Source of the DNA: a virus
Virus record (IMG/VR): IMGVR_UViG_2643221865_000002
Length of the DNA: 64,000 nt
Direction: 5' to 3' (one strand)
Positions within the stretch are counted from its first letter, which is position 1; every line of letters starts with the position of its first letter. Shown piece by piece: positions 1 to 64,000 of the stretch. The notes under the pieces are model-generated. The model was not told where the DNA came from, did not search any database, and saw only the letters and a list, made by a program, of their open reading frames with translations. A program made the position numbers and the translations under genes.

Positions 1-98
1 CCGCTGTCATCAGGGCTCCCCTCGCGCCGTCTGATGCGTGGAAGTATGCGCCTGCCGGGCCGCTGTTGTCTAGCGTGCGGTTGCGGCACCCGGGAAGG

Positions 99-553
99 TC
101 ACCAGCGGAGTTCGTCCGCGGCGCGTCGCTCGAGCCGGCTGGTGAGGTCCACATTGGCGGCTTCCAGCTCCTTGATCCGCTGCTGAAGCGCGTCGGTGTG
201 ATCGCCGTCCCAGATGTCCTCGGTGAGTTCGGAGAGGCGGTCCACCATCCACCCGAGGTCCGGCTCCGGGTTGCCGAGCTGCCAGCTGAGCTCCTCACGG
301 ATGACGGTGCGGGCGCGGAGACGGTGCGCCGACAAAATGTCCCACGCTTCGCCGTCCAGGTAGCATTCCGGGTCGATGCTGTGACCGTATTCCGCCCAGT
401 CGTCGATGACCGCAGCCAAGGCTGTGTCCGGTGTGGGGTAGACGCCGTACCGTTCGCTGGCCGGCGGTCGGATGTCGTCGGAAGCGAACCCCATGACCGG
501 TGTGAACTGGCCGGGGCTGAGCTTCCGAACGAGGTAGAAGTTGTCTGAGGACA
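99..553 (-). CDS. hypothetical protein (acidic, coiled-coil C-terminus); gene begins upstream of the window edge? no - ends at 99; start uncertain (GTG about 553 just after upstream stop, or ATG 494)
   Basis: ORF 99..683 gives a clean coding C-terminal 130 aa (MGFASDD...). The N-terminal part of the ORF overlaps the upstream gene stop at 560 and is Arg/His-rich junk. Confidence 0.45.
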
Positions 554-559
554 CGGTTG

Positions 560-2290
560 CTACCGTCCGATCGAGGTGTAAGCGGTGAATGGGGTGGTGC
601 TGCTGGGGACGGTGACCGCTGTCGGCAGGTTCACTGCGGCGGTTGAGTTGACGCCGGCCTGCCCGTTGGTGTTCTTCCCCCACGAGTACAGGCGGCCTTT
701 CCAGTCGAACGCGAGGACGCCGTTGGGGCCGGCGGTGACGTCAGCGAACTTCACCTTCCCGGACGCCGTGGACAGGGCCGCATCGGTGGGGACGTTCTGG
801 TTGGCGGTGAGGTTGTTGCCGATGGTTCCGTTTGCGCCGTTGCCCCAGCAGTACACGTACCGGTACTTGTCGACGGCGCAGTTGAACGTGTCGCCGACAG
901 TCAGAGTGGTGAAGGTGCGGCTGCTGCTGACTGTGGTGCCGCCGACGACGGTGTTGTTGGCGCCGTTGCCGATCTGTCCGTTCGTTCCGAGGCCCCAGCA
1001 GGTGACGTTGGCGGTGGCGTTCGTGGTGAGCCCGCAGGCGGTGCCGGCGTTCACCTGGAGGCTGGTGAACTTGTAGGAGCCGGTGACCATCGCCAGGCGC
1101 GCGGCGCTGCTCAGTGCGGTCGCGGAACCGAAGGTGGTCTGCTTCGGGCCCTTGCACCAGACGTCCTTGTTGGTGTCGAGGATGCAGACGTTCCCGAGGG
1201 CGTCCATGTCGGCGGACACGACCTTGTTCGGGGCGGTGAGCGCGCTGGTCAGAACCGGGGTGATCGAGCTGCCCCACTCGTTGTACCCCCAGCAGAACAG
1301 GGCGTCGGGGGTGGTGTCAGCAGGAGTGGTGACGCCGCAAGTGGTGCCGCCGGTGGTCTCCAGCCAGCGGTACTTGTGGCTGTCGGCCACCGCCTGCGGG
1401 GTGGTCTGGTCGGTGCTCCCGCCGTTGCCGACCGCGCCGGCGCTGGTGCCGGAGTTCACACCCCAGCAGTACGCACTGTTGTCCGCGGCGCTGATGCCGC
1501 AGGTGGTTCCGGATCCCTTGGTGATGCTTGTCCAGGTGAACCCGGGGATGGCGGTCGGGATGAGGAGCGGGTCGATTGCCGACCCGACGCCGAGGATCGA
1601 GGCGGGGTTCGGACCCCAGCAGTAAGCAACGGCGGTGGTGGTGATGGCGCAGGTGCCGCCCAGGGTGCTGTTCTGGCGGTCGGTGACGACCTTCGCCACA
1701 GTGAGCGCGACGGTCGGCGCCGCGGGTGCCGCGACGACGATCTTCTTGGGGGTGGCGGATTGGGCGTTGCTGTTGTCCCCGAGACCGTTCTTCCCCCACG
1801 CCCACAGGTTGCTGGTGCCGTCCAGGTTTCCGGCTGCGTCGATCGCGAACGTCCGGTCCTGGCTTGCGGAGTAGGAGTCGACGGTGGCCGCGGTCTTGAA
1901 CCGGGTTTCTGTCACCTTGCTGGCGGTGCCCCAGACGGGAGCGCCGATGGAGTCGTACCCGACGATGTGGGTGTTGACACCCGAGGTGAGGTCGCGGTTC
2001 TCGGTCTTCGTGACAGCGCCGTAGGTCGCGGTGACAGCGATCGGGGTGTGCCCAGCGGCGGTGGTGCCGACGGTGATGGCGGCGGTGACTCCGTTGTAGG
2101 TTCGGGCGTCGGTCGTGGCGGTTCCGGCGCCGGCGAGCTCAGCGACGTAGGCGTCGTACCGTGTCTCCAGCGCGTTGTTGACAATGTAGGCGGTGTCAGC
2201 GGTCTTGTAGGTGGCTACGGTGTTGATGCCTGAGGTGGCGAGGCCGACGGAGATGACACCTGCCATGAGGACGAACGCGGCGGATGCCAT
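560..2290 (-). CDS. secreted RCC1-repeat (beta-propeller) protein with N-terminal signal/TM (MASAAFVLMAGVISVGLA)
   Basis: Seven or more repeats of the form xYCWG...G.LG (AYCWGPNPASILGVGS, AYCWGVNSGTSAG, VTCWGLGTNGQIGNG, VYCWGNGANGTIGNN, LYSWGKNTNGQAGVN) are typical of RCC1/ATS1 repeats. The ORF-track N-terminal 94 aa are Arg/His junk. An internal ATG at 2288-2290 is followed by a signal peptide. Confidence 0.7.
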   Translation of the reverse strand: MASAAFVLMAGVISVGLATSGINTVATYKTADTAYIVNNALETRYDAYVAELAGAGTATTDARTYNGVTAAITVGTTAAGHTPIAVTATYGAVTKTENRDLTSGVNTHIVGYDSIGAPVWGTASKVTETRFKTAATVDSYSASQDRTFAIDAAGNLDGTSNLWAWGKNGLGDNSNAQSATPKKIVVAAPAAPTVALTVAKVVTDRQNSTLGGTCAITTTAVAYCWGPNPASILGVGSAIDPLLIPTAIPGFTWTSITKGSGTTCGISAADNSAYCWGVNSGTSAGAVGNGGSTDQTTPQAVADSHKYRWLETTGGTTCGVTTPADTTPDALFCWGYNEWGSSITPVLTSALTAPNKVVSADMDALGNVCILDTNKDVWCKGPKQTTFGSATALSSAARLAMVTGSYKFTSLQVNAGTACGLTTNATANVTCWGLGTNGQIGNGANNTVVGGTTVSSSRTFTTLTVGDTFNCAVDKYRYVYCWGNGANGTIGNNLTANQNVPTDAALSTASGKVKFADVTAGPNGVLAFDWKGRLYSWGKNTNGQAGVNSTAAVNLPTAVTVPSSTTPFTAYTSIGR

Positions 2291-2355
2291 GGCGGATCCG
2301 CGCTGGTTGCGGCGCAGCGACCGGAACGGGTTTCTGATTGTCACGTGCAGGGTCC

Positions 2356-3039
2356 TTAGTTTCCGACGAACTTCGTGGTGGCGCTGGTGGTGCCGTTGAG
2401 GATGGAGACGCGGTTCGCGACCTGGTCTGCGGTCACTGTGACCGGGCGGGCGGTGCTGGTGTTGATGGTGGTGTTGAGGACGGCGGACTTGTACGCAGTG
2501 CTCTCCCACTTCACCTCGGAGACCTGGAGGTCTCGTGTCTTCGCTTCCAGCACCAGGTTGGCGCCGCTCCACTGGAACAGGCGGCCGCCGGCGTTCCGGT
2601 AGCTGAACGGGTCAGCTGCGCCGGAGTCGGGGATGACAGTCTCGGTGGCGTGGCTGGTTTCGGTGCCGAGGCATCCGGTCACGCCGATGCCGGATCCGGC
2701 GGGGAAGTTCGTCTGGGTGACGGTGATGTTCTTCTTCGCGACCAACGCCCAAGTGCTCGTGACGCAGGTGTTGTCGGTGCGGACGTAGGAGAACTTCACC
2801 TGCTCTACTGCGGGGATGATGACGGTGGCGTGGTCGACGTCGTTCCGCCACCGTGTCTGCGCCGCAGCGATCTGCTGTTGGGTGTTGGCGGTGACGTCGA
2901 CGGACAGTTTCGCGTAGTTGGCGGCGATGGTCCCGCCGACGATCGCGGTCATGCAGAGCGCGGAGACGATGACGGCGACGATGGTGTCGGGGAGGGAGAA
3001 TCCGCGCTGGTCGTTGCGGAGGCGGGTGAGGAGAGTCAC
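2356..3039 (-). CDS. TadE/pilin-like N-terminal domain secreted protein (pseudopilin-like)
   Basis: GTG start with RBS AAGGGAG. N-terminus LRNDQRGFSLPDTIVAVIVSALCMTAIVGG matches a class-III/TadE-like signal (charged, then G-F-S-L, then a hydrophobic helix). Its stop at 3043 abuts the next gene. Confidence 0.5.
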   Translation of the reverse strand: MTLLTRLRNDQRGFSLPDTIVAVIVSALCMTAIVGGTIAANYAKLSVDVTANTQQQIAAAQTRWRNDVDHATVIIPAVEQVKFSYVRTDNTCVTSTWALVAKKNITVTQTNFPAGSGIGVTGCLGTETSHATETVIPDSGAADPFSYRNAGGRLFQWSGANLVLEAKTRDLQVSEVKWESTAYKSAVLNTTINTSTARPVTVTADQVANRVSILNGTTSATTKFVGN

Positions 3040-3042
3040 GGG

Positions 3043-3804
3043 TCAGGCTCCCTTGTAGACGTTGAACCGGGACAGCTTGACTGTGCCGCCGTTGATGGGC
3101 GCGAAGTTGACGGTGATGGTGGTGCCGGCGGGTGCGAACACCGACCCGTAAAAGTAGGAGTTGTCGGTGTCGTCGAACTGGATCGATTCGAGCTTCGTGG
3201 CGCCGTTCATGAAGTCGATCGACCCCGGGCCGGAGGCGGTTGTGGCATTGATGTTGAGGACATAGCGGACCTCAGTGGCGCCGACTGGCACCTGGAACGT
3301 TCCGACAGCCCCGGCGGATACGGTGGCCGGTGCGGTAGTAGGTCCGGACACCGCGGTGCCCTTCCAGGACGGGTTCGCGTCGACGATCTGAATGCCGGGC
3401 TCTGCGATGGGGACTGAGACCGTCGTGGTGAGGCACGTGGCTTCCAGAGCTGCCGGGTTGGTGCATCCGGTCGCCCCGGTTTTCGGGACTGCGACATGGA
3501 TGACAGCCACACCGGGCTTGTCCTCACGCCAGGTGGTGACGCTTGTCGTTCCGGCGCCGGTGTTGACGTTGGCGCTGACCGGGGTTGTCAGGACGGCTGT
3601 GGGGTTGCCGACTTTGCCGTGGGCGATGTTCTGGATGACGGTGAGCCGGGTCGCCTGGTCGCGGGTGGCGTCGACGACGTCGGTGGTGGTGACGGCGACG
3701 CTGACGAGGGCGGTCATCGTCAGGGCGGTGATGACGACACCGAACATGGCGTCGATCAGCGCTGAACCGCGTTCATTCGCAAGTCTGCGGCGCAGCTTGT
3801 TCAT
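3043..3804 (-). CDS. TadE/TadG-like N-terminal domain secreted protein
   Basis: N-terminus RRRLANERGSALIDAMFGVVITALTMTALV matches the TadE-like pattern (ERG-x-AAVEFALV). RBS GAAGGAG lies 8 nt before the ATG. It is a tandem paralog of the previous gene. Confidence 0.5.
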   Translation of the reverse strand: MNKLRRRLANERGSALIDAMFGVVITALTMTALVSVAVTTTDVVDATRDQATRLTVIQNIAHGKVGNPTAVLTTPVSANVNTGAGTTSVTTWREDKPGVAVIHVAVPKTGATGCTNPAALEATCLTTTVSVPIAEPGIQIVDANPSWKGTAVSGPTTAPATVSAGAVGTFQVPVGATEVRYVLNINATTASGPGSIDFMNGATKLESIQFDDTDNSYFYGSVFAPAGTTITVNFAPINGGTVKLSRFNVYKGA

Positions 3805-3925
3805 GGGCGGGGCTCCTTCGGGGACGGGGTGGTCGGGATGACTTCATGCCTGACTATCGGCAGTGCCGGCGGTGTCCGTCACCGTCGGCCGGCACCTCTT
3901 TGCGGTCCGGCTGATGTCGCGGATG

Positions 3926-3944
3926 CCTCCTTCATGCGCGGATC
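3926..3944 (-). promoter_or_regulatory. gene-proximal conserved motif copy (plus-strand text cctccttcatgcgcggatc)
   Basis: Matches the consensus. It sits in the 227-bp gap upstream of gene 3043..3804. Confidence 0.5.
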
Positions 3945-3980
3945 TCGGCGGTTTCGGATCTACTCGCACCGGGGCGCGCA

Positions 3981-4016
3981 GAAGCCCCGCCGCGGCTGTT
4001 CGCCGGGCGGGGCTTC
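3981..4016 (-). terminator. GC-rich hairpin (11-bp perfect stem GAAGCCCCGCC / GGCGGGGCTTC) after membrane-protein gene 4032..5576
   Basis: Inverted repeat seen directly. There is no U-tract. Confidence 0.45.
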
Positions 4017-4031
4017 CGAGTGGTGCTGGTG

Positions 4032-5576
4032 CTACTTGGTGGCGCGGCGTGCGAGCTCGTCGAGGATGCGGCCGGCGAGGTCGTGCAGCTGCGCGGGGGT
4101 CATGGCGGCAAGGTCGCCGTCCACCTCGACAGGCTCGGAGGTCGAGCCGTCATCGCCAGGCTGGGTGCCGGTGCGGGTGACCTCGTCGCCATTCTTGTCG
4201 TAGAGGATGGCGTCACCGTCCTGCTCGATCACAGCGCGGTAGACGATGTTCTGGCTCTTGCCGATGGAGGCGACCCAGTTTCCGTCCTCACCGGGGACGA
4301 CCTCGAACACCTCCAGGCCGGTAGCCCAGTCAGGCATCCAGGAGTACTGCGTCTCGATCTCCTGGGCGATGGACGAGTTCGCGGAGCGAGTGTGACCCTT
4401 GGCGTACTTGTGGACGGAGAGCGTGTTCAGCTTCCCGGACGTCGACTCGGTGGCGTCGATGTTGGCGATGGCGACCACCGAGGTGGAGGATCCGCGCGGG
4501 GACAGCGGGGTGGAGTATCCGGCGTCGGAGTCTCCGGCGTAGCGGAGGGTGAACTCGGACCCGTTGAAGGAGCCGGTGTCGTTGGCGTTCTCGAACCCGT
4601 TGCGGTTCTGGACATGGTCCTCCCAGGTGCCGACCTTCCCGTCCTTGTTGAGGGCGTCGAGGGCCTGGCGCTGGATGGCGGCGAGGGACTGCGGGTAGAC
4701 GGGGCCGGGGATGTCGGAGGTGTCCGTGAACACGGTCACCTGGCCGGTCTTGCCGTCGTACACGGCGGCGCCGAACACGTTCCACTTTGTGATCCAGAAC
4801 CCGTCGTGGGACTTCAACGGGACGACGACCTTCGGGGTGTCACCGTCGCAGTAGCCGTACACGTCGCCGCTGTCGAAGGTGACGTTCACCGGGGTCTGCG
4901 CGTTGACCATCAGGTCGAGGGACTCATGCGGGAGGACTCCGCCGAGGCGCTGCTCGGCAGCGTTGACGTCGAAGTTGCAGTTCTTCACGTTGGAGGCGTC
5001 GGCAGCACCGAACATGGGAATGTCGATCGTCTGCACCGACTCGTAGCCGACCTGCCAGCCGTTCCGCTCAACGAGGGTGGTCCACAGGCCGGACTTGCCC
5101 TGGTCGATGAGCACCTTCGAGTTCAGTTCGGTGCCGGTGGTGTCACCCATCAGCTTGTGCGCTGATGATGCTGCCACGTCGTACGGGGCGCGGGGTGCGT
5201 AGTCCGGTGCGGGGTCGGTGACGACCTTCACACTGGACACGTACTGGGCGTGGGTGTCGAACGTTGTCCGGACAGCGGTGATGATGCTGAGGACGAGCAG
5301 CAGCAGGATGCCCAGGACGGCGATAGTGCCGATGGCAGCCCCCGGGCCGTTTCCTGCGGAGAAAGCGATGACAGCCACGACGAACAGGGCGACGATCGCA
5401 CCGATGAAGATGAAGACGGGCGCGGCGGAGATGAACACGTCAGCCCAGCCGTGAGCGAGGGATGGGCCCCAGACCAGCCACGGCCACCCGAGGACGGCGA
5501 CGGCAGCGATGGCCATGATGATGTAACCGGTGATGCTGCCGGATTCGGATCGGGACGAGTTGTAGTTGTAGCTCAT
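4032..5576 (-). CDS. integral membrane protein with large extracytoplasmic domain (hypothetical)
   Basis: ATG at 5576 with RBS AGGAAG. There are four N-terminal TM helices, then a 380-aa hydrophilic domain. Codon usage is clean. Confidence 0.7.
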   Translation of the reverse strand: MSYNYNSSRSESGSITGYIIMAIAAVAVLGWPWLVWGPSLAHGWADVFISAAPVFIFIGAIVALFVVAVIAFSAGNGPGAAIGTIAVLGILLLLVLSIITAVRTTFDTHAQYVSSVKVVTDPAPDYAPRAPYDVAASSAHKLMGDTTGTELNSKVLIDQGKSGLWTTLVERNGWQVGYESVQTIDIPMFGAADASNVKNCNFDVNAAEQRLGGVLPHESLDLMVNAQTPVNVTFDSGDVYGYCDGDTPKVVVPLKSHDGFWITKWNVFGAAVYDGKTGQVTVFTDTSDIPGPVYPQSLAAIQRQALDALNKDGKVGTWEDHVQNRNGFENANDTGSFNGSEFTLRYAGDSDAGYSTPLSPRGSSTSVVAIANIDATESTSGKLNTLSVHKYAKGHTRSANSSIAQEIETQYSWMPDWATGLEVFEVVPGEDGNWVASIGKSQNIVYRAVIEQDGDAILYDKNGDEVTRTGTQPGDDGSTSEPVEVDGDLAAMTPAQLHDLAGRILDELARRATK

Positions 5577-5623
5577 GCGGGGTGTTCTTCCTGGGCGGCG
5601 GCACTGTGCTCGCCTGCTCGTTA

Positions 5624-5638
5624 CCTACATGGGCGGAG
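5624..5638 (-). promoter_or_regulatory. conserved motif copy (variant CCGCCCATGTAGGT) upstream of 4032..5576
   Basis: Sequence match, about 50 nt before the start. Confidence 0.5.
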
Positions 5639-5685
5639 ATTCCCGTTTCTGTGCGCGCACGCTGTTTCCAGCTGTTTCGTTCCGG

Positions 5686-5701
5686 TCCGCGCATGGAGGT
5701 G
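5686..5701 (+). promoter_or_regulatory. conserved motif copy in plus orientation (TCCGCGCATGGAGGTG) upstream of plus-strand gene 5749..6114
   Basis: Sequence match. Its orientation follows the gene strand. Confidence 0.5.
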
Positions 5702-5748
5702 GAGAAGAAGAACCTCAACGCCGCAGAAGCGGCAGAACGGATACAACC

Positions 5749-6114
5749 TTGATCGACGGAATCTCCACCATCCACTTCGGGCTCAGCATCGACGACCTCG
5801 CGGAGGTCCCCGAGGTGTGGGGTGCGACCGTGGACGGCGACGGCTGGAACGCATGGGGCGACAAGCCTGGCGTCGACGTCAACGACGCCGACACGCTCCA
5901 CCTGTCCATCACCCGCCACAACGAAGCCATCGACGGCACCGTCCGTACGGTGATCGCCCGCCTCGCGGACAAGCTCGTACAGATGGGCGGCTACGACAGC
6001 CAGGCCGGCATCGTCCTCGTCGTCACCGACTCGGCCGACTGGTCCGAGCAGAAGAAGTCGCTGAAGAAGGGCGAGCCGTGGATTGGCGCCTCCAAGGCGT
6101 TCGTCGCCGCGTAA
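5749..6114 (+). CDS. hypothetical protein (about 121 aa; TTG start guess)
   Basis: The C-terminal 120 aa of ORF 5575..6114 look protein-like (LIDGISTIHFGLSIDDLAEV...). A sense-orientation motif copy lies at 5686-5701 and a strong hairpin terminator at 6132-6170. The N-terminal ORF part is antisense junk. Confidence 0.4.
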   Translation: MIDGISTIHFGLSIDDLAEVPEVWGATVDGDGWNAWGDKPGVDVNDADTLHLSITRHNEAIDGTVRTVIARLADKLVQMGGYDSQAGIVLVVTDSADWSEQKKSLKKGEPWIGASKAFVAA

Positions 6115-6131
6115 CCCCGGCCGCAATCACG

Positions 6132-6170
6132 AAGCCCCGCAACTCCTCGGAGGTGCGGGGCTTTCGTCAT
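6132..6170 (+). terminator. hairpin terminator (10-bp stem AAGCCCCGCA/TGCGGGGCTT, 12-nt loop, TTTCGTC tail)
   Basis: Located 17 nt after the stop of 5749..6114 (+), between convergent genes. Confidence 0.6.
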
Positions 6171-6247
6171 AGCGCCGGCAGAGGTGACGCCCGTGTGGTG
6201 TTGCTGCCGGACGGCGCGTGCGCTGGTCAACGCCGCCCGGCAGGTTG

Positions 6248-6871
6248 TTACTCCGAGACGGTGATGACAGTGTTCAACCGAACGCTGTTCTGCAACGTCT
6301 TGGCGAGCTCGTCGTCGTCCTGGCAGGTGACGTTCACCGTCACCCCGGTGTGGGTGCGGGTGCTGGCACGCATCGTGGTGAACGACACACCGTTCTCCAC
6401 GGTGAGGGTGTCGACGGTGCGGCCGGAGGTCTGCGTCTTGAACGCCGCCCACTGCTCCTGCTTGGTCTCGTTCGGCGCGGAGTCGGAGAACACGGAGTCC
6501 ATCCACTTCTGGGTGGCTTCGCGGTCCTCCCCCAGGTCGGTGATGGCGTCGCCGAGCTCGGACGTCCAGATGTCGGCGGTGCACCACGGCTCGTCGCCGC
6601 CGTCCACGGACTCGAAGCTGGCCCAGTTGAGGGTGGAGGGGTCGGAAGTGCTGACGTCCGCCTTCTTCCACAGGGTGTCGTGGTCGAGGTTGGTGGCGAA
6701 GTCCAGCTGCGAGTTGATGTCCAGGATCCCGCCGCTGGCGAAGTCGAGGTTGGAGATCGACTCCGGCTTCGTCGGCATCCCGTATGACAGGGTCGCGGGG
6801 ACGAGGACGGCGAGAGCTGCAGCGGACGCGACGAAGAAGCCGATGACGCGTTTCGTGTTGGTGGTGGGCAT
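6248..6871 (-). CDS. secreted protein/lipoprotein (hypothetical)
   Basis: The internal ATG (6869-6871) gives MPTTNTKRVIGFFVASAAALAVLVPATLSYG, a signal peptide. A motif copy lies 60 nt upstream. Confidence 0.65.
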   Translation of the reverse strand: MPTTNTKRVIGFFVASAAALAVLVPATLSYGMPTKPESISNLDFASGGILDINSQLDFATNLDHDTLWKKADVSTSDPSTLNWASFESVDGGDEPWCTADIWTSELGDAITDLGEDREATQKWMDSVFSDSAPNETKQEQWAAFKTQTSGRTVDTLTVENGVSFTTMRASTRTHTGVTVNVTCQDDDELAKTLQNSVRLNTVITVSE

Positions 6872-6926
6872 GAGGAGCGGGGGTTCCTTTGCTTGACGTG
6901 GCAGCCCGGTGTTCCGGGCATCATCA

Positions 6927-6940
6927 AGACATGTGGCAAG
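6927..6940 (-). promoter_or_regulatory. conserved motif copy (class 2: TTGCCACATGTCT)
   Basis: Upstream of 6248..6871. Confidence 0.5.
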
Positions 6941-7023
6941 TCCTCGACTGGTCGCCGAACCGCCCTGCGAACCACATCTGGGCAGCACGAAGCCGCCCTT
7001 CCTCCCGTTTGCCCGACGTATGC

Positions 7024-7377
7024 CTAGGAGCCCGGCGTCCAGACCGTCTGGCGGTACCGGTCGACAATCTCAACCTGCCGTTCGCGGGCACGGCTCAACC
7101 GTCGGTACGCCCTCATGCTCAGCACCATGAGGTACACGCCGGCGAGCGTCGCGACAGAGCCGGGGATGCTCACCAGCCGGAGGAAGGACAGCCCGGCGAG
7201 CGACGCGCACAACGACACGACCGTCAAAGTGACAGCCGTCAGAAGCACCCACCGTGCCGACCGGTTCAACATCAGGAACCGGGTGCGGGAAGCCTTCAGC
7301 TCCTCCTCGGCGAGGAACCGCTCCCGCTCAGCAGCGACAACCGCGTCGCCTTCAGCTAAACGCGACAGGTCCGACAT
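7024..7377 (-). CDS. small 2-TM membrane protein
   Basis: 117 aa with a cytoplasmic N-terminus, two hydrophobic helices and a basic C-terminus. Confidence 0.6.
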   Translation of the reverse strand: MSDLSRLAEGDAVVAAERERFLAEEELKASRTRFLMLNRSARWVLLTAVTLTVVSLCASLAGLSFLRLVSIPGSVATLAGVYLMVLSMRAYRRLSRARERQVEIVDRYRQTVWTPGS

Positions 7378-7406
7378 GGCCGCTCCCCCGTTCGATGAGA
7401 GCGAGC

Positions 7407-7757
7407 CTAGCTGCGCCGGCCGCCGAGCGCATCCGGGTACTGCAGTTCGTACTCAGCGAGACGACGGATCGACCTCTGCAGATCCACCCGGTCGGAGTAA
7501 CCGGACGACGCGAAGAACGTGGCGACCACCGCGACGATCGACAGGATCAGGGTGAGCAGACCGTTGAACGGGAACACAGCACCGCTGAGAGACAGGACGA
7601 TGATGGCGACGCCGGCGACAGAGGCCGACACAGCCACCGCGGTCCCTCGGGCGAACAGCTTCTTCGCGACCTGGCGTTCATGGTCAGCGACGGACTTCCG
7701 GGCGAACGTGACGAGCAGCTCCCCGTCAGGCGTGGAGGTGCTCAACTGTTCACCCAC
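7407..7757 (-). CDS. small 2-TM membrane protein (tandem paralog-like of 7024..7377)
   Basis: 116 aa with the same architecture, and the two genes are adjacent. Confidence 0.6.
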   Translation of the reverse strand: MGEQLSTSTPDGELLVTFARKSVADHERQVAKKLFARGTAVAVSASVAGVAIIVLSLSGAVFPFNGLLTLILSIVAVVATFFASSGYSDRVDLQRSIRRLAEYELQYPDALGGRRS

Positions 7758-8227
7758 CAGTTCGACTCGACACGCTCGTGGAACTGCTCCAACGCCTCAG
7801 CGTCGCCGGGGATCCACGCCTCCACCTCCACACGGATGTGCTGCCCGTCCTCCATCTGCGACGGCGGAGTGTACGGGACAGGCTTCGAGTCGGTGTCGGC
7901 TGGAGCCTCGCCGGGTCGGTAGAACTTCGCTGCCTTCAGCCAGCCGGTGAACGAGAACATGTTCTCGTCGCAGCTGCGGAACGTCAGGTCGGTGATCTCG
8001 TAGTGAGCGAGGTACGCACGGTCGCCTTCATCGTCACGTCCGGTGGGGAACTTCATCTCCACCACCCCGTAACCGTTCTGGTCGAGACGCACGTGCGCGC
8101 CGTGCAGAACCGCCACCTTCCGGTCCGTGAACCGAGGCGGACGAGCCGTTGAGGCGATGACCACCTCGGAGGTTCCTCCGTTGGTGGCGTGGTGGAACAG
8201 CGGGTGGGGCTTCACATTGGTCTCCAT
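7742..8227 (-). CDS. hypothetical protein
   Basis: Internal ATG 8225-8227 (METNVKPHP...). A motif copy ends exactly 8 nt upstream of this ATG. Confidence 0.6.
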   Translation of the reverse strand: METNVKPHPLFHHATNGGTSEVVIASTARPPRFTDRKVAVLHGAHVRLDQNGYGVVEMKFPTGRDDEGDRAYLAHYEITDLTFRSCDENMFSFTGWLKAAKFYRPGEAPADTDSKPVPYTPPSQMEDGQHIRVEVEAWIPGDAEALEQFHERVESNWWVNS

Positions 8228-8232
8228 GGCAC

Positions 8233-8247
8233 CAACATGTGCGGATA
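8233..8247 (-). promoter_or_regulatory. conserved motif copy, CACATG-N8-ATG
   Basis: Upstream of 7742..8227 with no RBS; leaderless-like. Confidence 0.55.
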
Positions 8248-8400
8248 CGCGCATTCCTGCTGTCGGAGTACGGGAAGAAGACCGGCGCGATCATCTGGAC
8301 GCTCCCCCATCGGCGACGGTCGTCGCGGCAGCCGAAGCATCTCAAAGGCGAGGCGGCGCCGGAGGCGACGCCGGTCAGGTGCGGGCGCTGACCTGGGCTG

Positions 8401-8967
8401 TCAGGTGTTCGGGTTCCCGGGTATTGGAAGCGGGAGTTCGATGATCGTCGTCCGGATGTCGTGGAGGTCGGTCAGCGGCACGTCGCCGTACCAGGGGTCG
8501 TTCAGTCCGCGCGGGTCCTGGGAGGTGAAGATGCCTTGGCTGCGGATCCAGTCGAGGTCGTCGCCCATGTATGTGACGCCAGCCTTGTACCCGGTGGCGT
8601 CCTGCTCGACCGGCCAGCGGACGTACTGGCCGTGGTCGTCGATGACGAGGCCGAGGTTGAACGGTTGACCGCCGATCGTGCAGACAGTCTCCGTTTTGAG
8701 GTTCCGTTCCACCCAGTCGAGCGGGACGTCGAAGAGGGTGCTGCCCGGGAACCGGTACCGGTTCCTGTCCAGGTAGGGAGCTGCGGCGCGTTCGGTCACC
8801 CAGCCGAGCTCTGCGGCTTGGGCGGGGCTGGCGACAAGGGCGAGGGTGACGTCCGGCCAGGTCCAGAACATCTGCATGTCCACGTAGAACCAGTGGCCAC
8901 GGACGAGCGCGTAGGTACCGCTGGGCACGACGTCGGCGCCGGGCCAGATCTCCGAGATGTCGGTCAT
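8401..8967 (-). CDS. hypothetical protein
   Basis: ATG at 8965-8967 (MTDISEIW...). Coding looks clean. Confidence 0.55.
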   Translation of the reverse strand: MTDISEIWPGADVVPSGTYALVRGHWFYVDMQMFWTWPDVTLALVASPAQAAELGWVTERAAAPYLDRNRYRFPGSTLFDVPLDWVERNLKTETVCTIGGQPFNLGLVIDDHGQYVRWPVEQDATGYKAGVTYMGDDLDWIRSQGIFTSQDPRGLNDPWYGDVPLTDLHDIRTTIIELPLPIPGNPNT

Positions 8968-9491
8968 CCAGCCGACACCGTGTTGGCCGCCTTGTGTGCG
9001 TATGCTGCGAGCCACCGGGATCCGAGGATCCGGTAGGCGATGTCGGAGGCGTCGCCGCGGAGGGTGAGGTTCTCGTGTTCCGCAGCCCAGAGGACGTGGA
9101 TGAGGCCGGTGTGGTCGTCCTCCCAGTCGTTGAAGGGCGGCATCACACCGAACTGGAGTGTGTCCGGGTCGTAGTCGAGCTTCACGTTCGATCCGAGGTT
9201 CAGCTTCAGGCTGGCTTCGGTGACCTGCTGGGTGAGCTCGCCGATGCTTCTCGCCTGGGCGAAGCCGCCTTCGCGTAGGCTGCGGACGTCCTCGTTGGCC
9301 TGGTCGAGCAGGGCGGTGACGGTCGCCAGCTTCTCTGTGAGCGCGGCGTTGTCGGCACGGAGTCTCGTGTTCTCCTGAGCGGCGGCGAACCCGCCCTCTC
9401 GAAGCGTCTGGACGTCCTCGTTGGCGCCTTCCAGGAGTGCGTTGGCGTGGTCGAGTGACTTCTGGAGCTTCTTCTCGTCGGCTGCCGTCAT
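8964..9491 (-). CDS. coiled-coil protein with internal duplicated segment (ANEDVQTLREGGFA x2) and conserved C-terminal domain
   Basis: ATG 9489-9491 overlaps the upstream stop (ATGA). Its C-terminal domain is shared with the upstream paralog. Confidence 0.55.
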   Translation of the reverse strand: MTAADEKKLQKSLDHANALLEGANEDVQTLREGGFAAAQENTRLRADNAALTEKLATVTALLDQANEDVRSLREGGFAQARSIGELTQQVTEASLKLNLGSNVKLDYDPDTLQFGVMPPFNDWEDDHTGLIHVLWAAEHENLTLRGDASDIAYRILGSRWLAAYAHKAANTVSAG

Positions 9492-10177
9492 CGGGCTGCT
9501 CCGTTCTCGGCGGCGTCGTGTCGTTGGGCGGCGAGCCAGCGGGAGTGGTTGATGGTGGTGGCGATCTCGTCGAAGTCGTCGAATAGGTTCAGGCCGCGGT
9601 GGCGGACATCCCAGAGGATGTGCACCAGGGAGGTGTGATCCTTCTCCCACGGGTCGAACGGCGGCTCGAACCCCTTCTCGGCGGCGGCCCGGTCTCCGCT
9701 GGTGGTGTTGCCTGGCTTTCCGCGTTCGGCGGTGCCGAGCTTCTTGTCGGCTTCGGCGAGACGTTCGGTGAGGTCCGCGATCTGCTGTTCCATGTCGGCG
9801 ATGCGGCGCGCCGGTGCGAGGTGGTCGGTGCCAGCTGTCGGCTGCTGTGTCTCGTCGGTGACGAGGATGGAGGCTTCGCTGTTCACGAGCTGGCTCGGTT
9901 GGATGACGTTCTTGTCGAGGAGCACCGCGAGGGTCGCCTCGGCGATCGCCGAAGCTGTGGCGGGTGAAGCGGGAACCAGTGTGCTGGCTGTGGTGGTCAG
10001 GCGGTCACGGAGCCACTCCAGAGGCTGGAAGGAGATGCGGGCGGCAGCCAGCGCATCGCCGGAGAACCAGACGGCATCGTCATCGGACGGGCGTGCCGTC
10101 ACGTGGAGGGTCTGTCGGTGGAACGCTGCGACGATCCTCATGCGGATCATCTCGTCTGATTCGGTGAGGGTGTTCAT
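9488..10177 (-). CDS. hypothetical protein, paralog of 8964..9491 (shared C-terminal domain PPF(D/N)xWExDHT(G/S)L(I/V)H(I/V)LW...SRWLAA)
   Basis: ATG 10175-10177 with ATGA overlaps at both ends. The C-terminal 60 aa align to the downstream gene. Confidence 0.55.
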   Translation of the reverse strand: MNTLTESDEMIRMRIVAAFHRQTLHVTARPSDDDAVWFSGDALAAARISFQPLEWLRDRLTTTASTLVPASPATASAIAEATLAVLLDKNVIQPSQLVNSEASILVTDETQQPTAGTDHLAPARRIADMEQQIADLTERLAEADKKLGTAERGKPGNTTSGDRAAAEKGFEPPFDPWEKDHTSLVHILWDVRHRGLNLFDDFDEIATTINHSRWLAAQRHDAAENGAAR

Positions 10178-10392
10178 GCTGCTCCGATTGTGGTTGTGCC
10201 GGTCAGGCAGTCGCGGCATACGAGGGACTGCGGGACGGTTTCGGTGTTGCTGCCGAGGAGGATGCCTCCGCCGCACTTGACGGGCTGGAAGTCCGACTCG
10301 GCCGGCCCTGCCAGCAGGTGGTAGATGTGGGCGTCCGGTTCCGGGTACTTGGGTACCCGCTCCGCGATCACGCGTCGCATGCGTTCAGCCAT
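10174..10392 (-). CDS. small Cys-containing protein (possible zinc ribbon)
   Basis: 72 aa with RBS GAAGGAG 4 nt before the ATG. A motif copy lies at 10415-10430. Confidence 0.5.
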   Translation of the reverse strand: MAERMRRVIAERVPKYPEPDAHIYHLLAGPAESDFQPVKCGGGILLGSNTETVPQSLVCRDCLTGTTTIGAA

Positions 10393-10414
10393 CGTCGACT
10401 CCTTCTTCTCGCAC

Positions 10415-10430
10415 CCTACATGCGCGGTTG
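10415..10430 (-). promoter_or_regulatory. conserved motif copy (CCGCGCATGTAGGGTG) preceded by CCGAAAC
   Basis: Upstream of 10174..10392. Confidence 0.55.
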
Positions 10431-10450
10431 AGCGAAGTTTCGGGCGACGA

Positions 10451-11056
10451 TCAGTCTGTCTTGACGGATACGTGGGTGACCAGGTCGGCGAAGGCTACGT
10501 CGAAGTTGCCGCCTGCGGCGCAGGTCAGGTCGGTGAAGAACGCGTAGCCGGACGTGGAGAACACACGGGCGCTTGTCACCCATTTGGCGCCGTCGTCAGC
10601 CGCGCCCTGCAATGACCGGATGTCGGCTTTCTCGTTCCCGTACACGTAGGTGGCGTTCTTACCGATCTGGTTCACTGTCGCTTCCGGCGCCCCGTACAGC
10701 TTCGCGAGGTACCGGTCGGTGGCCTTCTTGTCGTCGCCGTCGGTGGCGACGTCCGACGGTTTCGGGCCGGAGTGGATGGTGGCGACGCAGGACCCGTTCG
10801 AGTCCTTGTAGCTGCGCTCACCGATCCGTTCGTCTTTCAGGTCCCAGCCGGCATCCTCGAGGGTGTTCTCCAGCACCGGCTCAACCGTCTCCGGGAGCTT
10901 CTCCGCACCGGACCAGGTGAGGTCCAGCACGGTTCCTTTCGGGACTGCGGTGGCTTTCACTTCGTCTGGCATCTGCACTTGGACGCAACCGGAACAGGCG
11001 ATCGCCACGGCGGCGGCCGCAGCAGCGAAAGCCGCGATGGTCGATGGTGCGCGCAT
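10451..11056 (-). CDS. lipoprotein (hypothetical)
   Basis: Signal peptide with lipobox AIACSGC. A motif copy lies 40 nt upstream. Confidence 0.7.
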   Translation of the reverse strand: MRAPSTIAAFAAAAAAVAIACSGCVQVQMPDEVKATAVPKGTVLDLTWSGAEKLPETVEPVLENTLEDAGWDLKDERIGERSYKDSNGSCVATIHSGPKPSDVATDGDDKKATDRYLAKLYGAPEATVNQIGKNATYVYGNEKADIRSLQGAADDGAKWVTSARVFSTSGYAFFTDLTCAAGGNFDVAFADLVTHVSVKTD

Positions 11057-11094
11057 GGCGTGGTGGCCCCTGACTTGTCGGTGATCTGTCGTCA

Positions 11095-11110
11095 GGACAT
11101 GTGGCGGATC
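11095..11110 (-). promoter_or_regulatory. conserved motif copy (class 2)
   Basis: Upstream of 10451..11056. Confidence 0.5.
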
Positions 11111-11606
11111 AGCGCTTGGCGAGAGTTCCGGCGGGGAGTTTCGGGGACGGTCCAGGCCAGGTTCCCAGCTTGTCCATGCTGTTCAGCTGGTCAGGCGCGA
11201 TGAAGATGACCAGCGGGTCCGGGTCCTTGGCCGGTTCGACCCATCCTCCGTCGGCGAGAGCGTCGGCGATGTTGAAGTCACCGTCGGCTCCGGGGACGAC
11301 TGTGAGGATCAGCCCCTGGTCGGGCTTCGTGTCGTCGACGGACCATGCGAGCTTCAACAGGTACTCGGCGAACTGTTCAGGCTTCTGGACGGTGTACCCG
11401 TCTTCGATGAATGCTGTGACAGCGATGTCGTGCCCGTCACCGAATGTTTCCACGTCCACTGATGTGGATCTGAGACCGGCGATGCCTGCGAGTGCGTCGC
11501 CGGCCGCGACTGCTGTCCCGTTCGACCCGGATGGCGTACATCCCGTCAGCGCGATCAGCAGGGCTGCACCTGCAACGGCTGCCGCGATTCTGCCGGCGGA
11601 TCTCAT
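11109..11606 (-). CDS. lipoprotein (hypothetical)
   Basis: Internal ATG 11604-11606 gives MRSAGRIAAAVAGAALLIALTGC (lipobox LTGC). ATGA overlap with the upstream gene. Confidence 0.65.
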   Translation of the reverse strand: MRSAGRIAAAVAGAALLIALTGCTPSGSNGTAVAAGDALAGIAGLRSTSVDVETFGDGHDIAVTAFIEDGYTVQKPEQFAEYLLKLAWSVDDTKPDQGLILTVVPGADGDFNIADALADGGWVEPAKDPDPLVIFIAPDQLNSMDKLGTWPGPSPKLPAGTLAKR

Positions 11607-12019
11607 GCCGCCGCCTTCGAGATGCTTCGAGGGCCCCACCCGAGCCTGCTGATTTCGTCTGCTGCTGCCAGGAAGATGCTGTCTGGTGCGGCGCTGGCGC
11701 CGACCGTGGAGGTCGCCAGCAACGACGATGTGAGCGAGCCGGCCAGATCATCCCGCGCCTGCGGCGTGGTGACGATCCGGGTGGGTGACCTCCCCCAGCC
11801 TGCGGCACTGACGGCGCCGGCGATCCGGCGGAACTGGCGTCGCTCATGCTCCGGGATGTCGATCCATTCCAGTTCGCCGCCCTGGGATGAGTGCAGCTGC
11901 ACAGCGAGCTCCTCCATCTGTTCGATGGTGGGTTCGGCGATGTCTGGCGTGGCGGTGAACAGGGCGATGATCTCGTCGATCGGGTCGTCGAGGTCTGAGA
12001 GGTCGGCTACGGAAGTCAT
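11603..12019 (-). CDS. hypothetical acidic protein
   Basis: 138 aa. A motif copy ends exactly 8 nt before the ATG. Confidence 0.6.
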   Translation of the reverse strand: MTSVADLSDLDDPIDEIIALFTATPDIAEPTIEQMEELAVQLHSSQGGELEWIDIPEHERRQFRRIAGAVSAAGWGRSPTRIVTTPQARDDLAGSLTSSLLATSTVGASAAPDSIFLAAADEISRLGWGPRSISKAAA

Positions 12020-12023
12020 GAAG

Positions 12024-12040
12024 CTCTCATGTGCGGACTG
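12024..12040 (-). promoter_or_regulatory. conserved motif copy, N8 before ATG
   Basis: Upstream of 11603..12019. Confidence 0.55.
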
Positions 12041-12055
12041 ATGAGGATTCGTCTG

Positions 12056-12250
12056 TCACCGCTCGAGCGCGGTGGCGAGAGCTGCAGCGGCGATGCGTCG
12101 TCCTTCCACGCGCTGCAGGTACCGTTTCCGCTGCCAACCGCGGGGTGTGCGGAACTCCATCGTCTTCACCGCTCGGGTCAGGGCCCGGTTCGCGTTCCTG
12201 TGGGCGTTGTCGACGGCGGGGTCGCCGGTCTTCTCATCGAGAAGCTTCAT
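12056..12250 (-). CDS. small basic protein (hypothetical)
   Basis: 64 aa with a strong RBS GGAAGGAAC 9 nt before the ATG. Confidence 0.5.
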   Translation of the reverse strand: MKLLDEKTGDPAVDNAHRNANRALTRAVKTMEFRTPRGWQRKRYLQRVEGRRIAAAALATALER

Positions 12251-12351
12251 GGGTGGTCAGGTTCCTTCCGGGCGGTCCCCGGGCGGGGCGGTAAGCCTCC
12301 GCCTCGGGTCAGCAGGAACTATCGGCTGTCGCGGCCGGGGTGTCAGCGGAA

Positions 12352-15300
12352 TCAGGCAGCGGCCAGCTGCCTTTCTGCTGCGTCGTTGATCGCCGCTTCC
12401 ACGGTGGCGAGAGCCAGCTCGGCTGCGAGGAGTTCGTCCTCCTTCTCGAACACCGCTGCGGCTGCGATCTGCGCGGCGTCGGCTGCTGCGACCGTGTCGG
12501 CGGCAGCCTGGGCACGGAACCGGGCTGCGGCGTCGGCGAGGCTGTCGAGCCAGGCGGTCAGGCGCGTTTCCAGGATCGCGGCGATCTTGTCGTGGTCGCG
12601 GCGGAGTTCCGCCTTCGTGAATGTGATCGTGTGGGCTGTGCTGTACGCGCTGTACCCGACGATGACGCGCGGGTCCTCGTTCCAACGCTTCTCCGCACGG
12701 ACCCGCAAGCCACGCCATCCGGTCGCTCCGATGAAGTCGGAGAACATCTGACGGACCACCGACTGCAGACGGGCGTTGTCGGCCGTGTTGGGTGGTGTGA
12801 CAGCGGCGAGGATGTCCTCGGCGTCGTTCGCCATCCGGGTTCGCTCCCGCGCTTCACGGGTGGCGCGCTCAGCTTCCTGGCGGAGAGCGTTGACGCCTCG
12901 GAGCCAAACAGCACGGACGGTGCGGAGCCGGCGGACCTCGCCGGCGAGTTCGGCTTGGCGCATCAGTTCCGGGTTGCCGGCGGCGATCGCCGTCACTTCA
13001 GCGAAGTTCAGCACCGCTTCGGACACGTCGTCGATCTCGCGGCTGGTGGCTCCGGCGATCATCTGGGAGATGAACCGCTGCTTCCGGGTGAGCGCCTGCC
13101 AGATGTACGAGTCGAAGGACCCTTCGGTGATGTACCGGTAGATCTCCACCTGCCGGGACAGGTTCTTCGGGCGGAGGGCGCGGCCTTCACGCTGCTCGAT
13201 GTCGCTGGGGCGCCACGGAGCGTCAGCGTGGTGGAGGTAGGCGAGGCGGGTCTGGATGTTCGTTCCGACTCCGACCTTCTCGGTGGATCCGATGAGGACG
13301 GACACGGCACCTTCTCGGCACTGTGCGAACAGGTGGGCGCGGGCCTTGTCGGTGGCGGCTTCGTGGATGAAGCGGACCTTGTCGGCGGGGACGCCGCGCA
13401 TGGCGAGCATCAGCCGGAGACGGCCGTAGGACTGGTTCTCGTTCGGGCGGGGCGTTCCGAGGTCGCACAGCACCAGCTGGAACGCTCCGGTGACGGGCGA
13501 GTTGCCGAAAGTCCGGTCCTTGTCGCGGTGGTGGAGCCGGGCGACGTTGTCGGCGATCGCGGTCAGTTTCGTGGAGTCTTCGTCGAGGTTGACGAGGCGG
13601 GGGTCGAGGGCGACTTTCCGGCCGTCGTTGCAGACCATCAGCATGTTGTCGAACACACTGCCGATCTGACGCTTCACTCCGTTGCGGATGTCGTCGGAGC
13701 GTTCCGCGAGCTCGCGGACGAACGCAGCCTGGTTGTCCGACTGCAGCGAGACGATGTTCTCCCAGGTGGCGTCCGGGCGTTCCAGGCCGATCTTGTCGGC
13801 GGTGAGCAGGTCAGCGGACTCGGCGAGCATCGTGGAGAGCTCCGGGACGTTCTGCATGACGGAGGGACGGCGGTACATCCGGAACGAGGACCCGTCGGGG
13901 GTGACCTCCACACGGGTTTCGTAGCGGACGAACGTGGCAGCCCACTCATCGAACGATGCGACGCCCGCCTCTTCCAGACGGTTAGGTTGGAGGTACTTCT
14001 GCCAGACGTACGTCTCCGCGAGGGTGTTCGTCCACGGGGTGCCGGTGAACAACGCGACGATCGGCTTGCCGGGGTACCGGTTCGCGAGGGTGTCGATCTT
14101 CAGCAGCAGGTCGGTGGCGCGCTTCGATGAGCCGAGGGAGAACCCTTCAGCGCGGGTGGCGACAGCCAGACGCTTCGCGTAGTGGGCTTCGTCGTAGCTG
14201 ATGTGGTCCACGCCGAGCAGCTCGAAGGTGATCTGGTCCCGGTCGGTGACCTTGTCGCGGAGCTCAGCAACACGGTTGCCGAGCTTCCGGATCTGCGCGG
14301 CGACGTTCTTCGCGCCGGCTGCGGAGCTGTTCTTCTCCATCAGGTGCCAACGGAGGTCAGCCTGCTGTCCGGCGACCCAGTCCTCTTCCACCTGCGGGTC
14401 GACACCGATGGAGGTGAACGCCTGGTGGGTCATGACCACGGCGTCCCAATCGCCGGTGGCGCAGCGTGCAGCGAACAGACGGCGTGCGTCTTTCGCGAGG
14501 TCGTCCTTGGATGCGATCAGGAACCGGGCGGCAGGGTACGCCTGCTGCGCTTCGCGGGTGATCTGGTCCAGCAGGTGGTTGGGGACGACGATCATCGGCT
14601 TGTTGGCGAGGCCGAGGCGGCGAAGGGTGAGGGCCCCACCGATCATTGAGAGCGTCTTGCCGGAACCGACGGGGTGGCCGACGAGGACACGGTCCTGCGA
14701 CACGACACGGTCGATCGCGTCCCGCTGCCACGACCACAGCTCGATGCTGTCGTCCATGCCGGGGAACGTCAGGTAGGAACCGTCGCCGCGGCGGACGACG
14801 TGGGAGTTGAACCGACGGTTGTACTCGGCGACGATCCGGTCGGATCGTTCCTGGTCCTCCCACACCCAGGTGGCGAAGTGCTCCTGGATCTTGCGGAGCT
14901 TCTCCTCGGCGGCGAGCGTCTCCACCTGGTTCCGGATGCGCTTCGTCCCGTTGACGGTCACCTTGTCGTCGTAGACGACCGGGGACTTGCCGTTCAGGCC
15001 GCATTCCAGCAGGCGGGTCGCCTGAACGCGGGTGGTTCCGTACTCCAGGGCAGCCTGGTAGTTGACGCCGCCGTCCACTTCCCACAGCGCCGCTGCGGGG
15101 GTGTGGGTGACGGTCGCCCAGCCGTGGAACAGGTACTTCGCGAAAGCTTCGACGTCGGAGGCGGGGATCCATGTGACGCCCAGCTGGACGCGGATGTCGA
15201 ACGGGCCGAGCACGGCGGGAACGACCTCGGTGAGAGCGTCGACGTTCCTCTGGAACACCGGGTCTGTCTCCGCTGCAGTGCGGGCGGCGGCGAGCTTGTC

Positions 15301-17153
15301 GCGGACGTTGCCGGTCAGGTAGTCGCGGGCGGTGACATATGCGCCGGCGGTGGGGTCGTTGAAGATCAGGCCGGCGAGAGCGCTGACCGCTTCAGCTGCC
15401 GAGGGAAGGCCGAGCAGCTCGGCGGTGCGGTCCAGATCCACCCGGCCGGTCTCGCCGAGGGTGACAGCGAGAGCTTCCTGGGGTGTGGCTGCCGTCTCCG
15501 TCTTCACGGGGCGGTGGGTGACCCGGCGGAGCAGGATCGGGGCAGGCGCAGCCTCGCCGGTGTCCTGGTCGAACCGTTCCAGCGCGAACGCGACTGCGGC
15601 GTCCGGGTCTCGGCGGAACCCGCCCATGGTGGGACGGACCCACGTCTGGGAGAACTCGCCGGTTTCCGGGTCGACCGCTCCGATGCGGAGCTCGCCGCGG
15701 TTCAACGGTCCGAACGCAGCACGGTAGGACTCGTACAGATCAAGGGTGCGGCTGCGAGTGTCGGCGATGGCCTCGTCGGGAAGGTCGAGGTTCGCTTCCA
15801 TGCTGATGAGGTCGAGGGCAGCGTCGCGGAGGCCGATCAGGTGGGTGAGCTCCGCTGCAGCCCGTGCGACGGGGGTCGCGGCGCCGTTGATGACACGGTG
15901 CACCTTCCCGTCGATCAGGTGGAAGGAGCCCTCCTTGCGGCCGACAGGGTCGGTGAGCACCACATCGTCGAGCGGGTCGGTGATCTCCACGACCGGCTCA
16001 ACGGTGATCATCTGGCGGGCTGCGTTCCCGGCTGCGACGATGGCGGTGTCGATGTCGTCGGCGCGGACGTCCAGCGGGACCTGCGACCAGTTGGTTGCGG
16101 TCAGGGTTCCGGCGACGCAGCCGGGGTTCTCCTTCCAGAAGGAGGAGATGTCGACGCTGTGGAATCCGGTGCGGACGGTGTAGGAGTCGTCGCCCCAGAA
16201 GTCCTGGTTGTAGAGGCTGCCGCGGTTCACCTTGGCGGGCTTCCAGCCGGTGACGGTTCGGGCGCCGCCGCGGCGTCGGAGGACGATGATGTCGGCGACA
16301 ACCTTCGTGCCGGTGAACGCTCCGCTGGGGAGACGGATGGCGGTGACGAGGTCGGCGTTCTGCTGGAGGAGTTCCAGGTTGGCGGGGGTGTCGAGGACGT
16401 GGCGGCTGGTGGCGGCGATGACGTATCCGCCGGGTTTGACGGCGTCGAGGGCGCGGACCAGGAAGTAGGAGTGCAGGTTGGGTGCGTCGTAGGTGGGGTC
16501 GAAGACGCCGGTGTGGGAGAACGGGACGTTCCCGATGACGGCGTCGAACCCGCCGGCCTTGAAGACCACCTTCTCCAACGGCTTGTTGATGATCGTGGCG
16601 TCCGGGTTCAGCGCGGCGGCGATGCGTGACGCGACCGGGTCGATCTCCACACCGGTCCAGTCGACATCCCAGGAGGTCGGGATGGCGGACATGAAAGCAC
16701 CCGATCCGCAGCCGGGTTCCAGGATCCGGCCGCCGGTGAATCCGGTGGCGGCGAGGAGGGAGAAGACGGTGTCGGCGACCAACGAACCGGTGTAGAAGGA
16801 CGTGTCGACGACGGTGCGGACGACGTCCAGTTCAGCTTCGGGGACGAACACGTCGATCAGGTCGGCCACTTTCGCCCAGCCGCCTTCCGGTCGCATCGCG
16901 AGAGCCGGAGAGAGCGGGCCCCAGCCGGGCCAGGCTGACAGAGCGGCGCGCTGCTCCTCGGTCGGGTTTCCTTCCAGAGTCGACAAGGCATGGAGCGCGT
17001 CGATAGCGATCTTGGGAAGGGAGGCGCTGGTCACAAGCTGTCCGATCTGGAAGGTGGGGTTCGCAGGGTCACAGCTGCGATTTGATTCCCCTCCTACATG
17101 CGCGGACGGCCTCGGATCTGCCGAGTGTCGCGGAATCAGTTCGGAGGCGTACA
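12352..17153 (-). CDS. N6-adenine DNA methyltransferase fused to SNF2/DEAH-type helicase (about 1600 aa; mobile-element type anti-restriction methylase-helicase)
   Basis: MTase motif I LEPGCGSGAFM and motif IV-like VIGNVPFS. N-terminal NPTEEQRAALSAWPGWGPL segment is typical of this family. Helicase Walker A VGHPVGSGKTL, DEAH box ISYDEAHY, and C-terminal motif VI QREGRALR. The start is uncertain (ATG about 17153 or a later GTG); the ORF-track N-terminal 65 aa are probably not coding. Confidence 0.85.
17093..17109 (-). promoter_or_regulatory. conserved motif copy followed by AGGAGGGG
   Basis: Lies inside the ORF-track N-terminal region of the methylase-helicase gene. This suggests the true start is downstream of 17090. 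Confidence 0.45.
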
Positions 17154-17190
17154 TGTTGTACAGGACGTACACGACGATTAGGATCGAGTC

Positions 17191-17616
17191 ATGCCCAACG
17201 CCTCCCCTGTCCAGCGATATGACACGGCATCCGCCGCGCGCGCAGCCTTCAAAGACGTCCTCGACGTCGCCCAGATCGGCGCGTTGGTGACTGTCAGGCG
17301 GGAAGACTTCAGCGCCGCGGTCGTCCCTGCTCAGCAGTTCCGCGTTCACCTGGCTGGGACGGTCAATCCCGATGTGCGGGTAGCTCAGGAAGACAACGGC
17401 AGGTGGTCGGCGATCATGGACGGCCGCGGATTCGCCTCCGACGGCGCCACCCTCGACGCTGCGCTAGACGACCTCGCCGACTCGCTCCGGGAATACGAAG
17501 CCGAATGGACTCAGCACTGGGCTTCCGCGCCGAACCATCAGCAGAACTGGGCTCTGGTGCAACTGGTCGGCCTGTCCACCGATGCGCAGCTGCGGGAGTG
17601 GCTGGACCCGAGTTGA
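17191..17616 (+). CDS. hypothetical protein
   Basis: 141 aa with RBS AGGA before the ATG. Divergent from the methylase-helicase gene. Confidence 0.6.
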   Translation: MPNASPVQRYDTASAARAAFKDVLDVAQIGALVTVRREDFSAAVVPAQQFRVHLAGTVNPDVRVAQEDNGRWSAIMDGRGFASDGATLDAALDDLADSLREYEAEWTQHWASAPNHQQNWALVQLVGLSTDAQLREWLDPS

Positions 17617-17690
17617 GCCGATGGCCGGCGGCGAACCGTCAGCATCACGACACGTTCTGCGTCACAGAGAAGTGGCAGGTGGTGAACGAC

Positions 17691-18050
17691 GCCACCGGTA
17701 AGGCTGTTGGCCATCACCTCACCTACAAACTTCCTCTCGACGACGGCCGCGTCCTCCGCACAAGGATCAGCACCCCAGTCGACAAGAGCACCTACGGGGA
17801 CAGCCTCTGGTCGGCGATCCTCCGAGACCAGCTCGAGGTGACCGCTGATGTGTTCTGGGGCTGCGTGAACGATGGGACTCTTCCTGTCCGGAGCGCCCCC
17901 AAAGCGGCCCCGACGAAGGCGCTCCCCTTGGGGCTCATCCGACAGCTGCAGAAGACTGGGCTGAGCGCAGAGGACGCCGCGAAGCTGAGCGTGGAGCAGG
18001 CTGGGGTCGTCATCGCCGCGTACTGGGAAGGGGTTGCCGGTGCCGAGTAA
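17691..18050 (+). CDS. hypothetical protein (GTG start guess)
   Basis: The C-terminal 119 aa of ORF 17403..18050 are protein-like. The upstream part overlaps the previous gene and is Arg-rich junk. Confidence 0.45.
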   Translation, partial: ATGKAVGHHLTYKLPLDDGRVLRTRISTPVDKSTYGDSLWSAILRDQLEVTADVFWGCVNDGTLPVRSAPKAAPTKALPLGLIRQLQKTGLSAEDAAKLSVEQAGVVIAAYWEGVAGAE

Positions 18051-18828
18051 ATGTCTCGCTCTCGCACTCGTCTCGTTCGCTGCGCTCGGGGCATTGGTCC
18101 TGTCCGGATGCTCGGCACCTGAGAAGGCTGCCGGCGGCTGCGCGCTGACGGCAGGGAGCAACGACTGGGCATCACTGGTTCCGGAAGCCCGCCCGTACAC
18201 GGACCGGTATCTGGAGGACAACGACGTAGCCAAGGACCAGGTGTACCAGCCGGAGTTCTCATCCGGCGCGCCAGTCGAGGCTGTGCTCCAGCAGATGAGG
18301 TGCGACGTTGACGACCCGTACTTCAAAACCGCGGTGCGTGCGGCGTTCACGGAGAGTTTCGCTGACATGGACACAGGGCCCACTGCAACGGAATCAAAGG
18401 ATACGAGCGGGCAGGTGGAGGGGTGCCCGCTGATCTGGGATCCGGAAGCTGCTGTACATGAGGCTGCTGAGCCGGCGGTGCCATACGTGCAGGGGTGGTT
18501 CGAGGGTCACGGCACCGACCTGACGGCCCGGGAGCAGCAGTACCGCGACGCCGCCTGGTACGACAAGTACGGAGACGACGGAACAGCAACCAAGGAGATT
18601 GTCTCCGAGATGGGTTGCACGACACAGGAATACTCCGACCTGATCGTCGCCGAGGCGATCACGCAGGTGCTCTTCGCCGCGCAGCAGGCTGCATACGAAG
18701 CGACCAAGGCGCCGAGCTCAGGCGGTGAGGGCGGTGGCGACATCCCTGATGTGGATGTACCCGACGTGAACCCGTTCTACTGTTCCTGGTCGTTCCGGGG
18801 TGGGTTCAACTGCGGGGTGCACGGATAG
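18034..18828 (+). CDS. lipoprotein (hypothetical)
   Basis: Signal peptide ALALVSFAALGALVLSGCSAPEK (lipobox LSGC), followed by acidic and Gly-rich regions. Confidence 0.65.
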   Translation: MPVPSKCLALALVSFAALGALVLSGCSAPEKAAGGCALTAGSNDWASLVPEARPYTDRYLEDNDVAKDQVYQPEFSSGAPVEAVLQQMRCDVDDPYFKTAVRAAFTESFADMDTGPTATESKDTSGQVEGCPLIWDPEAAVHEAAEPAVPYVQGWFEGHGTDLTAREQQYRDAAWYDKYGDDGTATKEIVSEMGCTTQEYSDLIVAEAITQVLFAAQQAAYEATKAPSSGGEGGGDIPDVDVPDVNPFYCSWSFRGGFNCGVHG

Positions 18829-18849
18829 TGCGAGCGGGCTGCCGCGAGC

Positions 18850-19371
18850 TCAGTACCCGCCGAACGGGACCCGGTTCGCTTTCGCACCGTAACCGTCCGC
18901 GCTGAGGTCTTCCAACCATTCTTCGACCGTGCCGACGTACGGGAAGTCCTTCACACCGAATTGGCTGGCGGTGAAGTCGACCACCCATTCCTTGTCACCG
19001 CGGCGGCAGAGGACGGCGCAGTGCTGGGTGAACCACACCTGCGATTCGATCGGTTCGGTCTCGTCGGCGCCGAGCTCTTCCGGGGTGAACTGGTGGATGA
19101 GGGCTTGGGATACACGGAAGCAGTTGTTCCTGGCGTGGGACTTCACCTTCATCTTGGACAGCGGAAGGTGCACCGGGGTGCTCGCGTATCCGCTGGCGTT
19201 GTTCCGGTTCCTGATCATCAACGTGTCAGCGTGATCGGCAAGGAACTGCTGCGCGGCTTCCAACGGTGTGCCGGCGTCGCGGGTGAGGACCAGCTCTGCA
19301 TGGTGGGCGGCGCGGCCTTCGAACCGGCCGGTGGTGTCCGAGTGGAGGTTGCCGGTGCCGTCTGTGCTCAT
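18850..19371 (-). CDS. hypothetical protein, possible papain-like Cys/His fold
   Basis: Internal ATG 19369-19371 (MSTDGTG...). It has conserved Cys (NNCFRV) and His (TQHCAV). The upstream motif variant GCCACACACCTACAAGGC directly precedes the ATG. Confidence 0.45.
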   Translation of the reverse strand: MSTDGTGNLHSDTTGRFEGRAAHHAELVLTRDAGTPLEAAQQFLADHADTLMIRNRNNASGYASTPVHLPLSKMKVKSHARNNCFRVSQALIHQFTPEELGADETEPIESQVWFTQHCAVLCRRGDKEWVVDFTASQFGVKDFPYVGTVEEWLEDLSADGYGAKANRVPFGGY

Positions 19372-19393
19372 GCCTTGTAGGTGTGTGGCCCGG

Positions 19394-19951
19394 CTAGCGG
19401 ATGCGGCGGTCTCCGAACACCCACGGGAGAAGGGCGACGATGTTGCAGCTGTCGTCGATACCGCGGTGGGCGGTTCCTTGGAATGTGAGTTCGGCACGCC
19501 GGACGGCTCCGCCCAACCCGAGACGGCGGACACCCTGTGCGTCGGAGAACGCCTGCTTGAGGTTGATGTGAGGTTGCGGGAGCGGGTTCGGCACCCGGTG
19601 GAACTGTACGTCCTTCGTCAGCTGGTTCCGGTCGTAGTCACCCCAGGAACCCCACCATTGGACGTCATACTGCGCCACGAACTCAGCGACCGCCGCAGCC
19701 ACCTCCGGGAACGTCGGCGCTGTGTCGACCTCAGCCTGCCGGATGGTGGTCAACTCCCGGCAGAAGTCAGTCAGTACCGGGTTCCGGATCGGACGGACGA
19801 ACGAGGAGAACTCGGCCACGACGTTCAGGTCGGGGCCGACAACGATGCCGGGGAACTCGATGATCTCATTCTGCTCCCGCGGGAACTCGTTGATATTCGA
19901 GCAGGTGGCCTCGAAGTCGACGATGAGACCGTTGCCGGTCGGTGCGTGCAT
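19394..19951 (-). CDS. DEDDh 3'-5' exonuclease (KapD/ERI-1-like)
   Basis: Exo I LIVDFEATC, Exo II SWGDYDRNQL and Exo III GTAHRGIDDSCN motifs. Confidence 0.8.
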   Translation of the reverse strand: MHAPTGNGLIVDFEATCSNINEFPREQNEIIEFPGIVVGPDLNVVAEFSSFVRPIRNPVLTDFCRELTTIRQAEVDTAPTFPEVAAAVAEFVAQYDVQWWGSWGDYDRNQLTKDVQFHRVPNPLPQPHINLKQAFSDAQGVRRLGLGGAVRRAELTFQGTAHRGIDDSCNIVALLPWVFGDRRIR

Positions 19952-19955
19952 CAGT

Positions 19956-20492
19956 TCAACGCTCCTGGTTGTACACGTCGCCGTCGTTCACAGCGATCCG
20001 CAGGCGCGGCCCGTGGTCCTTCTCGAGGGTCTCGCCCGTGTCGATGCCGATGAGCGGAAGGCCAGGGGTGGTGCTGGACCAACCGGCCCAGATGTTGATC
20101 GGGACGGCGTCACCTTCGGCTGTGCGGTAGGTGACGTAGCCGTCCTCGACAACCGGGATGAACATGCCACCCTCACCGTCGACTGCGTCCTGCTGACTGG
20201 GCGTGAGGCCCGACTCCGGGTCAGCCGGCGCCGGCACAGTGGAGGGTGCGACGGGAAGCTGCTCGCGGAGCAGGTCAGCGAGGACACCGACCAGGTCGGT
20301 CATCGCGTCCTCGTGCGTCTCGAACGACTCCTGCTCGTTGTCGTAGTCGTTCAGCTCCTCCATCTCGGCGACCTCAGCGGTGCGAGTCGCTTCGACCTGG
20401 TCGAACGTGGCGAGGATCGCGCGGGCGCGGACCTCCCAATTGCCTGTGATGGTCTCGCCGGTGACGGGGTTGGGCAGGATGTTCTTGGTCAT
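19956..20492 (-). CDS. hypothetical acidic protein
   Basis: 178 aa with RBS GAAGGAG. A motif copy lies 26 nt upstream. Confidence 0.6.
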   Translation of the reverse strand: MTKNILPNPVTGETITGNWEVRARAILATFDQVEATRTAEVAEMEELNDYDNEQESFETHEDAMTDLVGVLADLLREQLPVAPSTVPAPADPESGLTPSQQDAVDGEGGMFIPVVEDGYVTYRTAEGDAVPINIWAGWSSTTPGLPLIGIDTGETLEKDHGPRLRIAVNDGDVYNQER

Positions 20493-20516
20493 GGGTGATG
20501 CTCCTTCTTCTCATCA

Positions 20517-20532
20517 CCAACATGTGCGGACC
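20517..20532 (-). promoter_or_regulatory. conserved motif copy
   Basis: 26 nt upstream of 19956..20492. Confidence 0.55.
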
Positions 20533-20569
20533 AGATGGCTTCTGGACGCCGAGTTGGATGACCCGTGTA

Positions 20570-23500
20570 TCAGCGCAGCTCGAACTCGAACCGGATCAGC
20601 GGGTTGACGTTGGCGCTCACGCCGATGGCGTATTTCCCGTTCTGGGAGATGACGAGCCTGTAGAAGATCACCGGCACAGCCGTTACGTGGTCAGTTCCAG
20701 ACACGCCGCTGTCGATGGAAGTCCACACCTTCCCGTCAGGGCCCGCTGCGATGATCCTCTTACCATCGCCGGACACGGCGATCGATTTCCACAGCCGGGG
20801 GCCGCCAGCATCCAGCGAGGTCCAGTTCGCGCCGTCGTCGGTGGACTTGTAGATGTTCTCGGTGAGGCTGGACACCGCGACGATGGTCGACCCGTCGGCG
20901 GAGAGCCGAGCGTCCACCCAGGACTTCGACGCACCGATCGTGGTCCAGGCTCCGTTCTTCCACAGGTACAGCTGGGCGGTGCCAGAGGCGCGAGCCAGGA
21001 TCTTCGTGCCGTCCGCCGAGACGGAGAGGCCCTGGTACGTCTTCGACGGAGGGCTCAGTTGCGTCCAGGTGCGGCCGCGGTCGTCGGAGTAGTTGATGGC
21101 GGTGCTCGCAGCGACCACGATCCGTCCGGTGTCGGCGGCGACCGCGACATCTCTCGGGCTCGAGGATGCCGAGCCGGTGTACTCGTAAGTGGCGAACTTG
21201 TCCGTGGTGACTTTCACGTTCGATGCCCCGAACCCGTAGAAGGTGCCGCCATCAGGTGCGACGGCGATCTGGTCCCAGGCGTAGCCGGCGCCGCTGGAGA
21301 AGCTGCGTTCCGACCAGGTGAGGCCGTGGTCGGTGGAGTACAGCAGCGGACCGGTGCCCGTCGGGTCGGCGAGGATCGTCTCTCCGTCCTTGGAGAACGC
21401 GATGTTGTCCCAGGTGCGGGCGGGGACGCCGGTGCTGCCGAAGTTCTTCCCGCCGTCGGTGGAGACCTTGATCATCGTGGATGCGTCAGACGCGACCAGC
21501 GAAGCGATGGAACCGTCCTTGGAAAACGACCCGCGGATCCAGTCATGGTTGGAGCTGTTCGATACGGACCAGGTCGCACCGCCATCCTCGGACAGGTATG
21601 CGAGCTGACCGCCGCGGTCCAGCGCCATCTGCTTGGAGCCGTCACCGTTCGCGGTGAGGGCGTAGAAGTACGTGGACCCGGGCAGTGTGTTCGTCCAGGT
21701 GACGAACCCATCGGAGGACTTGTACACCTTGTTGACGAGGCTGGCCATGGTGACCTTCCCGTCCCGGGAGATGCCGACGGAGTCGAACGACAGCCCACCG
21801 CCGGATGCCAGCTGCCGTTCATCCCAGGTGCGTCCGTAGTCGACGGAGTAGTACAGCGGGCTGGTGCTGGTCTTGTCGGCGATGAGGGTCTTCCCATCGT
21901 CGGATGCGACAACGTTCGTCCAGGTACGAGCGCCGGACCCGCCGGTAATGTGGGCGACGCTGTCTGCGGTGCGGAACACCGGGTCGGCAGCGGTGGCTGT
22001 GGCGAAGTTCCCACGGACGCCGTCACCGGACAGCGCGACCCGCCGCCAGGACTTCTCGAACCCGGCGAACAGCGTCCAGTTCGTGCCACCGTCGACGGTC
22101 TGCACAACCGAACCGCCGTTCACCATCACGACGGAGTTGCCGGTGGTCGACGAGGCGATCGAGTAGACACCCGTCGCGTTCGTGGTGGTGCGGATGTTGG
22201 TGGAAAACTGATTGTCGGACTTGTAGAAGTAGATGGACGCGGCCGCGAACACGTACGTCCCGTCGCGGGAGATGCCGACGGCGTCGAAGCTGGTGGACCC
22301 GGTGAACCGTTGGGTCCAGGTGTGGCCGTAGTCGATGGAGGTGTACAGGTACCCGGTCGATGAGTGGTCGGCGATCAGCTTGGAGCCGTCGTCTGATGCG
22401 GAGATCCCAGTCCAGGTCTTAACGAGCGACCCGGTGCTGGTCAGCCAGGATGCCCCGTGGTTGTCGGTGTAGGTGAGAGCGGAGGCAGCTTTGGCTGCGG
22501 TGAGGTGCTGCCCGTCGTTGGCGACGGTCATGCCTCCCCAGGTTGTGGCGGTGCCGGCTCCCGAGTCAGGCCAGGTAGCCCCGCCGTCGTCGGAGAGCAG
22601 GAGGCCGCCCGCGGCGATGGCCGCCGCCATGTGGTCGCCGTTGCCGGAGATCGCCACTCGGGTCCAGGCCTGAGAGGTGCCGCGTTGGGTCCAGGTTTCC
22701 CCGCCGTCAGTGGAGGAGTACAGGAATCCTGGGTTCGACGCTGCAAGGACTTTCAGTCCGTCGGCGGAGACGGCAATATCGGAGTAGCTGGCGAGCGGCC
22801 CGCCGACGGTCCAGGTGACCCCTCCGTCAGATGATGCGGTGATGCTCGCGCCGGTGGCTGTTGCGGTCATGTGCAGTCCGTCGTCGGCGATCGTCACGGC
22901 TGACCAGGTGCCAGTGAGTGCGCCGGGCCGTGCTGTCCAGACGACGCCGTCGTCGGAGGTGTAGACGGTGTCGGCGGTGGCAGCGGCGATGAAGTGTTTC
23001 CCGTTGCCGGAGATGCCGACCTTCGTCCAGGGCTTCGGAGCACCTGCCACGGCCGCCCAGGTAGCGCCCTTGTTGGTGGAGATGAACAGCTGCCCGGTCG
23101 CGGTTCCTGTCGCCGCGATGATGGTCTTCCCGTCGGCTGACATGGCGGAGTCCGTCCAGGTTCTGGTGCCGGACCCTTCCAGGGCGTACGACGCCAACGT
23201 GGCGACCTTCGGTGGGGCTGGCGGGCCCTCGGGGACCTCGACACCGCCCAGCTCGTCGAGGATGGCCACGTATTCGATGTCGGTGACGCAGCCCGGTGAC
23301 GCCGTCTCAGATGTCGGTGTGAAGATGGTTGTGTTGCCGCTGACGGTCGCGAACACCCCTGAGCCTGACGCTGACTTCACCACGGCGAGGTAGCAGGCCC
23401 CTGCACTGTCGGTGTCGACGGTCAGGTTGGGTGTGTTGTCGGAGTTGTGGTGGCCGGCGTCGGCGGCGTCCGGTTCGAGCAGCTTGGCTGTGACCAGCCC

Positions 23501-23728
23501 AGCAAGATCCGTGTACCTGTCTTCGGGGCCAGCCTGCATGGATGCTTCCGCGACCTGGACCTGACGGAGGTTCTGCCGGGCTGCTTCATCCTGTGCCCAT
23601 GGGATCGCGGCGAAGACGGTGCCTCCGATGATCCCGCCAACGAGCGCGATGACGAGGACGCCGACCATGACGGAGGCAAGGTCGATCGCCGCCCGCGGGT
23701 TGCGGATCGTGTGGATGGCTCGGAGCAC
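20570..23728 (-). CDS. giant BNR/Asp-box repeat protein (sialidase-like beta-propellers) with pilin-like N-terminal anchor module
   Basis: Fourteen or more S-x-D-x-G-x-T-W repeats (STDGGETW, SDDGGATW, SIDYGHTW, SVDYGRTW...). N-terminus LRAIHTIRNPRAAIDLASVMVGVLVIALVGGIIGGTVFAAIPWAQDEAARQN is shared with 26141..27964. The GTG start at about 23728 aligns with the paralog; the ORF-track TTG is at 23743. Confidence 0.7.
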   Translation of the reverse strand: MLRAIHTIRNPRAAIDLASVMVGVLVIALVGGIIGGTVFAAIPWAQDEAARQNLRQVQVAEASMQAGPEDRYTDLAGLVTAKLLEPDAADAGHHNSDNTPNLTVDTDSAGACYLAVVKSASGSGVFATVSGNTTIFTPTSETASPGCVTDIEYVAILDELGGVEVPEGPPAPPKVATLASYALEGSGTRTWTDSAMSADGKTIIAATGTATGQLFISTNKGATWAAVAGAPKPWTKVGISGNGKHFIAAATADTVYTSDDGVVWTARPGALTGTWSAVTIADDGLHMTATATGASITASSDGGVTWTVGGPLASYSDIAVSADGLKVLAASNPGFLYSSTDGGETWTQRGTSQAWTRVAISGNGDHMAAAIAAGGLLLSDDGGATWPDSGAGTATTWGGMTVANDGQHLTAAKAASALTYTDNHGASWLTSTGSLVKTWTGISASDDGSKLIADHSSTGYLYTSIDYGHTWTQRFTGSTSFDAVGISRDGTYVFAAASIYFYKSDNQFSTNIRTTTNATGVYSIASSTTGNSVVMVNGGSVVQTVDGGTNWTLFAGFEKSWRRVALSGDGVRGNFATATAADPVFRTADSVAHITGGSGARTWTNVVASDDGKTLIADKTSTSPLYYSVDYGRTWDERQLASGGGLSFDSVGISRDGKVTMASLVNKVYKSSDGFVTWTNTLPGSTYFYALTANGDGSKQMALDRGGQLAYLSEDGGATWSVSNSSNHDWIRGSFSKDGSIASLVASDASTMIKVSTDGGKNFGSTGVPARTWDNIAFSKDGETILADPTGTGPLLYSTDHGLTWSERSFSSGAGYAWDQIAVAPDGGTFYGFGASNVKVTTDKFATYEYTGSASSSPRDVAVAADTGRIVVAASTAINYSDDRGRTWTQLSPPSKTYQGLSVSADGTKILARASGTAQLYLWKNGAWTTIGASKSWVDARLSADGSTIVAVSSLTENIYKSTDDGANWTSLDAGGPRLWKSIAVSGDGKRIIAAGPDGKVWTSIDSGVSGTDHVTAVPVIFYRLVISQNGKYAIGVSANVNPLIRFEFELR

Positions 23729-23764
23729 CTTGTGGCCTTTCAAACTTCTTCGGTTCTCCGTGAA

Positions 23765-23780
23765 GTCATGTGGCGGACGG
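23765..23780 (-). promoter_or_regulatory. conserved motif copy (class 2)
   Basis: Upstream of the BNR gene. Confidence 0.5.
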
Positions 23781-23785
23781 ACGTC

Positions 23786-24673
23786 TCAGCGGCTGGGGAA
23801 GGACCTCGCCAAACCGTCGGCCGTCGGTCTGTACCCGAGCAGCTCTGTCGCCGGCTCGATGTCGAAGGTGCGGTCATGCCCGAATTGGAGGAGGGAGTAG
23901 TACGACAGCTGCGCTTTCAGCGGCAGCTTCGACGTGATAGCCGACACAGCCAGCGCCGCATCGACAGGGATGTTCAGCACCCGGTGCGGGCCGAGCGCCG
24001 AGAGTGCCGCTTCCCGGACAGTGATCGCTTCAGGGTCGGTGATGTTGAACGTGTTCACGCCGGGGAGGGCCGCATCTACGGCGCAGAGGATCGCATGGAC
24101 GAGGTTCCCGACCCAGGTGAACTGATGGACGGCGTGGCCGCCGTTCGGCAGGGGAAGGACGCCGAACCGTCCGAGCCGGCGGAGCGTTGGAGCGAAGCTG
24201 GCGTCCCCCGCTCCGTACACCGCGTGTGGCCTGAGGATGGCGGCGTTCCGTCGGAGACCGGTGATCAACCCTTCGGCGGCGAGCTTTGACGGGCCGTACG
24301 AGTTGAGGAACGGGTAGAAGAACGATGCGTCTTCCGTCTTCGTGTTCACCGACGGTTCGGACATGTTGTAGACGGCGGCGGAGGACAGGTGGATGAAATG
24401 CCCGTCGGAGAGTTCGAGGGCCGCTTGGGTGAGGCGGATGTTGGCTTCCTCGATCTCTTCCGACCAGCCGTCGCGGGTGTCAGCGGCGCAGTGGATGACG
24501 GTGGCGTCACCGAACCACGGCATCTTCCCGAGCTCGAAGTCGGTGCGGTAGAACTGCACATCCGACCCGGACCTGCGCCCCACCTCGGTGACGTTGTGGC
24601 CGGCGTTCCGGAGCGCAGCCACGGTTCGTGAGCCCACGAACCCGCTGCCTCCGGTGACGACGACGTCTGCCAT
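23786..24673 (-). CDS. NAD-dependent epimerase/dehydratase (SDR family)
   Basis: Rossmann motif VVTGGSGFVGS and catalytic YGPSK. Confidence 0.8.
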   Translation of the reverse strand: MADVVVTGGSGFVGSRTVAALRNAGHNVTEVGRRSGSDVQFYRTDFELGKMPWFGDATVIHCAADTRDGWSEEIEEANIRLTQAALELSDGHFIHLSSAAVYNMSEPSVNTKTEDASFFYPFLNSYGPSKLAAEGLITGLRRNAAILRPHAVYGAGDASFAPTLRRLGRFGVLPLPNGGHAVHQFTWVGNLVHAILCAVDAALPGVNTFNITDPEAITVREAALSALGPHRVLNIPVDAALAVSAITSKLPLKAQLSYYSLLQFGHDRTFDIEPATELLGYRPTADGLARSFPSR

Positions 24674-25422
24674 CAGGCCGCCCGGAACAGGGCTTCGATC
24701 GCGGACCGGACCTGACCGTCGGAGTCGTAGCGGAGCTTGTCCGCGGCGAGGATTCCGATGTTCGGGTTAGATGCGACGGCCCGGCGGACCGTGACGGTGG
24801 TGTCGCCGGCGAGGACCAGGAGCAGATCACTGGGGGTGGCCGGGTTCGCAGCGACCGCACGGCGAACACCGTCGTCGCTGTCAGCTGCTGCGTTGGTGAG
24901 CAGCTCGACGGTCAGCTGCGAGTTCTCCGCTGCGTTCTGGCGGACGTACGCGTCAGGGTGATCGATGAGCGCTTCGAGGACGTCGACCGGTGTGTGCGGG
25001 TTCTCCGCGATGGTGGCGAGTGGGATCTCTGCATGCCCGGACTCGACCATCTCCCGCAGCTTCGCCGGGCTGGTCTTCAACGAGCGGGCGAGGGCGCGGA
25101 TGACGTCGTGGGTTTCGTCGTCGTACAGGTCAGCGATCACAGCGGCCGGGGTGGCGGAGTTCGCGACGACGGCGGCGCGGACGTCCGGGTCGTCATCGTG
25201 GGAGAGGACGGTGAGCAGGTCGGTGCCGGCGGTTTCGTTCGTGGCGACCGCGACTCGGAGACGCTCGTCGGCGGAGTGGGCGAGCACCTCCAACAGCTCG
25301 AGCGGGGTGTCATACGAGTCAGCGACCCGAAGCCAGTACTCGATGCCGACAGCTTCGATCAGGTCCGACACGGTGAGCTCGTCAAGGTCGAAGTGGGCGT
25401 CGTTGGTGGAAGGGGTCGTCAT
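24673..25422 (-). CDS. leucine-rich repeat variant (LRV)/HEAT-like repeat protein
   Basis: Repeats of the form ..L..L..D.D..VR.AVA.NP.TP. The internal ATG (MTTPSTND...) is chosen because the ORF-track N-terminus overlaps the HAD gene region. Confidence 0.5.
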   Translation of the reverse strand: MTTPSTNDAHFDLDELTVSDLIEAVGIEYWLRVADSYDTPLELLEVLAHSADERLRVAVATNETAGTDLLTVLSHDDDPDVRAAVVANSATPAAVIADLYDDETHDVIRALARSLKTSPAKLREMVESGHAEIPLATIAENPHTPVDVLEALIDHPDAYVRQNAAENSQLTVELLTNAAADSDDGVRRAVAANPATPSDLLLVLAGDTTVTVRRAVASNPNIGILAADKLRYDSDGQVRSAIEALFRAA

Positions 25423-25430
25423 GCCGGAAA

Positions 25431-25447
25431 GCCATGTGGCGGAATGG
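25431..25447 (-). promoter_or_regulatory. conserved motif copy (class 2, N10 before ATG of LRV gene)
   Basis: In the divergent region with the HAD gene. Confidence 0.5.
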
Positions 25448-25458
25448 TGCACGGCCCT

Positions 25459-25475
25459 CCCCGCCACATGTCTCC
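25459..25475 (+). promoter_or_regulatory. conserved motif copy in plus orientation (CCCGCCACATGTCTCC, N10 before ATG 25481)
   Basis: Its orientation follows the plus-strand HAD gene. Confidence 0.5.
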
Positions 25476-25480
25476 CGGCC

Positions 25481-26116
25481 ATGCACGCCCGCGCCACCTG
25501 GACTGACTCCATCGCCCGCCAGATGACCATCGCCGCAGCCGCCGGCAGGAACGTCATCTGGGATTTCGACGGGACCATCGCCGACACTGAACATCTGCAC
25601 GAGGAGTCATTCCGGGCGGTGCTTGCCGTCCGAGGGTTCCACGTCCCCGACGACTACTTCGAGGTGAACTTCGGCGGGTCAGAGGAAGCGATCTGGCTTA
25701 CCCTCCGCGACGTGCACGGTGCGCCGATCGACGAGATCGCAGACGTCGTGGCCGAACGGAAAGACGTGTACGCGACCCTCGCTCAGCAGGTCGAACCCGG
25801 CTGGCTTGTTGAAGACCTCGCACCGGCATTCGAGCAAGTCGGTGCGGTCCAGTACGTGATCTCCAACGGTCAGCACGACACCAACGCCGACCTGATCCGG
25901 CGGTTCGGGTTCCACGACCTCCTCCGCAGCGTCAACCGGGGCACCCGGGACAAGTCCGACTTCTACCCGGAGCTGCGGCCTGCTGTCATCCTCGACGACC
26001 GCAGCCACTACCTCGGCCGCGGGAGGACGCTCGGCGCCCTCACCGTGGGTGTGCACAACAACCGGAATCGCGGAGCGCAGCTCGGCGCCGACGTCACTGT
26101 GGACATCGCCGCCTGA
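25481..26116 (+). CDS. HAD-superfamily hydrolase
   Basis: Motif I VIWDFDGTIADTE. The start at 25481 is preferred because a sense-orientation class-2 motif copy lies 10 nt upstream; an alternative ATG is at 25525. Confidence 0.7.
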   Translation: MHARATWTDSIARQMTIAAAAGRNVIWDFDGTIADTEHLHEESFRAVLAVRGFHVPDDYFEVNFGGSEEAIWLTLRDVHGAPIDEIADVVAERKDVYATLAQQVEPGWLVEDLAPAFEQVGAVQYVISNGQHDTNADLIRRFGFHDLLRSVNRGTRDKSDFYPELRPAVILDDRSHYLGRGRTLGALTVGVHNNRNRGAQLGADVTVDIAA

Positions 26117-26140
26117 GCTGCTCCCCGCTTTGTCGGTGTC

Positions 26141-27964
26141 CTACTGAGGCGGGATGATCGCCGGCGCCGTCATGCCAGCCCTTCCCCACATCCACACGTT
26201 CCCGCTGGTGTCCAGAGCTGTGACCCTGTACCCGCTGACGTCCACAGACGCGAACGTTGTCGTTCCGACGGTGTCCAGCAGCCTCGGCGTGCCCTGAGTG
26301 AGAGGAGAAGCCCCGAACCCGAGAGACAGACCAGAGCTGTTGTTCGTGCCCCACGTGTAGATGTGTCCGTCTTCGTCGAGGGCTGCGGCAGCTGAGGAGC
26401 CTACTGAGAACTGCTTGAACTTCGCCGATGGGTACGCGCCGAGGTTAGCGGCAACGGGCGTGGCGGAAGTGACGGATGCCACTCCGGTCCCTGCCTTGCT
26501 GAGGCCGGCGATGCCCCACGTATAGAGCTTGCCGTCTGTTCCGATGGCGATGGCCTGGTACCCGTAGATCTCCACCGACTTAAAGGTGGTGGTCCCAAAC
26601 ATCTGTGTGGGCACGGAGAGGGTCACGACTCCAGATCCGCCGAGAACGCTCCCCTGGTCGGACTTGCCCCACATCCAGATGTGGTCGTCGACGTCGAGGC
26701 CGATCCCGACTGCTCCGGTTGCGTATGTCTGAGTGGCGCTGATGTGCTTGAACTTGACCGATGTGGGGATCTTTGTCGGCTTTACTGTGTCCGAGGCGGC
26801 GCTACCCAGAAGGTTTCCTGTGCTGGAGCCCCACGAGTAGATGTCGCCGTCCTGGGACAACGCGATCGCAGCGCTGGTGGCAGCAGCTACTTCCTTCCAC
26901 TTCACGCCGGCGCCGATCTGCGCGGTCCGGGACGCCGGTGTGTTCACAGGTTGTCCGTCGCCGAGGGCGGTTCCACCCTGGCCCCACATGTCTCCCTGGC
27001 CGTCAATGATGTAGGTCCTGCCGGCTCCGTTGGTGGAGATCGCAACGGCCGGCTTCGTGAAGTTCGTCAGCTGGGTGATCACGTCGGTGGTCCCCGACTT
27101 CACGTACTGGTAGATCCGGCCGCCCTGATCGCTGACGATCTCAACGTCGGTGTTGTTTCCGGCGAACACCGGGTCGGTGGTGATGATGATCTGGCCGGCG
27201 ACCGGGGAGCTCGTCCCGCCGTCGTTCGTGGCGGTGAGGGTGAAGTTGGAGACGCCGATCTGGTTCGGGGTCCCAGAGATGACGCCCGTGCTCGCGTCGA
27301 GTGCGAGTCCGAGCTTCGACAGGCCGTCAGCCGGCTGGACCGCGAATGTGAACACGGTCGGGCGGCCTGTCGCGGAGATCGTGACCGGACCCCAGACCTG
27401 CCCGACCTTCCCTGCGGGCAGAGTCGGGACCGTGAGAGTCGGGGCGATCGGGAGGACGGGCGGCGGGGGCGGCGGGGTGAAGTCGTCGCCAGGTAGCGCG
27501 ATTCCTGCGATGACGTCCTTCAGCGGACGGAGCAGTGGAGCGCAGAAGTCTGCGTGGGTGCTGTCGGCTTCGGACTTGTAGTCGCGAACCGTGGGGCTCT
27601 GGGAGGTGGTGTAGAAGAAGCTGCCGTCCCCTGACCTGATCGCTGCGACCCAGCAGGTGCCGTCCGTGTCGGTGGTGACGTCGAGGGTTGTCTTGTGCTC
27701 GATCAGGTCGACCGGCGCGGTTGACAGGATCCCGTACTCCAGATACTTCCCGCCAGCTTCCGGCAGCATCTTGGCGAGGGACTCAGCGACCCGCACGGTG
27801 GCGAGGTCCTGCTTCGCGGCTTCGCGCTGCGACCAGGGAATCACACCGAACACGGTTGCGGAGATGATTGACCCGACGAGAGCGATGACGATGACGCCGA
27901 CCATGATCGATGCGAGATCGATCGCAGCTCGGGGGTTCCGGAGGAGTCGGAGAAGGCGAAGCAC
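26141..27964 (-). CDS. RCC1-repeat beta-propeller protein with pilin-like N-terminal anchor module (paralogous N-terminus to 20570..23728)
   Basis: GTG start. N-terminus MLRLLRLLRNPRAAIDLASIMVGVIVIALVGSIISATVFGVIPWSQREAAKQ. C-terminal repeats DIYSWG, HIWMWGKSDQGSVLGG, KLYTWG, HIYTWGTNNSSGL and NVWMWGRAG. Confidence 0.7.
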   Translation of the reverse strand: MLRLLRLLRNPRAAIDLASIMVGVIVIALVGSIISATVFGVIPWSQREAAKQDLATVRVAESLAKMLPEAGGKYLEYGILSTAPVDLIEHKTTLDVTTDTDGTCWVAAIRSGDGSFFYTTSQSPTVRDYKSEADSTHADFCAPLLRPLKDVIAGIALPGDDFTPPPPPPVLPIAPTLTVPTLPAGKVGQVWGPVTISATGRPTVFTFAVQPADGLSKLGLALDASTGVISGTPNQIGVSNFTLTATNDGGTSSPVAGQIIITTDPVFAGNNTDVEIVSDQGGRIYQYVKSGTTDVITQLTNFTKPAVAISTNGAGRTYIIDGQGDMWGQGGTALGDGQPVNTPASRTAQIGAGVKWKEVAAATSAAIALSQDGDIYSWGSSTGNLLGSAASDTVKPTKIPTSVKFKHISATQTYATGAVGIGLDVDDHIWMWGKSDQGSVLGGSGVVTLSVPTQMFGTTTFKSVEIYGYQAIAIGTDGKLYTWGIAGLSKAGTGVASVTSATPVAANLGAYPSAKFKQFSVGSSAAAALDEDGHIYTWGTNNSSGLSLGFGASPLTQGTPRLLDTVGTTTFASVDVSGYRVTALDTSGNVWMWGRAGMTAPAIIPPQ

Positions 27965-27982
27965 AGAGATGACACGTCCTAA

Positions 27983-27999
27983 CGGCTGACGGTCAGCCG
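27983..27999. promoter_or_regulatory. perfect 17-bp palindrome cggctgac-g-gtcagccg between motif and start of 26141..27964
   Basis: 8-bp arms with a 1-nt centre. This looks like an operator for a dimeric regulator, or a tight hairpin. Confidence 0.35.
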
Positions 28000-28003
28000 G
28001 CTC

Positions 28004-28019
28004 TCAGACATGTGGCAAG
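28004..28019 (-). promoter_or_regulatory. conserved motif copy (class 2)
   Basis: Upstream of the RCC1 pilin-like gene. Confidence 0.5.
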
Positions 28020-28051
28020 TGCCCCACCGAGCCGGCGCCCTCGGTCCGGTT

Positions 28052-28684
28052 CTACGAGCCTGCTTTCTGTTCGTCGTACTGGGCGATGACCGTGACGATC
28101 CCCCACAGTGCCCACAGGAATCGGTGGGTGTAGACGGTGAAGTCGTTCTCCCAGACGTCGTAGAACCGGCAGTCTCCGAACTGGAACTGGTCGATGGCGC
28201 GTCGGAGTTCGGAGTCGTCGTCGGCGTAGCAGGCGAGCTCCTGCGCGACAGCGTCTTGGAGATCCTGCTTCCAGGCGTCGTCGGCGTCTGCGTTCTCGTC
28301 GAGCCAGTCGGTGACGGTGTCGTCGAGGAACTCCATGACGGCGTCGACTGAGTGCTCCTTGAAGTCGGAACTGGCTGTCATCTTCTCGCCCCAGTAGTGC
28401 GGGTTGATGCCGCGCTTGCCGCGGAAGAACTCGAACATGTCGTCGAGGCGTTCGAAGACGTAGGTGCCGGTGTCGCCGTACACGGTGAGGGCGCCGGGTG
28501 TGGTGATCACGTTGAACGAACCCCAGCCGGTGCCGGGCGCGCCGTAGTACAGGTGCCGGTACACGCCGTCGTCGCGGACGATGGTGAGCCGGTGGTTCTT
28601 CGTGTCGTCGAGGAAGGCTTCGCGAACTTTCAGATCGCGGGCGGCTGCGGTGCTGAGGGTCGGCTCAGCTGTGGTGGCGGTCAT
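28052..28684 (-). CDS. hypothetical acidic protein
   Basis: 210 aa of clean coding. ATGA-type overlap with the upstream gene. Confidence 0.6.
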   Translation of the reverse strand: MTATTAEPTLSTAAARDLKVREAFLDDTKNHRLTIVRDDGVYRHLYYGAPGTGWGSFNVITTPGALTVYGDTGTYVFERLDDMFEFFRGKRGINPHYWGEKMTASSDFKEHSVDAVMEFLDDTVTDWLDENADADDAWKQDLQDAVAQELACYADDDSELRRAIDQFQFGDCRFYDVWENDFTVYTHRFLWALWGIVTVIAQYDEQKAGS

Positions 28685-29052
28685 CGGAGGACCAGGCCGT
28701 AGAACGGGCCGGGACGATTCGGCTCCTCGAAGTTGGCGAACTCCAGCGCCCAGTCGAGGCGCTTCATCAGGACAGCGAACTCGAAGTCGGTGAACTGGGG
28801 ATACGCGCGCTTGTTCGGCCTCAGGAACTCAGGGTTCCACTTCGGAGCCGCCTCGTGGAATAGCGACACCTTCGCGTGGCTGTAGATGTGGAGGTGGATC
28901 TGACCGCCCAGGAGGTACATGTGGAAGGAGTCTCGCTCCGGCGTGTACCCGTACACCAGGGTGCGCTCCGACTGGTCGTGCAGGTCGGTGACGCTGAGCC
29001 GGTCGGGCTCGTTGGCGAGCAAGCCCAGTTGGGCGAGTTGATCGGTGTTCAC
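28681..29052 (-). CDS. hypothetical protein (GTG start with RBS GAAGGAG)
   Basis: The C-terminal 124 aa of ORF 28681..29430 are coding; the N-terminal part is Ser/Thr/Arg junk. A motif copy lies at 29106-29120. Confidence 0.5.
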   Translation of the reverse strand: MNTDQLAQLGLLANEPDRLSVTDLHDQSERTLVYGYTPERDSFHMYLLGGQIHLHIYSHAKVSLFHEAAPKWNPEFLRPNKRAYPQFTDFEFAVLMKRLDWALEFANFEEPNRPGPFYGLVLR

Positions 29053-29105
29053 GTGATGCTCCTTCAGGATGCGTGCCGGCAGGTGTGGCCTGGCTACTTC
29101 ACAGC

Positions 29106-29120
29106 CCTCATGTGCGGAGC
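29106..29120 (-). promoter_or_regulatory. conserved motif copy
   Basis: Upstream of 28681..29052. Confidence 0.5.
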
Positions 29121-29155
29121 TGTAGAGAACTGTCGGTACCCGGCCCGGTGGATAA

Positions 29156-29656
29156 TCAGAACAGGTCGACGAACGCCCCGGCGGCCATGATGAGCCCCCG
29201 GTACCGGCGCTGGAACGTCTCCTCGTCCCGGAGTTTCCTCTCCGACGTGGCGAGGTACTGCTCGTCACGAATGACCCAGTCCTCCACTTTCTCCACCCAT
29301 GCTTCGGCTCGGTCGAGTGCGTTGAACCGGTCTGTGATGTTGGTGCGGTCGTTGGCGTACCAGCCGATGAAAACGGATCCGACGGCGGCGACGAGGATGC
29401 CGAGCCCGACGTAGCTGATCGGGAGGACATGCACGAGGATCAGGACGAGTAGTGCGATGAACGCACCGAAGATCGCAACGCCGAGGATCAGCTTCCAGGT
29501 TCCGGGCTTGCCGGGGTTCTCGGCGTATTCGGCTGCGGCGTCGCGTTCGCGGATCGCCGACTTCAGGTTCTGCTGGCTTTTTCGAAGGATCTCCTTGGCG
29601 ATGCCGACTGAATAGTGCAGATTGTCGAGCTTCCGCTGGCTGTACCAGGTGTTCAT
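29156..29656 (-). CDS. 2-TM membrane protein
   Basis: 166 aa with two adjacent TM helices flanked by charged regions. Confidence 0.6.
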   Translation of the reverse strand: MNTWYSQRKLDNLHYSVGIAKEILRKSQQNLKSAIRERDAAAEYAENPGKPGTWKLILGVAIFGAFIALLVLILVHVLPISYVGLGILVAAVGSVFIGWYANDRTNITDRFNALDRAEAWVEKVEDWVIRDEQYLATSERKLRDEETFQRRYRGLIMAAGAFVDLF

Positions 29657-30186
29657 GCGTGTGATCCTGTCGGGTTGGTGAGCGCTGCGATCGACGCTTC
29701 GGACAGGTCACCGTCGGTGATGCGGCGCCGGAACGCTGCCTGGAACTCTGCCTCTGCGACCTCTTCCGCGTGGGCGGCGCTCAGGGCGCGGGCTGCCACC
29801 TCATACTCGGCGTTGAGGGCAGCCACTCGTCCTTCGTAGTGGGTGATGTCATCGGCGATCTTGGGGTGTCGACCGAGATCTCCGATGAGGTCCAGGATGG
29901 CGAGGAGCGCATCGATCAGGAAGATGACGGTGAAGACGATCCCGAGGATGCGACCCAGCTGGCTGAGCCCGCCGAGCATGTCGAAGCCGGCGAGGATGCC
30001 GATGACGCCGAACACCAGCAGGCCGACGACAGAAATCGTTGCTCGGATCACGCGGGGACGCGCGTACCGCCAGGCGGTCATCTGCTGCTGACGACGGAGG
30101 GTGGTCAGGGTCGCCTCCACAGAGTTGACCTGGTAGCCGGTGGTGTTGAGTCGCCTCTGGTGCGACTTGATCAGTTCGGAGTTCAT
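29653..30186 (-). CDS. membrane protein (2-3 TM)
   Basis: ATGA overlap with the downstream gene. Confidence 0.6.
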   Translation of the reverse strand: MNSELIKSHQRRLNTTGYQVNSVEATLTTLRRQQQMTAWRYARPRVIRATISVVGLLVFGVIGILAGFDMLGGLSQLGRILGIVFTVIFLIDALLAILDLIGDLGRHPKIADDITHYEGRVAALNAEYEVAARALSAAHAEEVAEAEFQAAFRRRITDGDLSEASIAALTNPTGSHA

Positions 30187-30200
30187 GCTGTCCTTCCGGG

Positions 30201-30947
30201 TTACGCGGCGGCCGGCTGGGTGACGGCGAGGTTCGACTGGGCCAGCCGGTTCGCGGTGAGGATGCGGCGCATCTCAGCCGCGTCGCTGGTGAGCAGCGTC
30301 TTGAAGTTCGGAGTGAAGAGCCCGACCCCGGCCACGGCGATGACTGCGATGCCTGCTTGGCCGAGCAGTCCGAGGTTTCCACCGGCCTGACTTGCGAAGA
30401 TGGTGCCGCCGACGGCGAACACGGCCGACCCGAACAGCAGGAACGTGTTGCCAGCGATGGTTCGGGTGACGACTTTCGCTTGACGCTTTGCGTGGGCGGC
30501 TTCGTATAGCCAGATGCCGCGGAGGATCTCCATGTCGCCGGATCGGTTCACGTCGGGTGCGAGTTCAGCGAGGGCAGCATCTGCTCTCGCCGCAGCGTCC
30601 TGGTACTCGGCGACGCTGGCGTCGAAATCTCCGCGGTGCCGAGCGTTGACGACCAGGGTGTGGACGCTGCGGATCACAGCGACGATGAGTGCGACGGCGG
30701 CGACGGAGCCGAACAGTAGGACCGCTGTGGCGGCGGCATGTTCCGGTTCGGTGACCTCTCCCCGGCCGCCAGCTGTGACAAGCCACGCCTGAGTGGCGCC
30801 GTACAAGGCGACGAACCCGGCGACGAGAAGGACCGTGAAGGTGGTCTCCCAAGGCCGTGACGCGTAGGTGGCTGCTCGGTTCATGTCTCGCTCTGCGGCT
30901 CTGGCTTCCTTGCGCAGGTCGAGGGCGATTCGGTACTTCTCAATCAT
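30201..30947 (-). CDS. membrane protein (about 5 TM)
   Basis: 248 aa with RBS GGAGA. A degenerate motif copy (TCCGCACAACCACC) lies upstream. Confidence 0.6.
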   Translation of the reverse strand: MIEKYRIALDLRKEARAAERDMNRAATYASRPWETTFTVLLVAGFVALYGATQAWLVTAGGRGEVTEPEHAAATAVLLFGSVAAVALIVAVIRSVHTLVVNARHRGDFDASVAEYQDAAARADAALAELAPDVNRSGDMEILRGIWLYEAAHAKRQAKVVTRTIAGNTFLLFGSAVFAVGGTIFASQAGGNLGLLGQAGIAVIAVAGVGLFTPNFKTLLTSDAAEMRRILTANRLAQSNLAVTQPAAA

Positions 30948-31088
30948 GGTGTCTCCGTATCTCAGGTCAGATGGTGGTTGTGCGGATGTGCTCGTGCAGG
31001 ATCTCGCGGAACTTCAGTTCTTCAGCGGCTTCGTCTTCGGCTCGGGTGCGTGCAGCCTCCGAGGTGCGTCTGAGCCAGCCCAGCAGTG

Positions 31089-31757
31089 TCACGAGCTCAC
31101 AGTGACAGCGGCGTATGACTTGTGCGCTGCCCGGAGCTGGGCGATGACGTCTTCCGACCAGTTGTGCTTCGCGGCGACCTCGTCGAAGTCGGTGTGGCCG
31201 TGGACGATCGCGTACAGGCGGGCGTCGGCGTCGTCGGCGGTCCAGTCCCGGTCGGTGGTGTCGACGACGGTGCTGATGGACCCGATCACCTTGGGGAGCT
31301 GGTTGACGGTCTGGATGAACTGGGCCCGCTCCACTTGACGGGCAAGCGCTCCATCCAGGAGCTCCTGGTACTCCTCGCGGTAGTCAGCCCACCGCGAGGC
31401 GGAATTGTCGCTGTCAGCGGCTTCCCTCTTCCAAGAGAAGAGGTCGTGGACGCGTGAGCACACCACCAGGAAGAAGACGCCTGCGGCGATGGCTGCCAGC
31501 ACCCCGAGAGGTCCCACCCGGTCGCCGAGGTCCTTCGGGACGGAGAACCCGAACCAGAGCAGAGCCGCGGCGAGCAGCGCCAGCCCGACCGCCCAGGTGA
31601 GGGGCTTCCAGATGTGAGCGAACGGGTGCGCAGCCCCGATCCGGCGCCACTCGGCGGCTTCCTTCTCCGCTGCCCTGATCCTGAACTCGCAGGTGGAGAT
31701 CGAGCTGCGGTGCGAGTGGACGTCGCGGTCCACGTTGTCGTTCCAGAGGGAGTTCAA
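31089..31757 (-). CDS. membrane protein (TTG start after RBS GAAGGA)
   Basis: The ORF-track GTG start lies inside the motif. The TTG at 31755-31757, with a 6-nt spacer after the RBS, is preferred. Confidence 0.5.
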   Translation of the reverse strand: MNSLWNDNVDRDVHSHRSSISTCEFRIRAAEKEAAEWRRIGAAHPFAHIWKPLTWAVGLALLAAALLWFGFSVPKDLGDRVGPLGVLAAIAAGVFFLVVCSRVHDLFSWKREAADSDNSASRWADYREEYQELLDGALARQVERAQFIQTVNQLPKVIGSISTVVDTTDRDWTADDADARLYAIVHGHTDFDEVAAKHNWSEDVIAQLRAAHKSYAAVTVSS

Positions 31758-31790
31758 AGCGGTCCTTCGTGTGTGGGAGTGTTCTTCTCC

Positions 31791-31809
31791 CACTCACATG
31801 TGCGGACTG
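31791..31809 (-). promoter_or_regulatory. conserved motif copy preceded by CTAAACC
   Basis: Upstream of 31089..31757. Confidence 0.55.
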
Positions 31810-31851
31810 CTCCGGTTTAGTGCGCCCGGCCAGGCCGACCGCGTTGGAGCG

Positions 31852-32598
31852 TCAGACCTGTTCGATCTTCCCGCCGCGGCTGGCGTGCCACAGTGCGACG
31901 TACCACCAGGAGAGGACCATGAAGATGAGGGTGACGATCGGTACCCATCCGCCTTCGCGGTGCATCGGCATCATGTCGAAGATCAGGGACAGCAGCCCCC
32001 AGATTGCGAGGACGCCGCCGAGGAAGAAGGCGGGAACGGCGAGGATCATCCGGTTGTTGTTCCAGCCGGCGAACGGGACGGCGATGACTCCGATCCAGAC
32101 AATCATCTGGGCGATTGACGAGCCGGCCATCAACGCGTCCCGGGTGGCGTCCTGGACCGGGTTCAGCAGCAGTTGGTAGTAGTACAGTCCGGCGCTGGAC
32201 AGGATGCCGGCGAAGAAGAACGCGGCGGCGATCGTCAGGTCGCGGGCTGACCCGGGTGGGAAGTTCCGCTGCTTCCACGAGGGGCGGGTGGCCGCCGGCA
32301 CCTGCTGCGAGGCCTGAGGTGCAGACTGCGCCGGCTGGTAACTGGGTGCCGAGGTGCGATCCGGGACGGGCTGACCTGTACGAGCTCGGCGGGCGAGACC
32401 GCGGTCGTACACCTTCCGGGCGTCCACGTCCCGCAGGATCGTGTACGCCTCGTTCACCTTCTGGCTCATCGTCGCACCGGCCTCACCGGCGCGGTCCGGG
32501 TGGTAGTGCCGGATCAAGGTGCGGTACGCGTCGACGATCTCACCATCGGTGGCGGTGTCGGCGACGCCCAGCGTCTCGTAATGGGTTGCTGCACTCAT
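31852..32598 (-). CDS. J-domain (DnaJ-like) membrane protein, 4 TM
   Basis: YETLGVADTATDGEIVDAYRTLIRHYHPDRAG...KVNEAYTILRD is a J-domain with an HPD motif. It is followed by four TM helices. Confidence 0.75.
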   Translation of the reverse strand: MSAATHYETLGVADTATDGEIVDAYRTLIRHYHPDRAGEAGATMSQKVNEAYTILRDVDARKVYDRGLARRARTGQPVPDRTSAPSYQPAQSAPQASQQVPAATRPSWKQRNFPPGSARDLTIAAAFFFAGILSSAGLYYYQLLLNPVQDATRDALMAGSSIAQMIVWIGVIAVPFAGWNNNRMILAVPAFFLGGVLAIWGLLSLIFDMMPMHREGGWVPIVTLIFMVLSWWYVALWHASRGGKIEQV

Positions 32599-32647
32599 TA
32601 GGCTTCCTTCCGGTCCGGATTGTTCCGCACTTGCGGGGTGGGCAGGA

Positions 32648-33745
32648 TTAGCGGCCGGCTCGGGCTTCGGTCTTCTTCCAGTCGTTGGCGGTACCGGCTG
32701 CGACCTTCAGGAGCACCTGACCGTCTTCTGCCAAGACGAGGATCTCGTCGGTTGATGCTTTGGCCTCGCCGGGGAAGCGGAATCGATCGCCGGTGGACCA
32801 GTGCTCGACAACGTCGACCTTTCCGAAGTCACGGCACTTCACAACCTTGTAGGGGCCGTAGCCTCCACCGGTGCTGCCGAGGCGGAGTGCGTTTGCGAAC
32901 TCCCAGCTGCCGACAACACGGTGACGAGCAGTGTGGTAGCTGAGAGCTGCCATGCTCACGAGGAACCAGACGACAAGTGCAGCGAACACCAGGTGATACG
33001 CGCCTCCACCGAGACCCCACGCCCCGAACACGCCGGTGAACCAGATAAACCCGTAAACGAGGACGCCGCCGGCGCCGACGAGGACGGCGAACATCTGCAG
33101 ACAGCTGCTCATCCGCGTCCCGACGACGAACGCCATCGGGAGAATGAACACGGAAGACCAGGCGGCGAAGCCGGCGGCGTTGTGCCAGGACTCACCGATC
33201 TCGTCCGCGGGCAGGAGAAGGAAGAGGCCCCACGCGGCTGCGACCCCGGCAACGGCGAGGATGATCGAGATCAGGAGTCCCGGGATCCCGCGGGCAGGAA
33301 GGATGCCAGCGAGCAGCGACGGCTTCGGTCCGGCATCCGGGTAGATGGTGCCGGCACGCTTGACAGCCCACGGGTAGATGGGCTTCTCCGGCTCCGGGGC
33401 CGGCTTCGGCTTCTCCTGCTTCGGTGGCGACTGCTGGTAGTTGGGCTGCTCGTATCGGGGCTGCTCGTACCGCGGCTGCTCACGCTCCTGCTCGCGCTGC
33501 TGCTGCTCGTAACGCTCGTTCTCTTCCGCGATGACGAGCTTCCCGTCGTACTCTCGACGGCGGGCGTCATCTCGCAGGATGTCGTATGCGTGGTTTACCT
33601 TCGCGGCCATCGCTGCGCCGCCGGGGCCGGCGATGTCGGGGTGGTAGATCTTCACCAGTCGTTTGTATGACCTGATGATGTCCTCGGTGGACGCGTCGGC
33701 GGTGACGCCGAGGACGGTGTAGTGGGTCATCGTGTCAGTGGGCAA
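32648..33745 (-). CDS. J-domain membrane protein (HPD motif) with C-terminal small beta-rich domain
   Basis: HYTVLGVTADASTEDIIRSYKRLVKIYHPDIAG. A Q/E-rich linker is followed by TM helices. Start is TTG (MPTDTM) or the ATG 15 nt later. Confidence 0.75.
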   Translation of the reverse strand: MPTDTMTHYTVLGVTADASTEDIIRSYKRLVKIYHPDIAGPGGAAMAAKVNHAYDILRDDARRREYDGKLVIAEENERYEQQQREQEREQPRYEQPRYEQPNYQQSPPKQEKPKPAPEPEKPIYPWAVKRAGTIYPDAGPKPSLLAGILPARGIPGLLISIILAVAGVAAAWGLFLLLPADEIGESWHNAAGFAAWSSVFILPMAFVVGTRMSSCLQMFAVLVGAGGVLVYGFIWFTGVFGAWGLGGGAYHLVFAALVVWFLVSMAALSYHTARHRVVGSWEFANALRLGSTGGGYGPYKVVKCRDFGKVDVVEHWSTGDRFRFPGEAKASTDEILVLAEDGQVLLKVAAGTANDWKKTEARAGR

Positions 33746-33863
33746 AGCGTTCCTCCAGAGCGGTGCGGATCGATACGTTACGGCCGGTTCAGGTCCGGGG
33801 TGATGCGATGGTTCGGCGAGTGTGTCCGTAAGCCCCGGAATGGGGTGGGTCCTGCTTCGTCGT

Positions 33864-33880
33864 CACCTTCATGTGCGGCG
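33864..33880 (-). promoter_or_regulatory. conserved motif copy (CCGCACATGAAGGTGAC)
   Basis: 120 nt upstream of J-domain gene 32648..33745. Confidence 0.5.
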
Positions 33881-33957
33881 CAGCCGAAGAATGTCCCTGA
33901 ACACAGAAAGAGCCGGACGCCTGCGCAATGCAGACATCCGGCTCAGGCCGCCTGTTT

Positions 33958-35646
33958 CTAGCGGGCTTCTGCTTCGTCCTCGGTGACACCAGCAGCGAAG
34001 TCGTAGATCCAGGCGATGTTCTTCGCGTCGAGGTGGCGCATCGCACGGGTGACGGCGACGTACATGAGGCGCGCCTCCTCCGCCTTCAACGGCTTGAACT
34101 CGCCGGTCTCCTTGTCGATCTTCGGGTAGGGGAAGTCAGCGCCGATGCGGACGTGGCGCCACTCGAGCCCCTTCGACACGTGGGCGGTGGAGATGCTGAT
34201 GTCAGCCTGGTCAGCGGGGACGCAGGAGTCGATCGCGGCGATCACGTCGACGGCGCCGACCCGGACGATGGTGTTGATCATCGAGGCCAGGTTGGTGTTC
34301 TCGTCTGCGTCCTCGGAGGCGACGGAGTCGAGGACGTCCTGCCACTTCCGAAACCCGGCGAAGTCGGGGTGGCTGGTCCACCCGTTCTTGTCCAGGTCGA
34401 TCGCAGCCTGGGCGATGGAGCGGAGCTCGGCAGCCTTCTTCTCACCGGCGATGTTGACGTTCAGGCCCTGCTTCAGGAAGAAGAGCACTTCGTTCATCGC
34501 GCCACCGTTTGTGCGACAAATCACGGCATCCGGACGTCGGTCGGAGTGGCGGTCGGTGTGCACGGAGGCGCGCTTGCCCTCGGTTCCGCGAACACGGAGA
34601 TCCGCGCCGAGGGTCTCCAGGAACACGTTGGCGAAGTCGGCGATCTCCTCACCGAAACGGAACGACTGAGTGAGGGCGATCTTCTCCCCCTCGAACCCGT
34701 CGAGGGCGTCGACCGCGCCACGCCATTTGTAGATCGCCTGGTGCCGGTCGCCGACGACGATGACCTGTGCACCCTTCTGGGCGAGGACGACGCTGGTGGT
34801 GACAGGGTCGGAGTCCTGCGCCTCGTCGTACATGATGTAGTCGAACGGCAGCTGCGGCTTGGACAGCGCCCACATCTTCAGGTAGTGGGAGTGGGTGACG
34901 GGGAGCACACCGCTGGCCATGCGAACCTCGGCGTACGGGTCGGCGGGGATCTCGAACCCGTTCTCGTCGTACTCGACGACGACACCGCCGCCGTCGACGA
35001 CCAGCAGGTCCTGCCAGTAGATCTTCGCCCAGCGGACGACCTCGTCGATCAGCTGCTGGGTGGCGTTGTCCTCGACCTCCTCGGCATTGGCGAGCTGGAC
35101 GACGTCGTTGCCGATGATCGCCTTCGCCTTGTCGGACACCGAGAACAGGAATCGGGCGGGCAGCTGAACGTGCTGACGGCCGATCTCCTCATCCGCTGTG
35201 GTGCAGAACCGGTTGACGGTGTCGATAACGATCTTCATGGCAGAGTTCGCGGCGACCTTGTGGACCATCTTGTAGCCGGGGATGTCGATGCGGTCCATCT
35301 CCAGCGCCTTGGCGCTGTCGGTGGCGTTGAGTCGCTTGTCCAGGCGTCCTCGGCGGGGTGCGCCGTGGGTGGCGTAGGCGAGCGAGTGAGCGGTGCGGGC
35401 GTCCACGTTGGTGCCCTTGAACTTCTCCGCTGCTTCCAGTGCGATCGCGCGGTTGAACGCCAGGTAGAGGCCGCGACGCTCGGGGCGTCGGCGGGCGATC
35501 ATCTGCAGGGTGGTGGTCTTGCCTGTGCCTGCGAGGGCGATGATGACGAAGTTCTCGTTCGTGTCGGCCAGGTCCAGAGCGATCTGCTGCTCGGGGGTGG
35601 GCTGACGCTCTCCGGTGAGAAGCGGCGCGGGTGCGGTGATGGTCAT
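33958..35646 (-). CDS. UvrD/Rep/PcrA-like superfamily I DNA helicase
   Basis: Walker A LAGTGKTT, motif II IMYDEAQD, motif III VGDRHQAIYKWRGA, motif V STAHVSKGLEW and motif VI VAVTRA. The ATG is 8 nt after a motif copy; the ORF-track GTG start lies inside the motif. Confidence 0.8.
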   Translation of the reverse strand: MTITAPAPLLTGERQPTPEQQIALDLADTNENFVIIALAGTGKTTTLQMIARRRPERRGLYLAFNRAIALEAAEKFKGTNVDARTAHSLAYATHGAPRRGRLDKRLNATDSAKALEMDRIDIPGYKMVHKVAANSAMKIVIDTVNRFCTTADEEIGRQHVQLPARFLFSVSDKAKAIIGNDVVQLANAEEVEDNATQQLIDEVVRWAKIYWQDLLVVDGGGVVVEYDENGFEIPADPYAEVRMASGVLPVTHSHYLKMWALSKPQLPFDYIMYDEAQDSDPVTTSVVLAQKGAQVIVVGDRHQAIYKWRGAVDALDGFEGEKIALTQSFRFGEEIADFANVFLETLGADLRVRGTEGKRASVHTDRHSDRRPDAVICRTNGGAMNEVLFFLKQGLNVNIAGEKKAAELRSIAQAAIDLDKNGWTSHPDFAGFRKWQDVLDSVASEDADENTNLASMINTIVRVGAVDVIAAIDSCVPADQADISISTAHVSKGLEWRHVRIGADFPYPKIDKETGEFKPLKAEEARLMYVAVTRAMRHLDAKNIAWIYDFAAGVTEDEAEAR

Positions 35647-35650
35647 AAAC

Positions 35651-35664
35651 ACCACATGTGCGGA
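35651..35664 (-). promoter_or_regulatory. conserved motif copy, N8 before helicase ATG, preceded by CGAAACC
   Basis: Sequence match. Confidence 0.55.
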
Positions 35665-35683
35665 TCGCTCGGGTTTCGCGGCC

Positions 35684-36682
35684 TCAGCGTGCTCGGAAAA
35701 GATCCTTCAGTTCCGACCAGGTGACCGTCGCTGTCGCTGGGACAGAGGAGAGCACTTTCCCGAACTTGTTCAGCAGCACCCACATTCCGGGTTCCACCTT
35801 GGCCATGATCATCTTCAGGTTGAAGCGAGCGCCGTTCTCGGGATGCTCGGCGAGCCAGTAGTCGCCGCCGGCGTGTTCGAGAACCTTCCACGGCCCGGTC
35901 CCGTCCCGAACACCTTCGAACATCAGCCGTTCCAGCTTCTGAGCGTCGGTGGCTCGGGCCCGGTACAGCGACCATCGCCACCCGAACAGGTACCCGGCTG
36001 CGAGGAGGGCCCCTTCCACGGGGATGACCCAGGCGGCGCTGCTCAGGTAGAACGCTCCGAACAGCAGGGACAGCGGGACTGTGACCCAGGCGACGACGTA
36101 GATGGCCAGCGCAGCGTACCGGGTGATGAGGCCGAGCCATCCGCGTCCGGCCAGAAGGATCGCCGGCGCCCCGAACACCCACATGTAGCAAGCCCAGGCG
36201 GTTGCGGAGATGTACGCGTCCCGACGGAAGTCAAGGTCGGTGTCGACGGCGGATTCGTACCAGCGGAAACCCCATGCGAAGATGCCGGCCACGGCGACGA
36301 AGGCGACTGCTGCGAGGAAGTACTTCCCGGATCCGGGCGGGACCAGGCGGACGCGAAGCGGGAGCCGCCGCCAGGTGCCGGTCATGTCCGGGCGCGGCGC
36401 CGGCGCCGCAGGTTGGGGTGCCTGTTCCGGGCGTGGTTCAGGCGCGGCGCTCGTGGTGCTGGATGCGGGACCCTGCACACGGTCACGGTCGTAGAGACGT
36501 CTGGTGTCGGGGTCGCGAAGCACCGCGTACGCTTCGTTGAGCTTCTGGGACATCGAAGCGCCCGTCGTGCCGGCGCGGTCGGGGTGGTAGTGCCGGATCA
36601 GGGACCGGTACGCCTTCCCGATTGTGTCGTCGTCGGCGTCCTCGGGGATCCCGAGGAGTTCGTAGTGTGTGGTTGCGCTCAT
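35684..36682 (-). CDS. J-domain membrane protein (HPD motif), multi-TM, C-terminal small domain
   Basis: HYELLGIPEDADDDTIGKAYRSLIRHYHPDRAG. Confidence 0.75.
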   Translation of the reverse strand: MSATTHYELLGIPEDADDDTIGKAYRSLIRHYHPDRAGTTGASMSQKLNEAYAVLRDPDTRRLYDRDRVQGPASSTTSAAPEPRPEQAPQPAAPAPRPDMTGTWRRLPLRVRLVPPGSGKYFLAAVAFVAVAGIFAWGFRWYESAVDTDLDFRRDAYISATAWACYMWVFGAPAILLAGRGWLGLITRYAALAIYVVAWVTVPLSLLFGAFYLSSAAWVIPVEGALLAAGYLFGWRWSLYRARATDAQKLERLMFEGVRDGTGPWKVLEHAGGDYWLAEHPENGARFNLKMIMAKVEPGMWVLLNKFGKVLSSVPATATVTWSELKDLFRAR

Positions 36683-36694
36683 CCGGAGGAAACC

Positions 36695-37819
36695 TTATCT
36701 CGCGGGCGTGTCCTCTGCAGAATCCCGGCGTTTCCGGGTGCCTGCATTCTCTTCACGTCGGCGGTTGTTCACCCATGCTGTGGAGCTGCGGCCGGGTGCG
36801 GTCGCGACGATCACTGCTTCGCTGTTCAGCACCACCCACGTGTTCCTTTGAGCTCTCCCCCACGTGTCGATGCTGAACTCGCGGCCGTCGGTGGATTGCA
36901 CCAACGCGGAGGTTCCGTCGATCGCTGTGACGAGGAACGGCCCTCCGTTTTCTGCTGCGGCAGCGGAGGCTTTCAGCAGCTCCCATCGGTGCACCAGACC
37001 GCGGTCGGTCGAGAGGGCCCTCCACGATCTGATGCCAGCGCCGGCGAGGAACCATCCGGCGACCGCGGCGATGGTGGCAGCCGCGGCGGAGGGGGAGACG
37101 ACGTCGATCACCCCGACCAGTGAGAGGACGGCGCCGGCGACAGGCGCGAGTTGGGCGAGGGCTGCCCACAGCTTCAACCGCCGTTGTGCGGCGCCGATGA
37201 TTCCGATGATCGCAGCGAGCACGACCAAGGTGGTGTCATCCGGTGCGGGGAGGGTCGCAACGAACACGGATGAGCCGAGAATGACGGTTGCTGCTCCCGC
37301 GAGCACGTATCCCCTGTTCGCCCATCCGGCTGGGAAGAGTCGCTGGGTGCGGGTCGGAGGTTCAGGCATCTGAGGTGCCGCAGGTTCTGCTGCGACCGGT
37401 CGGTGCAGTGGGATGGGGGCCCACGCCGGCTGGGCTGGGCCTGTCAGCTGGGGTTCAGCGGCGGCCGGCTGACGCGACAGAGGGATCGTCGACCATGGCG
37501 ACGAAGGGCGTGGGGTTGTCTCGGCTGCGGCGTCGGTTCGATCCAACCGCCATTCCGGTGCGACCTTCACAGCGGGCGCGTGATTCGCCGGCGGTTCGAC
37601 CGACTCGACAGGCGCAGCGTTCGCCTGTGCGGGGAGGATCTTCGAGTCGTAGTCGTGGCGGCGTTCTGAGTTGCTGAGGACGTCGTAAGCGAACTCGACC
37701 ATGCGGGCATGCTCGTCTTCGCGGAACCCGCCCTGGCGCAGCAGGTCGCGCGCAGCGGTCAGGTCCGCGGCGGTGGCGTCACGGTGGACGCCGAGGATGT
37801 CGTACAGGGTCTCAGCCAT
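36695..37819 (-). CDS. degenerate J-like domain membrane protein (HPD lost)
   Basis: The N-terminus LYDILGVHRDATAADLTAARDLLRQ is J-like but lacks HPD. It has a Pro/Ala-rich linker, 4 TM and a C-terminal domain. RBS GAAAGG. Confidence 0.6.
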   Translation of the reverse strand: MAETLYDILGVHRDATAADLTAARDLLRQGGFREDEHARMVEFAYDVLSNSERRHDYDSKILPAQANAAPVESVEPPANHAPAVKVAPEWRLDRTDAAAETTPRPSSPWSTIPLSRQPAAAEPQLTGPAQPAWAPIPLHRPVAAEPAAPQMPEPPTRTQRLFPAGWANRGYVLAGAATVILGSSVFVATLPAPDDTTLVVLAAIIGIIGAAQRRLKLWAALAQLAPVAGAVLSLVGVIDVVSPSAAAATIAAVAGWFLAGAGIRSWRALSTDRGLVHRWELLKASAAAAENGGPFLVTAIDGTSALVQSTDGREFSIDTWGRAQRNTWVVLNSEAVIVATAPGRSSTAWVNNRRREENAGTRKRRDSAEDTPAR

Positions 37820-37846
37820 CAGAGCCTTTCAGCTATCGGTGCTGGG

Positions 37847-38503
37847 TCACGCGTTCGTGAAGTAGGTCCCTGTGACGGCGATGTCAGCCTCGGCGACCAC
37901 GTCGGCGACGTCAGCGACGCTGAGGATCACCTCAGCGAAAGCCAGGTGACCTGCTCCGGTGCGGCGGCCGGGGACGAGACGCGGTGCGGGCTGCCGCACT
38001 GCAGAGGAGTCCTCCTTCAGCTCGGTCAGCGACAGTCCACTCACCGGGCTGTACAGCAGGGCTGCGTACGCTTCAGCGTTGCTGTGGGCGAGCATGACAG
38101 CGTCGGCTCGGGCGACGCCGAGCGCGGCAGCAGCCACCACTGCGGAAGCGTGCGGAGTCAGGGTTGCCTCGACGACGGTGACGTCGTCCGAGTCGAACAC
38201 CCCGTTCTCCTCCAGCCAGCGCACGGCGGCTTCGATGTCAGCGGTCTCCACGTTCAGGGTGACGTCAGCGGTCCAAGTGCGGCCGAACTCCTCACGGAAC
38301 TTCGGGTCGGACAGCACCGGAGCGCGAACCAGCGAAGGCACGGACAGGGCGTCGTCGGTGAGGGAGTCGATGAAACCTCCCAGCTCCGCCTCGAGCTCCA
38401 GCTCGGACGGGCGCCCCGGGAAGCTCAGCCCGATCTGCAACGTCCACCGGTCGGCGTCGACGGTTGTGCGAGCGGAAGCGGAAACGATGATGTTGGTGCT
38501 CAT
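37847..38503 (-). CDS. hypothetical protein (possibly SIMPL/DUF541-like)
   Basis: Internal ATG 38501-38503 with RBS GGAGAA. The ORF-track N-terminal 48 aa are junk. Confidence 0.5.
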   Translation of the reverse strand: MSTNIIVSASARTTVDADRWTLQIGLSFPGRPSELELEAELGGFIDSLTDDALSVPSLVRAPVLSDPKFREEFGRTWTADVTLNVETADIEAAVRWLEENGVFDSDDVTVVEATLTPHASAVVAAAALGVARADAVMLAHSNAEAYAALLYSPVSGLSLTELKEDSSAVRQPAPRLVPGRRTGAGHLAFAEVILSVADVADVVAEADIAVTGTYFTNA

Positions 38504-38565
38504 GGGGTGGTTCTCCAAGATGGGGTTCTGCGGCTGGCAGCGTCTGCTGAGCCCGGACCCTGGAA

Positions 38566-38580
38566 GGACATGTGGCGAAG
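38566..38580 (-). promoter_or_regulatory. conserved motif copy (class 2)
   Basis: Upstream of 37847..38503. Confidence 0.5.
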
Positions 38581-38623
38581 CGCGGCCGGGCCGCGACCCC
38601 GGAACTGTGCAGAAGCGCCGACA

Positions 38624-38640
38624 TCCGCGCATGGAGGAGG
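38624..38640 (+). promoter_or_regulatory. conserved motif copy in plus orientation, N8 (=GGAGGAGG) before ATG 38642
   Basis: Sequence match. Confidence 0.55.
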
Positions 38641-38641
38641 T

Positions 38642-39562
38642 ATGCACGACTCCGCCGACCCCACGCTCACCCTCCAGCAGGAGACCGGACGACCTTCAGA
38701 CAGGTTGGTCCGGTGGCTGCTGTGGCCGGTCGCGCTCACCCTCGTCGTCATCATCGCGAACGCGTTCGTGATCTCGTTCCAGTCCCAGGTTGACCTGGCG
38801 ATCCTCGCCCGCATCCACAAGGACGTCGCCTTCGGCTGGCCGATCATCGTGGACGGCACCATCGTCGTGTCCACGTTCGCGGCGTTCATGCTGCACCGCC
38901 ACGGCGTCCGGGTGTCCTGGTACCCGTGGGCGATCCTGATCCTGTTCGGGGCCGTGTCCATTTGGGCGAACGGCATCCACGCCACCGGAGCGGACGTGTC
39001 CCTGCCGGAGCTGTTCCTCGTCGGCGCCGTCCCCGCGGTCGGCATCCTGCTGTCCGTCCACCTGTTCGTGATCGTCATCGCACACCACAACCGGCCCGAC
39101 CCGGTCCGGCCGCAGAAGGCGTCACCCGCCGCCGAGCTGCCTGCCGCGGCCGCTCCGGCGCACCGCGCCCCGCAGGCTGTCGTCACCGACGCAGCATTCA
39201 CAGACGCGGCCGTCACTGAGCTTCCCAAACCTCCCCGTCCAGTCGCCGTGGAGCTGCCTGCCGCGCCGGCGCCGGAACTGGCTGCCAGCAACGCACACCC
39301 AACCTGGGTGCCCGAGACGGTCCTCCCGAAAGCTGCACCGTCTCCGCAGCCTGCCTCGAAGCCGGCTCCGAAGGAGACGAAGAAGGCTGCAGCCCCTCGC
39401 ACCACCACGAAGCCGATGACCCGCGCTGAAGCTGGCGCGAAAGTCCGGGAGCTCGAAACCGCAGGGACCCAGGTCACCGCGGATGACATCAGCTCCTGGA
39501 TGAACGTGTCACCGGCTCGTGCCGCAACGATCCTCACTCAGATCCGGCAGGAAGCCGTCTGA
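38642..39562 (+). CDS. 4-TM membrane protein with Pro/Ala-rich linker and C-terminal HTH-like domain
   Basis: RBS GGAGGAGG. A sense-orientation motif copy is spaced exactly 8 nt before the ATG. The C-terminal segment RAEAGAKVRELETAGTQVTADDISSWMNVSPARAATIL is HTH-like. Confidence 0.65.
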   Translation: MHDSADPTLTLQQETGRPSDRLVRWLLWPVALTLVVIIANAFVISFQSQVDLAILARIHKDVAFGWPIIVDGTIVVSTFAAFMLHRHGVRVSWYPWAILILFGAVSIWANGIHATGADVSLPELFLVGAVPAVGILLSVHLFVIVIAHHNRPDPVRPQKASPAAELPAAAAPAHRAPQAVVTDAAFTDAAVTELPKPPRPVAVELPAAPAPELAASNAHPTWVPETVLPKAAPSPQPASKPAPKETKKAAAPRTTTKPMTRAEAGAKVRELETAGTQVTADDISSWMNVSPARAATILTQIRQEAV

Positions 39563-39606
39563 ACCGCCCCGAGGAGCAGGACGCTCGCTCGACAGAAGGG
39601 CTGACC

Positions 39607-40485
39607 TTGTCAGATCCCCGCACCACACCTGCACACCAGAAGACCTCGTCGTACCACCCGACCGGAGGCTGGAACGAGAAACGAACACACTCGGACGGCC
39701 ACTCCTACTGGCGTGACGGGAAGCTGCACCGGGAGGACGGCTACGCCGTCGACCGCCGCAGCAACCGGCAGGTGTGGATCGGCGGGAAGCTGATCCCCGC
39801 ACCGGAGACGAAGCAGGATGTTCGGCTGACCTTCACCGGTGTCACGAAAGCCGGGTACCTCCACTGGGAGGACCAGGACGGCATGATCCGCGTCCGGGCC
39901 CACCTGAACGCCCGCAACGCCTACGAGATGCGCTACTTCGACGTCGAAGGTGAGCCGGAGCCGCACTGGGCCGGCGGATACACCCTCGTCGTCCACTACG
40001 ACGACGGTGAGCGACGCTACTTCCGTCAGGACTACGACCACGGCGTCCCGAAGCTGCACCGGCTCGACGGGCCAGCCATCCAGCTTCCCGTCACCACCAG
40101 GAACCACGCCGCGAAGTCGAAATGGCTGGAAGACGGGCAACGAGTTGACGGCCCTGTCGAGCTGTTCATCCGTCACCGGATGAAGATGAAGGCGCAGCCG
40201 GATGACTGGTCGCCGCCGGTGATCACGGACCGTGAAGCTGCCCGACTCCGCGCTGTGGTGATCGCCGACCCGGAGTCGCCGATCGCACTGGATGTGGCGT
40301 TCACCTACTCGAACGAGTACTCAGAAGCGATCTGCCACATCGATGGGCTCCCCGCCCCGCAGCATCACAGTGTCGCCGATGAAGCCGCCGCCTGGCTGGC
40401 CGCCCTCACCGGAGAAGACGACGATGACACAGCGGGCGATGAGTTCATCACCGGCCCGGACGACACGGACGAAACCGGGAACTGA
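39607..40485 (+). CDS. hypothetical protein (TTG start)
   Basis: 292 aa of clean coding with RBS GAAGGG. Confidence 0.55.
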   Translation: MSDPRTTPAHQKTSSYHPTGGWNEKRTHSDGHSYWRDGKLHREDGYAVDRRSNRQVWIGGKLIPAPETKQDVRLTFTGVTKAGYLHWEDQDGMIRVRAHLNARNAYEMRYFDVEGEPEPHWAGGYTLVVHYDDGERRYFRQDYDHGVPKLHRLDGPAIQLPVTTRNHAAKSKWLEDGQRVDGPVELFIRHRMKMKAQPDDWSPPVITDREAARLRAVVIADPESPIALDVAFTYSNEYSEAICHIDGLPAPQHHSVADEAAAWLAALTGEDDDDTAGDEFITGPDDTDETGN

Positions 40486-40505
40486 ACCCCGCACAGCTCA
40501 AGCTA

Positions 40506-40519
40506 AACTCACATGCCCC
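40506..40519 (+). promoter_or_regulatory. motif-like copy (AACTCACATGCCCC) upstream of small ORF 40557
   Basis: Partial match. Confidence 0.35.
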
Positions 40520-40556
40520 GACAAGCCTGCCGGGGCCGTAACCCCCTGGAGAAGAC

Positions 40557-40682
40557 ATGACACGCGACAGGTACGAACCCCTCCTCGACGTCGCGCCGGA
40601 GCGGGAATACGAAGAGCAGATGCGGCTCTGGCAGGAACTTGCCGGACCGCCCGCCGAAGAGACCATCAGAGAAGACCAGTAA
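40557..40682 (+). CDS. small acidic protein (41 aa), not in ORF track
   Basis: RBS GGAGAAG precedes ATG 40557. A sense motif copy lies at 40506-40519 and a strong terminator at 40698-40727. Confidence 0.45.
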   Translation: MTRDRYEPLLDVAPEREYEEQMRLWQELAGPPAEETIREDQ

Positions 40683-40697
40683 CCAGAGACGGCAGAA

Positions 40698-40727
40698 GCC
40701 GGCACCCCAGGCGGGTGCCGGCTTTCT
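40698..40727. terminator. strong hairpin terminator GCCGGCACCC-aggc-GGGTGCCGGC + TTTCTC
   Basis: Between convergent genes 40557..40682 (+) and 40769..41086 (-). Confidence 0.7.
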
Positions 40728-40768
40728 CATGCCTTCACGAGGTTTGCTCGCGGGAGCTCAGATGATGC

Positions 40769-41086
40769 TCACCAGTCCGCTGATACGTCCCCGCCGCTGA
40801 AGTAGTCACCGACGCGGGCGCCGTCGTAGGTGTGCTCGCTGACGATCACCCAGCCGTCCTTGCCGCCCCGGGTGATGTCGAGGCGGTATTCGTCGTCGAC
40901 GTAGTTGGTGAGCGGCATCGTCACGCTGCAGTTGCCTTTGCTGTCGTAGGCGGCACATGTGGTCGACACGTACGTGTACGCCGGTTCGTAGTGCTTCCCG
41001 GTGATGGTCCCGGAGGAGATCGGGGAGCAGGCGGCGAGGGCCGCGACGGCCAGGGCAGATGCGACGACGGTGAGGATCTTCTTCAT
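40769..41086 (-). CDS. lipoprotein (hypothetical)
   Basis: MKKILTVVASALAVAALAACS contains a lipobox. RBS GAGGGAGG. A motif copy is spaced 8 nt before the ATG. Confidence 0.65.
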   Translation of the reverse strand: MKKILTVVASALAVAALAACSPISSGTITGKHYEPAYTYVSTTCAAYDSKGNCSVTMPLTNYVDDEYRLDITRGGKDGWVIVSEHTYDGARVGDYFSGGDVSADW

Positions 41087-41092
41087 GCCTCC

Positions 41093-41106
41093 CTCATGTG
41101 CGGACC
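41093..41106 (-). promoter_or_regulatory. conserved motif copy, N8 before ATG
   Basis: Upstream of 40769..41086. Confidence 0.55.
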
Positions 41107-41133
41107 GGAGCTGTCCTGCGACGAGAGAGGGGG

Positions 41134-41388
41134 CTAGTCGATGATGTCGCCGACGTTGGCGAAGTGCCACACCGTCTCGGTGACGTACACCCAGCCGCGG
41201 CGGCCGTGGAAGTCGACGTCGAGGCGGTACTTCGGGCGGCGGGTGCCGTTGAACTCCACCACCTTCGTCAGGATCCGGCCGCGGCGTGTGCGAGGTGCGT
41301 GGAAGACGGTGTGAAACGCGCCGGCGATGAAGGTGATCGAAACGGCTGCGACCAAGGCTGTAACGGTGTTCTGGCGTGGGGTGCTCAT
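41134..41388 (-). CDS. small membrane-anchored protein, paralog of 40769..41086 C-terminus
   Basis: Shared C-terminal region YRLD...GWV.V.E..........GD. Confidence 0.5.
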   Translation of the reverse strand: MSTPRQNTVTALVAAVSITFIAGAFHTVFHAPRTRRGRILTKVVEFNGTRRPKYRLDVDFHGRRGWVYVTETVWHFANVGDIID

Positions 41389-41395
41389 GCTGTCA

Positions 41396-41410
41396 AGACA
41401 TGTGGCGTTT
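41396..41410 (-). promoter_or_regulatory. conserved motif copy (class 2, N10)
   Basis: Upstream of 41134..41388. Confidence 0.5.
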
Positions 41411-41700
41411 CACGCTGCGCGGCGGCGGTGCTGTGAGTACCGGACCGGCTTCCGAGGCTGCATCCACGCCTGAACGACGGGGCCGCGGACGTACGCCTGC
41501 TCCTCGACTGCGCGGATACCGGTGACGATCGATGACAGGGTGATCACCCCGGTGGCTTCCACCTTCAGGGTGGTCTCCTCATCCCATGCGTCGTCCGTCT
41601 TCCGAGCTGCCTGCGTCGCAGGGTCGCCGAGATGCTCGGCGATGTCCTTGTCGGACCAGCCGCGAACCCAGAGACGGGATCGGGTGACGGTGGCGTGCAT
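41410..41700 (-). CDS. hypothetical protein (96 aa; ATG after RBS AAGGAGAA)
   Basis: The ORF-track upstream starts lie within or before the motif. Confidence 0.5.
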   Translation of the reverse strand: MHATVTRSRLWVRGWSDKDIAEHLGDPATQAARKTDDAWDEETTLKVEATGVITLSSIVTGIRAVEEQAYVRGPVVQAWMQPRKPVRYSQHRRRAA

Positions 41701-41724
41701 GGGTGGGTTCTCCTTGTGTGTCAT

Positions 41725-41743
41725 CACCTCCATGTGCGGTCTG
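41725..41743 (-). promoter_or_regulatory. conserved motif copy
   Basis: Upstream of 41410..41700. Confidence 0.5.
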
Positions 41744-41826
41744 ACGCCGTTCTGTTCCAGCACCCGTGTCTGCCACCGCCGATACGATCGAGCCGGCACC
41801 CCGCCACCAACCGGAAGGCTTCAGCT

Positions 41827-42207
41827 GTGACTTCGATCAACGACACCATGCGCCGCTTCACCGAAGGCCTCCTCGAGGACGCGATGGAGGACGCCAGGCA
41901 GAAGGTTCGGGACGACCGGGATGACCGGAAGCTGCGGAAGAAGGTGGAGCGTGAGGTGGAGTTCATGGTGTTCCACATGTTCTCCGCCGCCGCGATCGGC
42001 CGAGCCGCCGGGCAGGTGGGTGGCGGCCGCCGGCAAGCTGTCGGGGTCCTCCTCGCCGCGCTCGGAGCGGATCCGATTCCGGGCGCACCCCGCGACCAGG
42101 TGTGCGGGGAGTGCGGCCGCGACGACGTTGTGGGGCTCGCCGGGTTCGACACCCGACCGCAGAAGACGATCTGCCAGGACTGCGGAGCGGTGGACGTGAA
42201 GCCGTAA
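41827..42207 (+). CDS. hypothetical protein with C-terminal zinc ribbon (CGECG...CQDCG)
   Basis: GTG start 9 nt after RBS GGAAGG. Confidence 0.5.
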   Translation: MTSINDTMRRFTEGLLEDAMEDARQKVRDDRDDRKLRKKVEREVEFMVFHMFSAAAIGRAAGQVGGGRRQAVGVLLAALGADPIPGAPRDQVCGECGRDDVVGLAGFDTRPQKTICQDCGAVDVKP

Positions 42208-42244
42208 GCCTGCGGTGGAAGGCGCGAGCCGGCGGGCAAACGAA

Positions 42245-42290
42245 AAGGCGGCTGCCGCACGGGTGTGAACCCGGCAGCAGCCGCCTTCGT
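42245..42290. terminator. hairpin terminator (13-bp stem with a 3-nt bulge) with T-rich tail on the minus strand (TTTTCGTTTG)
   Basis: Between convergent 41827..42207 (+) and flotillin 42302..43744 (-). Confidence 0.55.
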
Positions 42291-42301
42291 GTTGAGCTGA
42301 A

Positions 42302-43744
42302 CTACTCGGCCGTGTTGCCGACCTTCACGTCGATGGACGCGGGAAGCTCCACCTTCGGGAGGGTGACGGTGGCGGCTGCGGAGTGACCGGCAGCCTTGCC
42401 GGCTGCGGTTCCGCCGATGACGGAGCCGAGCAGGTCCTTCAGGCCGATGCCCATGGTGGAGGACAGCATCGAGTCGACCTCGGTCATGCCGGACACGACG
42501 TTCTTCGCCAGCTGACCGGCGCCGTCGGTGGAGATGACGGTGAGGTTGTCGATGTTGGACATCGGAGCGGCGAGCTCACGGGCGATCAGCGGGAGCGCCT
42601 CGATGACCTTCAGCTGGAGCAGCGCCTCGGACTGCTGGGCGACAGCCTCAGCTGCAGCCTTCGTCGACTCGGCCTCAGCCTGACCCTTCGCGTAGATGGC
42701 CTTCGCCTCAGCCTCACCCTCAGCCTCAAGGGCTGCAGCGGCAGCCATGCGGGAGTCGCGCTCAGCGTGGGCGGCGATGAGGTTCTCGTCAGCCTTCGCC
42801 TGGGCGATCTTCGTCACACGGTACGCCTCAGCGTCAGCGACGGCGCGGACCTCGGACTCCAGCTCAGCGGCACGCAGCGAAGCGCGCTTTTGGGCGGTGA
42901 TCTCCTGCTGGGCGACGACGGCCTGCTGCGACTGCGCCTCGGCGAGCGGGCGAGCGGCTGCAGCCTCAGCGGCAGCCTTGTCGGTTGCCTTCTGCAGGTC
43001 AGCCTTGCGGAGAGCGAGGGCGTTCTCAGCCTCGGCGATGGACTGCTCAGCGGAGACGGCAGCCTCGCGGGCCTCCTTCTTCGCGATCGACTCGGCGATC
43101 TCGGCGGTCTTGCGGACCTTCGCCTGCTCGGCGCGGCCGAGGTCCTCGATGTAGCCGTTGTTGTCGCTGATGCCCTTGATCTCGAACGAGTCGACGTCCA
43201 GGCCCTGGTTCTCCAGCGACTGGCGGGCGATGTCGAGCACCGCAGCGGACAGCTCGTCACGCTTCGTGATGATGGTGAGGACGTCGGTGGCGCCGACGGA
43301 CGAGCGAAGCGAACCGGACAGCACCTCCAGGGCGAACCCGTCGATGTTCTTGTCCTGGCCGAGGAAGCGCTGCGCGGCGGCGCGGATCGCGGTCTCGGTG
43401 GATCCGACCTTGACGATGGCGACAGCGTCGACGTTCATCGTGATGCCGTTGTTCGTCTGAGCTACCGCCTGGATGTCGATCGCGCGGGAGCGGAGGGAGA
43501 TCTTGTGCGCCTTCTGGAAGAACGGCATGATCCAGACGCCCTGGCCGTGGACGACACGCTGGCCGGACTGCTCCGCCTCGATGCCGTTGACGAGCTTGCG
43601 CTTGGAGCGCTTGCCGGTGACGACGATCGCCTCGTCGGGCGAGACGTTGCGGTACAGGACCTTGGCGTAGATGAAGATGATGACGCCGATGACGACAAGG
43701 GCGAAGATGATGCCGAAAGCGGGGCCGAACAGGAAGTCGAGCAA
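42302..43744 (-). CDS. flotillin-like SPFH/band-7 protein
   Basis: N-terminal TM, SPFH domain and a long Ala/Glu-rich coiled coil. TTG start with RBS AAAGGAGAA. Confidence 0.75.
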   Translation of the reverse strand: MLDFLFGPAFGIIFALVVIGVIIFIYAKVLYRNVSPDEAIVVTGKRSKRKLVNGIEAEQSGQRVVHGQGVWIMPFFQKAHKISLRSRAIDIQAVAQTNNGITMNVDAVAIVKVGSTETAIRAAAQRFLGQDKNIDGFALEVLSGSLRSSVGATDVLTIITKRDELSAAVLDIARQSLENQGLDVDSFEIKGISDNNGYIEDLGRAEQAKVRKTAEIAESIAKKEAREAAVSAEQSIAEAENALALRKADLQKATDKAAAEAAAARPLAEAQSQQAVVAQQEITAQKRASLRAAELESEVRAVADAEAYRVTKIAQAKADENLIAAHAERDSRMAAAAALEAEGEAEAKAIYAKGQAEAESTKAAAEAVAQQSEALLQLKVIEALPLIARELAAPMSNIDNLTVISTDGAGQLAKNVVSGMTEVDSMLSSTMGIGLKDLLGSVIGGTAAGKAAGHSAAATVTLPKVELPASIDVKVGNTAE

Positions 43745-43808
43745 GCGACTTCTCCTTTCAAGAGGGAACGTGCGAGTGGGTCACACCGGGCGGTGTGGCA
43801 TGCGGGTG

Positions 43809-43837
43809 GCATGTGGCGGTACCTTCATGTGCGGCAT
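43809..43837 (-). promoter_or_regulatory. two adjacent motif copies (gcatgtggcggt and cttcatgtgcggcat)
   Basis: Upstream of the flotillin gene. Confidence 0.5.
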
Positions 43838-43931
43838 CCGGTGGATTCGCTGGCGTGAGCCTCCGACGGCCGGGGCGCGCGAAAATCTCTAGTTGGGTGC
43901 TGCGAAAATCCCAGGTAGCGAGCTGGGAAGC

Positions 43932-44465
43932 CTAGCTCGACGTCGTGGGTTCCAGTCCGCGCGCTCCGCGGAGCTCGGCGAGTTCCGCCTCGAGCTCAGC
44001 AACACGGGTTTCAGCGGCGATCGCTCGCCCTTCCGCTTCCAGTCGCGCTGCGTGCGGAGTGATGCCGGTCTTCCGCTGGACGGTGAAGGTGTACAGGGAC
44101 TCATCGTCCGGGTAGATGATGTCGGTTTCGACGTAGTTGGTGCCGCCGACGATCCTGAACCAGCGGTGGATGAGCTCCGCGAGGACGAGGGTGGCGCCTT
44201 GGGTGTCTTCGAGGGTGACTTCGATCTCCCCGTCCCTGATCGACTGGCGATGCAGGATCATGTCCTCACGGCTGATCTGGTTCGCCTTCCGGCGGCCGGT
44301 GACGATGGGTCCAAACCCACCCTCCGGGGCGATGACTCGGATGGTGTCGCCGTCGGCGGCCATCATCGTCTCGCCGGTGCCATAGATGCGTTCGATGGCG
44401 CGGCCGATCTCCTCCATCGCAGTCATCGGCATGGGGAGGCTGAATGCGGCTACGGGCTTGCCCAT
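43932..44465 (-). CDS. hypothetical protein; possible NfeD-like OB-fold partner of flotillin
   Basis: Internal ATG with RBS GGAAAG. It lies immediately upstream of the flotillin gene. The ORF-track N-terminal extension (MSGPPPPPPPP) is read through a C20 tract from the motif ATG. Confidence 0.45.
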   Translation of the reverse strand: MGKPVAAFSLPMPMTAMEEIGRAIERIYGTGETMMAADGDTIRVIAPEGGFGPIVTGRRKANQISREDMILHRQSIRDGEIEVTLEDTQGATLVLAELIHRWFRIVGGTNYVETDIIYPDDESLYTFTVQRKTGITPHAARLEAEGRAIAAETRVAELEAELAELRGARGLEPTTSS

Positions 44466-44493
44466 CTCTGCTTTCCAATCGGTTCGGTGTGGC

Positions 44494-44513
44494 GGGGGGG
44501 GGGGGGGGGGGGG
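44494..44513. repeat. homopolymeric G20 tract (C20 in gene sense) between motif and RBS/start of 43932..44465
   Basis: Counted directly: ggc + 20 g + tcc. Confidence 0.8.
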
Positions 44514-44514
44514 T

Positions 44515-44530
44515 CCAGACATGTGGCAGC
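44515..44530 (-). promoter_or_regulatory. conserved motif copy (class 2) immediately followed (gene-sense) by the C20 tract
   Basis: Upstream of 43932..44465. Confidence 0.5.
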
Positions 44531-44544
44531 GGTTCCCCGCAGGG

Positions 44545-45303
44545 TCAGTCGAAGAAGACGCCTACGGTGCGGGCGATGGTGTCGAGCTTCTGCTCGTCGG
44601 TTCGACGGTGGTCGCGGACTGCTTTCTGGATCTTCGTCAACTTCTTCGCGTCCGCGGTGGCGCGGCGTTCATGCGATTCGAGCCAGTCGCCGTCGACGAC
44701 AACGTCGTCAGGTCCGTAGTACGTGGCGTCAGCTCCGGGCTGTTTCCGGCCGAGGTAGGTGGAGGGGCGCTCGTCCCTGCCGGCCAGCCACTCCTTGCGC
44801 TCTACTCGCTCCTTAGCGAACTCGGCGGTGCGGGCCTCCTCCGCTTCAAGGTCACGGGCGCGGTGGCGGGCGAGCTCTGCGGTGAGGGTGGCGATGGTGT
44901 CGGCTGCGTTCAGGGCGAGGGCTTTCGCGTCTCCGTCGAGGTTGAGGTCACGCAGCCCGGTGACGATGGGGGCGATGTCCTCCTCGGTGCGGGCAGGGCC
45001 GGGCTTGATGTGTGCCCGGAATCCGATGAGGTCGCGGTCGATGGCGAAGTACTCGGCCACCTGGTCGAGGATCTCGGCGCCGTCCGTTGAGGAGATCCGA
45101 GCACGGAGAGCTGCGATCTTGTCTGTCCATCCGTCGACGACGGGGAGTTCCGGGGCGGTCGGGTCGATGTAGGCGCGGAGCTTCGCGATGGTTTCGTCGC
45201 GGCGGCGGATGACGTCCACCGCTGCCAGGAGCAGGTCAGCTTCGGGGACTGTTTCGCCGAGCTGCAGGCGGGTGATGGTTCGGCTGACGATGCGGTCTGT
45301 CAT
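44545..45303 (-). CDS. hypothetical protein
   Basis: 252 aa of clean coding. Confidence 0.55.
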   Translation of the reverse strand: MTDRIVSRTITRLQLGETVPEADLLLAAVDVIRRRDETIAKLRAYIDPTAPELPVVDGWTDKIAALRARISSTDGAEILDQVAEYFAIDRDLIGFRAHIKPGPARTEEDIAPIVTGLRDLNLDGDAKALALNAADTIATLTAELARHRARDLEAEEARTAEFAKERVERKEWLAGRDERPSTYLGRKQPGADATYYGPDDVVVDGDWLESHERRATADAKKLTKIQKAVRDHRRTDEQKLDTIARTVGVFFD

Positions 45304-45349
45304 GCGGCGCTCCTGATGGGTGAGGGGAAGTGCGTGGGTGCGGGTGGGT

Positions 45350-45865
45350 TCACAGGACGGCTGAGGCCGGCTCGTAGAAGTTCAGGGGGTTGCTGATCCG
45401 GTCCAGGTGAGCTTCCGCCGTTCGTGACAGGTGGGGGCGGAGGATGCTGGAAGCTCGGAATGACTGGAACAGCGAACCGAGGACTGCGGCGGTGGCGGCT
45501 GGGATGCCGAGCACGAGGATGACTTTGCTGGTGTCGTCGGCGAGGGCAGTGATGGATGGCGCTTCGAACACTCCGGCGTACACGGCTGCGAAGTCGGCGA
45601 CGATCCCGACGGCCACTCCGACGGCCCAGCCGAGGTTCCGGTCGACCCGTTGCAGGTGCGTCTCCACGTCGTTGCGGCTGGCGAGCTGCATCCACCGTGC
45701 GGGCGCCCAGTATTCCTGGGTGAGGTCGTCGAGGGTGACGGCGAGAGTTCCATGCTGGAACCGTTCGACGTTGACAACTTCCCGGACTCGTCCGTCGCGG
45801 ACGACGAGGGTGCCGGCGGCCAGTTCAACGGGGACGGTCGGTGCAGTCGGGTCGTACGCGGTCAT
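45350..45865 (-). CDS. membrane protein (hypothetical)
   Basis: ATG 45863-45865 lies exactly 8 nt after a motif copy. The ORF-track N-terminus is His/Arg junk. Confidence 0.55.
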   Translation of the reverse strand: MTAYDPTAPTVPVELAAGTLVVRDGRVREVVNVERFQHGTLAVTLDDLTQEYWAPARWMQLASRNDVETHLQRVDRNLGWAVGVAVGIVADFAAVYAGVFEAPSITALADDTSKVILVLGIPAATAAVLGSLFQSFRASSILRPHLSRTAEAHLDRISNPLNFYEPASAVL

Positions 45866-45870
45866 GAGGC

Positions 45871-45885
45871 CTTCATGTGCGGTCG
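45871..45885 (-). promoter_or_regulatory. conserved motif copy, N8 before ATG, preceded by CCGAAACC
   Basis: Upstream of 45350..45865. Confidence 0.55.
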
Positions 45886-45909
45886 GAACCGGTTTCGGGG
45901 CGGGCTCGG

Positions 45910-46338
45910 TCACGAGAGGGAATGGACGGTTTCGATGCGACCGGCGAGGACCTGGATGTCGTCGATGGTTCCGGTGTGCCGTTTCGGTCCGAGCACCAGC
46001 GACCAGGAGGTGCCGATGACGGTGACGTGCATGGGCGGGGTGGTGTCCGGCCATGAGAGATGCCAGGCGCCGGAAGGGTCGTCGGCGACGTCAGCTGCGT
46101 CGAACACGTCTGCGTCGAGGAGGGCGACGAGGGCCCTGGCGGTGTCTTCGGAGGTGACGGCGACGTCGGTGCTGGCAGGAGCCTGCACGGAGTTTGCGGC
46201 GGCTTCAGCGATCGCAGCTTCGACTTCGGCGGCGGCGGTTGCTGCACGGCGTTCCCGCCATCCGTCGATCTTCTCCCGGTTCCAGTGGTACACGGTCATG
46301 CCGATGGCTACGAAGATGAGTAGGGCTGAGATCTCCAC
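45910..46338 (-). CDS. N-terminally membrane-anchored protein
   Basis: GTG start with RBS GGAAGG. A motif copy lies at 46378-46390. Confidence 0.5.
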   Translation of the reverse strand: MEISALLIFVAIGMTVYHWNREKIDGWRERRAATAAAEVEAAIAEAAANSVQAPASTDVAVTSEDTARALVALLDADVFDAADVADDPSGAWHLSWPDTTPPMHVTVIGTSWSLVLGPKRHTGTIDDIQVLAGRIETVHSLS

Positions 46339-46377
46339 CCGTGCTGCCTTCCGATCGGTGTTGCTGGTCGGGGAGGA

Positions 46378-46390
46378 GGCATGTGGCGGG
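46378..46390 (-). promoter_or_regulatory. conserved motif copy (class 2)
   Basis: Upstream of 45910..46338. Confidence 0.45.
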
Positions 46391-46402
46391 CGCCGGCCGG
46401 GG

Positions 46403-46807
46403 TCAGTCTTCAGGTGGGGTGTGCAGGTCGATCAGGTGCCGGCGGACATGCAGGTCCGGTTCGGTAAGGATCTCCGCCCGGATGTCCCGTTTCGCGACAG
46501 ACACGGTGACATCTTCGTCGAGGACGAACGAGGTGCCGTCGATGACGACCTGCTTCATCCCGAACACATCGCGGACGGATTCGAGGACGCCGCCGGTCGG
46601 TGGAGCGGACTTGAAGTGGATGGTGACGTCATCACCGACGTTGGCGCTGTCGAGCTCGGCAGCGGCCATGAACTCGGCGGTGCCGAACACCGCTTCGTGG
46701 GTCAGGAACGCATCCGAGGCCGGCTGCAGCTTCGTCGGAAAGTGCCCTGTCCTCTTCTCGTAGGTGTGCCCGGAGGAGGTGACGGATACCGGCTTCGTGT
46801 AGTTCAT
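46403..46807 (-). CDS. hypothetical protein co-transcribed with macrodomain gene
   Basis: Internal ATG (MNYTKPVSV...). The ORF-track N-terminal 107 aa are Arg/Pro junk. It lies 20 nt downstream of the macro gene stop. Confidence 0.5.
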   Translation of the reverse strand: MNYTKPVSVTSSGHTYEKRTGHFPTKLQPASDAFLTHEAVFGTAEFMAAAELDSANVGDDVTIHFKSAPPTGGVLESVRDVFGMKQVVIDGTSFVLDEDVTVSVAKRDIRAEILTEPDLHVRRHLIDLHTPPED

Positions 46808-46827
46808 GCCGTCGTAGGTGTGCGGGG

Positions 46828-47280
46828 CTATCCCTCGTAGGTCCACAGTTCCAGGTCGCAGCGGTACTCCGCAGCCACCTTCTCCAGCACCGGGAGGGCG
46901 TCCTCCCAGACGAGGCCGCCGATACCGCAGCCGATCTGCGGCAGGGCGATGCGGGTGATGCCGTTCTGGTCGGCGTGCTGCAGTGCGGCGCGTGTGCCGG
47001 TCTCCAGCCAGTCGAGGGAGGCGTTCGGGCCTGTCTGGTCCTGGGAGGCGATGTTGTACACCGCGGGGAGCTCCTCGGTTGCCGGCCAGAAGAACATCCC
47101 ACCGGGGATGAGGGCGCCGGAGCGGCACACCTTCGCGTACGCGTCGAACATGCCGGCGAACCGGAGACGGAACACGTTCGCGATGCCGGCGTGCATGGCG
47201 CCGACAACGTTCACCCCCTGCCCGAGTGCGGGTGCGTCAGAGGTGAAAAGGTCGCCGGACTTGTGGGTCACTGTGGTCAT
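46828..47280 (-). CDS. macrodomain protein (ADP-ribose binding/hydrolase-like)
   Basis: GQGVNVVGAMHAGIA and IALPQIGCGIGGLVWEDAL resemble the macro motifs (VNAAN..GGGV and IAFP.ISTG.YG). The ATG is 8 nt after a motif copy. Confidence 0.55.
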   Translation of the reverse strand: MTTVTHKSGDLFTSDAPALGQGVNVVGAMHAGIANVFRLRFAGMFDAYAKVCRSGALIPGGMFFWPATEELPAVYNIASQDQTGPNASLDWLETGTRAALQHADQNGITRIALPQIGCGIGGLVWEDALPVLEKVAAEYRCDLELWTYEG

Positions 47281-47284
47281 GACA

Positions 47285-47299
47285 CCTACATGTGCGGAC
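47285..47299 (-). promoter_or_regulatory. conserved motif copy, N8 before macro gene ATG
   Basis: Sequence match. Confidence 0.55.
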
Positions 47300-47361
47300 A
47301 ACCTCGGATCCGGCCGGTCGACATCGATACGAGGTTCGCCATCCTGGAACCGAGGAACCGT

Positions 47362-48000
47362 TTAGAGGTTCGCTCTGTCAGGCCAAGTCGTACGTCTGTC
47401 GCGCAGGAATGCGGTGAGAGCAGCGGAGGTGGCACGCCCGTCAGCAGGTCGAGTCAGCCACCTCGTGTCGTACCGCCTCTCCCACTCTTCGGCTTCCAGG
47501 CGTCGAGGGATCTGCACGGACTTCCAGTACCCGCGGTTGTCTCGAGCCCATCCTGTTCGGTCGAACCTGGACCAGTCGGAGGTCCATCGGTTGAAGTCGG
47601 AGAACTCGAGTGGATTTCCCTTCCGAACGACAGCCACCGAGTCGTCACCGGTGGCGATGAGCTGCCCGTCGACGGTCAGCAGCAATCCACCGCCGCGGTA
47701 ATAGAACAGCGGGAAGGGTTCATCTTTCGCTGTCCACCAAGTTCGGTATCCCTCGCTGATTGATACGGAGATCACCCAGAACGGGTACGTCACGTTCCAG
47801 GTTGGCAGCTGCGAGTACGTGGGGACACCGTCCTCATGAAGCAGGCGGGCCACCTTGTGTGCGTACCTGTCCAACCTGTGCTGCCAGTCCTCGACCGGTT
47901 GAACACGTGCGGGCGGAACGTAGAGGAGATCAGGTGCTGGTGACCGCGGGCTTGCAGATTTTGAGGTTCGTGCTCCCAACAAGCGTGAGAAGAAGCCCAT
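47362..48000 (-). CDS. hypothetical protein
   Basis: 212 aa of clean coding, Trp-rich. Confidence 0.55.
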   Translation of the reverse strand: MGFFSRLLGARTSKSASPRSPAPDLLYVPPARVQPVEDWQHRLDRYAHKVARLLHEDGVPTYSQLPTWNVTYPFWVISVSISEGYRTWWTAKDEPFPLFYYRGGGLLLTVDGQLIATGDDSVAVVRKGNPLEFSDFNRWTSDWSRFDRTGWARDNRGYWKSVQIPRRLEAEEWERRYDTRWLTRPADGRATSAALTAFLRDRRTTWPDRANL

Positions 48001-48012
48001 CGAAGGCGTTCC

Positions 48013-48132
48013 TCAGCTGATCTTGATGCCGCAGACGGGACATTTCTGGAAGCTGCTCGGCGATGCGATTTCAGTGCCGCATCCCCGGCAGACGTAAGCA
48101 GCTCGGTGGGGTGTTTGCATCAGACCACTCAT
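48013..48132 (-). CDS. small zinc-ribbon protein (about 39 aa)
   Basis: YVCRGCGTEIASPSSFQKCPVCG with RBS GGGAG. The upstream ORF-track part is Arg/Cys junk. Confidence 0.35.
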   Translation of the reverse strand: MSGLMQTPHRAAYVCRGCGTEIASPSSFQKCPVCGIKIS

Positions 48133-48247
48133 AGCTTTTGCTCCCATCTGGGAGGGCGCAGCGCGCCCCCTGATGGTGGAGACAGTACCGCAATGGCGGC
48201 ATCCGCGGCCGACCAAAGTTCTGCCCCGATGCCACCGCCGGCGACGG

Positions 48248-49066
48248 TCAGCGGATCTTGTCGACGAACGCGATGAGCAGTCGCCGCCACAACGGGAGCG
48301 GTTCCGGCTTCCGGGCGCCGGAACGTGCTCCCCCGATTGAGTATCCCCGTCGCGCTGCACCTCCTGGTATCAGTTGCAGTTTCGGGAAGATCTGCGCCGC
48401 GTGCTTCCCCGGGTACTTCATGGTCAGCTGCTCGTATTCGGCACGGGATGTCGCAACCCCGCCGATGAAGTCCGCTGCTCGCTTCGCCGTGTGCGCGTCA
48501 TGGATTTCGTCGACGATGATGAACCCGAGCTCTGCGGCTTTGCGTGCCTCGTCGCCGTCGATCAGAACACCGTGGTACCGGTTGGGGCGGTCGGGATGCC
48601 ACCGGTCTACGATCGCGGCCACCTGATCCTTGTAAGTCTGGCCTTCCTCGCCTTTCATGGATGCCGGCTTCTGGAGAGCAGCGACGTCGCTGGCGATCCG
48701 CGCGTTCACCCGGTCGAAGTACGCGGCCTCCCAGGAACGCCCCTGCCGGGTCCGGGCTTCGAGGCGATGGAAGACGCCGGTCGGTTCGCCGTTCTGAGGG
48801 GCATCCGGTGTAGGTTCCGGCTGGACAGGGATCGGGGTGGTCGCGGGCGCCTCCGTTGCAGGCTGGACAGGCTCAGACATGGGCGCCTCAGCCGCAGGCT
48901 GCACGACGACCGGAGCGGTCGGTGTCGTGTCCACGGTCAGCTGCGGGAGCCCGGCATCCGGGTTCAGTACCTGGCAGTTTTCGCCGTCCCAGTGGAATCG
49001 CTCCACCGTGCATGCTGAAGGGTTCGGGCAGATGACTGCCTTCGACCTGTACGACGTGACCTGCAT
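48248..49066 (-). CDS. hypothetical protein with N-terminal Cys cluster and Pro/Thr-rich linker
   Basis: 272 aa of clean coding. Confidence 0.55.
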   Translation of the reverse strand: MQVTSYRSKAVICPNPSACTVERFHWDGENCQVLNPDAGLPQLTVDTTPTAPVVVQPAAEAPMSEPVQPATEAPATTPIPVQPEPTPDAPQNGEPTGVFHRLEARTRQGRSWEAAYFDRVNARIASDVAALQKPASMKGEEGQTYKDQVAAIVDRWHPDRPNRYHGVLIDGDEARKAAELGFIIVDEIHDAHTAKRAADFIGGVATSRAEYEQLTMKYPGKHAAQIFPKLQLIPGGAARRGYSIGGARSGARKPEPLPLWRRLLIAFVDKIR

Positions 49067-49222
49067 GCGGGTGCTCCTCTCAGCGCCGCGAACCGCGGAC
49101 AGAGCGTAGGTGTGCGGCAGAGCCTCCGTTCACCTCGCTGTCCCTGGCGTCCCCATCCAACGAGAAACCCCGTCAACCGGTGTGGTTGGCGGGGCTCCTA
49201 TGGGTGCTGTCAGGTGTGCGGT

Positions 49223-51424
49223 TTACTCCGCTGCCACCTTGCGGCGGCGGACCATGAGGGCTGCGCCGCCGAGGAGCATCAGAGCGGCAACACCGAGGAA
49301 CGGTGCGCCCTCGAAGCCGAGGCCGGGGATGACATCGGTGCTGTCACCGGCTGCGGCGACTGTGATCTCGGAGATGAGGTACTCGACACCGTCCTCGTCC
49401 ACGAAGTACAGGTGGTGCGTACCAGCGGGGGTGTTGAGGGGAATCGTCACACTGGCCTCGACCTTGCCGTCGGAGTCGGCGGTGAACGAACCTAGGGTGA
49501 CCGGGTTGGACCTGAGGACGACGGTGACATCCGAATCGGGCGCGAAGCCGCTTCCGCTGACGGTGATCGTCGCGCCGGCGTTTGTCGTCCCCTCTTCCAT
49601 CCCTCCGGGCGGGTTGACGGACACTGGCGGCCTCACAGCGACCCCAAACCGCTTCGCCATGGAGCCCTCATCGTTGAACGCGGTGACTGTGAAGTCGTAC
49701 AGTCCGTACTTGGTGGGCGTGCCGGACAGTACACCGGACTTGCTGAGGGTGATACCGGCGGGCAGGTCGCCGGAGCTGACCTCCCACTGGACGTCCTTGT
49801 CAGAAGTCAGCTGCTTCGAGTAGGGGACACCCTGCTGCATCTTGCCGAGATCCCTAGTGGTAGTGGTGATCACCGGGTTGCTCTTGCCGCCGTCGTGGTG
49901 ACGGGTGACTGTTCCGCGGTAGACCTGCTCGTCGGTGTCGTCGGTCTTCTCCTGGCTGCCGATGACAGCGAAGTCGTAGTATCCGCCGTACGCCTCGTCA
50001 CCGTACTCAACGGTGCCGGACAGGGTTGCCGTTTCACGGTTGAAGGTCAGACCTGCGGGCAGGGTGCCGTCCGTCTGCCAGAAGTCCACGTTGGTGCCGG
50101 TGAACGTGTGGTTGATCTTCTGTCCGGCGGTCAGGTTGCCGAGAGCGTAGCCGTCGACGACGGGCTTGCCCTTCTTGACGTTGATGGAGAAACCGTTGAA
50201 CACGCGGGTCTCACCGGCGGCCGGGTACCGCGTGTTGGACGCGATGACGTTGAAGCTGACGTTCCCGACCTTCGTCGGGGTGCCAGTGATCATGCCGACG
50301 CCGTGCTTGTACTTGAAGGTCAGACCGGCGGGAAGGGTGCCTTCCAGGGTGAGCGTCTCCTCGTAGTTCGCGACGATCGCGGCCGAGTACTCCTCGCCGA
50401 CGCGGGCGGTACCAGTGAACTCGGTCTGCTCGCGCGGGAAGTTCGGCAGGCCCTGCAGGGCAGTGCCGTAGAGAGTCTTCTCGTACTGCTGACCGCCGAC
50501 CGTTGCGTTCAGGGTGATGCCCCAACCGCCGTAGGTCGTGAACAGACCGTCGAGGTAGAACTTGCCGCCCTGCTTGACGATGGACAGGTCGTAAGTGTCG
50601 GAATCGCTGCCGAACGTGACGTTGGTGGCTCCGGGAACGTTGATCAGTTCATGGGCCTGCGCGCCCTGCTCGAAGGTGAACGTCTCGCTCATCCACGGGT
50701 CTTCCGGCTGCGCCTCAGCGATGTGGATGGTGAACGTGTGGGGGGTTCGGAGAGTCCAATCCGGTCCGACCGCCACCAGGGTGAACGTGTAGTCGCCCGC
50801 CTTGGTTGGGGTGCCGAAGATGGCTTTCCGTTCAACGTCGAGGTTGAGTCCGGGCGGGAAGTTGAAGCTACCGTCGTTCTCTTCGACCGACATGGAGCCG
50901 TTCCAGTTCGTCGCTTCGAGCTGGAAGTAGTACGGGGAGCCGACCGTTCCGGACGGTTCTGTGAGGGAGAGCCACACCGGGTGGTAGTCGGGAGCCTCGA
51001 CCCTGGTGACGGTGCCGGTGAACGTCTGGTCGGACGTCCCCTCAGCGCCGTCGGAGGCGGTGACGGTGAACGCGTACGCGCCGGGGACGTCGGCGACGGT
51101 GCCGGTGAGGTGGCCGGTGCTGTCGACGTTCAGGCCGAGGTCTGCGACGCTGGCGTCCGCGGCGGCGTAGGAGACGGCGCCGGCCGCCATCAGGTAAGAG
51201 TCGACGGTGTCGCCGACAGTCAGGTCGCCGACGGCGTTGGGCTGGGACATCCACGTGATGCCGGTGCCGCTACCGGGGCCGCCGGGGAGGCCACCGGGGC
51301 CGCCGGGGAGGCCACCGGGGCCGGAGGCCATTGCGGGAGTGGCCGCGAAGATCGTGGTCGCAGCGACGGCTGCTGCGGCGAGGGCGGCGCCGAAACGGCG
51401 ACCGCGGGTCAGAGTGCTACTCAA
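49223..51424 (-). CDS. cell-surface protein with putative Ig (He_PIG-like) repeats, Tat-like signal and C-terminal TM anchor
   Basis: TTG start after RBS GGAAGGA. TRGRRFGAAL is a twin-arginine-like signal. Repeats GTPTK(A/V)G.Y.F.(V/L). The C-terminus LGVAALMLLGGAALMVRRRK is a TM anchor. Confidence 0.55.
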   Translation of the reverse strand: MSSTLTRGRRFGAALAAAAVAATTIFAATPAMASGPGGLPGGPGGLPGGPGSGTGITWMSQPNAVGDLTVGDTVDSYLMAAGAVSYAAADASVADLGLNVDSTGHLTGTVADVPGAYAFTVTASDGAEGTSDQTFTGTVTRVEAPDYHPVWLSLTEPSGTVGSPYYFQLEATNWNGSMSVEENDGSFNFPPGLNLDVERKAIFGTPTKAGDYTFTLVAVGPDWTLRTPHTFTIHIAEAQPEDPWMSETFTFEQGAQAHELINVPGATNVTFGSDSDTYDLSIVKQGGKFYLDGLFTTYGGWGITLNATVGGQQYEKTLYGTALQGLPNFPREQTEFTGTARVGEEYSAAIVANYEETLTLEGTLPAGLTFKYKHGVGMITGTPTKVGNVSFNVIASNTRYPAAGETRVFNGFSINVKKGKPVVDGYALGNLTAGQKINHTFTGTNVDFWQTDGTLPAGLTFNRETATLSGTVEYGDEAYGGYYDFAVIGSQEKTDDTDEQVYRGTVTRHHDGGKSNPVITTTTRDLGKMQQGVPYSKQLTSDKDVQWEVSSGDLPAGITLSKSGVLSGTPTKYGLYDFTVTAFNDEGSMAKRFGVAVRPPVSVNPPGGMEEGTTNAGATITVSGSGFAPDSDVTVVLRSNPVTLGSFTADSDGKVEASVTIPLNTPAGTHHLYFVDEDGVEYLISEITVAAAGDSTDVIPGLGFEGAPFLGVAALMLLGGAALMVRRRKVAAE

Positions 51425-51622
51425 AGGTGGATCCTTCCAGATAGGTGGGGTGGTGCATGTTGGGCGGTGATCCGCCGATGGCTTCATTCGCAGTGCAGCG
51501 CAGCACCAGGCAAATCCGGCGCTCCGACATTGCCACGTCGGTCATCTAGGTGTGCGGTGACGCACAGACCGTGCCGTGCACTGGGGGTGCGAGTGCGGCC
51601 TCCAGACGGTGGGCCTCGGCGA

Positions 51623-51940
51623 TCATCCGGAGATGGCGGCGCCGATCATCGACAGGATGTCGGAGGCGTCCAGAGCTCTGGCGTCCAGCAGCTCCTGCAG
51701 GATCTCCTCCGCCGTGCGCGGGTTGTCGTCCTCGTCTGCGTAGTTGGCTGCGACGACCGCTTCCGCGACAGCTGCAGGGTCGACCGGCGCCTTCTCGCCA
51801 CGAGCGACCTGGATGGCGTCGGCGACGTGATGCGTCAGGGTGTCCAGAAGGTCGTCGGTCTCATCGCTTGACGGGACATCGAACTGCTGGAACAGGGCGG
51901 TGAGCTGGTCGTTGATCGAGTAGAAATCGTTGGTCTTCAT
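51623..51940 (-). CDS. hypothetical acidic protein
   Basis: RBS AAGGAG. A motif copy lies at 51968-51982. Confidence 0.55.
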   Translation of the reverse strand: MKTNDFYSINDQLTALFQQFDVPSSDETDDLLDTLTHHVADAIQVARGEKAPVDPAAVAEAVVAANYADEDDNPRTAEEILQELLDARALDASDILSMIGAAISG

Positions 51941-51967
51941 GAGGGTGATGCTCCTTCTTTGTCACTA

Positions 51968-51982
51968 CCCACATGCGCGGAT
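51968..51982 (-). promoter_or_regulatory. conserved motif copy (CGCGCATGTGGGTAGTGAC)
   Basis: Upstream of 51623..51940. Confidence 0.5.
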
Positions 51983-52031
51983 TTCCGCGGTTCTGAAGCT
52001 GATCTGGCGACTGTTCAGAGTGCGCGATAGT

Positions 52032-52385
52032 TCACTGGCGGCCGCGGAGCGCGCTGTTCCTGTGCACGGAGAGGATGAGGTCGTGCAGGCGGATCTTGTC
52101 GACGGAAGCGAGCTCCTCGTCTGTGAGGCCGAGCTCGGCGGTGGTCAGGGTGACACCCCGATCGGCGAGAACGGTCAGCACCTTGCTGATGCCGGCGGCG
52201 AAGCCGCGCTCGTACTTGGACGTCAGCTCCTCGTCGAGGGCCCGGTCGATCTCGGCGACGGCATCGTTCAGTTCGGGCGCGGCGATGAGCTCACGGATGG
52301 GGCGGAGGACGTTGCCCAGCGCGAGACCGGACTTGTAACCGCCCTGATCGTCCAGAGTGGTGTCGGAGATAGTTGCGATGGCCAT
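52032..52385 (-). CDS. hypothetical protein
   Basis: Internal ATG with RBS GAAGGA. The ORF-track N-terminus is Arg-rich junk. Confidence 0.5.
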   Translation of the reverse strand: MAIATISDTTLDDQGGYKSGLALGNVLRPIRELIAAPELNDAVAEIDRALDEELTSKYERGFAAGISKVLTVLADRGVTLTTAELGLTDEELASVDKIRLHDLILSVHRNSALRGRQ

Positions 52386-52423
52386 GGTGTCCTTCGGTAG
52401 GTGGAGTGGATCGGAGTGGTGGG

Positions 52424-52897
52424 TCACTTGCGGGGGCCGATGCCGAAACGGCGTTGGGTCCACACTTCGACGTCGCACTGGTGCGATTGGGCGAGCGCGG
52501 CAACGACAGGTTCGACGTCGGCCCAGTCGAGCCCGCCGACACCGCATCCGATGCGTGGCATGGCGACGGTCTTGAAGTGGATCTCGTCGGCGTGGTCCAA
52601 AGCTTTCCGGAGCGACTCCTCCAGCCATTCGAGGCGGGCGTTCGCGCCGCGGCGGTCCTGGGAGGCGAGGTTGAACACGGCGGTGCGGTTCTCGATCGGA
52701 GGCCAGTAGAAGAACTGCCCCGGCTTGAACGTCTGGTTGGCGCAGATGCGGAGGTACATGTCGTGCATCATCGGGAACCGGTCACGGAACGTCGGGGCGA
52801 TGCCGGACCACATCTGACCGTCCACGTTGACCCCTTGCATCAGGGCAGGGGCAGTCGAGGTGAACAGGTCACCGGTCTTCAGGATGAGGGCGCCCAT
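52424..52897 (-). CDS. macrodomain protein (paralog of 46828..47280)
   Basis: GDLFTSTAPALMQGVNVDGQMWSGIA and VAMPRIGCGVGGLDWADVEPV. RBS GAAAGGA. A motif copy lies at 52926-52940. Confidence 0.55.
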   Translation of the reverse strand: MGALILKTGDLFTSTAPALMQGVNVDGQMWSGIAPTFRDRFPMMHDMYLRICANQTFKPGQFFYWPPIENRTAVFNLASQDRRGANARLEWLEESLRKALDHADEIHFKTVAMPRIGCGVGGLDWADVEPVVAALAQSHQCDVEVWTQRRFGIGPRK

Positions 52898-52925
52898 CGA
52901 CAGTCCTTTCTCGAGGTGCGCCTCC

Positions 52926-52940
52926 ACCATGTGCGGAGCA
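52926..52940 (-). promoter_or_regulatory. conserved motif copy
   Basis: Upstream of the second macro gene. Confidence 0.5.
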
Positions 52941-53025
52941 GGAGGAAAACACCTGCCGGAGGTCGAACCGCGGCATCCGGGCGCCCCGGGCCGAGCGATT
53001 TCGCTGCATCGTCGGCGGCGCATGG

Positions 53026-53527
53026 CACGATGGCCGGCATGGGATTCCTCGACAAGCTCCGCAGCAAGAAGAACGAACCGACGGTGGTCGCTACCGTCAC
53101 GATCAACCAGTCCGACCTGCGGGCGGCTGGAACCTCCGTGGAGGCGAAGCTCGTCGACTATGAAGCACTGCAGAAAGCGGAGGACCAGGCGTCGAAGGTC
53201 CGCGGAAAGCACTACACCGAATGGGGCGATGACCTCGATCGGCTTCGGAAGGACGGACCTGAAGACGAGTACCTGGCGTTGGTTCTCGACTGCGTCGACG
53301 GCGCCGAACGCGCAGCGAAGGTGAACGGACGCGAACCGGCTCCCGCCTACACGGAACGGGCCGCAGTGGTCTACCGACGTCGGAAGGACTACGCCGCAGA
53401 GGTGGCTGTGCTCCAGCGCTGGGAGGATGTCTGCCCTCCGGAGCGACGAGGTCCCGGCGCGACACAGCCGAAGCTGCTGGTGAGGAAGGCGAAAGCGTTG
53501 GAGCTGCTGGCCTCAACCGGCAGCTGA
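53026..53527 (+). CDS. hypothetical protein
   Basis: The C-terminal 166 aa of ORF 52373..53527 are coding; the upstream part is antisense to the macro gene. Confidence 0.5.
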
Positions 53528-53546
53528 TCCGCCAACCTGATTCGGG

Positions 53547-54114
53547 TCAGGCGGCCTTTCGCTGCTCCGGGAACTCGTGCAGGTACCCGCGGGTTTCCGC
53601 CCGGCGGAGGACAGTGGAGTGGTGCACGTCGATGGTGCGGGCGTACTCGGTGACACCCATCGCCCAGACGCCGGCGATGACGTCGGCTTTGTCGGGGTCA
53701 GGTCGGTCATCAGTGCGGCCGGCGGTGTGCAGGATGCAGGTCAGGTGCAGGGCGCTGCGGAGCTTCGTGCCGCACCAGCAGGCGTACTGCTTCGCAGTCC
53801 TCGACTTCGGGAGCGGATCCACACCACGGCGAGTCAGCTCCTTACGGCAGGCGTTGCCCGAGACACCGCAGACACGGGACAGCTCCTCCCAGGAGTCGTA
53901 CTCGACGATGTCGAGCATCTCCGCGGTGGACGGGTAGTTCGCCTTCTCGCGGCGGCCTGCGGTCTCGTATTCGGTGATGTCCCGGCGGGCGAGCTCCTTG
54001 CGGACACTGGTCGCGGAGACGCCGACACGGCGGCCCATCTCAGCGACTCCGTGCTCGGCGATGATCGCGAGCATGATCTTGGTGTCCGGGTAGGCGGTTT
54101 TCTTCTGCGGCATG
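53547..54114 (-). CDS. DNA-binding protein with two HTH-like repeats (transposase/sigma region-4-like)
   Basis: LAIIAEHGVAEMGRRVGVSATSVRKELARR and MLDIVEYDSWEELSRVCGVSGNACRKELTRR. RBS GAAGGAG 8 nt before the ATG. Confidence 0.5.
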
Positions 54115-54138
54115 ATGCTGCTCCTTCTTCTCGGAGCA

Positions 54139-54152
54139 TTCATGCGCGGAGC
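54139..54152 (-). promoter_or_regulatory. conserved motif copy
   Basis: 27 nt upstream of the HTH gene ATG. Confidence 0.5.
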
Positions 54153-54228
54153 TGGCGATTAATGCTGGAGCGTGGGAATCCGCTGGGTGTACCTTGTGGA
54201 CACAACGCGATGAAGCGGAGACCCGACC

Positions 54229-54690
54229 ATGAGCGCTTTCGGTATTGCTACAGGCAGCCCGACCTCCCCCGGCGGTCCCATCGAAATCAACGCCAGCGCC
54301 AAGGACAAGACGATCAACGCGCTCGGCGCGCTCGTGAAATGGATCCCCGCCGATGTGGTCGCCGGCTACGGCATCGCCACCACCCTGAAAGTCGCGAACA
54401 ACAAGGACGCAGACCCGGACTGGGTGGCGTGGTGGATTTTCCTGATCATCGCGCCGATCTTCGTGGCGGTCGTCGCATGGGCAACGAAAGAGACCAAAGA
54501 CTTGGCGTGGAAGGTGATCCTCGTCGTCCCAGCATTCATCCTGTGGTCATCCACGATCCCGGCATCCGTGTGGAACACGTTCTCCTGGTTCAAGGATGCG
54601 ACAGCCCTCACCTACGGGGTGCTGTTCATCATCGCCGTGTTGTTCACGATCGTCGCACAAAGACTGGCACCGCCATCGGACGGTGCATAA
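54229..54690 (+). CDS. membrane protein (3-4 TM)
   Basis: RBS GGAG. 153 aa. Confidence 0.6.
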   Translation: MSAFGIATGSPTSPGGPIEINASAKDKTINALGALVKWIPADVVAGYGIATTLKVANNKDADPDWVAWWIFLIIAPIFVAVVAWATKETKDLAWKVILVVPAFILWSSTIPASVWNTFSWFKDATALTYGVLFIIAVLFTIVAQRLAPPSDGA

Positions 54691-54693
54691 CCC

Positions 54694-55248
54694 CTACCTC
54701 TGGGCGGCAGCCTTCCGCGCCTGCCTGGCAAGCCTGTCCGCTCGTTCGTTCAGCGGATCACCTGAGTGACCCTTCACCCGGACGAACACCACCGTGCGTT
54801 CCGACATGAACGCGTCGATGTACGCCATCTCGGCATCCGCGCCGCGCTTCACCCAGGCGTTACGGCGTTCCCCGGACTGGTACATGCGGATCGCTTGGAG
54901 CGCCTCCTTGCAGTCGCAGAACACCGTGATCCGCTCGTACAGGGCATGCGCTTCCAACGCTTTCGCGATCGCCCGGAGCTCCGCACCGAACGACGACTCG
55001 GACGCCGGTCCGGAACCCTGCCCGCCGATGCTGGACACCCACCCGTAGCCACCGCGCCCGTACCCGCCTTGATCGGGCTCCCCGGAACCGTCAGTGGCGA
55101 CGGTGATGGACAGGCGAGGGATCGGGCGGCCAGCGATCGGCTGGTCAGGGCCGACAGCAGGTTCAGGGCGGGCCCAACGGGTCCGCGGAACGTAGGTGGA
55201 CGCGATCGACGGCAACGGGGCGGCTGGTGGGCGCGGGATTGTCACCAC
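54694..55248 (-). CDS. rnhA: ribonuclease HI with Pro-rich N-terminal extension
   Basis: TDGSG, ELRAI, FCDCKEA and KGHSGDPLNERADRLA motifs. Confidence 0.8.
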   Translation of the reverse strand: MVTIPRPPAAPLPSIASTYVPRTRWARPEPAVGPDQPIAGRPIPRLSITVATDGSGEPDQGGYGRGGYGWVSSIGGQGSGPASESSFGAELRAIAKALEAHALYERITVFCDCKEALQAIRMYQSGERRNAWVKRGADAEMAYIDAFMSERTVVFVRVKGHSGDPLNERADRLARQARKAAAQR

Positions 55249-55478
55249 GGCAGGGGCGGCACGCCGACGAAGATGACCGTGTAGCCGTCCTCGGCGAGTG
55301 ACTCAGCGACGTACTCGGGGCTCACCTCGCGGCAGTCACCGCAGTCGTTCTCGAACCAGCGGCCGTCCTGCTTCACCAACGTGGTCAGATCGGGGTCGGT
55401 GAGGTGGCCGACGAAGGCGTTCTCGTAGAGGTCGCCGAGGTAGGCGACGATCGCTTCGTGGCTGGTGAGGGTGGGCAT
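55242..55478 (-). CDS. small hypothetical protein
   Basis: 78 aa with RBS GAAGGA 7 nt before an ATG that coincides with a CCGCACATG copy. It overlaps rnhA by 7 nt. Confidence 0.55.
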   Translation of the reverse strand: MPTLTSHEAIVAYLGDLYENAFVGHLTDPDLTTLVKQDGRWFENDCGDCREVSPEYVAESLAEDGYTVIFVGVPPLPW

Positions 55479-55516
55479 GTGCGGTCCTTCAGGTTGGCTT
55501 ATCCGTCACCTTCATG

Positions 55517-55533
55517 CGCGGAGTTGCCCGGAA
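55517..55533 (-). promoter_or_regulatory. conserved motif copy (TCCGCGCATGAAGGTGAC)
   Basis: Upstream of 55242..55478. A second CCGCACATG overlaps that start codon. Confidence 0.5.
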
Positions 55534-55543
55534 TCACCCAACC

Positions 55544-56515
55544 TCAGCTGTTCCCCTTGATGACGTTGCACCACCAGTGGGCTGCCTGCAGGTTCTCTGC
55601 GGTGTGGCCTCCGTCGACGGTGACGGCTTGGATGTGGTCGAGGGTGACGGACCACGGGTCCGGATGCTGGAGTGTCTTGTCGATCTCGGTGCCGCAGATC
55701 CCGCACATCCAGTCGCATGCTTCGTACACGGCTTGCGGGTCGACGTAGTCGGCTTGCGGGTCGATGTGCCCAGCGGCGCGGGCTCTGGCCAGGTAGGCGC
55801 TGCGTGCGCGGGCGGCCCTGGATAGGGAGTGGCGGGCTGGCGTCCACAGGGACTGCGGCTGCACTGGGGAGAACACGTACGCTTCCCAGCGGTAGTCGTT
55901 GCCGTGCTCGTCGACGTCGGAGATGAGCTCCCGGGCGAACCACGTCTCCGGGTCGTCGAGGAATGCGGTGCGGTGCGGCAGCTCGAACAGGTCGGCGCCG
56001 ACTCCGATCACCGGGAGGGTCAGCATGCTGGGCCGGTAGTCAGGGCCGACGGCGACGAGGCCCCACATGTCGGTGCCGATGAGGTCTGCCACCATGACGG
56101 TGTCCGGGGAGGCCATGCCGGTCAGGTACCCGGCGGCGGCTGCGTGCCCGTGATGCTCCGGTTCCAGCAGCGCGTATGAGGTGATGAGCCCGTGCCGTTC
56201 GACGGCGTCGCCGGGTTTCGGCCACCGGCCATGCTCGTACGGGAACTCAGCATCCATGTTCGTGCGGAAGAACTGCGGTCCACGGGCCGACTCTTCAGCG
56301 CGCGCTTGAACCTTCTCCGGCCGAGGTGCAGGAATCACGGTCCCTGGCCTGTCGAGGGTTCTGCTGATGCTGCGGCGCAGGTTCGCGTTGCACCGTGGGG
56401 AGCAGACATGCCGGTCCCGCTGCTTCCAGTGCGCCTTGGCGGGGATCGGGTTGCCGCACTTCACGCACGGTTCGCCGCCTTTCGCCCGGGTCGGCTGCTT
56501 CAGCATGTCGTCCAT
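55544..56515 (-). CDS. HNH endonuclease domain protein with N-terminal zinc ribbon
   Basis: The C-terminus CGICGTEID...LDHIQAVTVDGGHTAENLQAAHWWCNVIKGN is an HNH motif. Confidence 0.7.
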   Translation of the reverse strand: MDDMLKQPTRAKGGEPCVKCGNPIPAKAHWKQRDRHVCSPRCNANLRRSISRTLDRPGTVIPAPRPEKVQARAEESARGPQFFRTNMDAEFPYEHGRWPKPGDAVERHGLITSYALLEPEHHGHAAAAGYLTGMASPDTVMVADLIGTDMWGLVAVGPDYRPSMLTLPVIGVGADLFELPHRTAFLDDPETWFARELISDVDEHGNDYRWEAYVFSPVQPQSLWTPARHSLSRAARARSAYLARARAAGHIDPQADYVDPQAVYEACDWMCGICGTEIDKTLQHPDPWSVTLDHIQAVTVDGGHTAENLQAAHWWCNVIKGNS

Positions 56516-56582
56516 GGCGTCGAAGTAGTCGTCAGCGTCGATCGTGCATCTCCTCAGTCGGTCGGGATATTCTCTCGCGGTT

Positions 56583-57911
56583 CTAGGCGTCGAACTCGCA
56601 GAGGTAGCGGACGCGGACCTGGTTCGTATCGAAAACGATGGCTTCGTGGTTCCGCACTCCAGCGGTCCCCGGCTTCACGTTGATGGAGTTCCACGGCTTA
56701 CCGAACTTGTTGACCGTGGAGTGGGCTTTCGGCCAGTCGGAGTAGTGAGAGGGACGGTACTCGGATCCCATCGCTACGTCGTTGAGGAGCATGAAGCAGT
56801 TGTTGTCTCGGCCGCCGGAGGTCCAGTAGCCATTCGAGTAGTTGAGGCTCTTCGTAGAGTCGAGCGAAAGATACAGACCGTCGCCGAACATGCGCCCGGC
56901 GATCTGGATACCTGAACCTGACCGCGGCGGGACGAACAGCCCCTTCTGGAGGATGGAGAGCAAGTTTGCGGCGCGGGTCCCGTGCCACATCTGCTGCTCG
57001 TTTCGGATCTCCGCAGCGATCCTCTTGTAGGTGGCGGCTCCGACCGGATCGACAAGCTCGAAGACATGCTTCAGGTTCAACTTGGCTGACGTGTGCATGC
57101 CGTTCTTCGTCTTCGCATACCGCTCTTCGATCCGCTTGAAGACGGCCCCGCCGTCGGCGACGGCGCGAACCTTGTACTTGAAGAGGTTGTCGTATTCGTT
57201 GCCGTCGACGTCGTCGATCGCTGCGGTGGTGGCAGCGGCGAGCTGGGTGTTGAAGAACTGGACGGAGTCGCGGAGGGAGTCGAGCAGCTCGTGCTGCTTC
57301 TGGAAGGTGTTGTCGCGGTTGAAGAATGTGGATGCCCATCCGGCGTTGCGGCCGATGTTCTGGGGGACGAGGGTGAGGTAGTCCTCCAGCAGCCGGGTGC
57401 TGGAGGTGTCTTTGACGCCGCCGGCCTGTTCGATCTGCGTGAGGAGGCCGCGGGCTTCGCTGATGGAGTAGTTGGTGATCAGGCCGAGCGGAGTCTTCAC
57501 CTGGCCGCTGGTGTCGACGGTGATCTTTCCGCCGGAGAGGGTGGCGATGTCGTGGGCGTTCACACGACAAATACGCTCGATCAGGTCAGCGACTCGGGTG
57601 TCGGTGCGGGCCTTCCCCTTCGTCAGGGCAGTCTTCGCGATCGTGGTGATCTGCGTGTTCGCGGCCACTGACGTGGTCGCTGTGGGCGGGGCTGCGATCG
57701 CGACCTTCTTGTAGCCCTTCCGCTCCTTCGCGTAGACGGCGTTGTCGAAACCGAGCCGTCCGGTCTTCTCAATAGACATCTGACCGTCGGCGCCGACACG
57801 ACCCCAACGCTTCGTCACGGTGATCCCATCCGAGGACAATTTCACCTCGTAGAACTTGTTGTTGTTCGCTTGGGAATCCACGTAAATCAGCATCGTTGTC
57901 GTCTCATTCAT
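56583..57911 (-). CDS. poly(ADP-ribose) polymerase homolog: WGR domain + helical domain + PARP catalytic domain
   Basis: WGR: KFYEVKLSSDGITVTKRWGRVG. Catalytic: MWHGTRAANLLSILQKGLFVPP, GRMFGDGLYLSLDSTKSLNYS, HEAIVFDTNQVRVRYLCEF (the H-G-S/T...Y...E signature of PARP1). The ATG is 8 nt after a motif copy. Confidence 0.8.
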   Translation of the reverse strand: MNETTTMLIYVDSQANNNKFYEVKLSSDGITVTKRWGRVGADGQMSIEKTGRLGFDNAVYAKERKGYKKVAIAAPPTATTSVAANTQITTIAKTALTKGKARTDTRVADLIERICRVNAHDIATLSGGKITVDTSGQVKTPLGLITNYSISEARGLLTQIEQAGGVKDTSSTRLLEDYLTLVPQNIGRNAGWASTFFNRDNTFQKQHELLDSLRDSVQFFNTQLAAATTAAIDDVDGNEYDNLFKYKVRAVADGGAVFKRIEERYAKTKNGMHTSAKLNLKHVFELVDPVGAATYKRIAAEIRNEQQMWHGTRAANLLSILQKGLFVPPRSGSGIQIAGRMFGDGLYLSLDSTKSLNYSNGYWTSGGRDNNCFMLLNDVAMGSEYRPSHYSDWPKAHSTVNKFGKPWNSINVKPGTAGVRNHEAIVFDTNQVRVRYLCEFDA

Positions 57912-57913
57912 GT

Positions 57914-57930
57914 CACCTACATGTGCGGAC
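57914..57930 (-). promoter_or_regulatory. conserved motif copy, N8 before PARP ATG, preceded by CCGAAAAC
   Basis: Sequence match. Confidence 0.55.
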
Positions 57931-57963
57931 TGGGACGTTTTCGGCCGGACAGAACCCCGAGAA

Positions 57964-57977
57964 TCCGCTCATGTCAG
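57964..57977 (+). promoter_or_regulatory. motif-like copy in plus orientation (TCCGCTCATGTCAG)
   Basis: Upstream of plus-strand gene 58020. Confidence 0.4.
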
Positions 57978-58019
57978 TGGTGAAGAAGACCACCAACTGA
58001 GAGAGTTCGAGACCACCGC

Positions 58020-58481
58020 ATGCCCATCCGCCACAAGCTCACGATCGCCGCTCCCGGCATCGGAAACACCTTCACCGTCGACTCGTTCAACAAGGCCATG
58101 GAAGACGTCGACATCTGGCTGAACTGGTCCACCGACCTCGACGCGTCCGCCTTCCTCACCATCAACGACGACGAGGTGACCGCGTACTGGGAATCCAACT
58201 ACGGCGACTGGGCCGAAGCTGAGGTGTACGCCATCGAGCAAACCGACGCGAACGACGAACTCACCGTCACCCTCGACTCGTACGACACCGACAACGACGC
58301 CCGCGCCGACATCCGCGTCTACCGCGGCGGGCAGGAGACCATCGAGGACGGCAAGGTGACGGCCGTCGTCCCCGCGGTGTTCGGTCGACTGATGGCGGAC
58401 CTGCGCGACGCTCTCGAGAGCGGTGGCGACGCAGATGTGGTCGCAGCATCCCGAGCACTTTCGGAAGCGTTCCCCCGGTAG
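58020..58481 (+). CDS. hypothetical acidic protein
   Basis: 153 aa. A sense motif-like copy lies at 57964-57977. Confidence 0.55.
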   Translation: MPIRHKLTIAAPGIGNTFTVDSFNKAMEDVDIWLNWSTDLDASAFLTINDDEVTAYWESNYGDWAEAEVYAIEQTDANDELTVTLDSYDTDNDARADIRVYRGGQETIEDGKVTAVVPAVFGRLMADLRDALESGGDADVVAASRALSEAFPR

Positions 58482-58527
58482 GCTTCCGCACGTGTCAGAG
58501 TCGGAGCAAGGTTCGGACGCCTGGGGC

Positions 58528-58971
58528 ATGGTCCTGGTCGCCGGTCTCGTCGTTTTCGTCATTGCGACAGCCGTGACCCTCTGGTACATCACACTGCCCG
58601 CCCTCGCGCTCGGCATCTACCTCCTGGTCCTCCGGGGAAGACGGAGAAAAGCCAAGCGGGACAAACGCGTCATCGAGCTGGCCAGCCGCATCGAACACTT
58701 CAAGACGCCGACGCCCGCCTACACAGCATTGGTGGAAGCTCTCTGGGCGATCGCCGACACCGATGAAGCGCCGACCTCCACGCTGCTGCAACGTCGCGTC
58801 GGATACTCGAAGGTTTCAGCTGACCAGGCATTGGACCTGTTCGAATGGGCGGGCATCATCAGCCCACGCGTCGACAACCGCCGTCGAACGGTGATCGTGG
58901 ATCGCAGCGAGCTCTGGGACGCCGCCGTGCAGCTCCGGAGCACAGCCGCCCTCACCGACGCAGAGAACTAA
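58528..58971 (+). CDS. 2-TM membrane protein with C-terminal FtsK-gamma-like winged helix
   Basis: TSTLLQRRVGYSKVSADQALDLFEWAGIISP...RRTVIV matches the FtsK gamma domain pattern. Start is uncertain (ATG 58528 or GTG 58492). Confidence 0.5.
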   Translation: MVLVAGLVVFVIATAVTLWYITLPALALGIYLLVLRGRRRKAKRDKRVIELASRIEHFKTPTPAYTALVEALWAIADTDEAPTSTLLQRRVGYSKVSADQALDLFEWAGIISPRVDNRRRTVIVDRSELWDAAVQLRSTAALTDAEN

Positions 58972-58993
58972 GGCGCCGCAGGTTCTCCACATA

Positions 58994-59017
58994 CCTCAGG
59001 GGAAACACCCCTTGAGG
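58994..59017 (+). terminator. hairpin CTCAGGGG-aaaca-CCCCTTGAG after 58528..58971
   Basis: Inverted repeat, 8-9 bp. Confidence 0.35.
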
Positions 59018-59024
59018 AGAACCT

Positions 59025-59771
59025 GTGACCCCCGCCACACGACGCCTCGGCATCACCATTGCCGGCGCAACCCTCGCCGGAGCGCTCGCTCTCGGCGCCG
59101 GAATCCTGACCGCCGACCAGCCGAACACAGTGCCGGCCGCCGCCCCAACCCCGTCAGCGCCGCATGCCGTCGCTAAGCCAGCGCGGCCCGTCCCCTCGTC
59201 AACCCAGGCCGCTGTCCCTGTCCAGCTGCCGCCGGCATCGGCCGCCCCTGAACCAGCCCCCGCTCCGGCACCTGCACCGGCGCCCGCCCCTGCCCCGGCA
59301 GAGACCGGCGTTGCCGCGCAACTGGCGTGGGTCGCCGATAACGCTTGGGTGAAGTCGTACACCTGGGGTCACCCGTACATCCCCAACGAGGACTGCGCCA
59401 ACTTCACCTCCCACTCACTGGTGGTCCGCGGTCTGCCGGACAGTGTGTTGAACATCTCCTCCACCAGCCTCCGCAACTACCTGACAGGGAACGGGTATGC
59501 AGAAACCGCGGACTCCCCCGACGCCCGCCGCAACGTGAAGCTCGGCGACGTCATCCAGTTCGACTGGCAGCCCACCGATGAGAACCCCGGCGACCGCGAC
59601 CACACCGGAGTCGTCACCGGCCTCACCACCAACCCGGACGGCACCGTGCAGGTGCTGTACACCGCCCACACCGACCCCGGCGACGACCCGAAGATGGACC
59701 ACACCATCGAAGCGTCCCTCGCAGACGCCGGCCACGACATCAACGGACGGGTGTACTTCATCAGCATCTGA
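59025..59771 (+). CDS. secreted CHAP/NlpC-P60-like amidase (cell-wall hydrolase) with PA-repeat linker
   Basis: Signal peptide, a (PA)n linker, then Cys (NEDCANFTSH) and His (GDRDHTGVV) of a Cys-His hydrolase. GTG start with RBS GAGGAGAA. Confidence 0.55.
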   Translation: MTPATRRLGITIAGATLAGALALGAGILTADQPNTVPAAAPTPSAPHAVAKPARPVPSSTQAAVPVQLPPASAAPEPAPAPAPAPAPAPAPAETGVAAQLAWVADNAWVKSYTWGHPYIPNEDCANFTSHSLVVRGLPDSVLNISSTSLRNYLTGNGYAETADSPDARRNVKLGDVIQFDWQPTDENPGDRDHTGVVTGLTTNPDGTVQVLYTAHTDPGDDPKMDHTIEASLADAGHDINGRVYFISI

Positions 59772-59777
59772 GATCTG

Positions 59778-59793
59778 GTCGCCACATGACTTC
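59778..59793 (+). promoter_or_regulatory. conserved motif copy in plus orientation (class 2)
   Basis: 13 nt before ATG 59802. Confidence 0.5.
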
Positions 59794-59801
59794 TCCCCGG
59801 T

Positions 59802-60368
59802 ATGAACCACACCACCGAGAAAGGCTTCCCCTTGTCTGATTTCAAGCCCACCTTCGCCCCGTTCGCCTGGGAGCCGCGCCGCGTCATCATCTACGCCCTC
59901 GCCGCAGCGTTCGGTGTCACCGCCGCCTACGCCGGAGTGTCCGCCTACCAGGACGACGTCCGCAGCGCCGAGAACACCCTCGCCGGCAGCATCCACGAAG
60001 CCCACGACCGCGCTGACCTCCTCGCCCTGAAGGCTGAGACCGGCCGGGCCTACGTGGAGGAAGCGAACCGGTACGCAGCACAGAACACCGACAGCGTCGA
60101 CAAGCGCACCGTCACCGCCCTGTACGACGCGATCGACGCTGCCGCCTTCCGGATCGACTTCGCCGACAAGGCTGCAGCCGCGACGGACATCGCAGCGGAC
60201 AACGCCGCCGGCATCACCGGGAACCCCGCCGGGATCCGCGACGCAGCGAAGAACCTCGACAAGCTGATCTCGGACGACCCGAAAGTCACGGGCGCCATCG
60301 ACGCTGTGAAGACCGCCGTGCAGGCAGTCAACCTCGCCAACATGGCGGGGGTCAGCGCTCACCGCTGA
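59802..60368 (+). CDS. membrane-anchored hypothetical protein
   Basis: A sense class-2 motif copy lies at 59778-59793, and a terminator hairpin follows at 60381-60432. Confidence 0.55.
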   Translation: MNHTTEKGFPLSDFKPTFAPFAWEPRRVIIYALAAAFGVTAAYAGVSAYQDDVRSAENTLAGSIHEAHDRADLLALKAETGRAYVEEANRYAAQNTDSVDKRTVTALYDAIDAAAFRIDFADKAAAATDIAADNAAGITGNPAGIRDAAKNLDKLISDDPKVTGAIDAVKTAVQAVNLANMAGVSAHR

Positions 60369-60380
60369 CCAGCAACAACA

Positions 60381-60432
60381 GACGCCGGCCTTGGCATCAC
60401 CTCATGGTGGTCATGGCCGGCGTTCTGTTTGT
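60381..60432 (+). terminator. hairpin (9-bp stem ACGCCGGCC/GGCCGGCGT, 24-nt loop) + TCTGTTTGTGGTG tail
   Basis: After 59802..60368, between convergent genes. Confidence 0.5.
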
Positions 60433-60452
60433 GGTGATGCCGTTCTAGTCGA

Positions 60453-60956
60453 CTAGACGGAGCGGATGTAAACCCGCGCAGCACATCCGCATGGGTTCCC
60501 GTCCTCCGGGCAGGAGTACTGCTCGACAACCGAGTCGGCACGCCAGAACCCGGGGATGGTGACGACCGGCCGGAGACCGTTCGCGGTGTTCGCTGACCCT
60601 GCCGGTGCGCGTCCGCCGCGCACCCAAGCGCACGCTGCCACCTGCACGCCCGGGTGAGCTTCGACGACAGCGCCGACGAGCGCGGTTCCGACCCCTTCAC
60701 CGCGTGCCGAGGGGATGACGACAAGCGATTTGACGAACACAGCATCATCGCTGACGAGTTTCGACACAGATCCCCACTGGGCAGGCGGCACAGCTTCGGG
60801 CAGCGCAGCGCTGGTGACCGCGCCGACCATCACCCAGCCGTCGAACGCAGCGAACCCCTCCAGACGTTCAGGGGCGTGGCTGCTGAGCTCGGACTGGAAC
60901 AGGGTCTCGACGGCGGCTCGGTCATCTTCGACAAGCGCTCTGAACGTGATTGGCAT
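60453..60956 (-). CDS. GNAT family N-acetyltransferase
   Basis: Motif A VIPSARGEGVGTALVGAVVEA. Internal ATG (MPITFRAL...). A motif copy lies 10 nt upstream. Confidence 0.55.
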   Translation of the reverse strand: MPITFRALVEDDRAAVETLFQSELSSHAPERLEGFAAFDGWVMVGAVTSAALPEAVPPAQWGSVSKLVSDDAVFVKSLVVIPSARGEGVGTALVGAVVEAHPGVQVAACAWVRGGRAPAGSANTANGLRPVVTIPGFWRADSVVEQYSCPEDGNPCGCAARVYIRSV

Positions 60957-60964
60957 ACCGGGTA

Positions 60965-60980
60965 GGCATGTGGCGGCACC
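60965..60980 (-). promoter_or_regulatory. conserved motif copy (class 2, N10 before GNAT ATG)
   Basis: Sequence match. Confidence 0.5.
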
Positions 60981-61006
60981 TCGAATGCGACCCGATCGGG
61001 GATTCC

Positions 61007-61023
61007 TGTGCGGTCCGCACATG
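61007..61023. promoter_or_regulatory. palindromic head-to-head motif pair TGTGCGG-T-CCGCACA, with the plus-orientation copy upstream of the collagen gene
   Basis: Seen directly. It sits in the divergent region between 60956(-) and 61091(+). Confidence 0.5.
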
Positions 61024-61090
61024 AAAGTAAGGAAGCAAGCCGCGACTGCGCGGACCCCCACCCCTCCCCCACTGAACGGACAGCACAGCT

Positions 61091-63520
61091 ATGCAACGCC
61101 GTACCAAGATCACCCTTGCGTCCATCTCGGCCGCGATCATCATCGCCGGAGTCTCCTACGGCATCGTCGCGAACGCCGTCACCTTCGACGAGCTGACCGG
61201 CGGAACCGCCTCCCCCACCCACACCGCATCAGCCCCGGCCGACACGTCAAGCTCCCCGCGCGACGCCGCAGCCATCGTCGCAGGACCCGCCGGCAAGCAG
61301 GGCGAGCCCGGAATCGACGGTGTCGACGGTTCCGACGGGCGGAGCATCACCGGGCCTGCCGGGAAGGACGGCGCCGCAGGCGCTACCGGCACCAAGGGCA
61401 GCGCTGGCAAGGCGGGAACAAACGGCCTCGACGGCGCTGACGGTGCGGAAGGCGTGACTGGAGACACGGGCGAGACGGGAGCGCAGGGCGCGACCGGAAC
61501 CAACGGAGTCGACGGCCAGACCGGTGCCACCGGCGCCACCGGTGCCACGGGTGCCGCAGGAGCCGCGGGCAAGGACGGCGCGACTGGGGCTGCTGGTGCA
61601 GATGGCGCCACGGGTGCCGCAGGCCGCGATGGTGTTGATGGCGCTACCGGTGCCACCGGCGCAGCAGGCAAGGACGGCGCCGCGGGTGCTTCTGGTTCTG
61701 CAGGCCGCGATGGCAGCGACGGCAAGACCGGCGCTACCGGCGCAGCGGGCAGGGACGGCGCCGATGGCGGCCGAGGATTCCAGGGCATCCAAGGACTCAT
61801 CGGGTTCACCGGTGAGCGCGGCGTGCAGGGCATCCCCGGACTCAACGGAGCGGCAGGCGAGAAGGGCGACACCGGAGCGGCCGGCAACGACGGACGCGAT
61901 GGCATCAACGGCGTCAACGGTCGCGACGGAACGAACGGAGTCGACGGAGCCACGGGAGACCGAGGCAACGACGGAACAGACGGCCTCAACGGTATCGACG
62001 GCACGAATGGCGTCGACGGCGCACAGGGGCTGACCGGCCTCACCGGAGCAGCGGGCACCGACGGAACGGACGGCGCAGCCGGTCGCGACGGCGTGAACGG
62101 CATCGACGGAACGAACGGCACGAACGGCACGAACGGTGCCGACGGTACCAACGGGCTCGACGGAACGAACGGCACAGACGGCGCTACCGGCGCCACCGGC
62201 GCCACGGGCGAGCGCGGGTTCCAGGGCCTCATCGGCCTCACCGGAGCTCAGGGGATCCCTGGCCTTCCTGGCATCGACGGGAAGGACGGCAAGTCCGGCG
62301 CCAAGGGCGACGCTGGCGCAGCCGGCATCGACGGCCGCGACGGAGCCGCAGGAGCCGCAGGACGCGACGGTGTCGACGGCACCGATGGCGCGGCGGGAGC
62401 AAAGGGCGACCGCGGCCTGACGGGACTCGACGGCACGAACGGAATCGACGGAGCCGCAGGCGTCAACGGGCGCGACGGCGCTCGAGGCATCCGCGGCCTG
62501 CAGGGCATCCAGGGTCTGACCGGCCACACCGGAGCAGCCGGCAACGACGGCATCAACGGGATTGATGGCGCGACCGGCGCTGCGGGCCGCGACGGCGTCG
62601 ACGGGATTGATGGCGCGACCGGCGCTGCGGGCCGCGACGGCGTCGACGGTGCTGCTGGCGCGACGGGTGCTGCTGGCCGCGACGGCGTCGACGGCGCAAC
62701 CGGTGCAACCGGTGCAACCGGTGAGCGCGGCTTCCAGGGCATCCAGGGCCTCATCGGCTTCACCGGCGCGAAGGGTGAGCAGGGCATCCCCGGCCTCCCC
62801 GGATTCAACGGCAAGGACGGCATCTCGATCACCGGCGCGAAGGGCGACAAGGGAGACCCCGGAACCGCCGGCACCGCCGGACGTGACGGAGCGAACGGGG
62901 CCAACGGCCAGACCGGAGCAACCGGCCCCGCCGGACAGCCCGGCACCGCCGGACGCGACGGCCAGAACGGCGCCAACGGATTCACCGGCATGAAGGGCGA
63001 CAAGGGAGAGAAGGGTGACACCGGCGCGACCGGAGCCGCCGGCAAGGACGGCTCCGCCGTCTGGAAGGGCGACAAGGGCGACCGCGGCGAGAACGGACAG
63101 CCCGGCCAGAACGGACAGAACGGACAGGCCGGACAGAACGGCCAGCGAGGCGACAAGGGCGACACCGGAGCCCAGGGCCAGCAGGGCCCCGCCGGACAGC
63201 CCGGACCCGCGGGACAGCCGGGCCAGAACGGCCGCGACGCGGTCCTCGCCATCCAGGTCGTGAAGAACACCATCACCGTCACCGGTGGAGTGTCCACCCA
63301 GACTGCGCTGTGCCCATCAGGCTTCTATGCAATCTCCGGCGGAGCGAAGATCTCCTCCGACGCACGCGACGTCGTGTTCCTCACCGGGAACGACGCCACC
63401 GACGTGCAGGGCGACAACATCGCCCGCCCCCGCGGCTGGGAGGCATCCGCCGTCCAGTTCAACGGTGCAGCACGCACGTACACGCTGACTGTCACCGCCA
63501 GGTGCACCAACTCCAACTAG
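61091..63520 (+). CDS. collagen-like triple-helix repeat protein with N-terminal TM anchor and C-terminal globular domain
   Basis: About 640 aa of uninterrupted G-X-Y repeats (GPAGKQGEPGIDGVDGSDG...). N-terminal TM ITLASISAAIIIAGVSYGIV. C-terminal 90-aa non-collagenous domain with 2 Cys. Confidence 0.85.
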   Translation: MQRRTKITLASISAAIIIAGVSYGIVANAVTFDELTGGTASPTHTASAPADTSSSPRDAAAIVAGPAGKQGEPGIDGVDGSDGRSITGPAGKDGAAGATGTKGSAGKAGTNGLDGADGAEGVTGDTGETGAQGATGTNGVDGQTGATGATGATGAAGAAGKDGATGAAGADGATGAAGRDGVDGATGATGAAGKDGAAGASGSAGRDGSDGKTGATGAAGRDGADGGRGFQGIQGLIGFTGERGVQGIPGLNGAAGEKGDTGAAGNDGRDGINGVNGRDGTNGVDGATGDRGNDGTDGLNGIDGTNGVDGAQGLTGLTGAAGTDGTDGAAGRDGVNGIDGTNGTNGTNGADGTNGLDGTNGTDGATGATGATGERGFQGLIGLTGAQGIPGLPGIDGKDGKSGAKGDAGAAGIDGRDGAAGAAGRDGVDGTDGAAGAKGDRGLTGLDGTNGIDGAAGVNGRDGARGIRGLQGIQGLTGHTGAAGNDGINGIDGATGAAGRDGVDGIDGATGAAGRDGVDGAAGATGAAGRDGVDGATGATGATGERGFQGIQGLIGFTGAKGEQGIPGLPGFNGKDGISITGAKGDKGDPGTAGTAGRDGANGANGQTGATGPAGQPGTAGRDGQNGANGFTGMKGDKGEKGDTGATGAAGKDGSAVWKGDKGDRGENGQPGQNGQNGQAGQNGQRGDKGDTGAQGQQGPAGQPGPAGQPGQNGRDAVLAIQVVKNTITVTGGVSTQTALCPSGFYAISGGAKISSDARDVVFLTGNDATDVQGDNIARPRGWEASAVQFNGAARTYTLTVTARCTNSN
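62560..62720 (+). repeat. near-identical tandem repeats (about 39-45 bp units encoding GATGAAGRDGVDG(I/A)DGATGAAGRDGVDG) inside the collagen-like gene
   Basis: The string ggcgcgaccggcgctgcgggccgcgacggcgtcgacgg is seen twice in tandem, with further diverged copies. Confidence 0.7.
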
Positions 63521-63533
63521 CGCGGACACGCGA

Positions 63534-63589
63534 GAACGCCGTCCCGGTTGCATCCACTCGGTGCAGGCCGGGGCGGCGTTCTTCATTCC
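63534..63589 (+). terminator. 14-bp stem (1 mismatch) hairpin GAACGCCGTCCCGG...CCGGGGCGGCGTTC followed by TTCTTCATT
   Basis: Located 14 nt after the collagen gene stop. A second 9-bp stem hairpin follows at 63612-63645. Confidence 0.55.
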
Positions 63590-63661
63590 AGTCGAACCCC
63601 TAGACGCAGAAATGCCCCGCCTGTGCCGGAGCACGTGCGGGGCATCTCAAAGGGCGGGACG

Positions 63662-64000
63662 TCAGGCGGCCGACAGGAGGGCCGTAGCGTCAGGAGTCGG
63701 CAGCTCAGCGACGGCTTCGTCGATCGCAGGCTGCAGTACCGACCAGGCGATGTGCTTCTCGTTCGCCAGGTGGGTGCGGATCGCACCTTCGAGCACACCG
63801 TCTCGCCTGACGAACTGGGTGAAAGTGTTCACAGTGGTGCGCCACTGCTCGGTGTCGAAGTCGTATGTGAACCAGATCTTGAACCCGACGACCTGCACGA
63901 GACGGTTGGCCGTAAGGTACCTCGGGCCGTCATCCAGCTCGACGAGGTGGACGACCTGAAGCTCGCGCTTGACGGTCGTGTTGGTGGCGGTGATGCGCAT
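63662..64000 (-). CDS. hypothetical protein, 5' end at or beyond window edge
   Basis: The ORF runs to the last base of the window, so its start is not verifiable. Confidence 0.4.
   Translation of the reverse strand: MRITATNTTVKRELQVVHLVELDDGPRYLTANRLVQVVGFKIWFTYDFDTEQWRTTVNTFTQFVRRDGVLEGAIRTHLANEKHIAWSVLQPAIDEAVAELPTPDATALLSAA

What the first reader, a model, noticed from the sequence alone, without database searches (positions are those of the whole stretch)
560..27964. Shared pilin-like N-terminal anchor on two giant beta-propeller repeat proteins, with TadE-like pseudopilins and a third RCC1 protein nearby: a candidate surface-display/adhesin system
20570..23728 (BNR/Asp-box, about 1050 aa) and 26141..27964 (RCC1 repeats, about 600 aa) have unrelated C-terminal repeat domains but share a roughly 100-aa N-terminal module: (M/V)LR..(H/R)..(I/L)RNPRAAIDLAS(V/I)MVGV(L/I)VIALVG.II..TVF..IPW.Q.EAA.Q(N/D)L..V.VAE. 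Its layout (basic segment, about 22-residue hydrophobic helix, then IP-aromatic) resembles the class-III (type IV pilin-like) signal anchor, but it lacks the canonical G|F-x-x-x-E cleavage motif. Genes 2356..3039 and 3043..3804 have TadE-like N-termini (QRGFSLPDTIVAVIV and ERGSALIDAMFGVVI). They sit just upstream of another secreted RCC1-repeat protein (560..2290). Fusions of RCC1 or BNR propellers to pilin-like anchors would point to a novel pilus-tip or pseudopilus-displayed adhesin, or a phage receptor-binding apparatus.
Basis: partly seen in the sequence, partly recalled or inferred. Interest (0 to 1): 0.65.

Follow-up and report, generated by a model that had tools for sequence, protein, structure and literature searches.

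The report
Modular type IV pilins carrying propeller adhesins
Two giant beta-propeller proteins in this Leifsonia window begin with a complete but non-canonical type IV pilin domain, and three minor pilins sit nearby, so they most likely put adhesin domains on a retractable pilus built by genes elsewhere on the same contig; this design is known from other bacteria, but this pilin family is missed by the standard pilin motif models.

Summary
Products of 20570-23728 (BNR/Asp-box, 1052 aa) and 26141-27964 (He_PIG + RCC1, 607 aa) share an N-terminal module of about 155 aa (41% identity, E 3e-22).

The family has about 936 clusters, mainly in Micrococcales. About two thirds of the best 150 carry C-terminal adhesin-like modules. 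Short members sit directly after pilB-pilT-pilC.

Genes 3043-3804, 2356-3039 and 560-2344 (start corrected) are the conserved minor-pilin trio that follows the pilin in those operons. They are not TadE family.

The source is Leifsonia sp. Leaf264. Its 701-kb contig also encodes pilB, pilT, pilC, an A24 prepilin peptidase and a 195-aa pilin.

Best reading: modular pilins and a tip complex that display adhesin domains on a PilT-type pilus. This is a new variant of a known kind, comparable to Streptococcus sanguinis PilB/PilC and Saccharibacteria PilX2. The signal motif (G/A-A-I-D-L-A-S, no Glu5) is non-canonical. Cleavage, incorporation into pili and ligands are untested.

The parts
26141..27964 (-). 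Modular type IV pilin, 607 aa (KQO98290). Order of parts: pilin module, Pro-rich linker, He_PIG Ig-like domain, RCC1 beta-propeller.
   Evidence: Pfam finds RCC1, WD40_RLD and He_PIG. The A1 family HMM scores E 7.7e-55. In the full-length AF2 model the pilin module has pLDDT of about 90-97 and the linker (residues 160-215) is below 50.
27497..27964 (-). Pilin module of the RCC1 pilin (aa 1-156). It has a basic leader, then RA|AIDLASIMVGV..., a roughly 56-residue alpha1 helix and a 4-strand beta-sheet head.
20570..23728 (-). Modular type IV pilin, 1052 aa (KQO98286). Pilin module followed by long BNR/Asp-box propeller repeats.
   Evidence: Pfam finds BNR and Sortilin-Vps10. The A1 HMM scores E 8.3e-47. 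BLASTP to the RCC1 pilin module gives E 3e-22.
23249..23728 (-). Pilin module of the BNR pilin (aa 1-160), with RA|AIDLASVMVGV...
3043..3804 (-). Minor pilin 1, 253 aa (KQO98266). Class III-type N-terminus ANERG|SALIDAMFGVVI with Gly at -1 and Asp at +5.
   Evidence: Its homologues follow the pilin gene in L001, L005, L014, L022 and the Glaciihabitans plasmid. Gly -1 is invariant, and two Cys are conserved. The profile hits Thermus PilA4 at E 0.0028.
2356..3039 (-). Minor pilin 2, 227 aa (KQO98265). N-terminus NDQRG|FSLPDTIVAVIV. RefSeq names it 'PulJ/GspJ family protein'.
   Evidence: One homologue has a canonical G|FTLVE. NCBIfam gives a prepilin N-terminal domain hit at E 6.8e-4. hhalign against the pilin-module profile gives probability 89%.
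560..2344 (-). Minor pilin 3, 594 aa. Leader RRNQRG|SAMASAAFVLMAGVI has no acidic residue at +5 (as in GspK). The C-terminus is an RCC1 propeller, which makes this the candidate for the most distal tip adhesin.
   Evidence: Pfam finds RCC1. It is homologous and syntenic with the RCC1 protein that ends the operon in L005/L006 and L022.

Best explanation
The region encodes accessory subunits of a PilB/PilT/PilC-type type IV pilus of Leifsonia sp. Leaf264.

Shown:
- The two giant proteins are modular pilins. Each has an N-terminal pilin module of about 155 aa, with an alpha1 helix and a beta-sheet head. A low-confidence Pro-rich linker joins it to a ligand-binding-type module: BNR/Asp-box propellers in one, He_PIG Ig plus an RCC1 propeller in the other.
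- Genes 3043-3804, 2356-3039 and 560-2344 are the conserved three-gene minor-pilin set that follows the major pilin in related operons.
- The assembly machine is not in the window. It lies elsewhere on the same 701-kb contig: pilB, pilT, pilC, a short A24 prepilin peptidase and a 195-aa pilin.

Inferred mechanism:
1. The A24 peptidase cuts the basic leader after the conserved Gly/Ala.
2. The minor-pilin trio primes assembly and ends up at the tip. The RCC1 subunit, which lacks Glu5, sits most distally, as GspK does.
3. The modular pilins enter the filament through their major-pilin-like alpha1 helix, at the tip or sparsely along the shaft. This places interchangeable adhesin domains on a fibre that PilT can retract.
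4. The ligands are unknown. Glycans or other surface polymers of plants or other cells are the most plausible.
For: Fold:
- The AF2 model of the module has pLDDT 81.7, a helix at 11-66 and four strands.
- In sequence searches of the PDB, the best hits are also pilins, though not significant.

Family:
- 936 clusters at E<=1e-3.
- Of the best 150, 39 are stand-alone (<=210 aa) and 102 are longer than 300 aa.
- The C-terminal modules of 99 long members include DUF285/BspA LRR (17), RCC1 (8), BNR (7), NHL (5), CBM and PKD.
- The residue before A-(I/V)-D-L-A-S is only Gly (105) or Ala (41).

Context:
- Short members lie directly after pilB-pilT-pilC in L005/L006 and L014, followed by homologues of the window's three minor pilins.
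- The Glaciihabitans plasmid NZ_CP043654 has pilB-pilT-pilC-A24-pilin-3 minor pilins, plus three dispersed modular pilins.
- All 5 PLSDB plasmids that carry the module also carry the PilC homologue.
- Same genome and same contig: PilB KQO98701, prepilin peptidase KQO98704 (with a GGGDVKL motif) and pilin KQO98706.
- Machine typing: GspE/PilB-family ATPase, PilT/PilU family (E 2e-75), GspF/PilC.

Minor pilins: Gly -1 is invariant, and Asp/Glu sits at +5 in two of the three.
Against: - No experiment exists. Cleavage, pilus incorporation and binding are all inferred.
- The module fails two textbook pilin features. It gets no PF07963/TIGR02532 match, and it has no Glu5 (Asp at +3, or at +2 if the cut falls one residue later).
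- The window copies have Ala instead of Gly at -1. From general knowledge of PilD specificity, Ala is tolerated but processed less well.
- Foldseek support is weak (E 0.17).
- The machine is far away, about 370 accession numbers from the window (inferred).
- The operon's own pilin has a different N-terminus (DG|IEVSIP), so compatibility with the window's modules is not shown.
- A second, unseen machine cannot be excluded.
Confidence: 0.75

Rival explanations
1. These are cell-surface proteins held by an uncleaved N-terminal signal anchor. The hydrophobic helix is only a membrane tether, and the proteins never enter a filament.
For: There is no Glu5 and no N_methyl motif hit. The window copies have Ala at -1. 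The genes are scattered among unrelated genes, far from any assembly ATPase.
Against: The conserved part is a full pilin head, not just a TM helix. Stand-alone members of 150-200 aa occupy the major-pilin slot right after pilB-pilT-pilC(-A24). Position -1 is restricted to Gly or Ala in 146/146 matched members. The module co-occurs with PilC on 5 of 5 plasmids.
Confidence: 0.08
2. This is a short pseudopilus or 'bindosome'-like assembly. The class III-type signal and the pilus machine would anchor the binding proteins close to the cell surface, as with the archaeal sugar-binding proteins assembled by the Bas system. No long retractile pilus would carry them.
For: There are many paralogues per genome, at least 5. 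Their bulky domains would be hard to pack along a filament. The peptidase is short, like TadV/FlaK, at 148-155 aa.
Against: The operons include a full-length PilT/PilU-family ATPase, which argues for dynamic extension and retraction. There is a dedicated short major pilin and a three-subunit tip-type minor pilin set. The bacterial precedent for such fusions is true pili (PMC8179133, PMC11623550).
Confidence: 0.12
3. This is a Tad (type IVc) system. 2356-3039 and 3043-3804 would be TadE/TadF pseudopilins, and the big proteins would be Tad-associated adhesins.
For: The N-termini superficially resemble TadE (G followed by a hydrophobic stretch). The peptidase lacks a methyltransferase domain, as TadV does. 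Tad is the only type IV pilus experimentally studied in Actinobacteria (PMC6916266).
Against: There is no PF07811 hit at E<=0.01. The linked machine has one GspF/PilC-type platform protein, a GspE/PilB-type ATPase of 500-800 aa and a PilT-family ATPase. The pilins are 150-200 aa lollipop pilins, not 40-70-aa Flp.
Confidence: 0.03
4. This is a phage or phage-like receptor-binding apparatus encoded on a prophage.
For: The window is dense in mobile-element-type genes, including PARP, Macro, an HNH protein, RNase H, a helicase-methylase and a tRNA.
Against: There is no DNA or protein match to 50,697 phage records, and none in IMG/VR. Pfam finds no capsid, portal, terminase or tail genes. Relatives are on large plasmids with ParA/RepA.
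Confidence: 0.02

Closest known systems
Modular type IV pilins PilB (vWA module) and PilC (lectin module) of Streptococcus sanguinis (PMC8179133, PMC9934059)
   Same: An N-terminal pilin module is joined by a short linker to a bulky, non-pilus-specific binding module. The host is a monoderm. The machine is a PilB/PilT/PilC type. The proposed role is adhesin display at the pilus tip.
   Different: The S. sanguinis pilins carry the canonical IPR012902 motif with Gly-1 and Glu5, and they sit inside the pil operon. Here the module has G/A-A-I-D-L-A-S without Glu5 and is missed by Pfam and NCBIfam motif models. The pilin module resembles the family's major pilin. The genes are dispersed, with at least 5 per genome, and the modules are propellers (RCC1, BNR).
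PilX2 of Saccharibacteria TM7x (Nanosynbacter lyticus), a minor pilin with a seven-bladed RCC1 beta-propeller (PMC11623550)
   Same: An RCC1 propeller is fused to a pilin-like N-terminus. It is proposed as a glycan-directed adhesin. The authors report no canonical PilD signal, which parallels the RCC1 subunit 560-2344 that lacks Glu5.
   Different: The phylum and lifestyle differ (an episymbiont of Actinobacteria). Sequence relatedness to the window proteins was not tested here.
GspI-GspJ-GspK / PilV-W-X type minor-pilin tip complexes; the large tip pilins CofB (ETEC) and TcpB (V. cholerae)
   Same: A conserved set of three minor pilins is encoded after the major pilin. The largest one lacks Glu5 and carries an extra domain. 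2356-3039 is named GspJ family by RefSeq.
   Different: Only weak or borderline sequence similarity was found. No structure or complex prediction was made. The extra domain here is an RCC1 propeller.
PilY1/PilC tip adhesins of type IVa pili
   Same: A beta-propeller adhesin is presented at the pilus tip by minor pilins.
   Different: PilY1 is not a pilin and has its own propeller family (IPR008707). Here the propeller is covalently fused to a pilin.
PilV adhesins of the R64 thin pilus (plasmid-borne type IVb pilus)
   Same: Both are plasmid-associated type IV pili with alternative adhesin C-termini on a constant pilin N-terminus. Related loci here sit on Micrococcales megaplasmids.
   Different: R64 switches C-termini by a shufflon. 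Here separate paralogous genes exist, and no sign of recombination was seen at DNA level. No link to conjugation has been demonstrated.

Membership tests
Type IV pilins (type IV filament subunits) | Lollipop fold: an N-terminal alpha1 helix of about 50 residues packed on an antiparallel beta-sheet | tested here: met
Type IV pilins (type IV filament subunits) | Class III signal peptide: a short basic leader ending in Gly, cleaved by an A24 prepilin peptidase | tested here: inconclusive
   The leader is basic, with a median of 24 residues. Position -1 is Gly in 105 and Ala in 41 of 146 members. The window's modular copies have Ala. The three minor pilins have Gly. Actual cleavage cannot be tested in silico. 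Profile alignments also allow a cut one residue later, GA|IDLAS.
Type IV pilins (type IV filament subunits) | Acidic residue (Glu) at position +5 of the mature protein | tested here: not met
   The modular pilin module has an invariant Asp at +3 and Ser at +6 (or Asp +2 and Ser +5), with no Glu5. Asp5 is present in 3043-3804 and 2356-3039. It is absent in 560-2344, as in GspK-type tip pilins.
Type IV pilins (type IV filament subunits) | Match to the N-terminal methylation motif models (PF07963 / TIGR02532 / IPR012902) | tested here: not met
   Pfam reported no PF07963 (N_methyl) hit for any window protein, and it is not among the 25 most frequent of the 35 families reported for 99 family members. 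NCBIfam gives only a sub-threshold prepilin-domain hit for 2356-3039 (E 6.8e-4) and a GspG hit for P0006 (E 0.002).
Type IV pilins (type IV filament subunits) | Genetic association with an assembly ATPase, a platform protein and a prepilin peptidase | tested here: met
   These genes are directly adjacent in L005/L006, L014 and the Glaciihabitans plasmid. In the window's own genome they are on the same 701-kb contig but not adjacent. The module co-occurs with PilC on 5 of 5 plasmids.
Modular pilins (sensu Raynaud et al. 2021, PMC8179133) | An N-terminal pilin module followed by a linker and a module that is not specific to pilus biology | tested here: met
   The window proteins are pilin module + He_PIG + RCC1, and pilin module + BNR. 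The same architecture with many other modules is found across the family.
Modular pilins (sensu Raynaud et al. 2021, PMC8179133) | Identified through the IPR012902 N-terminal motif | tested here: not met
   Pfam and NCBIfam found no motif match. This family would have been missed by that survey.
TadE/TadF pseudopilins (PF07811) of Tad/type IVc pili | Match to the TadE-like domain | tested here: not met
   There is no PF07811 hit at E<=0.01 for 2356-3039 or 3043-3804.
TadE/TadF pseudopilins (PF07811) of Tad/type IVc pili | Association with TadA, two platform paralogues TadB/TadC, and a small Flp pilin | tested here: not met
   The linked operons have a GspE/PilB-type ATPase, a PilT-family ATPase and a single GspF/PilC-type protein. 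The pilins are 150-200 aa.
Phage receptor-binding / tail fibre modules | Location in a phage genome next to virion structural genes | tested here: not met
   There are no matches in phage records or IMG/VR. Pfam finds no structural genes in the window.

The most novel reading that the evidence does not exclude
The pilin module defines a distinct, previously unrecognised branch of type IV filament subunits. Its features would be:
- an acidic residue at +2/+3 instead of Glu5;
- Gly or Ala at -1;
- processing by a short A24 peptidase that lacks a methylase domain.

This branch belongs to a PilT-equipped pilus carried by Micrococcales megaplasmids. The plasmids would hold a library of interchangeable adhesin-pilins (at least 5 in this genome). 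These would retarget the pilus to different partner cells or surfaces. One possible use is mating-pair formation for the FtsK/SpoIIIE-type DNA translocases that neighbour these genes in several relatives.
Probability: 0.2. Interest if true: 0.75.

Novelty: new variant of a known kind. Interest (0 to 1): 0.5.

Why it matters
- **Unstudied pilus type in Actinobacteria.** Only Tad (type IVc) pili have been studied experimentally in Actinobacteria (PMC6916266). Here a PilB/PilT/PilC-type system with its own prepilin peptidase is linked to a family of about 900 pilin clusters. About two thirds of the best 150 are adhesin fusions.
- **Missed by surveys.** The standard pilin motif models do not detect this family, so motif-based surveys of modular pilins undercount it.
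- **A natural experiment on pilin assembly.** The family shows which N-terminal features a pilin needs: Gly/Ala at -1 is kept, Glu5 is not.
- **Concrete candidates for adhesion.** The genes are testable adhesins for leaf-surface or cell-cell attachment in plant-associated Microbacteriaceae, and for the biology of their megaplasmids.

Tried and rejected
- Megablast of 20000-28500 against plasmids and phages found no match. tblastn of the module against phages and an IMG/VR scan found nothing. The phage reading was dropped.
- Pfam scans of about 60 window ORFs found no T2SSE, T2SSF, Peptidase_A24 or TadE. A regex plus hydropathy screen for GxGD multi-TM proteins found no peptidase in the window. 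The machine is not in the window.
- Pfam on the genes upstream of pilB in L005 gave nothing useful.
- A sequence-profile search of the PDB with the module gave only non-significant pilin hits (E 0.16-0.9).
- The search for homologous proteins on minor pilin 1 returned only itself and one relative. No useful alignment for structure prediction could be built, so the minor pilins were not modelled.
- The DNA alignment of the three module-coding 5' ends shows about 72% mean identity with no long identical tract. Recent gene conversion or cassette switching is not supported.
- Walking to the window's flanks was limited. The left flank (L008) and the right-end contig (L019) hold no assembly genes.
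- The 514-aa membrane protein at 4032-5576, upstream of the minor pilins, has no detectable relation to pilus proteins.


Full report
**1. Observation**

The window is 65% G+C, and nearly all genes from 1 to 58 kb lie on the minus strand.

- Pfam finds BNR/Asp-box and Sortilin-Vps10 repeats in 20570-23728.
- It finds RCC1, RCC1-like and He_PIG in 26141-27964.
- It finds RCC1 in the gene ending at 560.
- BLASTP between the two large proteins aligns only the N-terminal 160 residues or so: 68/164 identical, E 3e-22. Identity in the first 60 residues is much higher.

Exact-sequence look-ups show that the window comes from a 701,121-bp contig of Leifsonia sp. Leaf264 (Microbacteriaceae). The matching proteins are KQO98264-66, KQO98286 and KQO98290.

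**2. The shared module is a complete pilin domain**

A word-indexed search with the 162-aa module returned 14 proteins. Almost all are stand-alone proteins of 140-260 aa, and JGI labels some of them 'pseudopilin PulG'.

Their alignment gives this consensus: basic leader, G, A-I-D-L-A-S-I-M-V-G-V-I-V-I-G-I-I-G-G, then V-I-P-W-S-Q-D-x-A-A-x-Q-x-L. Conserved Ser/Gly positions follow further on.

The structural evidence is as follows:

- AlphaFold2 on this alignment gives pLDDT 81.7, with one long helix (residues 11-66), a loop and four antiparallel strands.
- With a 99-sequence alignment, the module reaches pLDDT 90-97 within the full-length protein. A low-confidence Pro-rich linker follows.
- Foldseek also puts pilins first, but only weakly (E 0.17).
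- Sequence-profile hits to the PDB are pilins but are not significant.

**3. Family size and architecture**

An exhaustive HMM search of 1.84 billion representatives found 936 clusters at E<=1e-3 and 373 at E<=1e-30.

- Among the best 150, 39 are at most 210 aa and 102 are longer than 300 aa. The module is always at the N-terminus.
- Pfam on 99 long members finds DUF285/BspA-type LRR (17), RCC1 (8), BNR/Asp-box (7), NHL (5), SGL (4), He_PIG (3), beta-helix (3), CBM_4_9 (2) and PKD (2). The fusion seen in the window is therefore the usual state of this family.
- The residue before A-(I/V)-D-L-A-S is Gly in 105 and Ala in 41 of 146 matched members, and nothing else.
- Ala is more frequent in long members than in short ones (38/111 against 4/39, Fisher p 0.004, not corrected for phylogeny).
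- Genomic hits are in Microbacteriaceae and Micrococcaceae. There is one Armatimonadota MAG fragment and one record titled Streptomyces.
- Plasmid hits are five Micrococcales plasmids of 149-440 kb, each with 3-4 copies.

**4. Genomic context links the family to a PilB/PilT/PilC pilus**

In metagenomic contigs L005/L006, the short family member P0006 follows three genes directly: T2SSE (813 aa), T2SSE (376 aa) and T2SSF (370 aa). After it come proteins of 251 aa and 391 aa and a 586-aa RCC1 protein.

- NCBIfam types the three machine proteins as GspE/PilB family, PilT/PilU family (E 2e-75, full length) and GspF/PilC.
- The same gene order occurs in a Microbacteriaceae MAG (L014).
- BLASTP shows that the three genes after the pilin are homologues of window 3043-3804, 2356-3039 and 560-2344, in the same order.

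The complete Glaciihabitans sp. INWT7 plasmid (149 kb) shows the fullest picture:

- It carries two T2SS/T4P ATPases, a T2SS F-family protein, an A24 family peptidase (148 aa) and a 169-aa family member (HMM E 4e-24), followed by three larger proteins.
- It also has ParA/RepA and two FtsK/SpoIIIE proteins.
- Three dispersed modular pilins lie elsewhere on the plasmid: a BspA-LRR protein (491 aa), an RCC1 protein (652 aa) and a 525-aa protein.

**5. The window's own genome has the machine**

A profile of three PilB sequences retrieved P0189, 'GspE/PulE family protein [Leifsonia sp. Leaf264]'. It is 65% identical to the Glaciihabitans ATPase and lies on the same 701,121-bp contig.

Its neighbourhood (L022) reads as follows:

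- pilB (695 aa), pilT (366 aa), a PilC-like protein (441 aa) and Peptidase_A24 (155 aa, with a GGGDVKL motif, named prepilin peptidase by RefSeq);
- an 894-aa Ig-like protein on the other strand;
- a 195-aa pilin (family HMM E 4.5e-21);
- a 266-aa homologue of minor pilin 1, a 539-aa RCC1 protein and a 706-aa protein.

Protein accession numbers rise with window coordinate (98264 to 98332), and PilB is 98701. The operon therefore probably lies a few hundred genes to the right of the window. This is an inference.

No assembly gene is in the window or its accessible flanks.

The genome holds at least five modular pilins:

- two in the window;
- a 1057-aa BNR fusion just to its left (L008);
- two on contig_1 (L015).

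**6. The minor pilins**

Alignments of homologues show an invariant Gly before the hydrophobic segment in both smaller families, plus two conserved Cys.

- *Minor pilin 1* reads RG|S-A-L-I-D-A-M (Asp at +5). Its profile hits PilA4 (6xxd) at E 0.0028 over 104 residues.
- *Minor pilin 2* reads RG|F-S-L-P-D. One homologue has the canonical G|F-T-L-V-E. It gets a sub-threshold prepilin N-terminal domain hit and aligns with the module profile at 89% probability. RefSeq names it PulJ/GspJ family.
- *The RCC1 protein* has RG|S-A-M-A-S with no acidic residue at +5, as does its L005 homologue. From established knowledge of type II secretion and type IV pili, the tip-most subunit (GspK type) characteristically lacks Glu5. 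I therefore infer that it is the distal tip subunit.
- PF07811 (TadE) is not matched.

**7. The non-canonical N-terminus**

Two cleavage registers are possible.

- If cleavage follows the Gly/Ala, the mature module starts A-I-D-L-A-S, with Asp at +3.
- HMMER and hhalign instead place I-D-L-A-S in register with F-T-L-I-E. That puts Ser at +5 and the Ala as an inserted residue.

The operon pilins of Leaf264 and Glaciihabitans read DG|(I/L)-E-V-S-I-P, with an acid at +2. The exact site cannot be settled from sequence.

The peptidases are 148-155 aa, and Pfam reports only the Peptidase_A24 domain. From knowledge of PilD and TadV, this implies no N-methylation. That step is also an inference.

**8. 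Mechanism and rivals**

*Shown:* the fold, the family architecture, synteny with a PilT-type machine, and the presence of the machine in the same genome.

*Inferred:* leader cleavage by the A24 peptidase; priming and tip location of the trio; incorporation of modular pilins through alpha1; adhesion as the function of the propeller modules.

*Rivals:*

- a plain signal anchor;
- a bindosome-like surface assembly without long pili;
- Tad pseudopilins;
- a phage apparatus.

The last two fail the tests above. The first two cannot be excluded without experiments, but the evidence in sections 2-5 argues against them.

**9. Comparison with known systems**

- 'Modular pilins' were defined on S. sanguinis PilB and PilC. 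They were surveyed through the IPR012902 motif, giving more than 1,200 proteins and 264 architectures, including PF05345/He_PIG (PMC8179133).
- A seven-bladed RCC1 propeller on minor pilin PilX2, without a predicted PilD signal, is reported for Saccharibacteria TM7x (PMC11623550).
- Pili studied so far in Actinobacteria are Tad-type, and T4a-type systems are only predicted there (PMC6916266).

This finding is therefore a new variant of a known kind. The family is large, is not detected by the standard pilin motif models and lacks Glu5. It is tied to Micrococcales megaplasmid-type replicons and has several dispersed adhesin-pilins per genome.

**10. Replicon context**

- The PilC homologue occurs in PLSDB only on nine Micrococcales plasmids of 118-608 kb. 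These include all five that carry the module.
- The window's 1665-aa helicase-methylase has its best plasmid matches on the same three Curtobacterium megaplasmids.
- FtsK/SpoIIIE ATPases neighbour pilin-module genes in four other loci.

Together these suggest, but do not prove, that the 701-kb contig is a megaplasmid. They also leave open a role for the pilus in cell-cell contact during transfer.

Noticed in passing
L008 14729-17902 (about 0.9-4.1 kb left of window position 1): A third modular pilin, 1057 aa. It has the same pilin module (RDPRA|ALDLASIMVGV) fused to BNR/Asp-box-like repeats. Two more module-bearing genes lie on contig_1 of the same genome (L015 5298-6596 and 9923-11164).
   Followed up: partly
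L022 1575-13662 (same 701-kb contig of Leifsonia sp. Leaf264, outside the window): A complete pilus operon: pilB, pilT, pilC-like, a 155-aa A24 prepilin peptidase, a 195-aa pilin with the unusual N-terminus DG|IEVSIPNIIVA, and its own minor pilins, including a second RCC1 one.
   Followed up: yes
window 61091-63520 (+): An 809-aa protein made almost entirely of collagen triple-helix (G-X-Y) repeats (Pfam Collagen E 9e-100). The Logan short-read contig L019 ends at window 62585, inside this gene.
   Followed up: no
window 56583-57911 (-), 46828-47361 (-), 52424-53512 (-): A bacterial PARP (WGR + PARP_reg + PARP catalytic domains) and two Macro-domain proteins lie in the same gene array. This is an ADP-ribosylation writer/eraser set typical of anti-defence or leading-region cargo.
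   Followed up: no
window 31852-37828 (-): Four consecutive or near-consecutive proteins with N-terminal DnaJ (J) domains, two of them with multi-spanning membrane C-termini, flank a UvrD-type helicase (33958-35706).
   Followed up: no
window 12352-17349 (-): A 1665-aa methyltransferase + SNF2/DEAD helicase fusion. The family is found on 1316 plasmid records. The best matches are three Curtobacterium megaplasmids (546-608 kb) that also carry the closest PilC homologues, which hints that the 701-kb contig is a megaplasmid.
   Followed up: partly
window 5829-5916 (-): A lone tRNA-Val(GAC) is embedded in the minus-strand gene array between the minor-pilin cluster and the rest. A CCA-adding enzyme gene (PolyA_pol + HD) lies left of the window (L008 17931-19472).
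   Followed up: no
window 49223-51541 (-): A secreted protein with five He_PIG Ig-like domains, a Gly/Pro-rich N-terminal stretch, and a C-terminal hydrophobic segment with a basic tail. It is another probable surface protein and has no pilin module.
   Followed up: no
L001, L011, L012, L017; Glaciihabitans plasmid NZ_CP043654 109388-111097 and 132418-136947: Large FtsK/SpoIIIE-family ATPases (570-1509 aa), together with a conserved protein of about 214 aa, recur within a few kb of pilin-module genes. This may link the pilus to actinobacterial DNA translocase-type transfer.
   Followed up: partly
window 23565-23900 (+) and 27615-27989 (+): Long antisense ORFs opposite the pilin-module coding regions appear 'conserved' in BLAST across loci. 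This is a by-product of the conserved high-GC sense strand, not evidence of genes.
   Followed up: yes
window 4032-5576 (-): A 514-aa protein with 3-4 N-terminal TM helices and a large extracytoplasmic domain lies directly upstream of the minor-pilin trio. It has no family match and no homologue in the related pilus loci examined.
   Followed up: partly

Follow-up and report, generated by a model that had tools for sequence, protein, structure and literature searches.

An oriented, start-proximal motif as candidate core promoter of a family of plasmid-like elements in Microbacteriaceae

Genes and motif sites in the Leaf264 window

The window, the whole 64,000-nucleotide stretch analyzed here, is part of a 701-kb contig of Leifsonia sp. 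Leaf264, about 74 kb of which was read. A short motif precedes 36 of its 71 predicted genes, at about one copy per transcription unit. The three motif classes together comprise about 38 sites, close to the 40 or more proposed in a sequence-only reading, whose statement that almost every gene carries a copy was too strong. Class 1, T-CCGC(A/G/C/T)CATG-(a/t)aGGtg, has 25 sites (21 before minus-strand and four before plus-strand genes); class 2, CGCCACATG, has 10 (eight minus, two plus); and class 3, CCGCACACC-TA, has three credible sites. The conserved block is T-CCGC(A/G)CATG, or 10 bases.

The presence of the motif far above chance was confirmed by several counts. Exact CCGCRCATG occurs 25 times against 2.52 expected (maximum of 7 in 100 shuffles), and CCGCACATG with at most one mismatch occurs 52 times against 24.6 expected, a count reached in none of 100 shuffles. 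In an unbiased 8-mer scan of the window, the most over-represented words after the poly-C run include CGCACATG (15 copies on the minus strand versus 1.4 expected, and one on the plus strand), CCGCACAT (16 versus 1.9), and GCCACATG (11 versus 1.4). Noncoding DNA, 11% of the window, holds 42 of the 46 core matches (91%). As had been proposed, core matches with a gene within 130 nt are all oriented as that gene is. The four matches within ORFs (13394, 15620, 46038, and 12152) look like chance occurrences, and those at 3802-3810 and 55476-55484 are start-codon contexts only.

At eight of the 25 class-1 sites, an ATG lies exactly 8 nt after the core and opens an ORF of 105-562 codons. Seven of these are on the minus strand: 8236..8244 (gene 7742-8227), 12028..12036 (11603-12019), 35655..35663 (the UvrD-like helicase gene 33958-35646), 41095..41103 (40769-41086), 45874..45882 (45350-45865), 47289..47297 (the Macro-domain gene 46828-47280, with the top PWM score), and 57920..57928 (the PARP gene 56583-57911). 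The eighth, on the plus strand at 38625..38633, precedes the DUF2637 gene 38642-39562. For the helicase, an independent gene call on a Logan contig also places the start at the ATG 8 nt after its core.

The other class-1 sites lie farther from the start codon, with a short GAGAAGAAGGAG-type leader after the motif. On the minus strand, GAGAAGAAGGAG leaders follow the cores at 10419..10427 (ATG of 10174-10392 at 26 nt), 20521..20529 (19956-20492, 28 nt), and 54141..54149 (the helix-turn-helix gene 53547-54113, 27 nt), while a AAAGAAGGAG leader follows 51972..51980 (51623-51940, 31 nt) and a GGAGAAGAAC leader follows 31797..31805, before 31089-31757. Minus-strand cores with an ATG at similar distances are found at 41731..41739 (41410-41700, 30 nt), 52928..52936 (the Macro-domain gene 52424-52897, 30 nt), and 55513..55521 (55242-55478, 34 nt). 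More distant targets on this strand are served by the cores at 3933..3941 (CCGCGCATG; gene 3043-3804, 128 nt), 5628..5636 (CCGCCCATG; the conserved 514-amino-acid gene 4032-5576, 51 nt), 29109..29117 (28681-29052, 56 nt), 33870..33878 (the DnaJ-domain gene 32648-33745, 124 nt), and 43826..43834 (the flotillin-like gene 42302-43744, 81 nt); the core at 17097..17105 precedes the methyltransferase-helicase gene 12352-17034, whose start codon is uncertain. The remaining plus-strand cores are at 5687..5695 (CCGCGCATG, with a GAGAAGAAG leader; ORF 5749-6114 at 53 nt), 57965..57973 (variant CCGCTCATG, with CAGAACC upstream and a GTGAAGAAG leader; 58020-58481 at 46 nt), and 61015..61023 (the collagen-repeat gene 61091-63520, 67 nt).

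Four class-2 sites have an ATG 10 nt after the core, namely 25433..25441 (minus; 24673-25422), 25462..25470 (plus; the HAD hydrolase gene 25481-26116), 41399..41407 (minus; 41134-41388), and 60967..60975 (minus; 60453-60956). The other plus-strand site, 59780..59788, has the ATG of 59802-60368 at 13 nt. The remainder, all on the minus strand, are at 11098..11106 (10451-11056, 41 nt), 23767..23775 (the BNR-repeat gene 20570-23743, 23 nt), 38569..38577 (37847-38503, 65 nt), 46380..46388 (45910-46338, 41 nt), and 43810..43818, which is in tandem with the class-1 core at 43834, 16 nt downstream of it, and shares its flotillin-like target. The class-3 cores, also on the minus strand, are at 46817..46825 (CCGCACACC-TAC; ATG of 46403-46807 at 9 nt), 49109..49117 (48248-49066, 42 nt), and 51549..51557 (the He_PIG-repeat gene 49223-51487, 61 nt). 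The fixed short distance to the start codon claimed earlier therefore holds at 8 nt for eight of 25 class-1 sites and at 10 nt for four class-2 sites; the rest are generally 23-128 nt away. The 10-nt spacing of class 2 and the class-3 sites do not fit the class-1 geometry.

Back-to-back motif copies occur in five of seven divergent gene pairs (5628/5687, 25433/25462, 38569/38625, 57920/57965, and 60975/61015). The 58-nt divergent spacer at 25423-25480 holds such copies and little else. Among 24 aligned window sites, the ninth base after the core is invariably a purine (A at 10, G at 14) and the eighth is a pyrimidine at 20; at the eight class-1 sites with an 8-nt spacing, the purine is the A of the ATG, the arrangement of a leaderless gene.

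Conservation in related elements

In related elements, the motif and the same 8-nt spacing are kept before orthologous genes, with lineage-specific cores: CCGCACATG, CTGCGCATG, CCGCGCATG, CCGCGCATA, and CCGGGTATG are the variants of the block. In front of the orthologous helicase genes of five elements, whose proteins are 51-71% identical, the only conserved features are the core and, 8 nt further on, ATGACC; the site at 35655..35663 is matched at the orthologues in L004-L007. Core and spacing are likewise conserved in L004 at the DUF2637 gene and at a small membrane-protein gene, and the site at 41095..41103 has an orthologous L004 site (4252). Unbiased 8-mer scans returned each element's own core variant as a top word in L003, L005, L006, L007, L009, and L010, as did a 7-mer scan in L004. 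Around more distant homologues of the helicase, none of 76 loci showed GCRCATG-N8-ATG.

The 546-kb Curtobacterium plasmid pS16 carries 121 copies of CCGCGCATA against 1.3 expected, while words of the Leaf264 type are not enriched in it (7 versus 8.9 expected). An ATG or GTG lies at 8 nt in 48 of the 121 sites, in 44 cases as the start of an ORF of 50 codons or more, and the annotated start coincides with the motif-predicted one at all 11 plus-strand sites checked by hand. Of the 73 sites with neither codon there, 75% have a pyrimidine at offset 8 and 88% a purine at offset 9. Copies are few or absent in three parts of pS16, namely the flagellar cluster, the region for Tad and type IV secretion, and the Rep/Par region. 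Confinement of the motif to the element is shown within pS16.

A predicted core promoter and its putative reader

The preferred reading, to which we assign a probability of about 0.6, is that a family of plasmid-like elements (~0.1-0.7 Mb) in Microbacteriaceae uses the motif as its core promoter, read by a dedicated specificity factor. The earlier proposal of an element-specific, non-housekeeping promoter is supported by the fixed leaderless spacing, the pyrimidine/purine pair 8 and 9 nt downstream, the divergent back-to-back copies, and the conservation before orthologues. From the spacing alone, we infer that transcription would start at the purine 9 nt past the block, which would place the block at about -18 to -9. 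At about one-third of sites, the start codon would open with this purine (A or G), predicting a leaderless mRNA, and the others would have a leader of 20-130 nt with its own Shine-Dalgarno sequence, in Leaf264 often opening with G-A-GAAGAAGGAG.

In this register, two bases of a sigma-70-type -10 element would be kept in the block, A at -11 and T at -10. A T at -7 does not belong to it (A 15, G 6, and T 3 among the 24 aligned window sites), and a family-wide -35 partner is absent, suggesting a dedicated specificity factor. A sigma-70-type promoter scan of 20 kb of the window (35-55 kb) returned no sites. The reader would probably be the host core RNA polymerase with such a putative factor, most likely an element-encoded sigma-like or adaptor protein, rather than the housekeeping sigma by itself. 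The block differs between lineages by single bases, which implies co-evolution of promoter and factor; these slightly altered versions in related giant plasmids point to a putative plasmid-specific transcription factor.

Scanned against Pfam and NCBIfam, the predicted window proteins of substantial size gave no sigma or RNA polymerase hit. The fully annotated pS16 has a single annotated sigma factor, which adjoins its flagellar genes, and a crude regular-expression search of pS16 returned no polymerase catalytic signature. Homologues of 11 annotated pS16 regulators were sought in the window, and none was found. The helix-turn-helix protein encoded at 53547-54113, once put forward as the recognition factor, is an ORFan whose sole match among 5.8 billion proteins is itself; since relatives carrying the motif lack a homologue, it cannot be the family-wide factor.

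The GAAAC-like element noted upstream of many copies is real in the Leaf264 window, where 7 nt separate cGAAACC from the T preceding the core. The bipartite promoter drawn from it is not supported, as the element is restricted to the Leaf264 lineage, with no counterpart in the pS16 logo (121 sites) or the L005-L007 logo (35 sites); at 13 nt from the -12 position, it is also too close to act as a normal -35. This element (at about -32..-26) and classes 2 and 3 are additions specific to the lineage, and may correspond to an activator site or to distinct regulatory classes.

Alternative explanations

The block could instead be the operator of an element-encoded global repressor or activator, overlapping weak housekeeping-sigma promoters and serving as a regulatory switch rather than as a polymerase recognition element, a reading considered unlikely although it does not exclude a promoter role. 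The stoperators of mycobacteriophage L5 are asymmetric, present in many copies, and oriented along transcription, as is this motif. Nine to ten near-invariant bases fit a protein operator or phage-type promoter better than the usual sigma promoter, and the extra upstream element of Leaf264 might serve as a further protein site. The nearest analogue in the literature is also a precedent: in megaplasmid pMP7017, a plasmid-confined 34-bp motif, absent from chromosomes and found in related plasmids, overlaps the -10 element in 19 promoters driving ~24% of genes and was read by its authors as an operator. However, no canonical -10 (TANNNT) or -35 element is placed correctly for the inferred start (T at -7 in 3 of 24 sites, and no hit in the 20-kb sigma-70 scan), the 58-nt divergent spacer, which needs room for two promoters, has no conserved sequence other than the block, and the pyrimidine/purine pair at a constant 8/9 nt links the block to the start point itself. 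Because the block is not palindromic, a typical dimeric helix-turn-helix site is unlikely. Alternatively, the elements might have adopted a promoter that also occurs on chromosomes and is read by an alternative sigma factor encoded by the Microbacteriaceae hosts, which we regard as rather improbable. The lack of a sigma or polymerase gene tied to the motif on the elements would agree with such a factor, as would the co-variation of core variants with host genera where hosts are known (Leifsonia, Agromyces, Curtobacterium, and Microbacterium), and L137, a viral-classed contig with unrelated proteins, carries the CCGCGCATG-N8-ATG form. Against this, no enrichment was seen at the helicase-homologue loci of Agromyces sp. 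Root81 (2.0 Mb) and Microbacterium oral taxon 186 (1.0 Mb), both probably chromosomal contigs, and the pS16 cargo clusters for flagella, secretion, and Rep/Par lack the motif. Alternative sigma regulons do not usually concentrate more than 100 promoters on one replicon, as this one would.

A signal acting in RNA, either a processing site releasing leaderless mRNAs or a translation signal like the start-associated sequences of Cluster K mycobacteriophages, appears very improbable. Many copies do lie directly upstream of start codons; in Leaf264, the 8-nt stretch separating core from ATG is rich in purines and in G (AGGTG, GGAGG) and looks like a Shine-Dalgarno sequence; and co-directional gene blocks without obvious terminators would allow long transcripts. 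Yet each member of a divergent pair needs a promoter, and such regions share no sequences other than the back-to-back motifs; moreover, about two-thirds of sites are 23-128 nt from the start codon, with a separate, well-spaced AAGGAG. By the usual spacing rules, a GG-rich stretch 1-2 nt from the ATG, where that of Leaf264 ends, is too near to function as a Shine-Dalgarno sequence; pS16 shows no conservation of the 8-nt spacer, and no Rfam family matches the motif. The previously suggested likeness to start-associated sequences fails, since the motif tracks the inferred transcript start and not the start codon or ribosome-binding site. High-GC genomes also yield many spurious over-represented words, and a few matches do fall within ORFs, but a functionless compositional or repeat artefact (a codon-bias word or dispersed repeat remnants) was rejected: the excess is 10-fold to ~90-fold over Markov or shuffle expectation, including the pS16 count, most matches fall in a small noncoding fraction with strict orientation and fixed spacing, and the motif is conserved before orthologous genes although their flanks diverge.

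Motif distribution and site anatomy

The window has a GC content of 65%, and between 1 and 57.9 kb nearly all genes are on the minus strand. The strong over-representation of the core T-CCGC(A/G)CATG claimed by the sequence-only reading was borne out: CCGCRCATG occurs in 25 copies, compared to 2.5 expected and a maximum of 7 in dinucleotide-preserving shuffles of the window, and CCGCACATG, with at most one mismatch, occurs in 52 copies, compared to 24.6 expected. In an unbiased 8-mer scan of the window under a third-order Markov model, CGCACATG, CCGCACAT, and GCCACATG ranked with the most enriched words, behind a poly-C run; CGCACATG has 15 minus-strand copies (1.4 expected) and a single plus-strand copy. 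When matches were placed on a hand-refined gene list covering 89% of the window, 42 of the 46 matches of three core classes fell in non-coding DNA, and those with a gene within 130 nt shared that gene's orientation. Approximately 38 sites are credible, comprising 25 of class 1 (T-CCGC(A/G)CATG-(a/t)aGGtg), 10 of class 2 (CGCCACATG), and 3 of class 3 (CCGCACACC-TA). Two CCGCACACC matches (42099-42107 and 49213-49221) have no co-oriented downstream gene, and one of the two lies antisense within a plus-strand ORF (~41827-42207) that was called on a Logan contig and missed by the gene list.

The motif had been described as preceding almost every gene, but it is found ahead of only 36 of the 71 predicted genes. 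Most motif-less genes overlap, or lie within 50 nt of, an upstream gene on the same strand, indicating that there is one motif per transcription unit rather than one per gene. Five of the seven divergent gene pairs have back-to-back motifs, and the 58-nt divergent spacer at 25423-25480 contains little else. A consensus scan of 20 kb of the window (35-55 kb) detected no sigma-70-type promoter, and no Rfam family matched in the window.

Among 24 aligned class-1 sites, the CCGC-CATG bases are invariant, a T precedes the core in 19, and a weaker (a/t)aGG(t)g follows it on the 3′ side. The nucleotide at offset 8 (the eighth nucleotide 3′ of the core) is a pyrimidine in 20 sites, and that at offset 9 is a purine in all 24. 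At eight class-1 sites the offset-9 purine is the A of an ATG heading an ORF of 105-562 codons. Genes with an ATG 8 nt after the core include those for PARP, the UvrD-like helicase (33958-35646), a Macro-domain protein, and a DUF2637 protein, and a separate gene prediction, made on a public assembly of this strain, opens the helicase with exactly that ATG. Exact 8-nt spacing at 8 window sites and at 48 sites on pS16 (a Curtobacterium plasmid of strain MCSS17_016), agreement with gene calls, and conservation of the helicase's N-terminal MT(I/L/M)T codons together suggest that mRNAs from such sites are leaderless. The remaining class-1 sites have short leaders with a well-spaced Shine-Dalgarno sequence and often G-A-GAAGAAGGAG at the 5′ end. 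Examples of the latter at predicted 5′ ends are found at 20490-20512, 10393-10410, 54114-54132, and 51941-51963; relatives have gtGAAGAAg in this place. This leader start may be a signature of the initial transcribed region or a translation enhancer. In five cases a class-2 core, preceded by CCGG(C/T), has an ATG 10 nt (once 13 nt) downstream.

Conservation in related megaplasmids

Loci around helicase orthologues were taken from assemblies and genomes and subjected individually to an unbiased k-mer scan. In each close relative, that lineage's own version of the motif came up as a top word. The core is CTGCGCATG in L004 (71% helicase identity), and CCGCGCATG in two metagenome contigs of 102 and 247 kb (L005 and L006; 58% and 57%) and in Agromyces humi (L007; 51%). 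It is CCGCGCATA in the Curtobacterium plasmids pS16 and pCPAA3 (41-42%) and CCGGGTATG in Microbacterium esteraromaticum (43%). The 8-nt core-to-ATG spacing is retained in relatives. When the regions upstream of the helicase orthologues were compared across five elements, conservation was limited to the core, its spacing, and ATGACC, the flanks having diverged; in L004, the DUF2637 gene and a small membrane-protein gene show the same pattern. GCRCATG-N8-ATG occurs nine times in L005, six in L006, four in L004, and three in L007, and was absent from 76 loci of more distant helicase homologues (Streptomyces, Nocardia, Psychrobacter, and others).

The complete pS16 sequence contains 121 copies of CCGCGCATA, compared to 1.3 expected, and shows no enrichment of Leaf264-type words. 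Exactly 8 nt downstream of 48 of these copies is an ATG or GTG, which in 44 cases heads an ORF of at least 50 codons, and all 11 plus-strand sites checked by hand match annotated starts. The other 73 copies have a pyrimidine at offset 8 in 75% and a purine at offset 9 in 88%, which reproduces the start-point signature seen in Leaf264. Across the flagellar, secretion, and Rep/Par regions of the plasmid, the motif is rare or missing altogether.

A bipartite promoter had been proposed from the window, and an upstream cGAAACC does accompany the Leaf264 class-1 sites, its end lying 8 nt ahead of the core's first C. This part of the proposal is specific to Leaf264, as no conserved upstream element is present at the 121 pS16 sites or at 35 sites in L005-L007. 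Three scans of viral contigs returned only single, chance-level matches, except in L137 (IMGVR_UViG_2866004666_000003, 5800-8460). This 45-kb viral-classed contig has no detectable protein similarity to the window, and six copies of tgCCGCGCATG occur in 9.3 kb of it, four with an ATG at 8 nt, among them back-to-back pairs. The promoter type may extend beyond helicase-bearing plasmids. In L008, a 2-Mb contig of Agromyces sp. Root81, GGGCTTTTCT and AGAAAAGCCC are 25-50-fold over-represented, with 5-6 copies in 21 kb.

Promoter class, proposed recognition factor, and rival explanations

With the transcript start (+1) placed at offset 9, the core block spans -18 to -9 and the hexamer at -12 to -7 reads CAT(G/A)NN with an invariant A at -11. 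The T at -7 that defines TANNNT is present in 3 of 24 sites (A in 15, G in 6), a distribution that does not correspond to a housekeeping sigma-70/sigma-A -10 element, and no T preference at -7 was found in pS16. No conserved TTGACA-like -35 element lies 16-18 nt upstream at the pS16 or L005-L007 sites, and the Leaf264 cGAAACC is just 13 nt from -12, compared to 16-18 nt for a -35 hexamer. Promoters for ECF sigma factors combine a GGAAC-type -35 and a CGT-type -10 at ~16-17 nt; a GAAAC-like element is limited to Leaf264, where its AAC lies 10 nt from CGC and 14 nt from CAT of the core, and no ECF sigma gene was detected in the window. For sigma-28 (FliA/WhiG; TAAA-N15-GCCGATAA), TAAA is absent and the core CCGCGCAT(A/G) only partly resembles GCCGATAA; the pS16 flagellar cluster, which adjoins the only annotated sigma gene of that plasmid, is almost motif-free, and the upstream regions of flagellin and flgB have no motif. 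Given the lack of T at -7 and of a family-wide -35, the motif does not fit housekeeping, ECF, or sigma-28 promoters. Reading TAGGTG as the -10 with GAAACC at 17-nt spacing was rejected because the start would fall within the conserved coding ATGACC of the leaderless genes.

Ordinary actinobacterial leaderless promoters have TANNNT 6-7 nt upstream of the start codon. The present sites similarly place a hexamer with an invariant -11 A at -12 to -7, 6 nt ahead of the A of the ATG, but this hexamer is CAT(G/A)NN, lacking the T at -7 and mostly having C at -12, specificity resides in CCGC(A/G) at -17 to -13, and one sequence is used more than 100 times per replicon. T4 late promoters (TATAAATA) are -10-only and are read by the phage-encoded sigma gp55. 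They resemble the motif in being a single short conserved element near -10, with no -35 and dozens of copies per mobile element, and in the redirection of host core polymerase by an element-encoded factor that would apply here as well; they differ in belonging to a lytic phage, whereas the present element is a plasmid in which searches turned up no sigma gene, gp55-like or otherwise. The block here is also positioned farther from the start (-18 to -9), and Leaf264 has an extra upstream element. Promoters of T7-class single-subunit polymerases (-17 to +6) share a contiguous, near-invariant block from about -17/-18, a fixed start, many copies, and lineage-specific base changes that switch specificity, whereas conservation here ends at about -8, short of +1, and neither the window nor complete pS16 yielded a T7-like or other polymerase gene or a catalytic motif of one. 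SigN of Bacillus subtilis pBS32 is a plasmid-encoded, recognizable sigma-70 family member whose promoters have a -35 and a -10. As there, a large plasmid would have its own promoter class, read by a plasmid-encoded sigma and orthogonal to the host, but here no sigma gene is tied to the motif, which spans most transcription units.

Cluster A stoperators, at which the element's repressor binds and blocks elongation, are not placed at any set distance from transcript starts; Cluster K start-associated sequences (SAS) include the ribosome-binding site and lie 3-8 nt from the start codon. Like both, the motif is asymmetric, on a 13-bp scale, and present in tens of copies in short intergenic gaps, oriented with transcription as stoperators are or positioned ahead of starts. 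Unlike both, it stands at a fixed distance from the predicted transcript start and occurs back-to-back at divergent genes; the offset-8/9 signature and apparent leaderless spacing argue against a stoperator-like independence from transcript starts. Instead of containing a ribosome-binding site as SAS do, the motif is followed by the start codon itself (8 nt from the core in one-third of sites) or by a leader with a separate AAGGAG and a start at 23-128 nt.

The Bifidobacterium breve megaplasmid pMP7017 carries a 34-bp motif at the -10 of many of its genes, with 19 copies serving ~24% of genes; it recurs in related plasmids and is reportedly missing from chromosomes (PMC10832533). That motif includes a canonical TATACT -10, its transcripts have 5′ UTRs, and it was interpreted as a transcription-factor site on housekeeping promoters (PMC10832533). 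In both systems, an actinobacterial megaplasmid has one conserved motif around the -10 of many genes that is kept in relatives; as to confinement, among the plasmids compared, the motif described here is present in relatives and sparse in or missing from pS16 cargo regions. Unlike that of pMP7017, it has no canonical -10 (no TANNNT in register) or -35, is unrelated in sequence, reaches far higher copy number (121 in pS16), and at least one-third of its targets are predicted to be leaderless. L013, considered as a link between the two, was rejected (pMP7017 motif absent, GC content of 42%). Also set aside was a Mycobacterium intracellulare megaplasmid (L160; NZ_CP084587.1), where the over-represented word CCCTCATACTTT is clustered and represents a different feature: its 11 copies lie in a gene-free, inverted-duplicated stretch of ~2 kb (25860-27760), suggestive of an iteron, origin, or small-RNA array rather than a per-gene promoter.

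Searches of the window turned up no gene for a sigma factor or polymerase, and the entire pS16 annotation lists a single sigma factor, adjoining the flagellar genes, and no polymerase. The search for a single-subunit polymerase covered ~74 kb of the Leaf264 element plus complete pS16, and a crude regular-expression search for T7 motifs A and C and an NADFDGD-type signature had no hits in pS16 or the window. None of 11 annotated pS16 regulators tested has a homologue in the window. The HTH protein at 53547-54113, earlier put forward as the candidate factor, proved to be an ORFan that is not present in motif-bearing relatives and whose only Pfam match is below the cut-off. The best-conserved uncharacterized protein (514 aa; 4032-5576, minus strand) shares 47% identity with its pS16 counterpart; homologues form ~50 clusters, mostly metagenomic, and it has no Pfam or NCBIfam match. 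Its confident AlphaFold model (pLDDT 87.5) has three long helices at the N-terminus ahead of a beta-rich domain and no PDB match with an E-value <0.01. It was rejected as the factor, since the modeled architecture appears unlike a sigma factor or polymerase. The gene is a hallmark of the plasmid family, and the fold is apparently new.

The preferred reading, considered more likely than not, is that the block serves as a core promoter with its specific information at -18 to -9, keeping A at -11 and T at -10; transcription would start 9 nt past it to give leaderless or short-leader mRNAs, and host core polymerase would act together with a dedicated specificity factor. The lineage-specific single-base differences suggest a factor that is encoded by the element and evolves together with its promoters. 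A more far-reaching reading, held tentatively at a probability of about 0.35, is that giant plasmids (~0.1-0.7 Mb) of Microbacteriaceae encode an unrecognized specificity protein that redirects host RNA polymerase to a 10-bp, -10-only promoter. This protein could belong to a sigma-like family not described before, or be a polymerase adaptor, in either case without recognizable similarity to known sigma factors. The result would be an orthogonal, largely leaderless program of >100 promoters, re-tuned between lineages by single bases (e.g., a G-to-A change at -9 or a C-to-T change at -16).

A global regulator whose operator overlaps weak promoters, as proposed for pMP7017, is a less probable explanation; no TANNNT stands in register at the sites. 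Somewhat more doubtful still is that a host alternative sigma reads the motif, although no sigma gene could be tied to the motif on the elements. An RNA-level signal, for which proximity to start codons might speak, is very improbable, and an artefact is hardly credible: both conflict with the divergent pairs, with the varying distance between motif and start codon, and with the statistics.

Promoter sets specific to one element are well known from phages (T7-type, T4 late), and at least one plasmid, pBS32, has such a set under a sigma factor it encodes itself (SigN). A full-text literature search for the core words returned only primers and unrelated sequences. Distinctive here are the non-canonical -10-only architecture, leaderless geometry, and very high copy number, along with family-wide conservation with single-base lineage switches on Microbacteriaceae megaplasmids, extending the sole published plasmid-confined promoter motif (pMP7017) to a far more extreme case. 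If the preferred reading is true, poorly studied giant plasmids carrying tRNA arrays, SmpB, nucleotide-metabolism and replication genes, and hundreds of ORFans drive most genes from one private promoter type, in a phage-like manner. It would provide a ready way to annotate such replicons, both for transcription units and for genuine leaderless starts, a handle on a new specificity factor (whose identity is the main prize), natural promoter variants with single-base specificity switches as orthogonal parts for high-GC Actinobacteria, and a test case for insulation of megaplasmid expression from the host.

The element family and its gene content

The helicase is 100% identical to a Leifsonia sp. 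Leaf264 protein encoded on a 701-kb NCBI contig, and a 123.5-kb Logan contig (run ERR1103913) spans the window to ~44.5 kb and continues past the window start. The window encodes repeat proteins (RCC1, BNR, He_PIG, collagen), a flotillin-like protein, PARP with a WGR domain, two Macro-domain proteins, RNase H, a DnaQ-like exonuclease, an HNH protein, several DnaJ-domain proteins, a DUF2637 protein, a methyltransferase-helicase of 1,560-1,665 aa, and many ORFans. A phage origin was rejected, as the phage collection gave no nucleotide match and the helicase was not found in viral contigs.

Among annotated sequences, the nearest relatives are Curtobacterium megaplasmids, 546-608 kb in size (42% helicase identity). 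Among them, pS16 (NZ_CP126255.1; loci L087-L097 and L003), a 546-kb circular plasmid whose entire annotation was read, has plasmid functions (RepA, ParA, Tad/type IV secretion-like genes, FtsK/SpoIIIE proteins, coupling proteins) and a complete flagellar cluster. Its genes for nucleotide metabolism (nrdHIEF, thymidylate synthase, dUTPase, thymidine and dTMP kinases) and nucleic acids (DnaE, LigA among two ligases, SbcCD, RtcB, Thg1, SmpB) form a jumbo-phage-like set. More than 80% of its genes are hypothetical, hundreds of them small and in long co-directional blocks. At 479-493 kb, locus tags are skipped and genes unlisted; this stretch probably consists of RNA genes. The family comprises giant plasmids with a phage-like nucleic-acid metabolism cargo.

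Several local features were also noted. A run of ~20 G on the plus strand (44495-44515) encodes Pro8 near the N-terminus of the minus-strand gene 43932-44522, and the Logan contig of the same strain ends exactly there, probably reflecting an assembly or sequencing problem at the homopolymer. An 88-nt tRNA-Val(GAC) called by ARAGORN at 5829-5916 (minus strand) is probably spurious: a plus-strand ORF is predicted across it, and Rfam gave no tRNA at gathering score. Genes for four J-domain (DnaJ N-terminal) paralogues lie on either side of the helicase (32648-33745, 31852-32598, 35684-36682, and 36695-37819), and the J-domain/helicase/DUF2637 order is syntenic in L004-L007 and partly in pS16.
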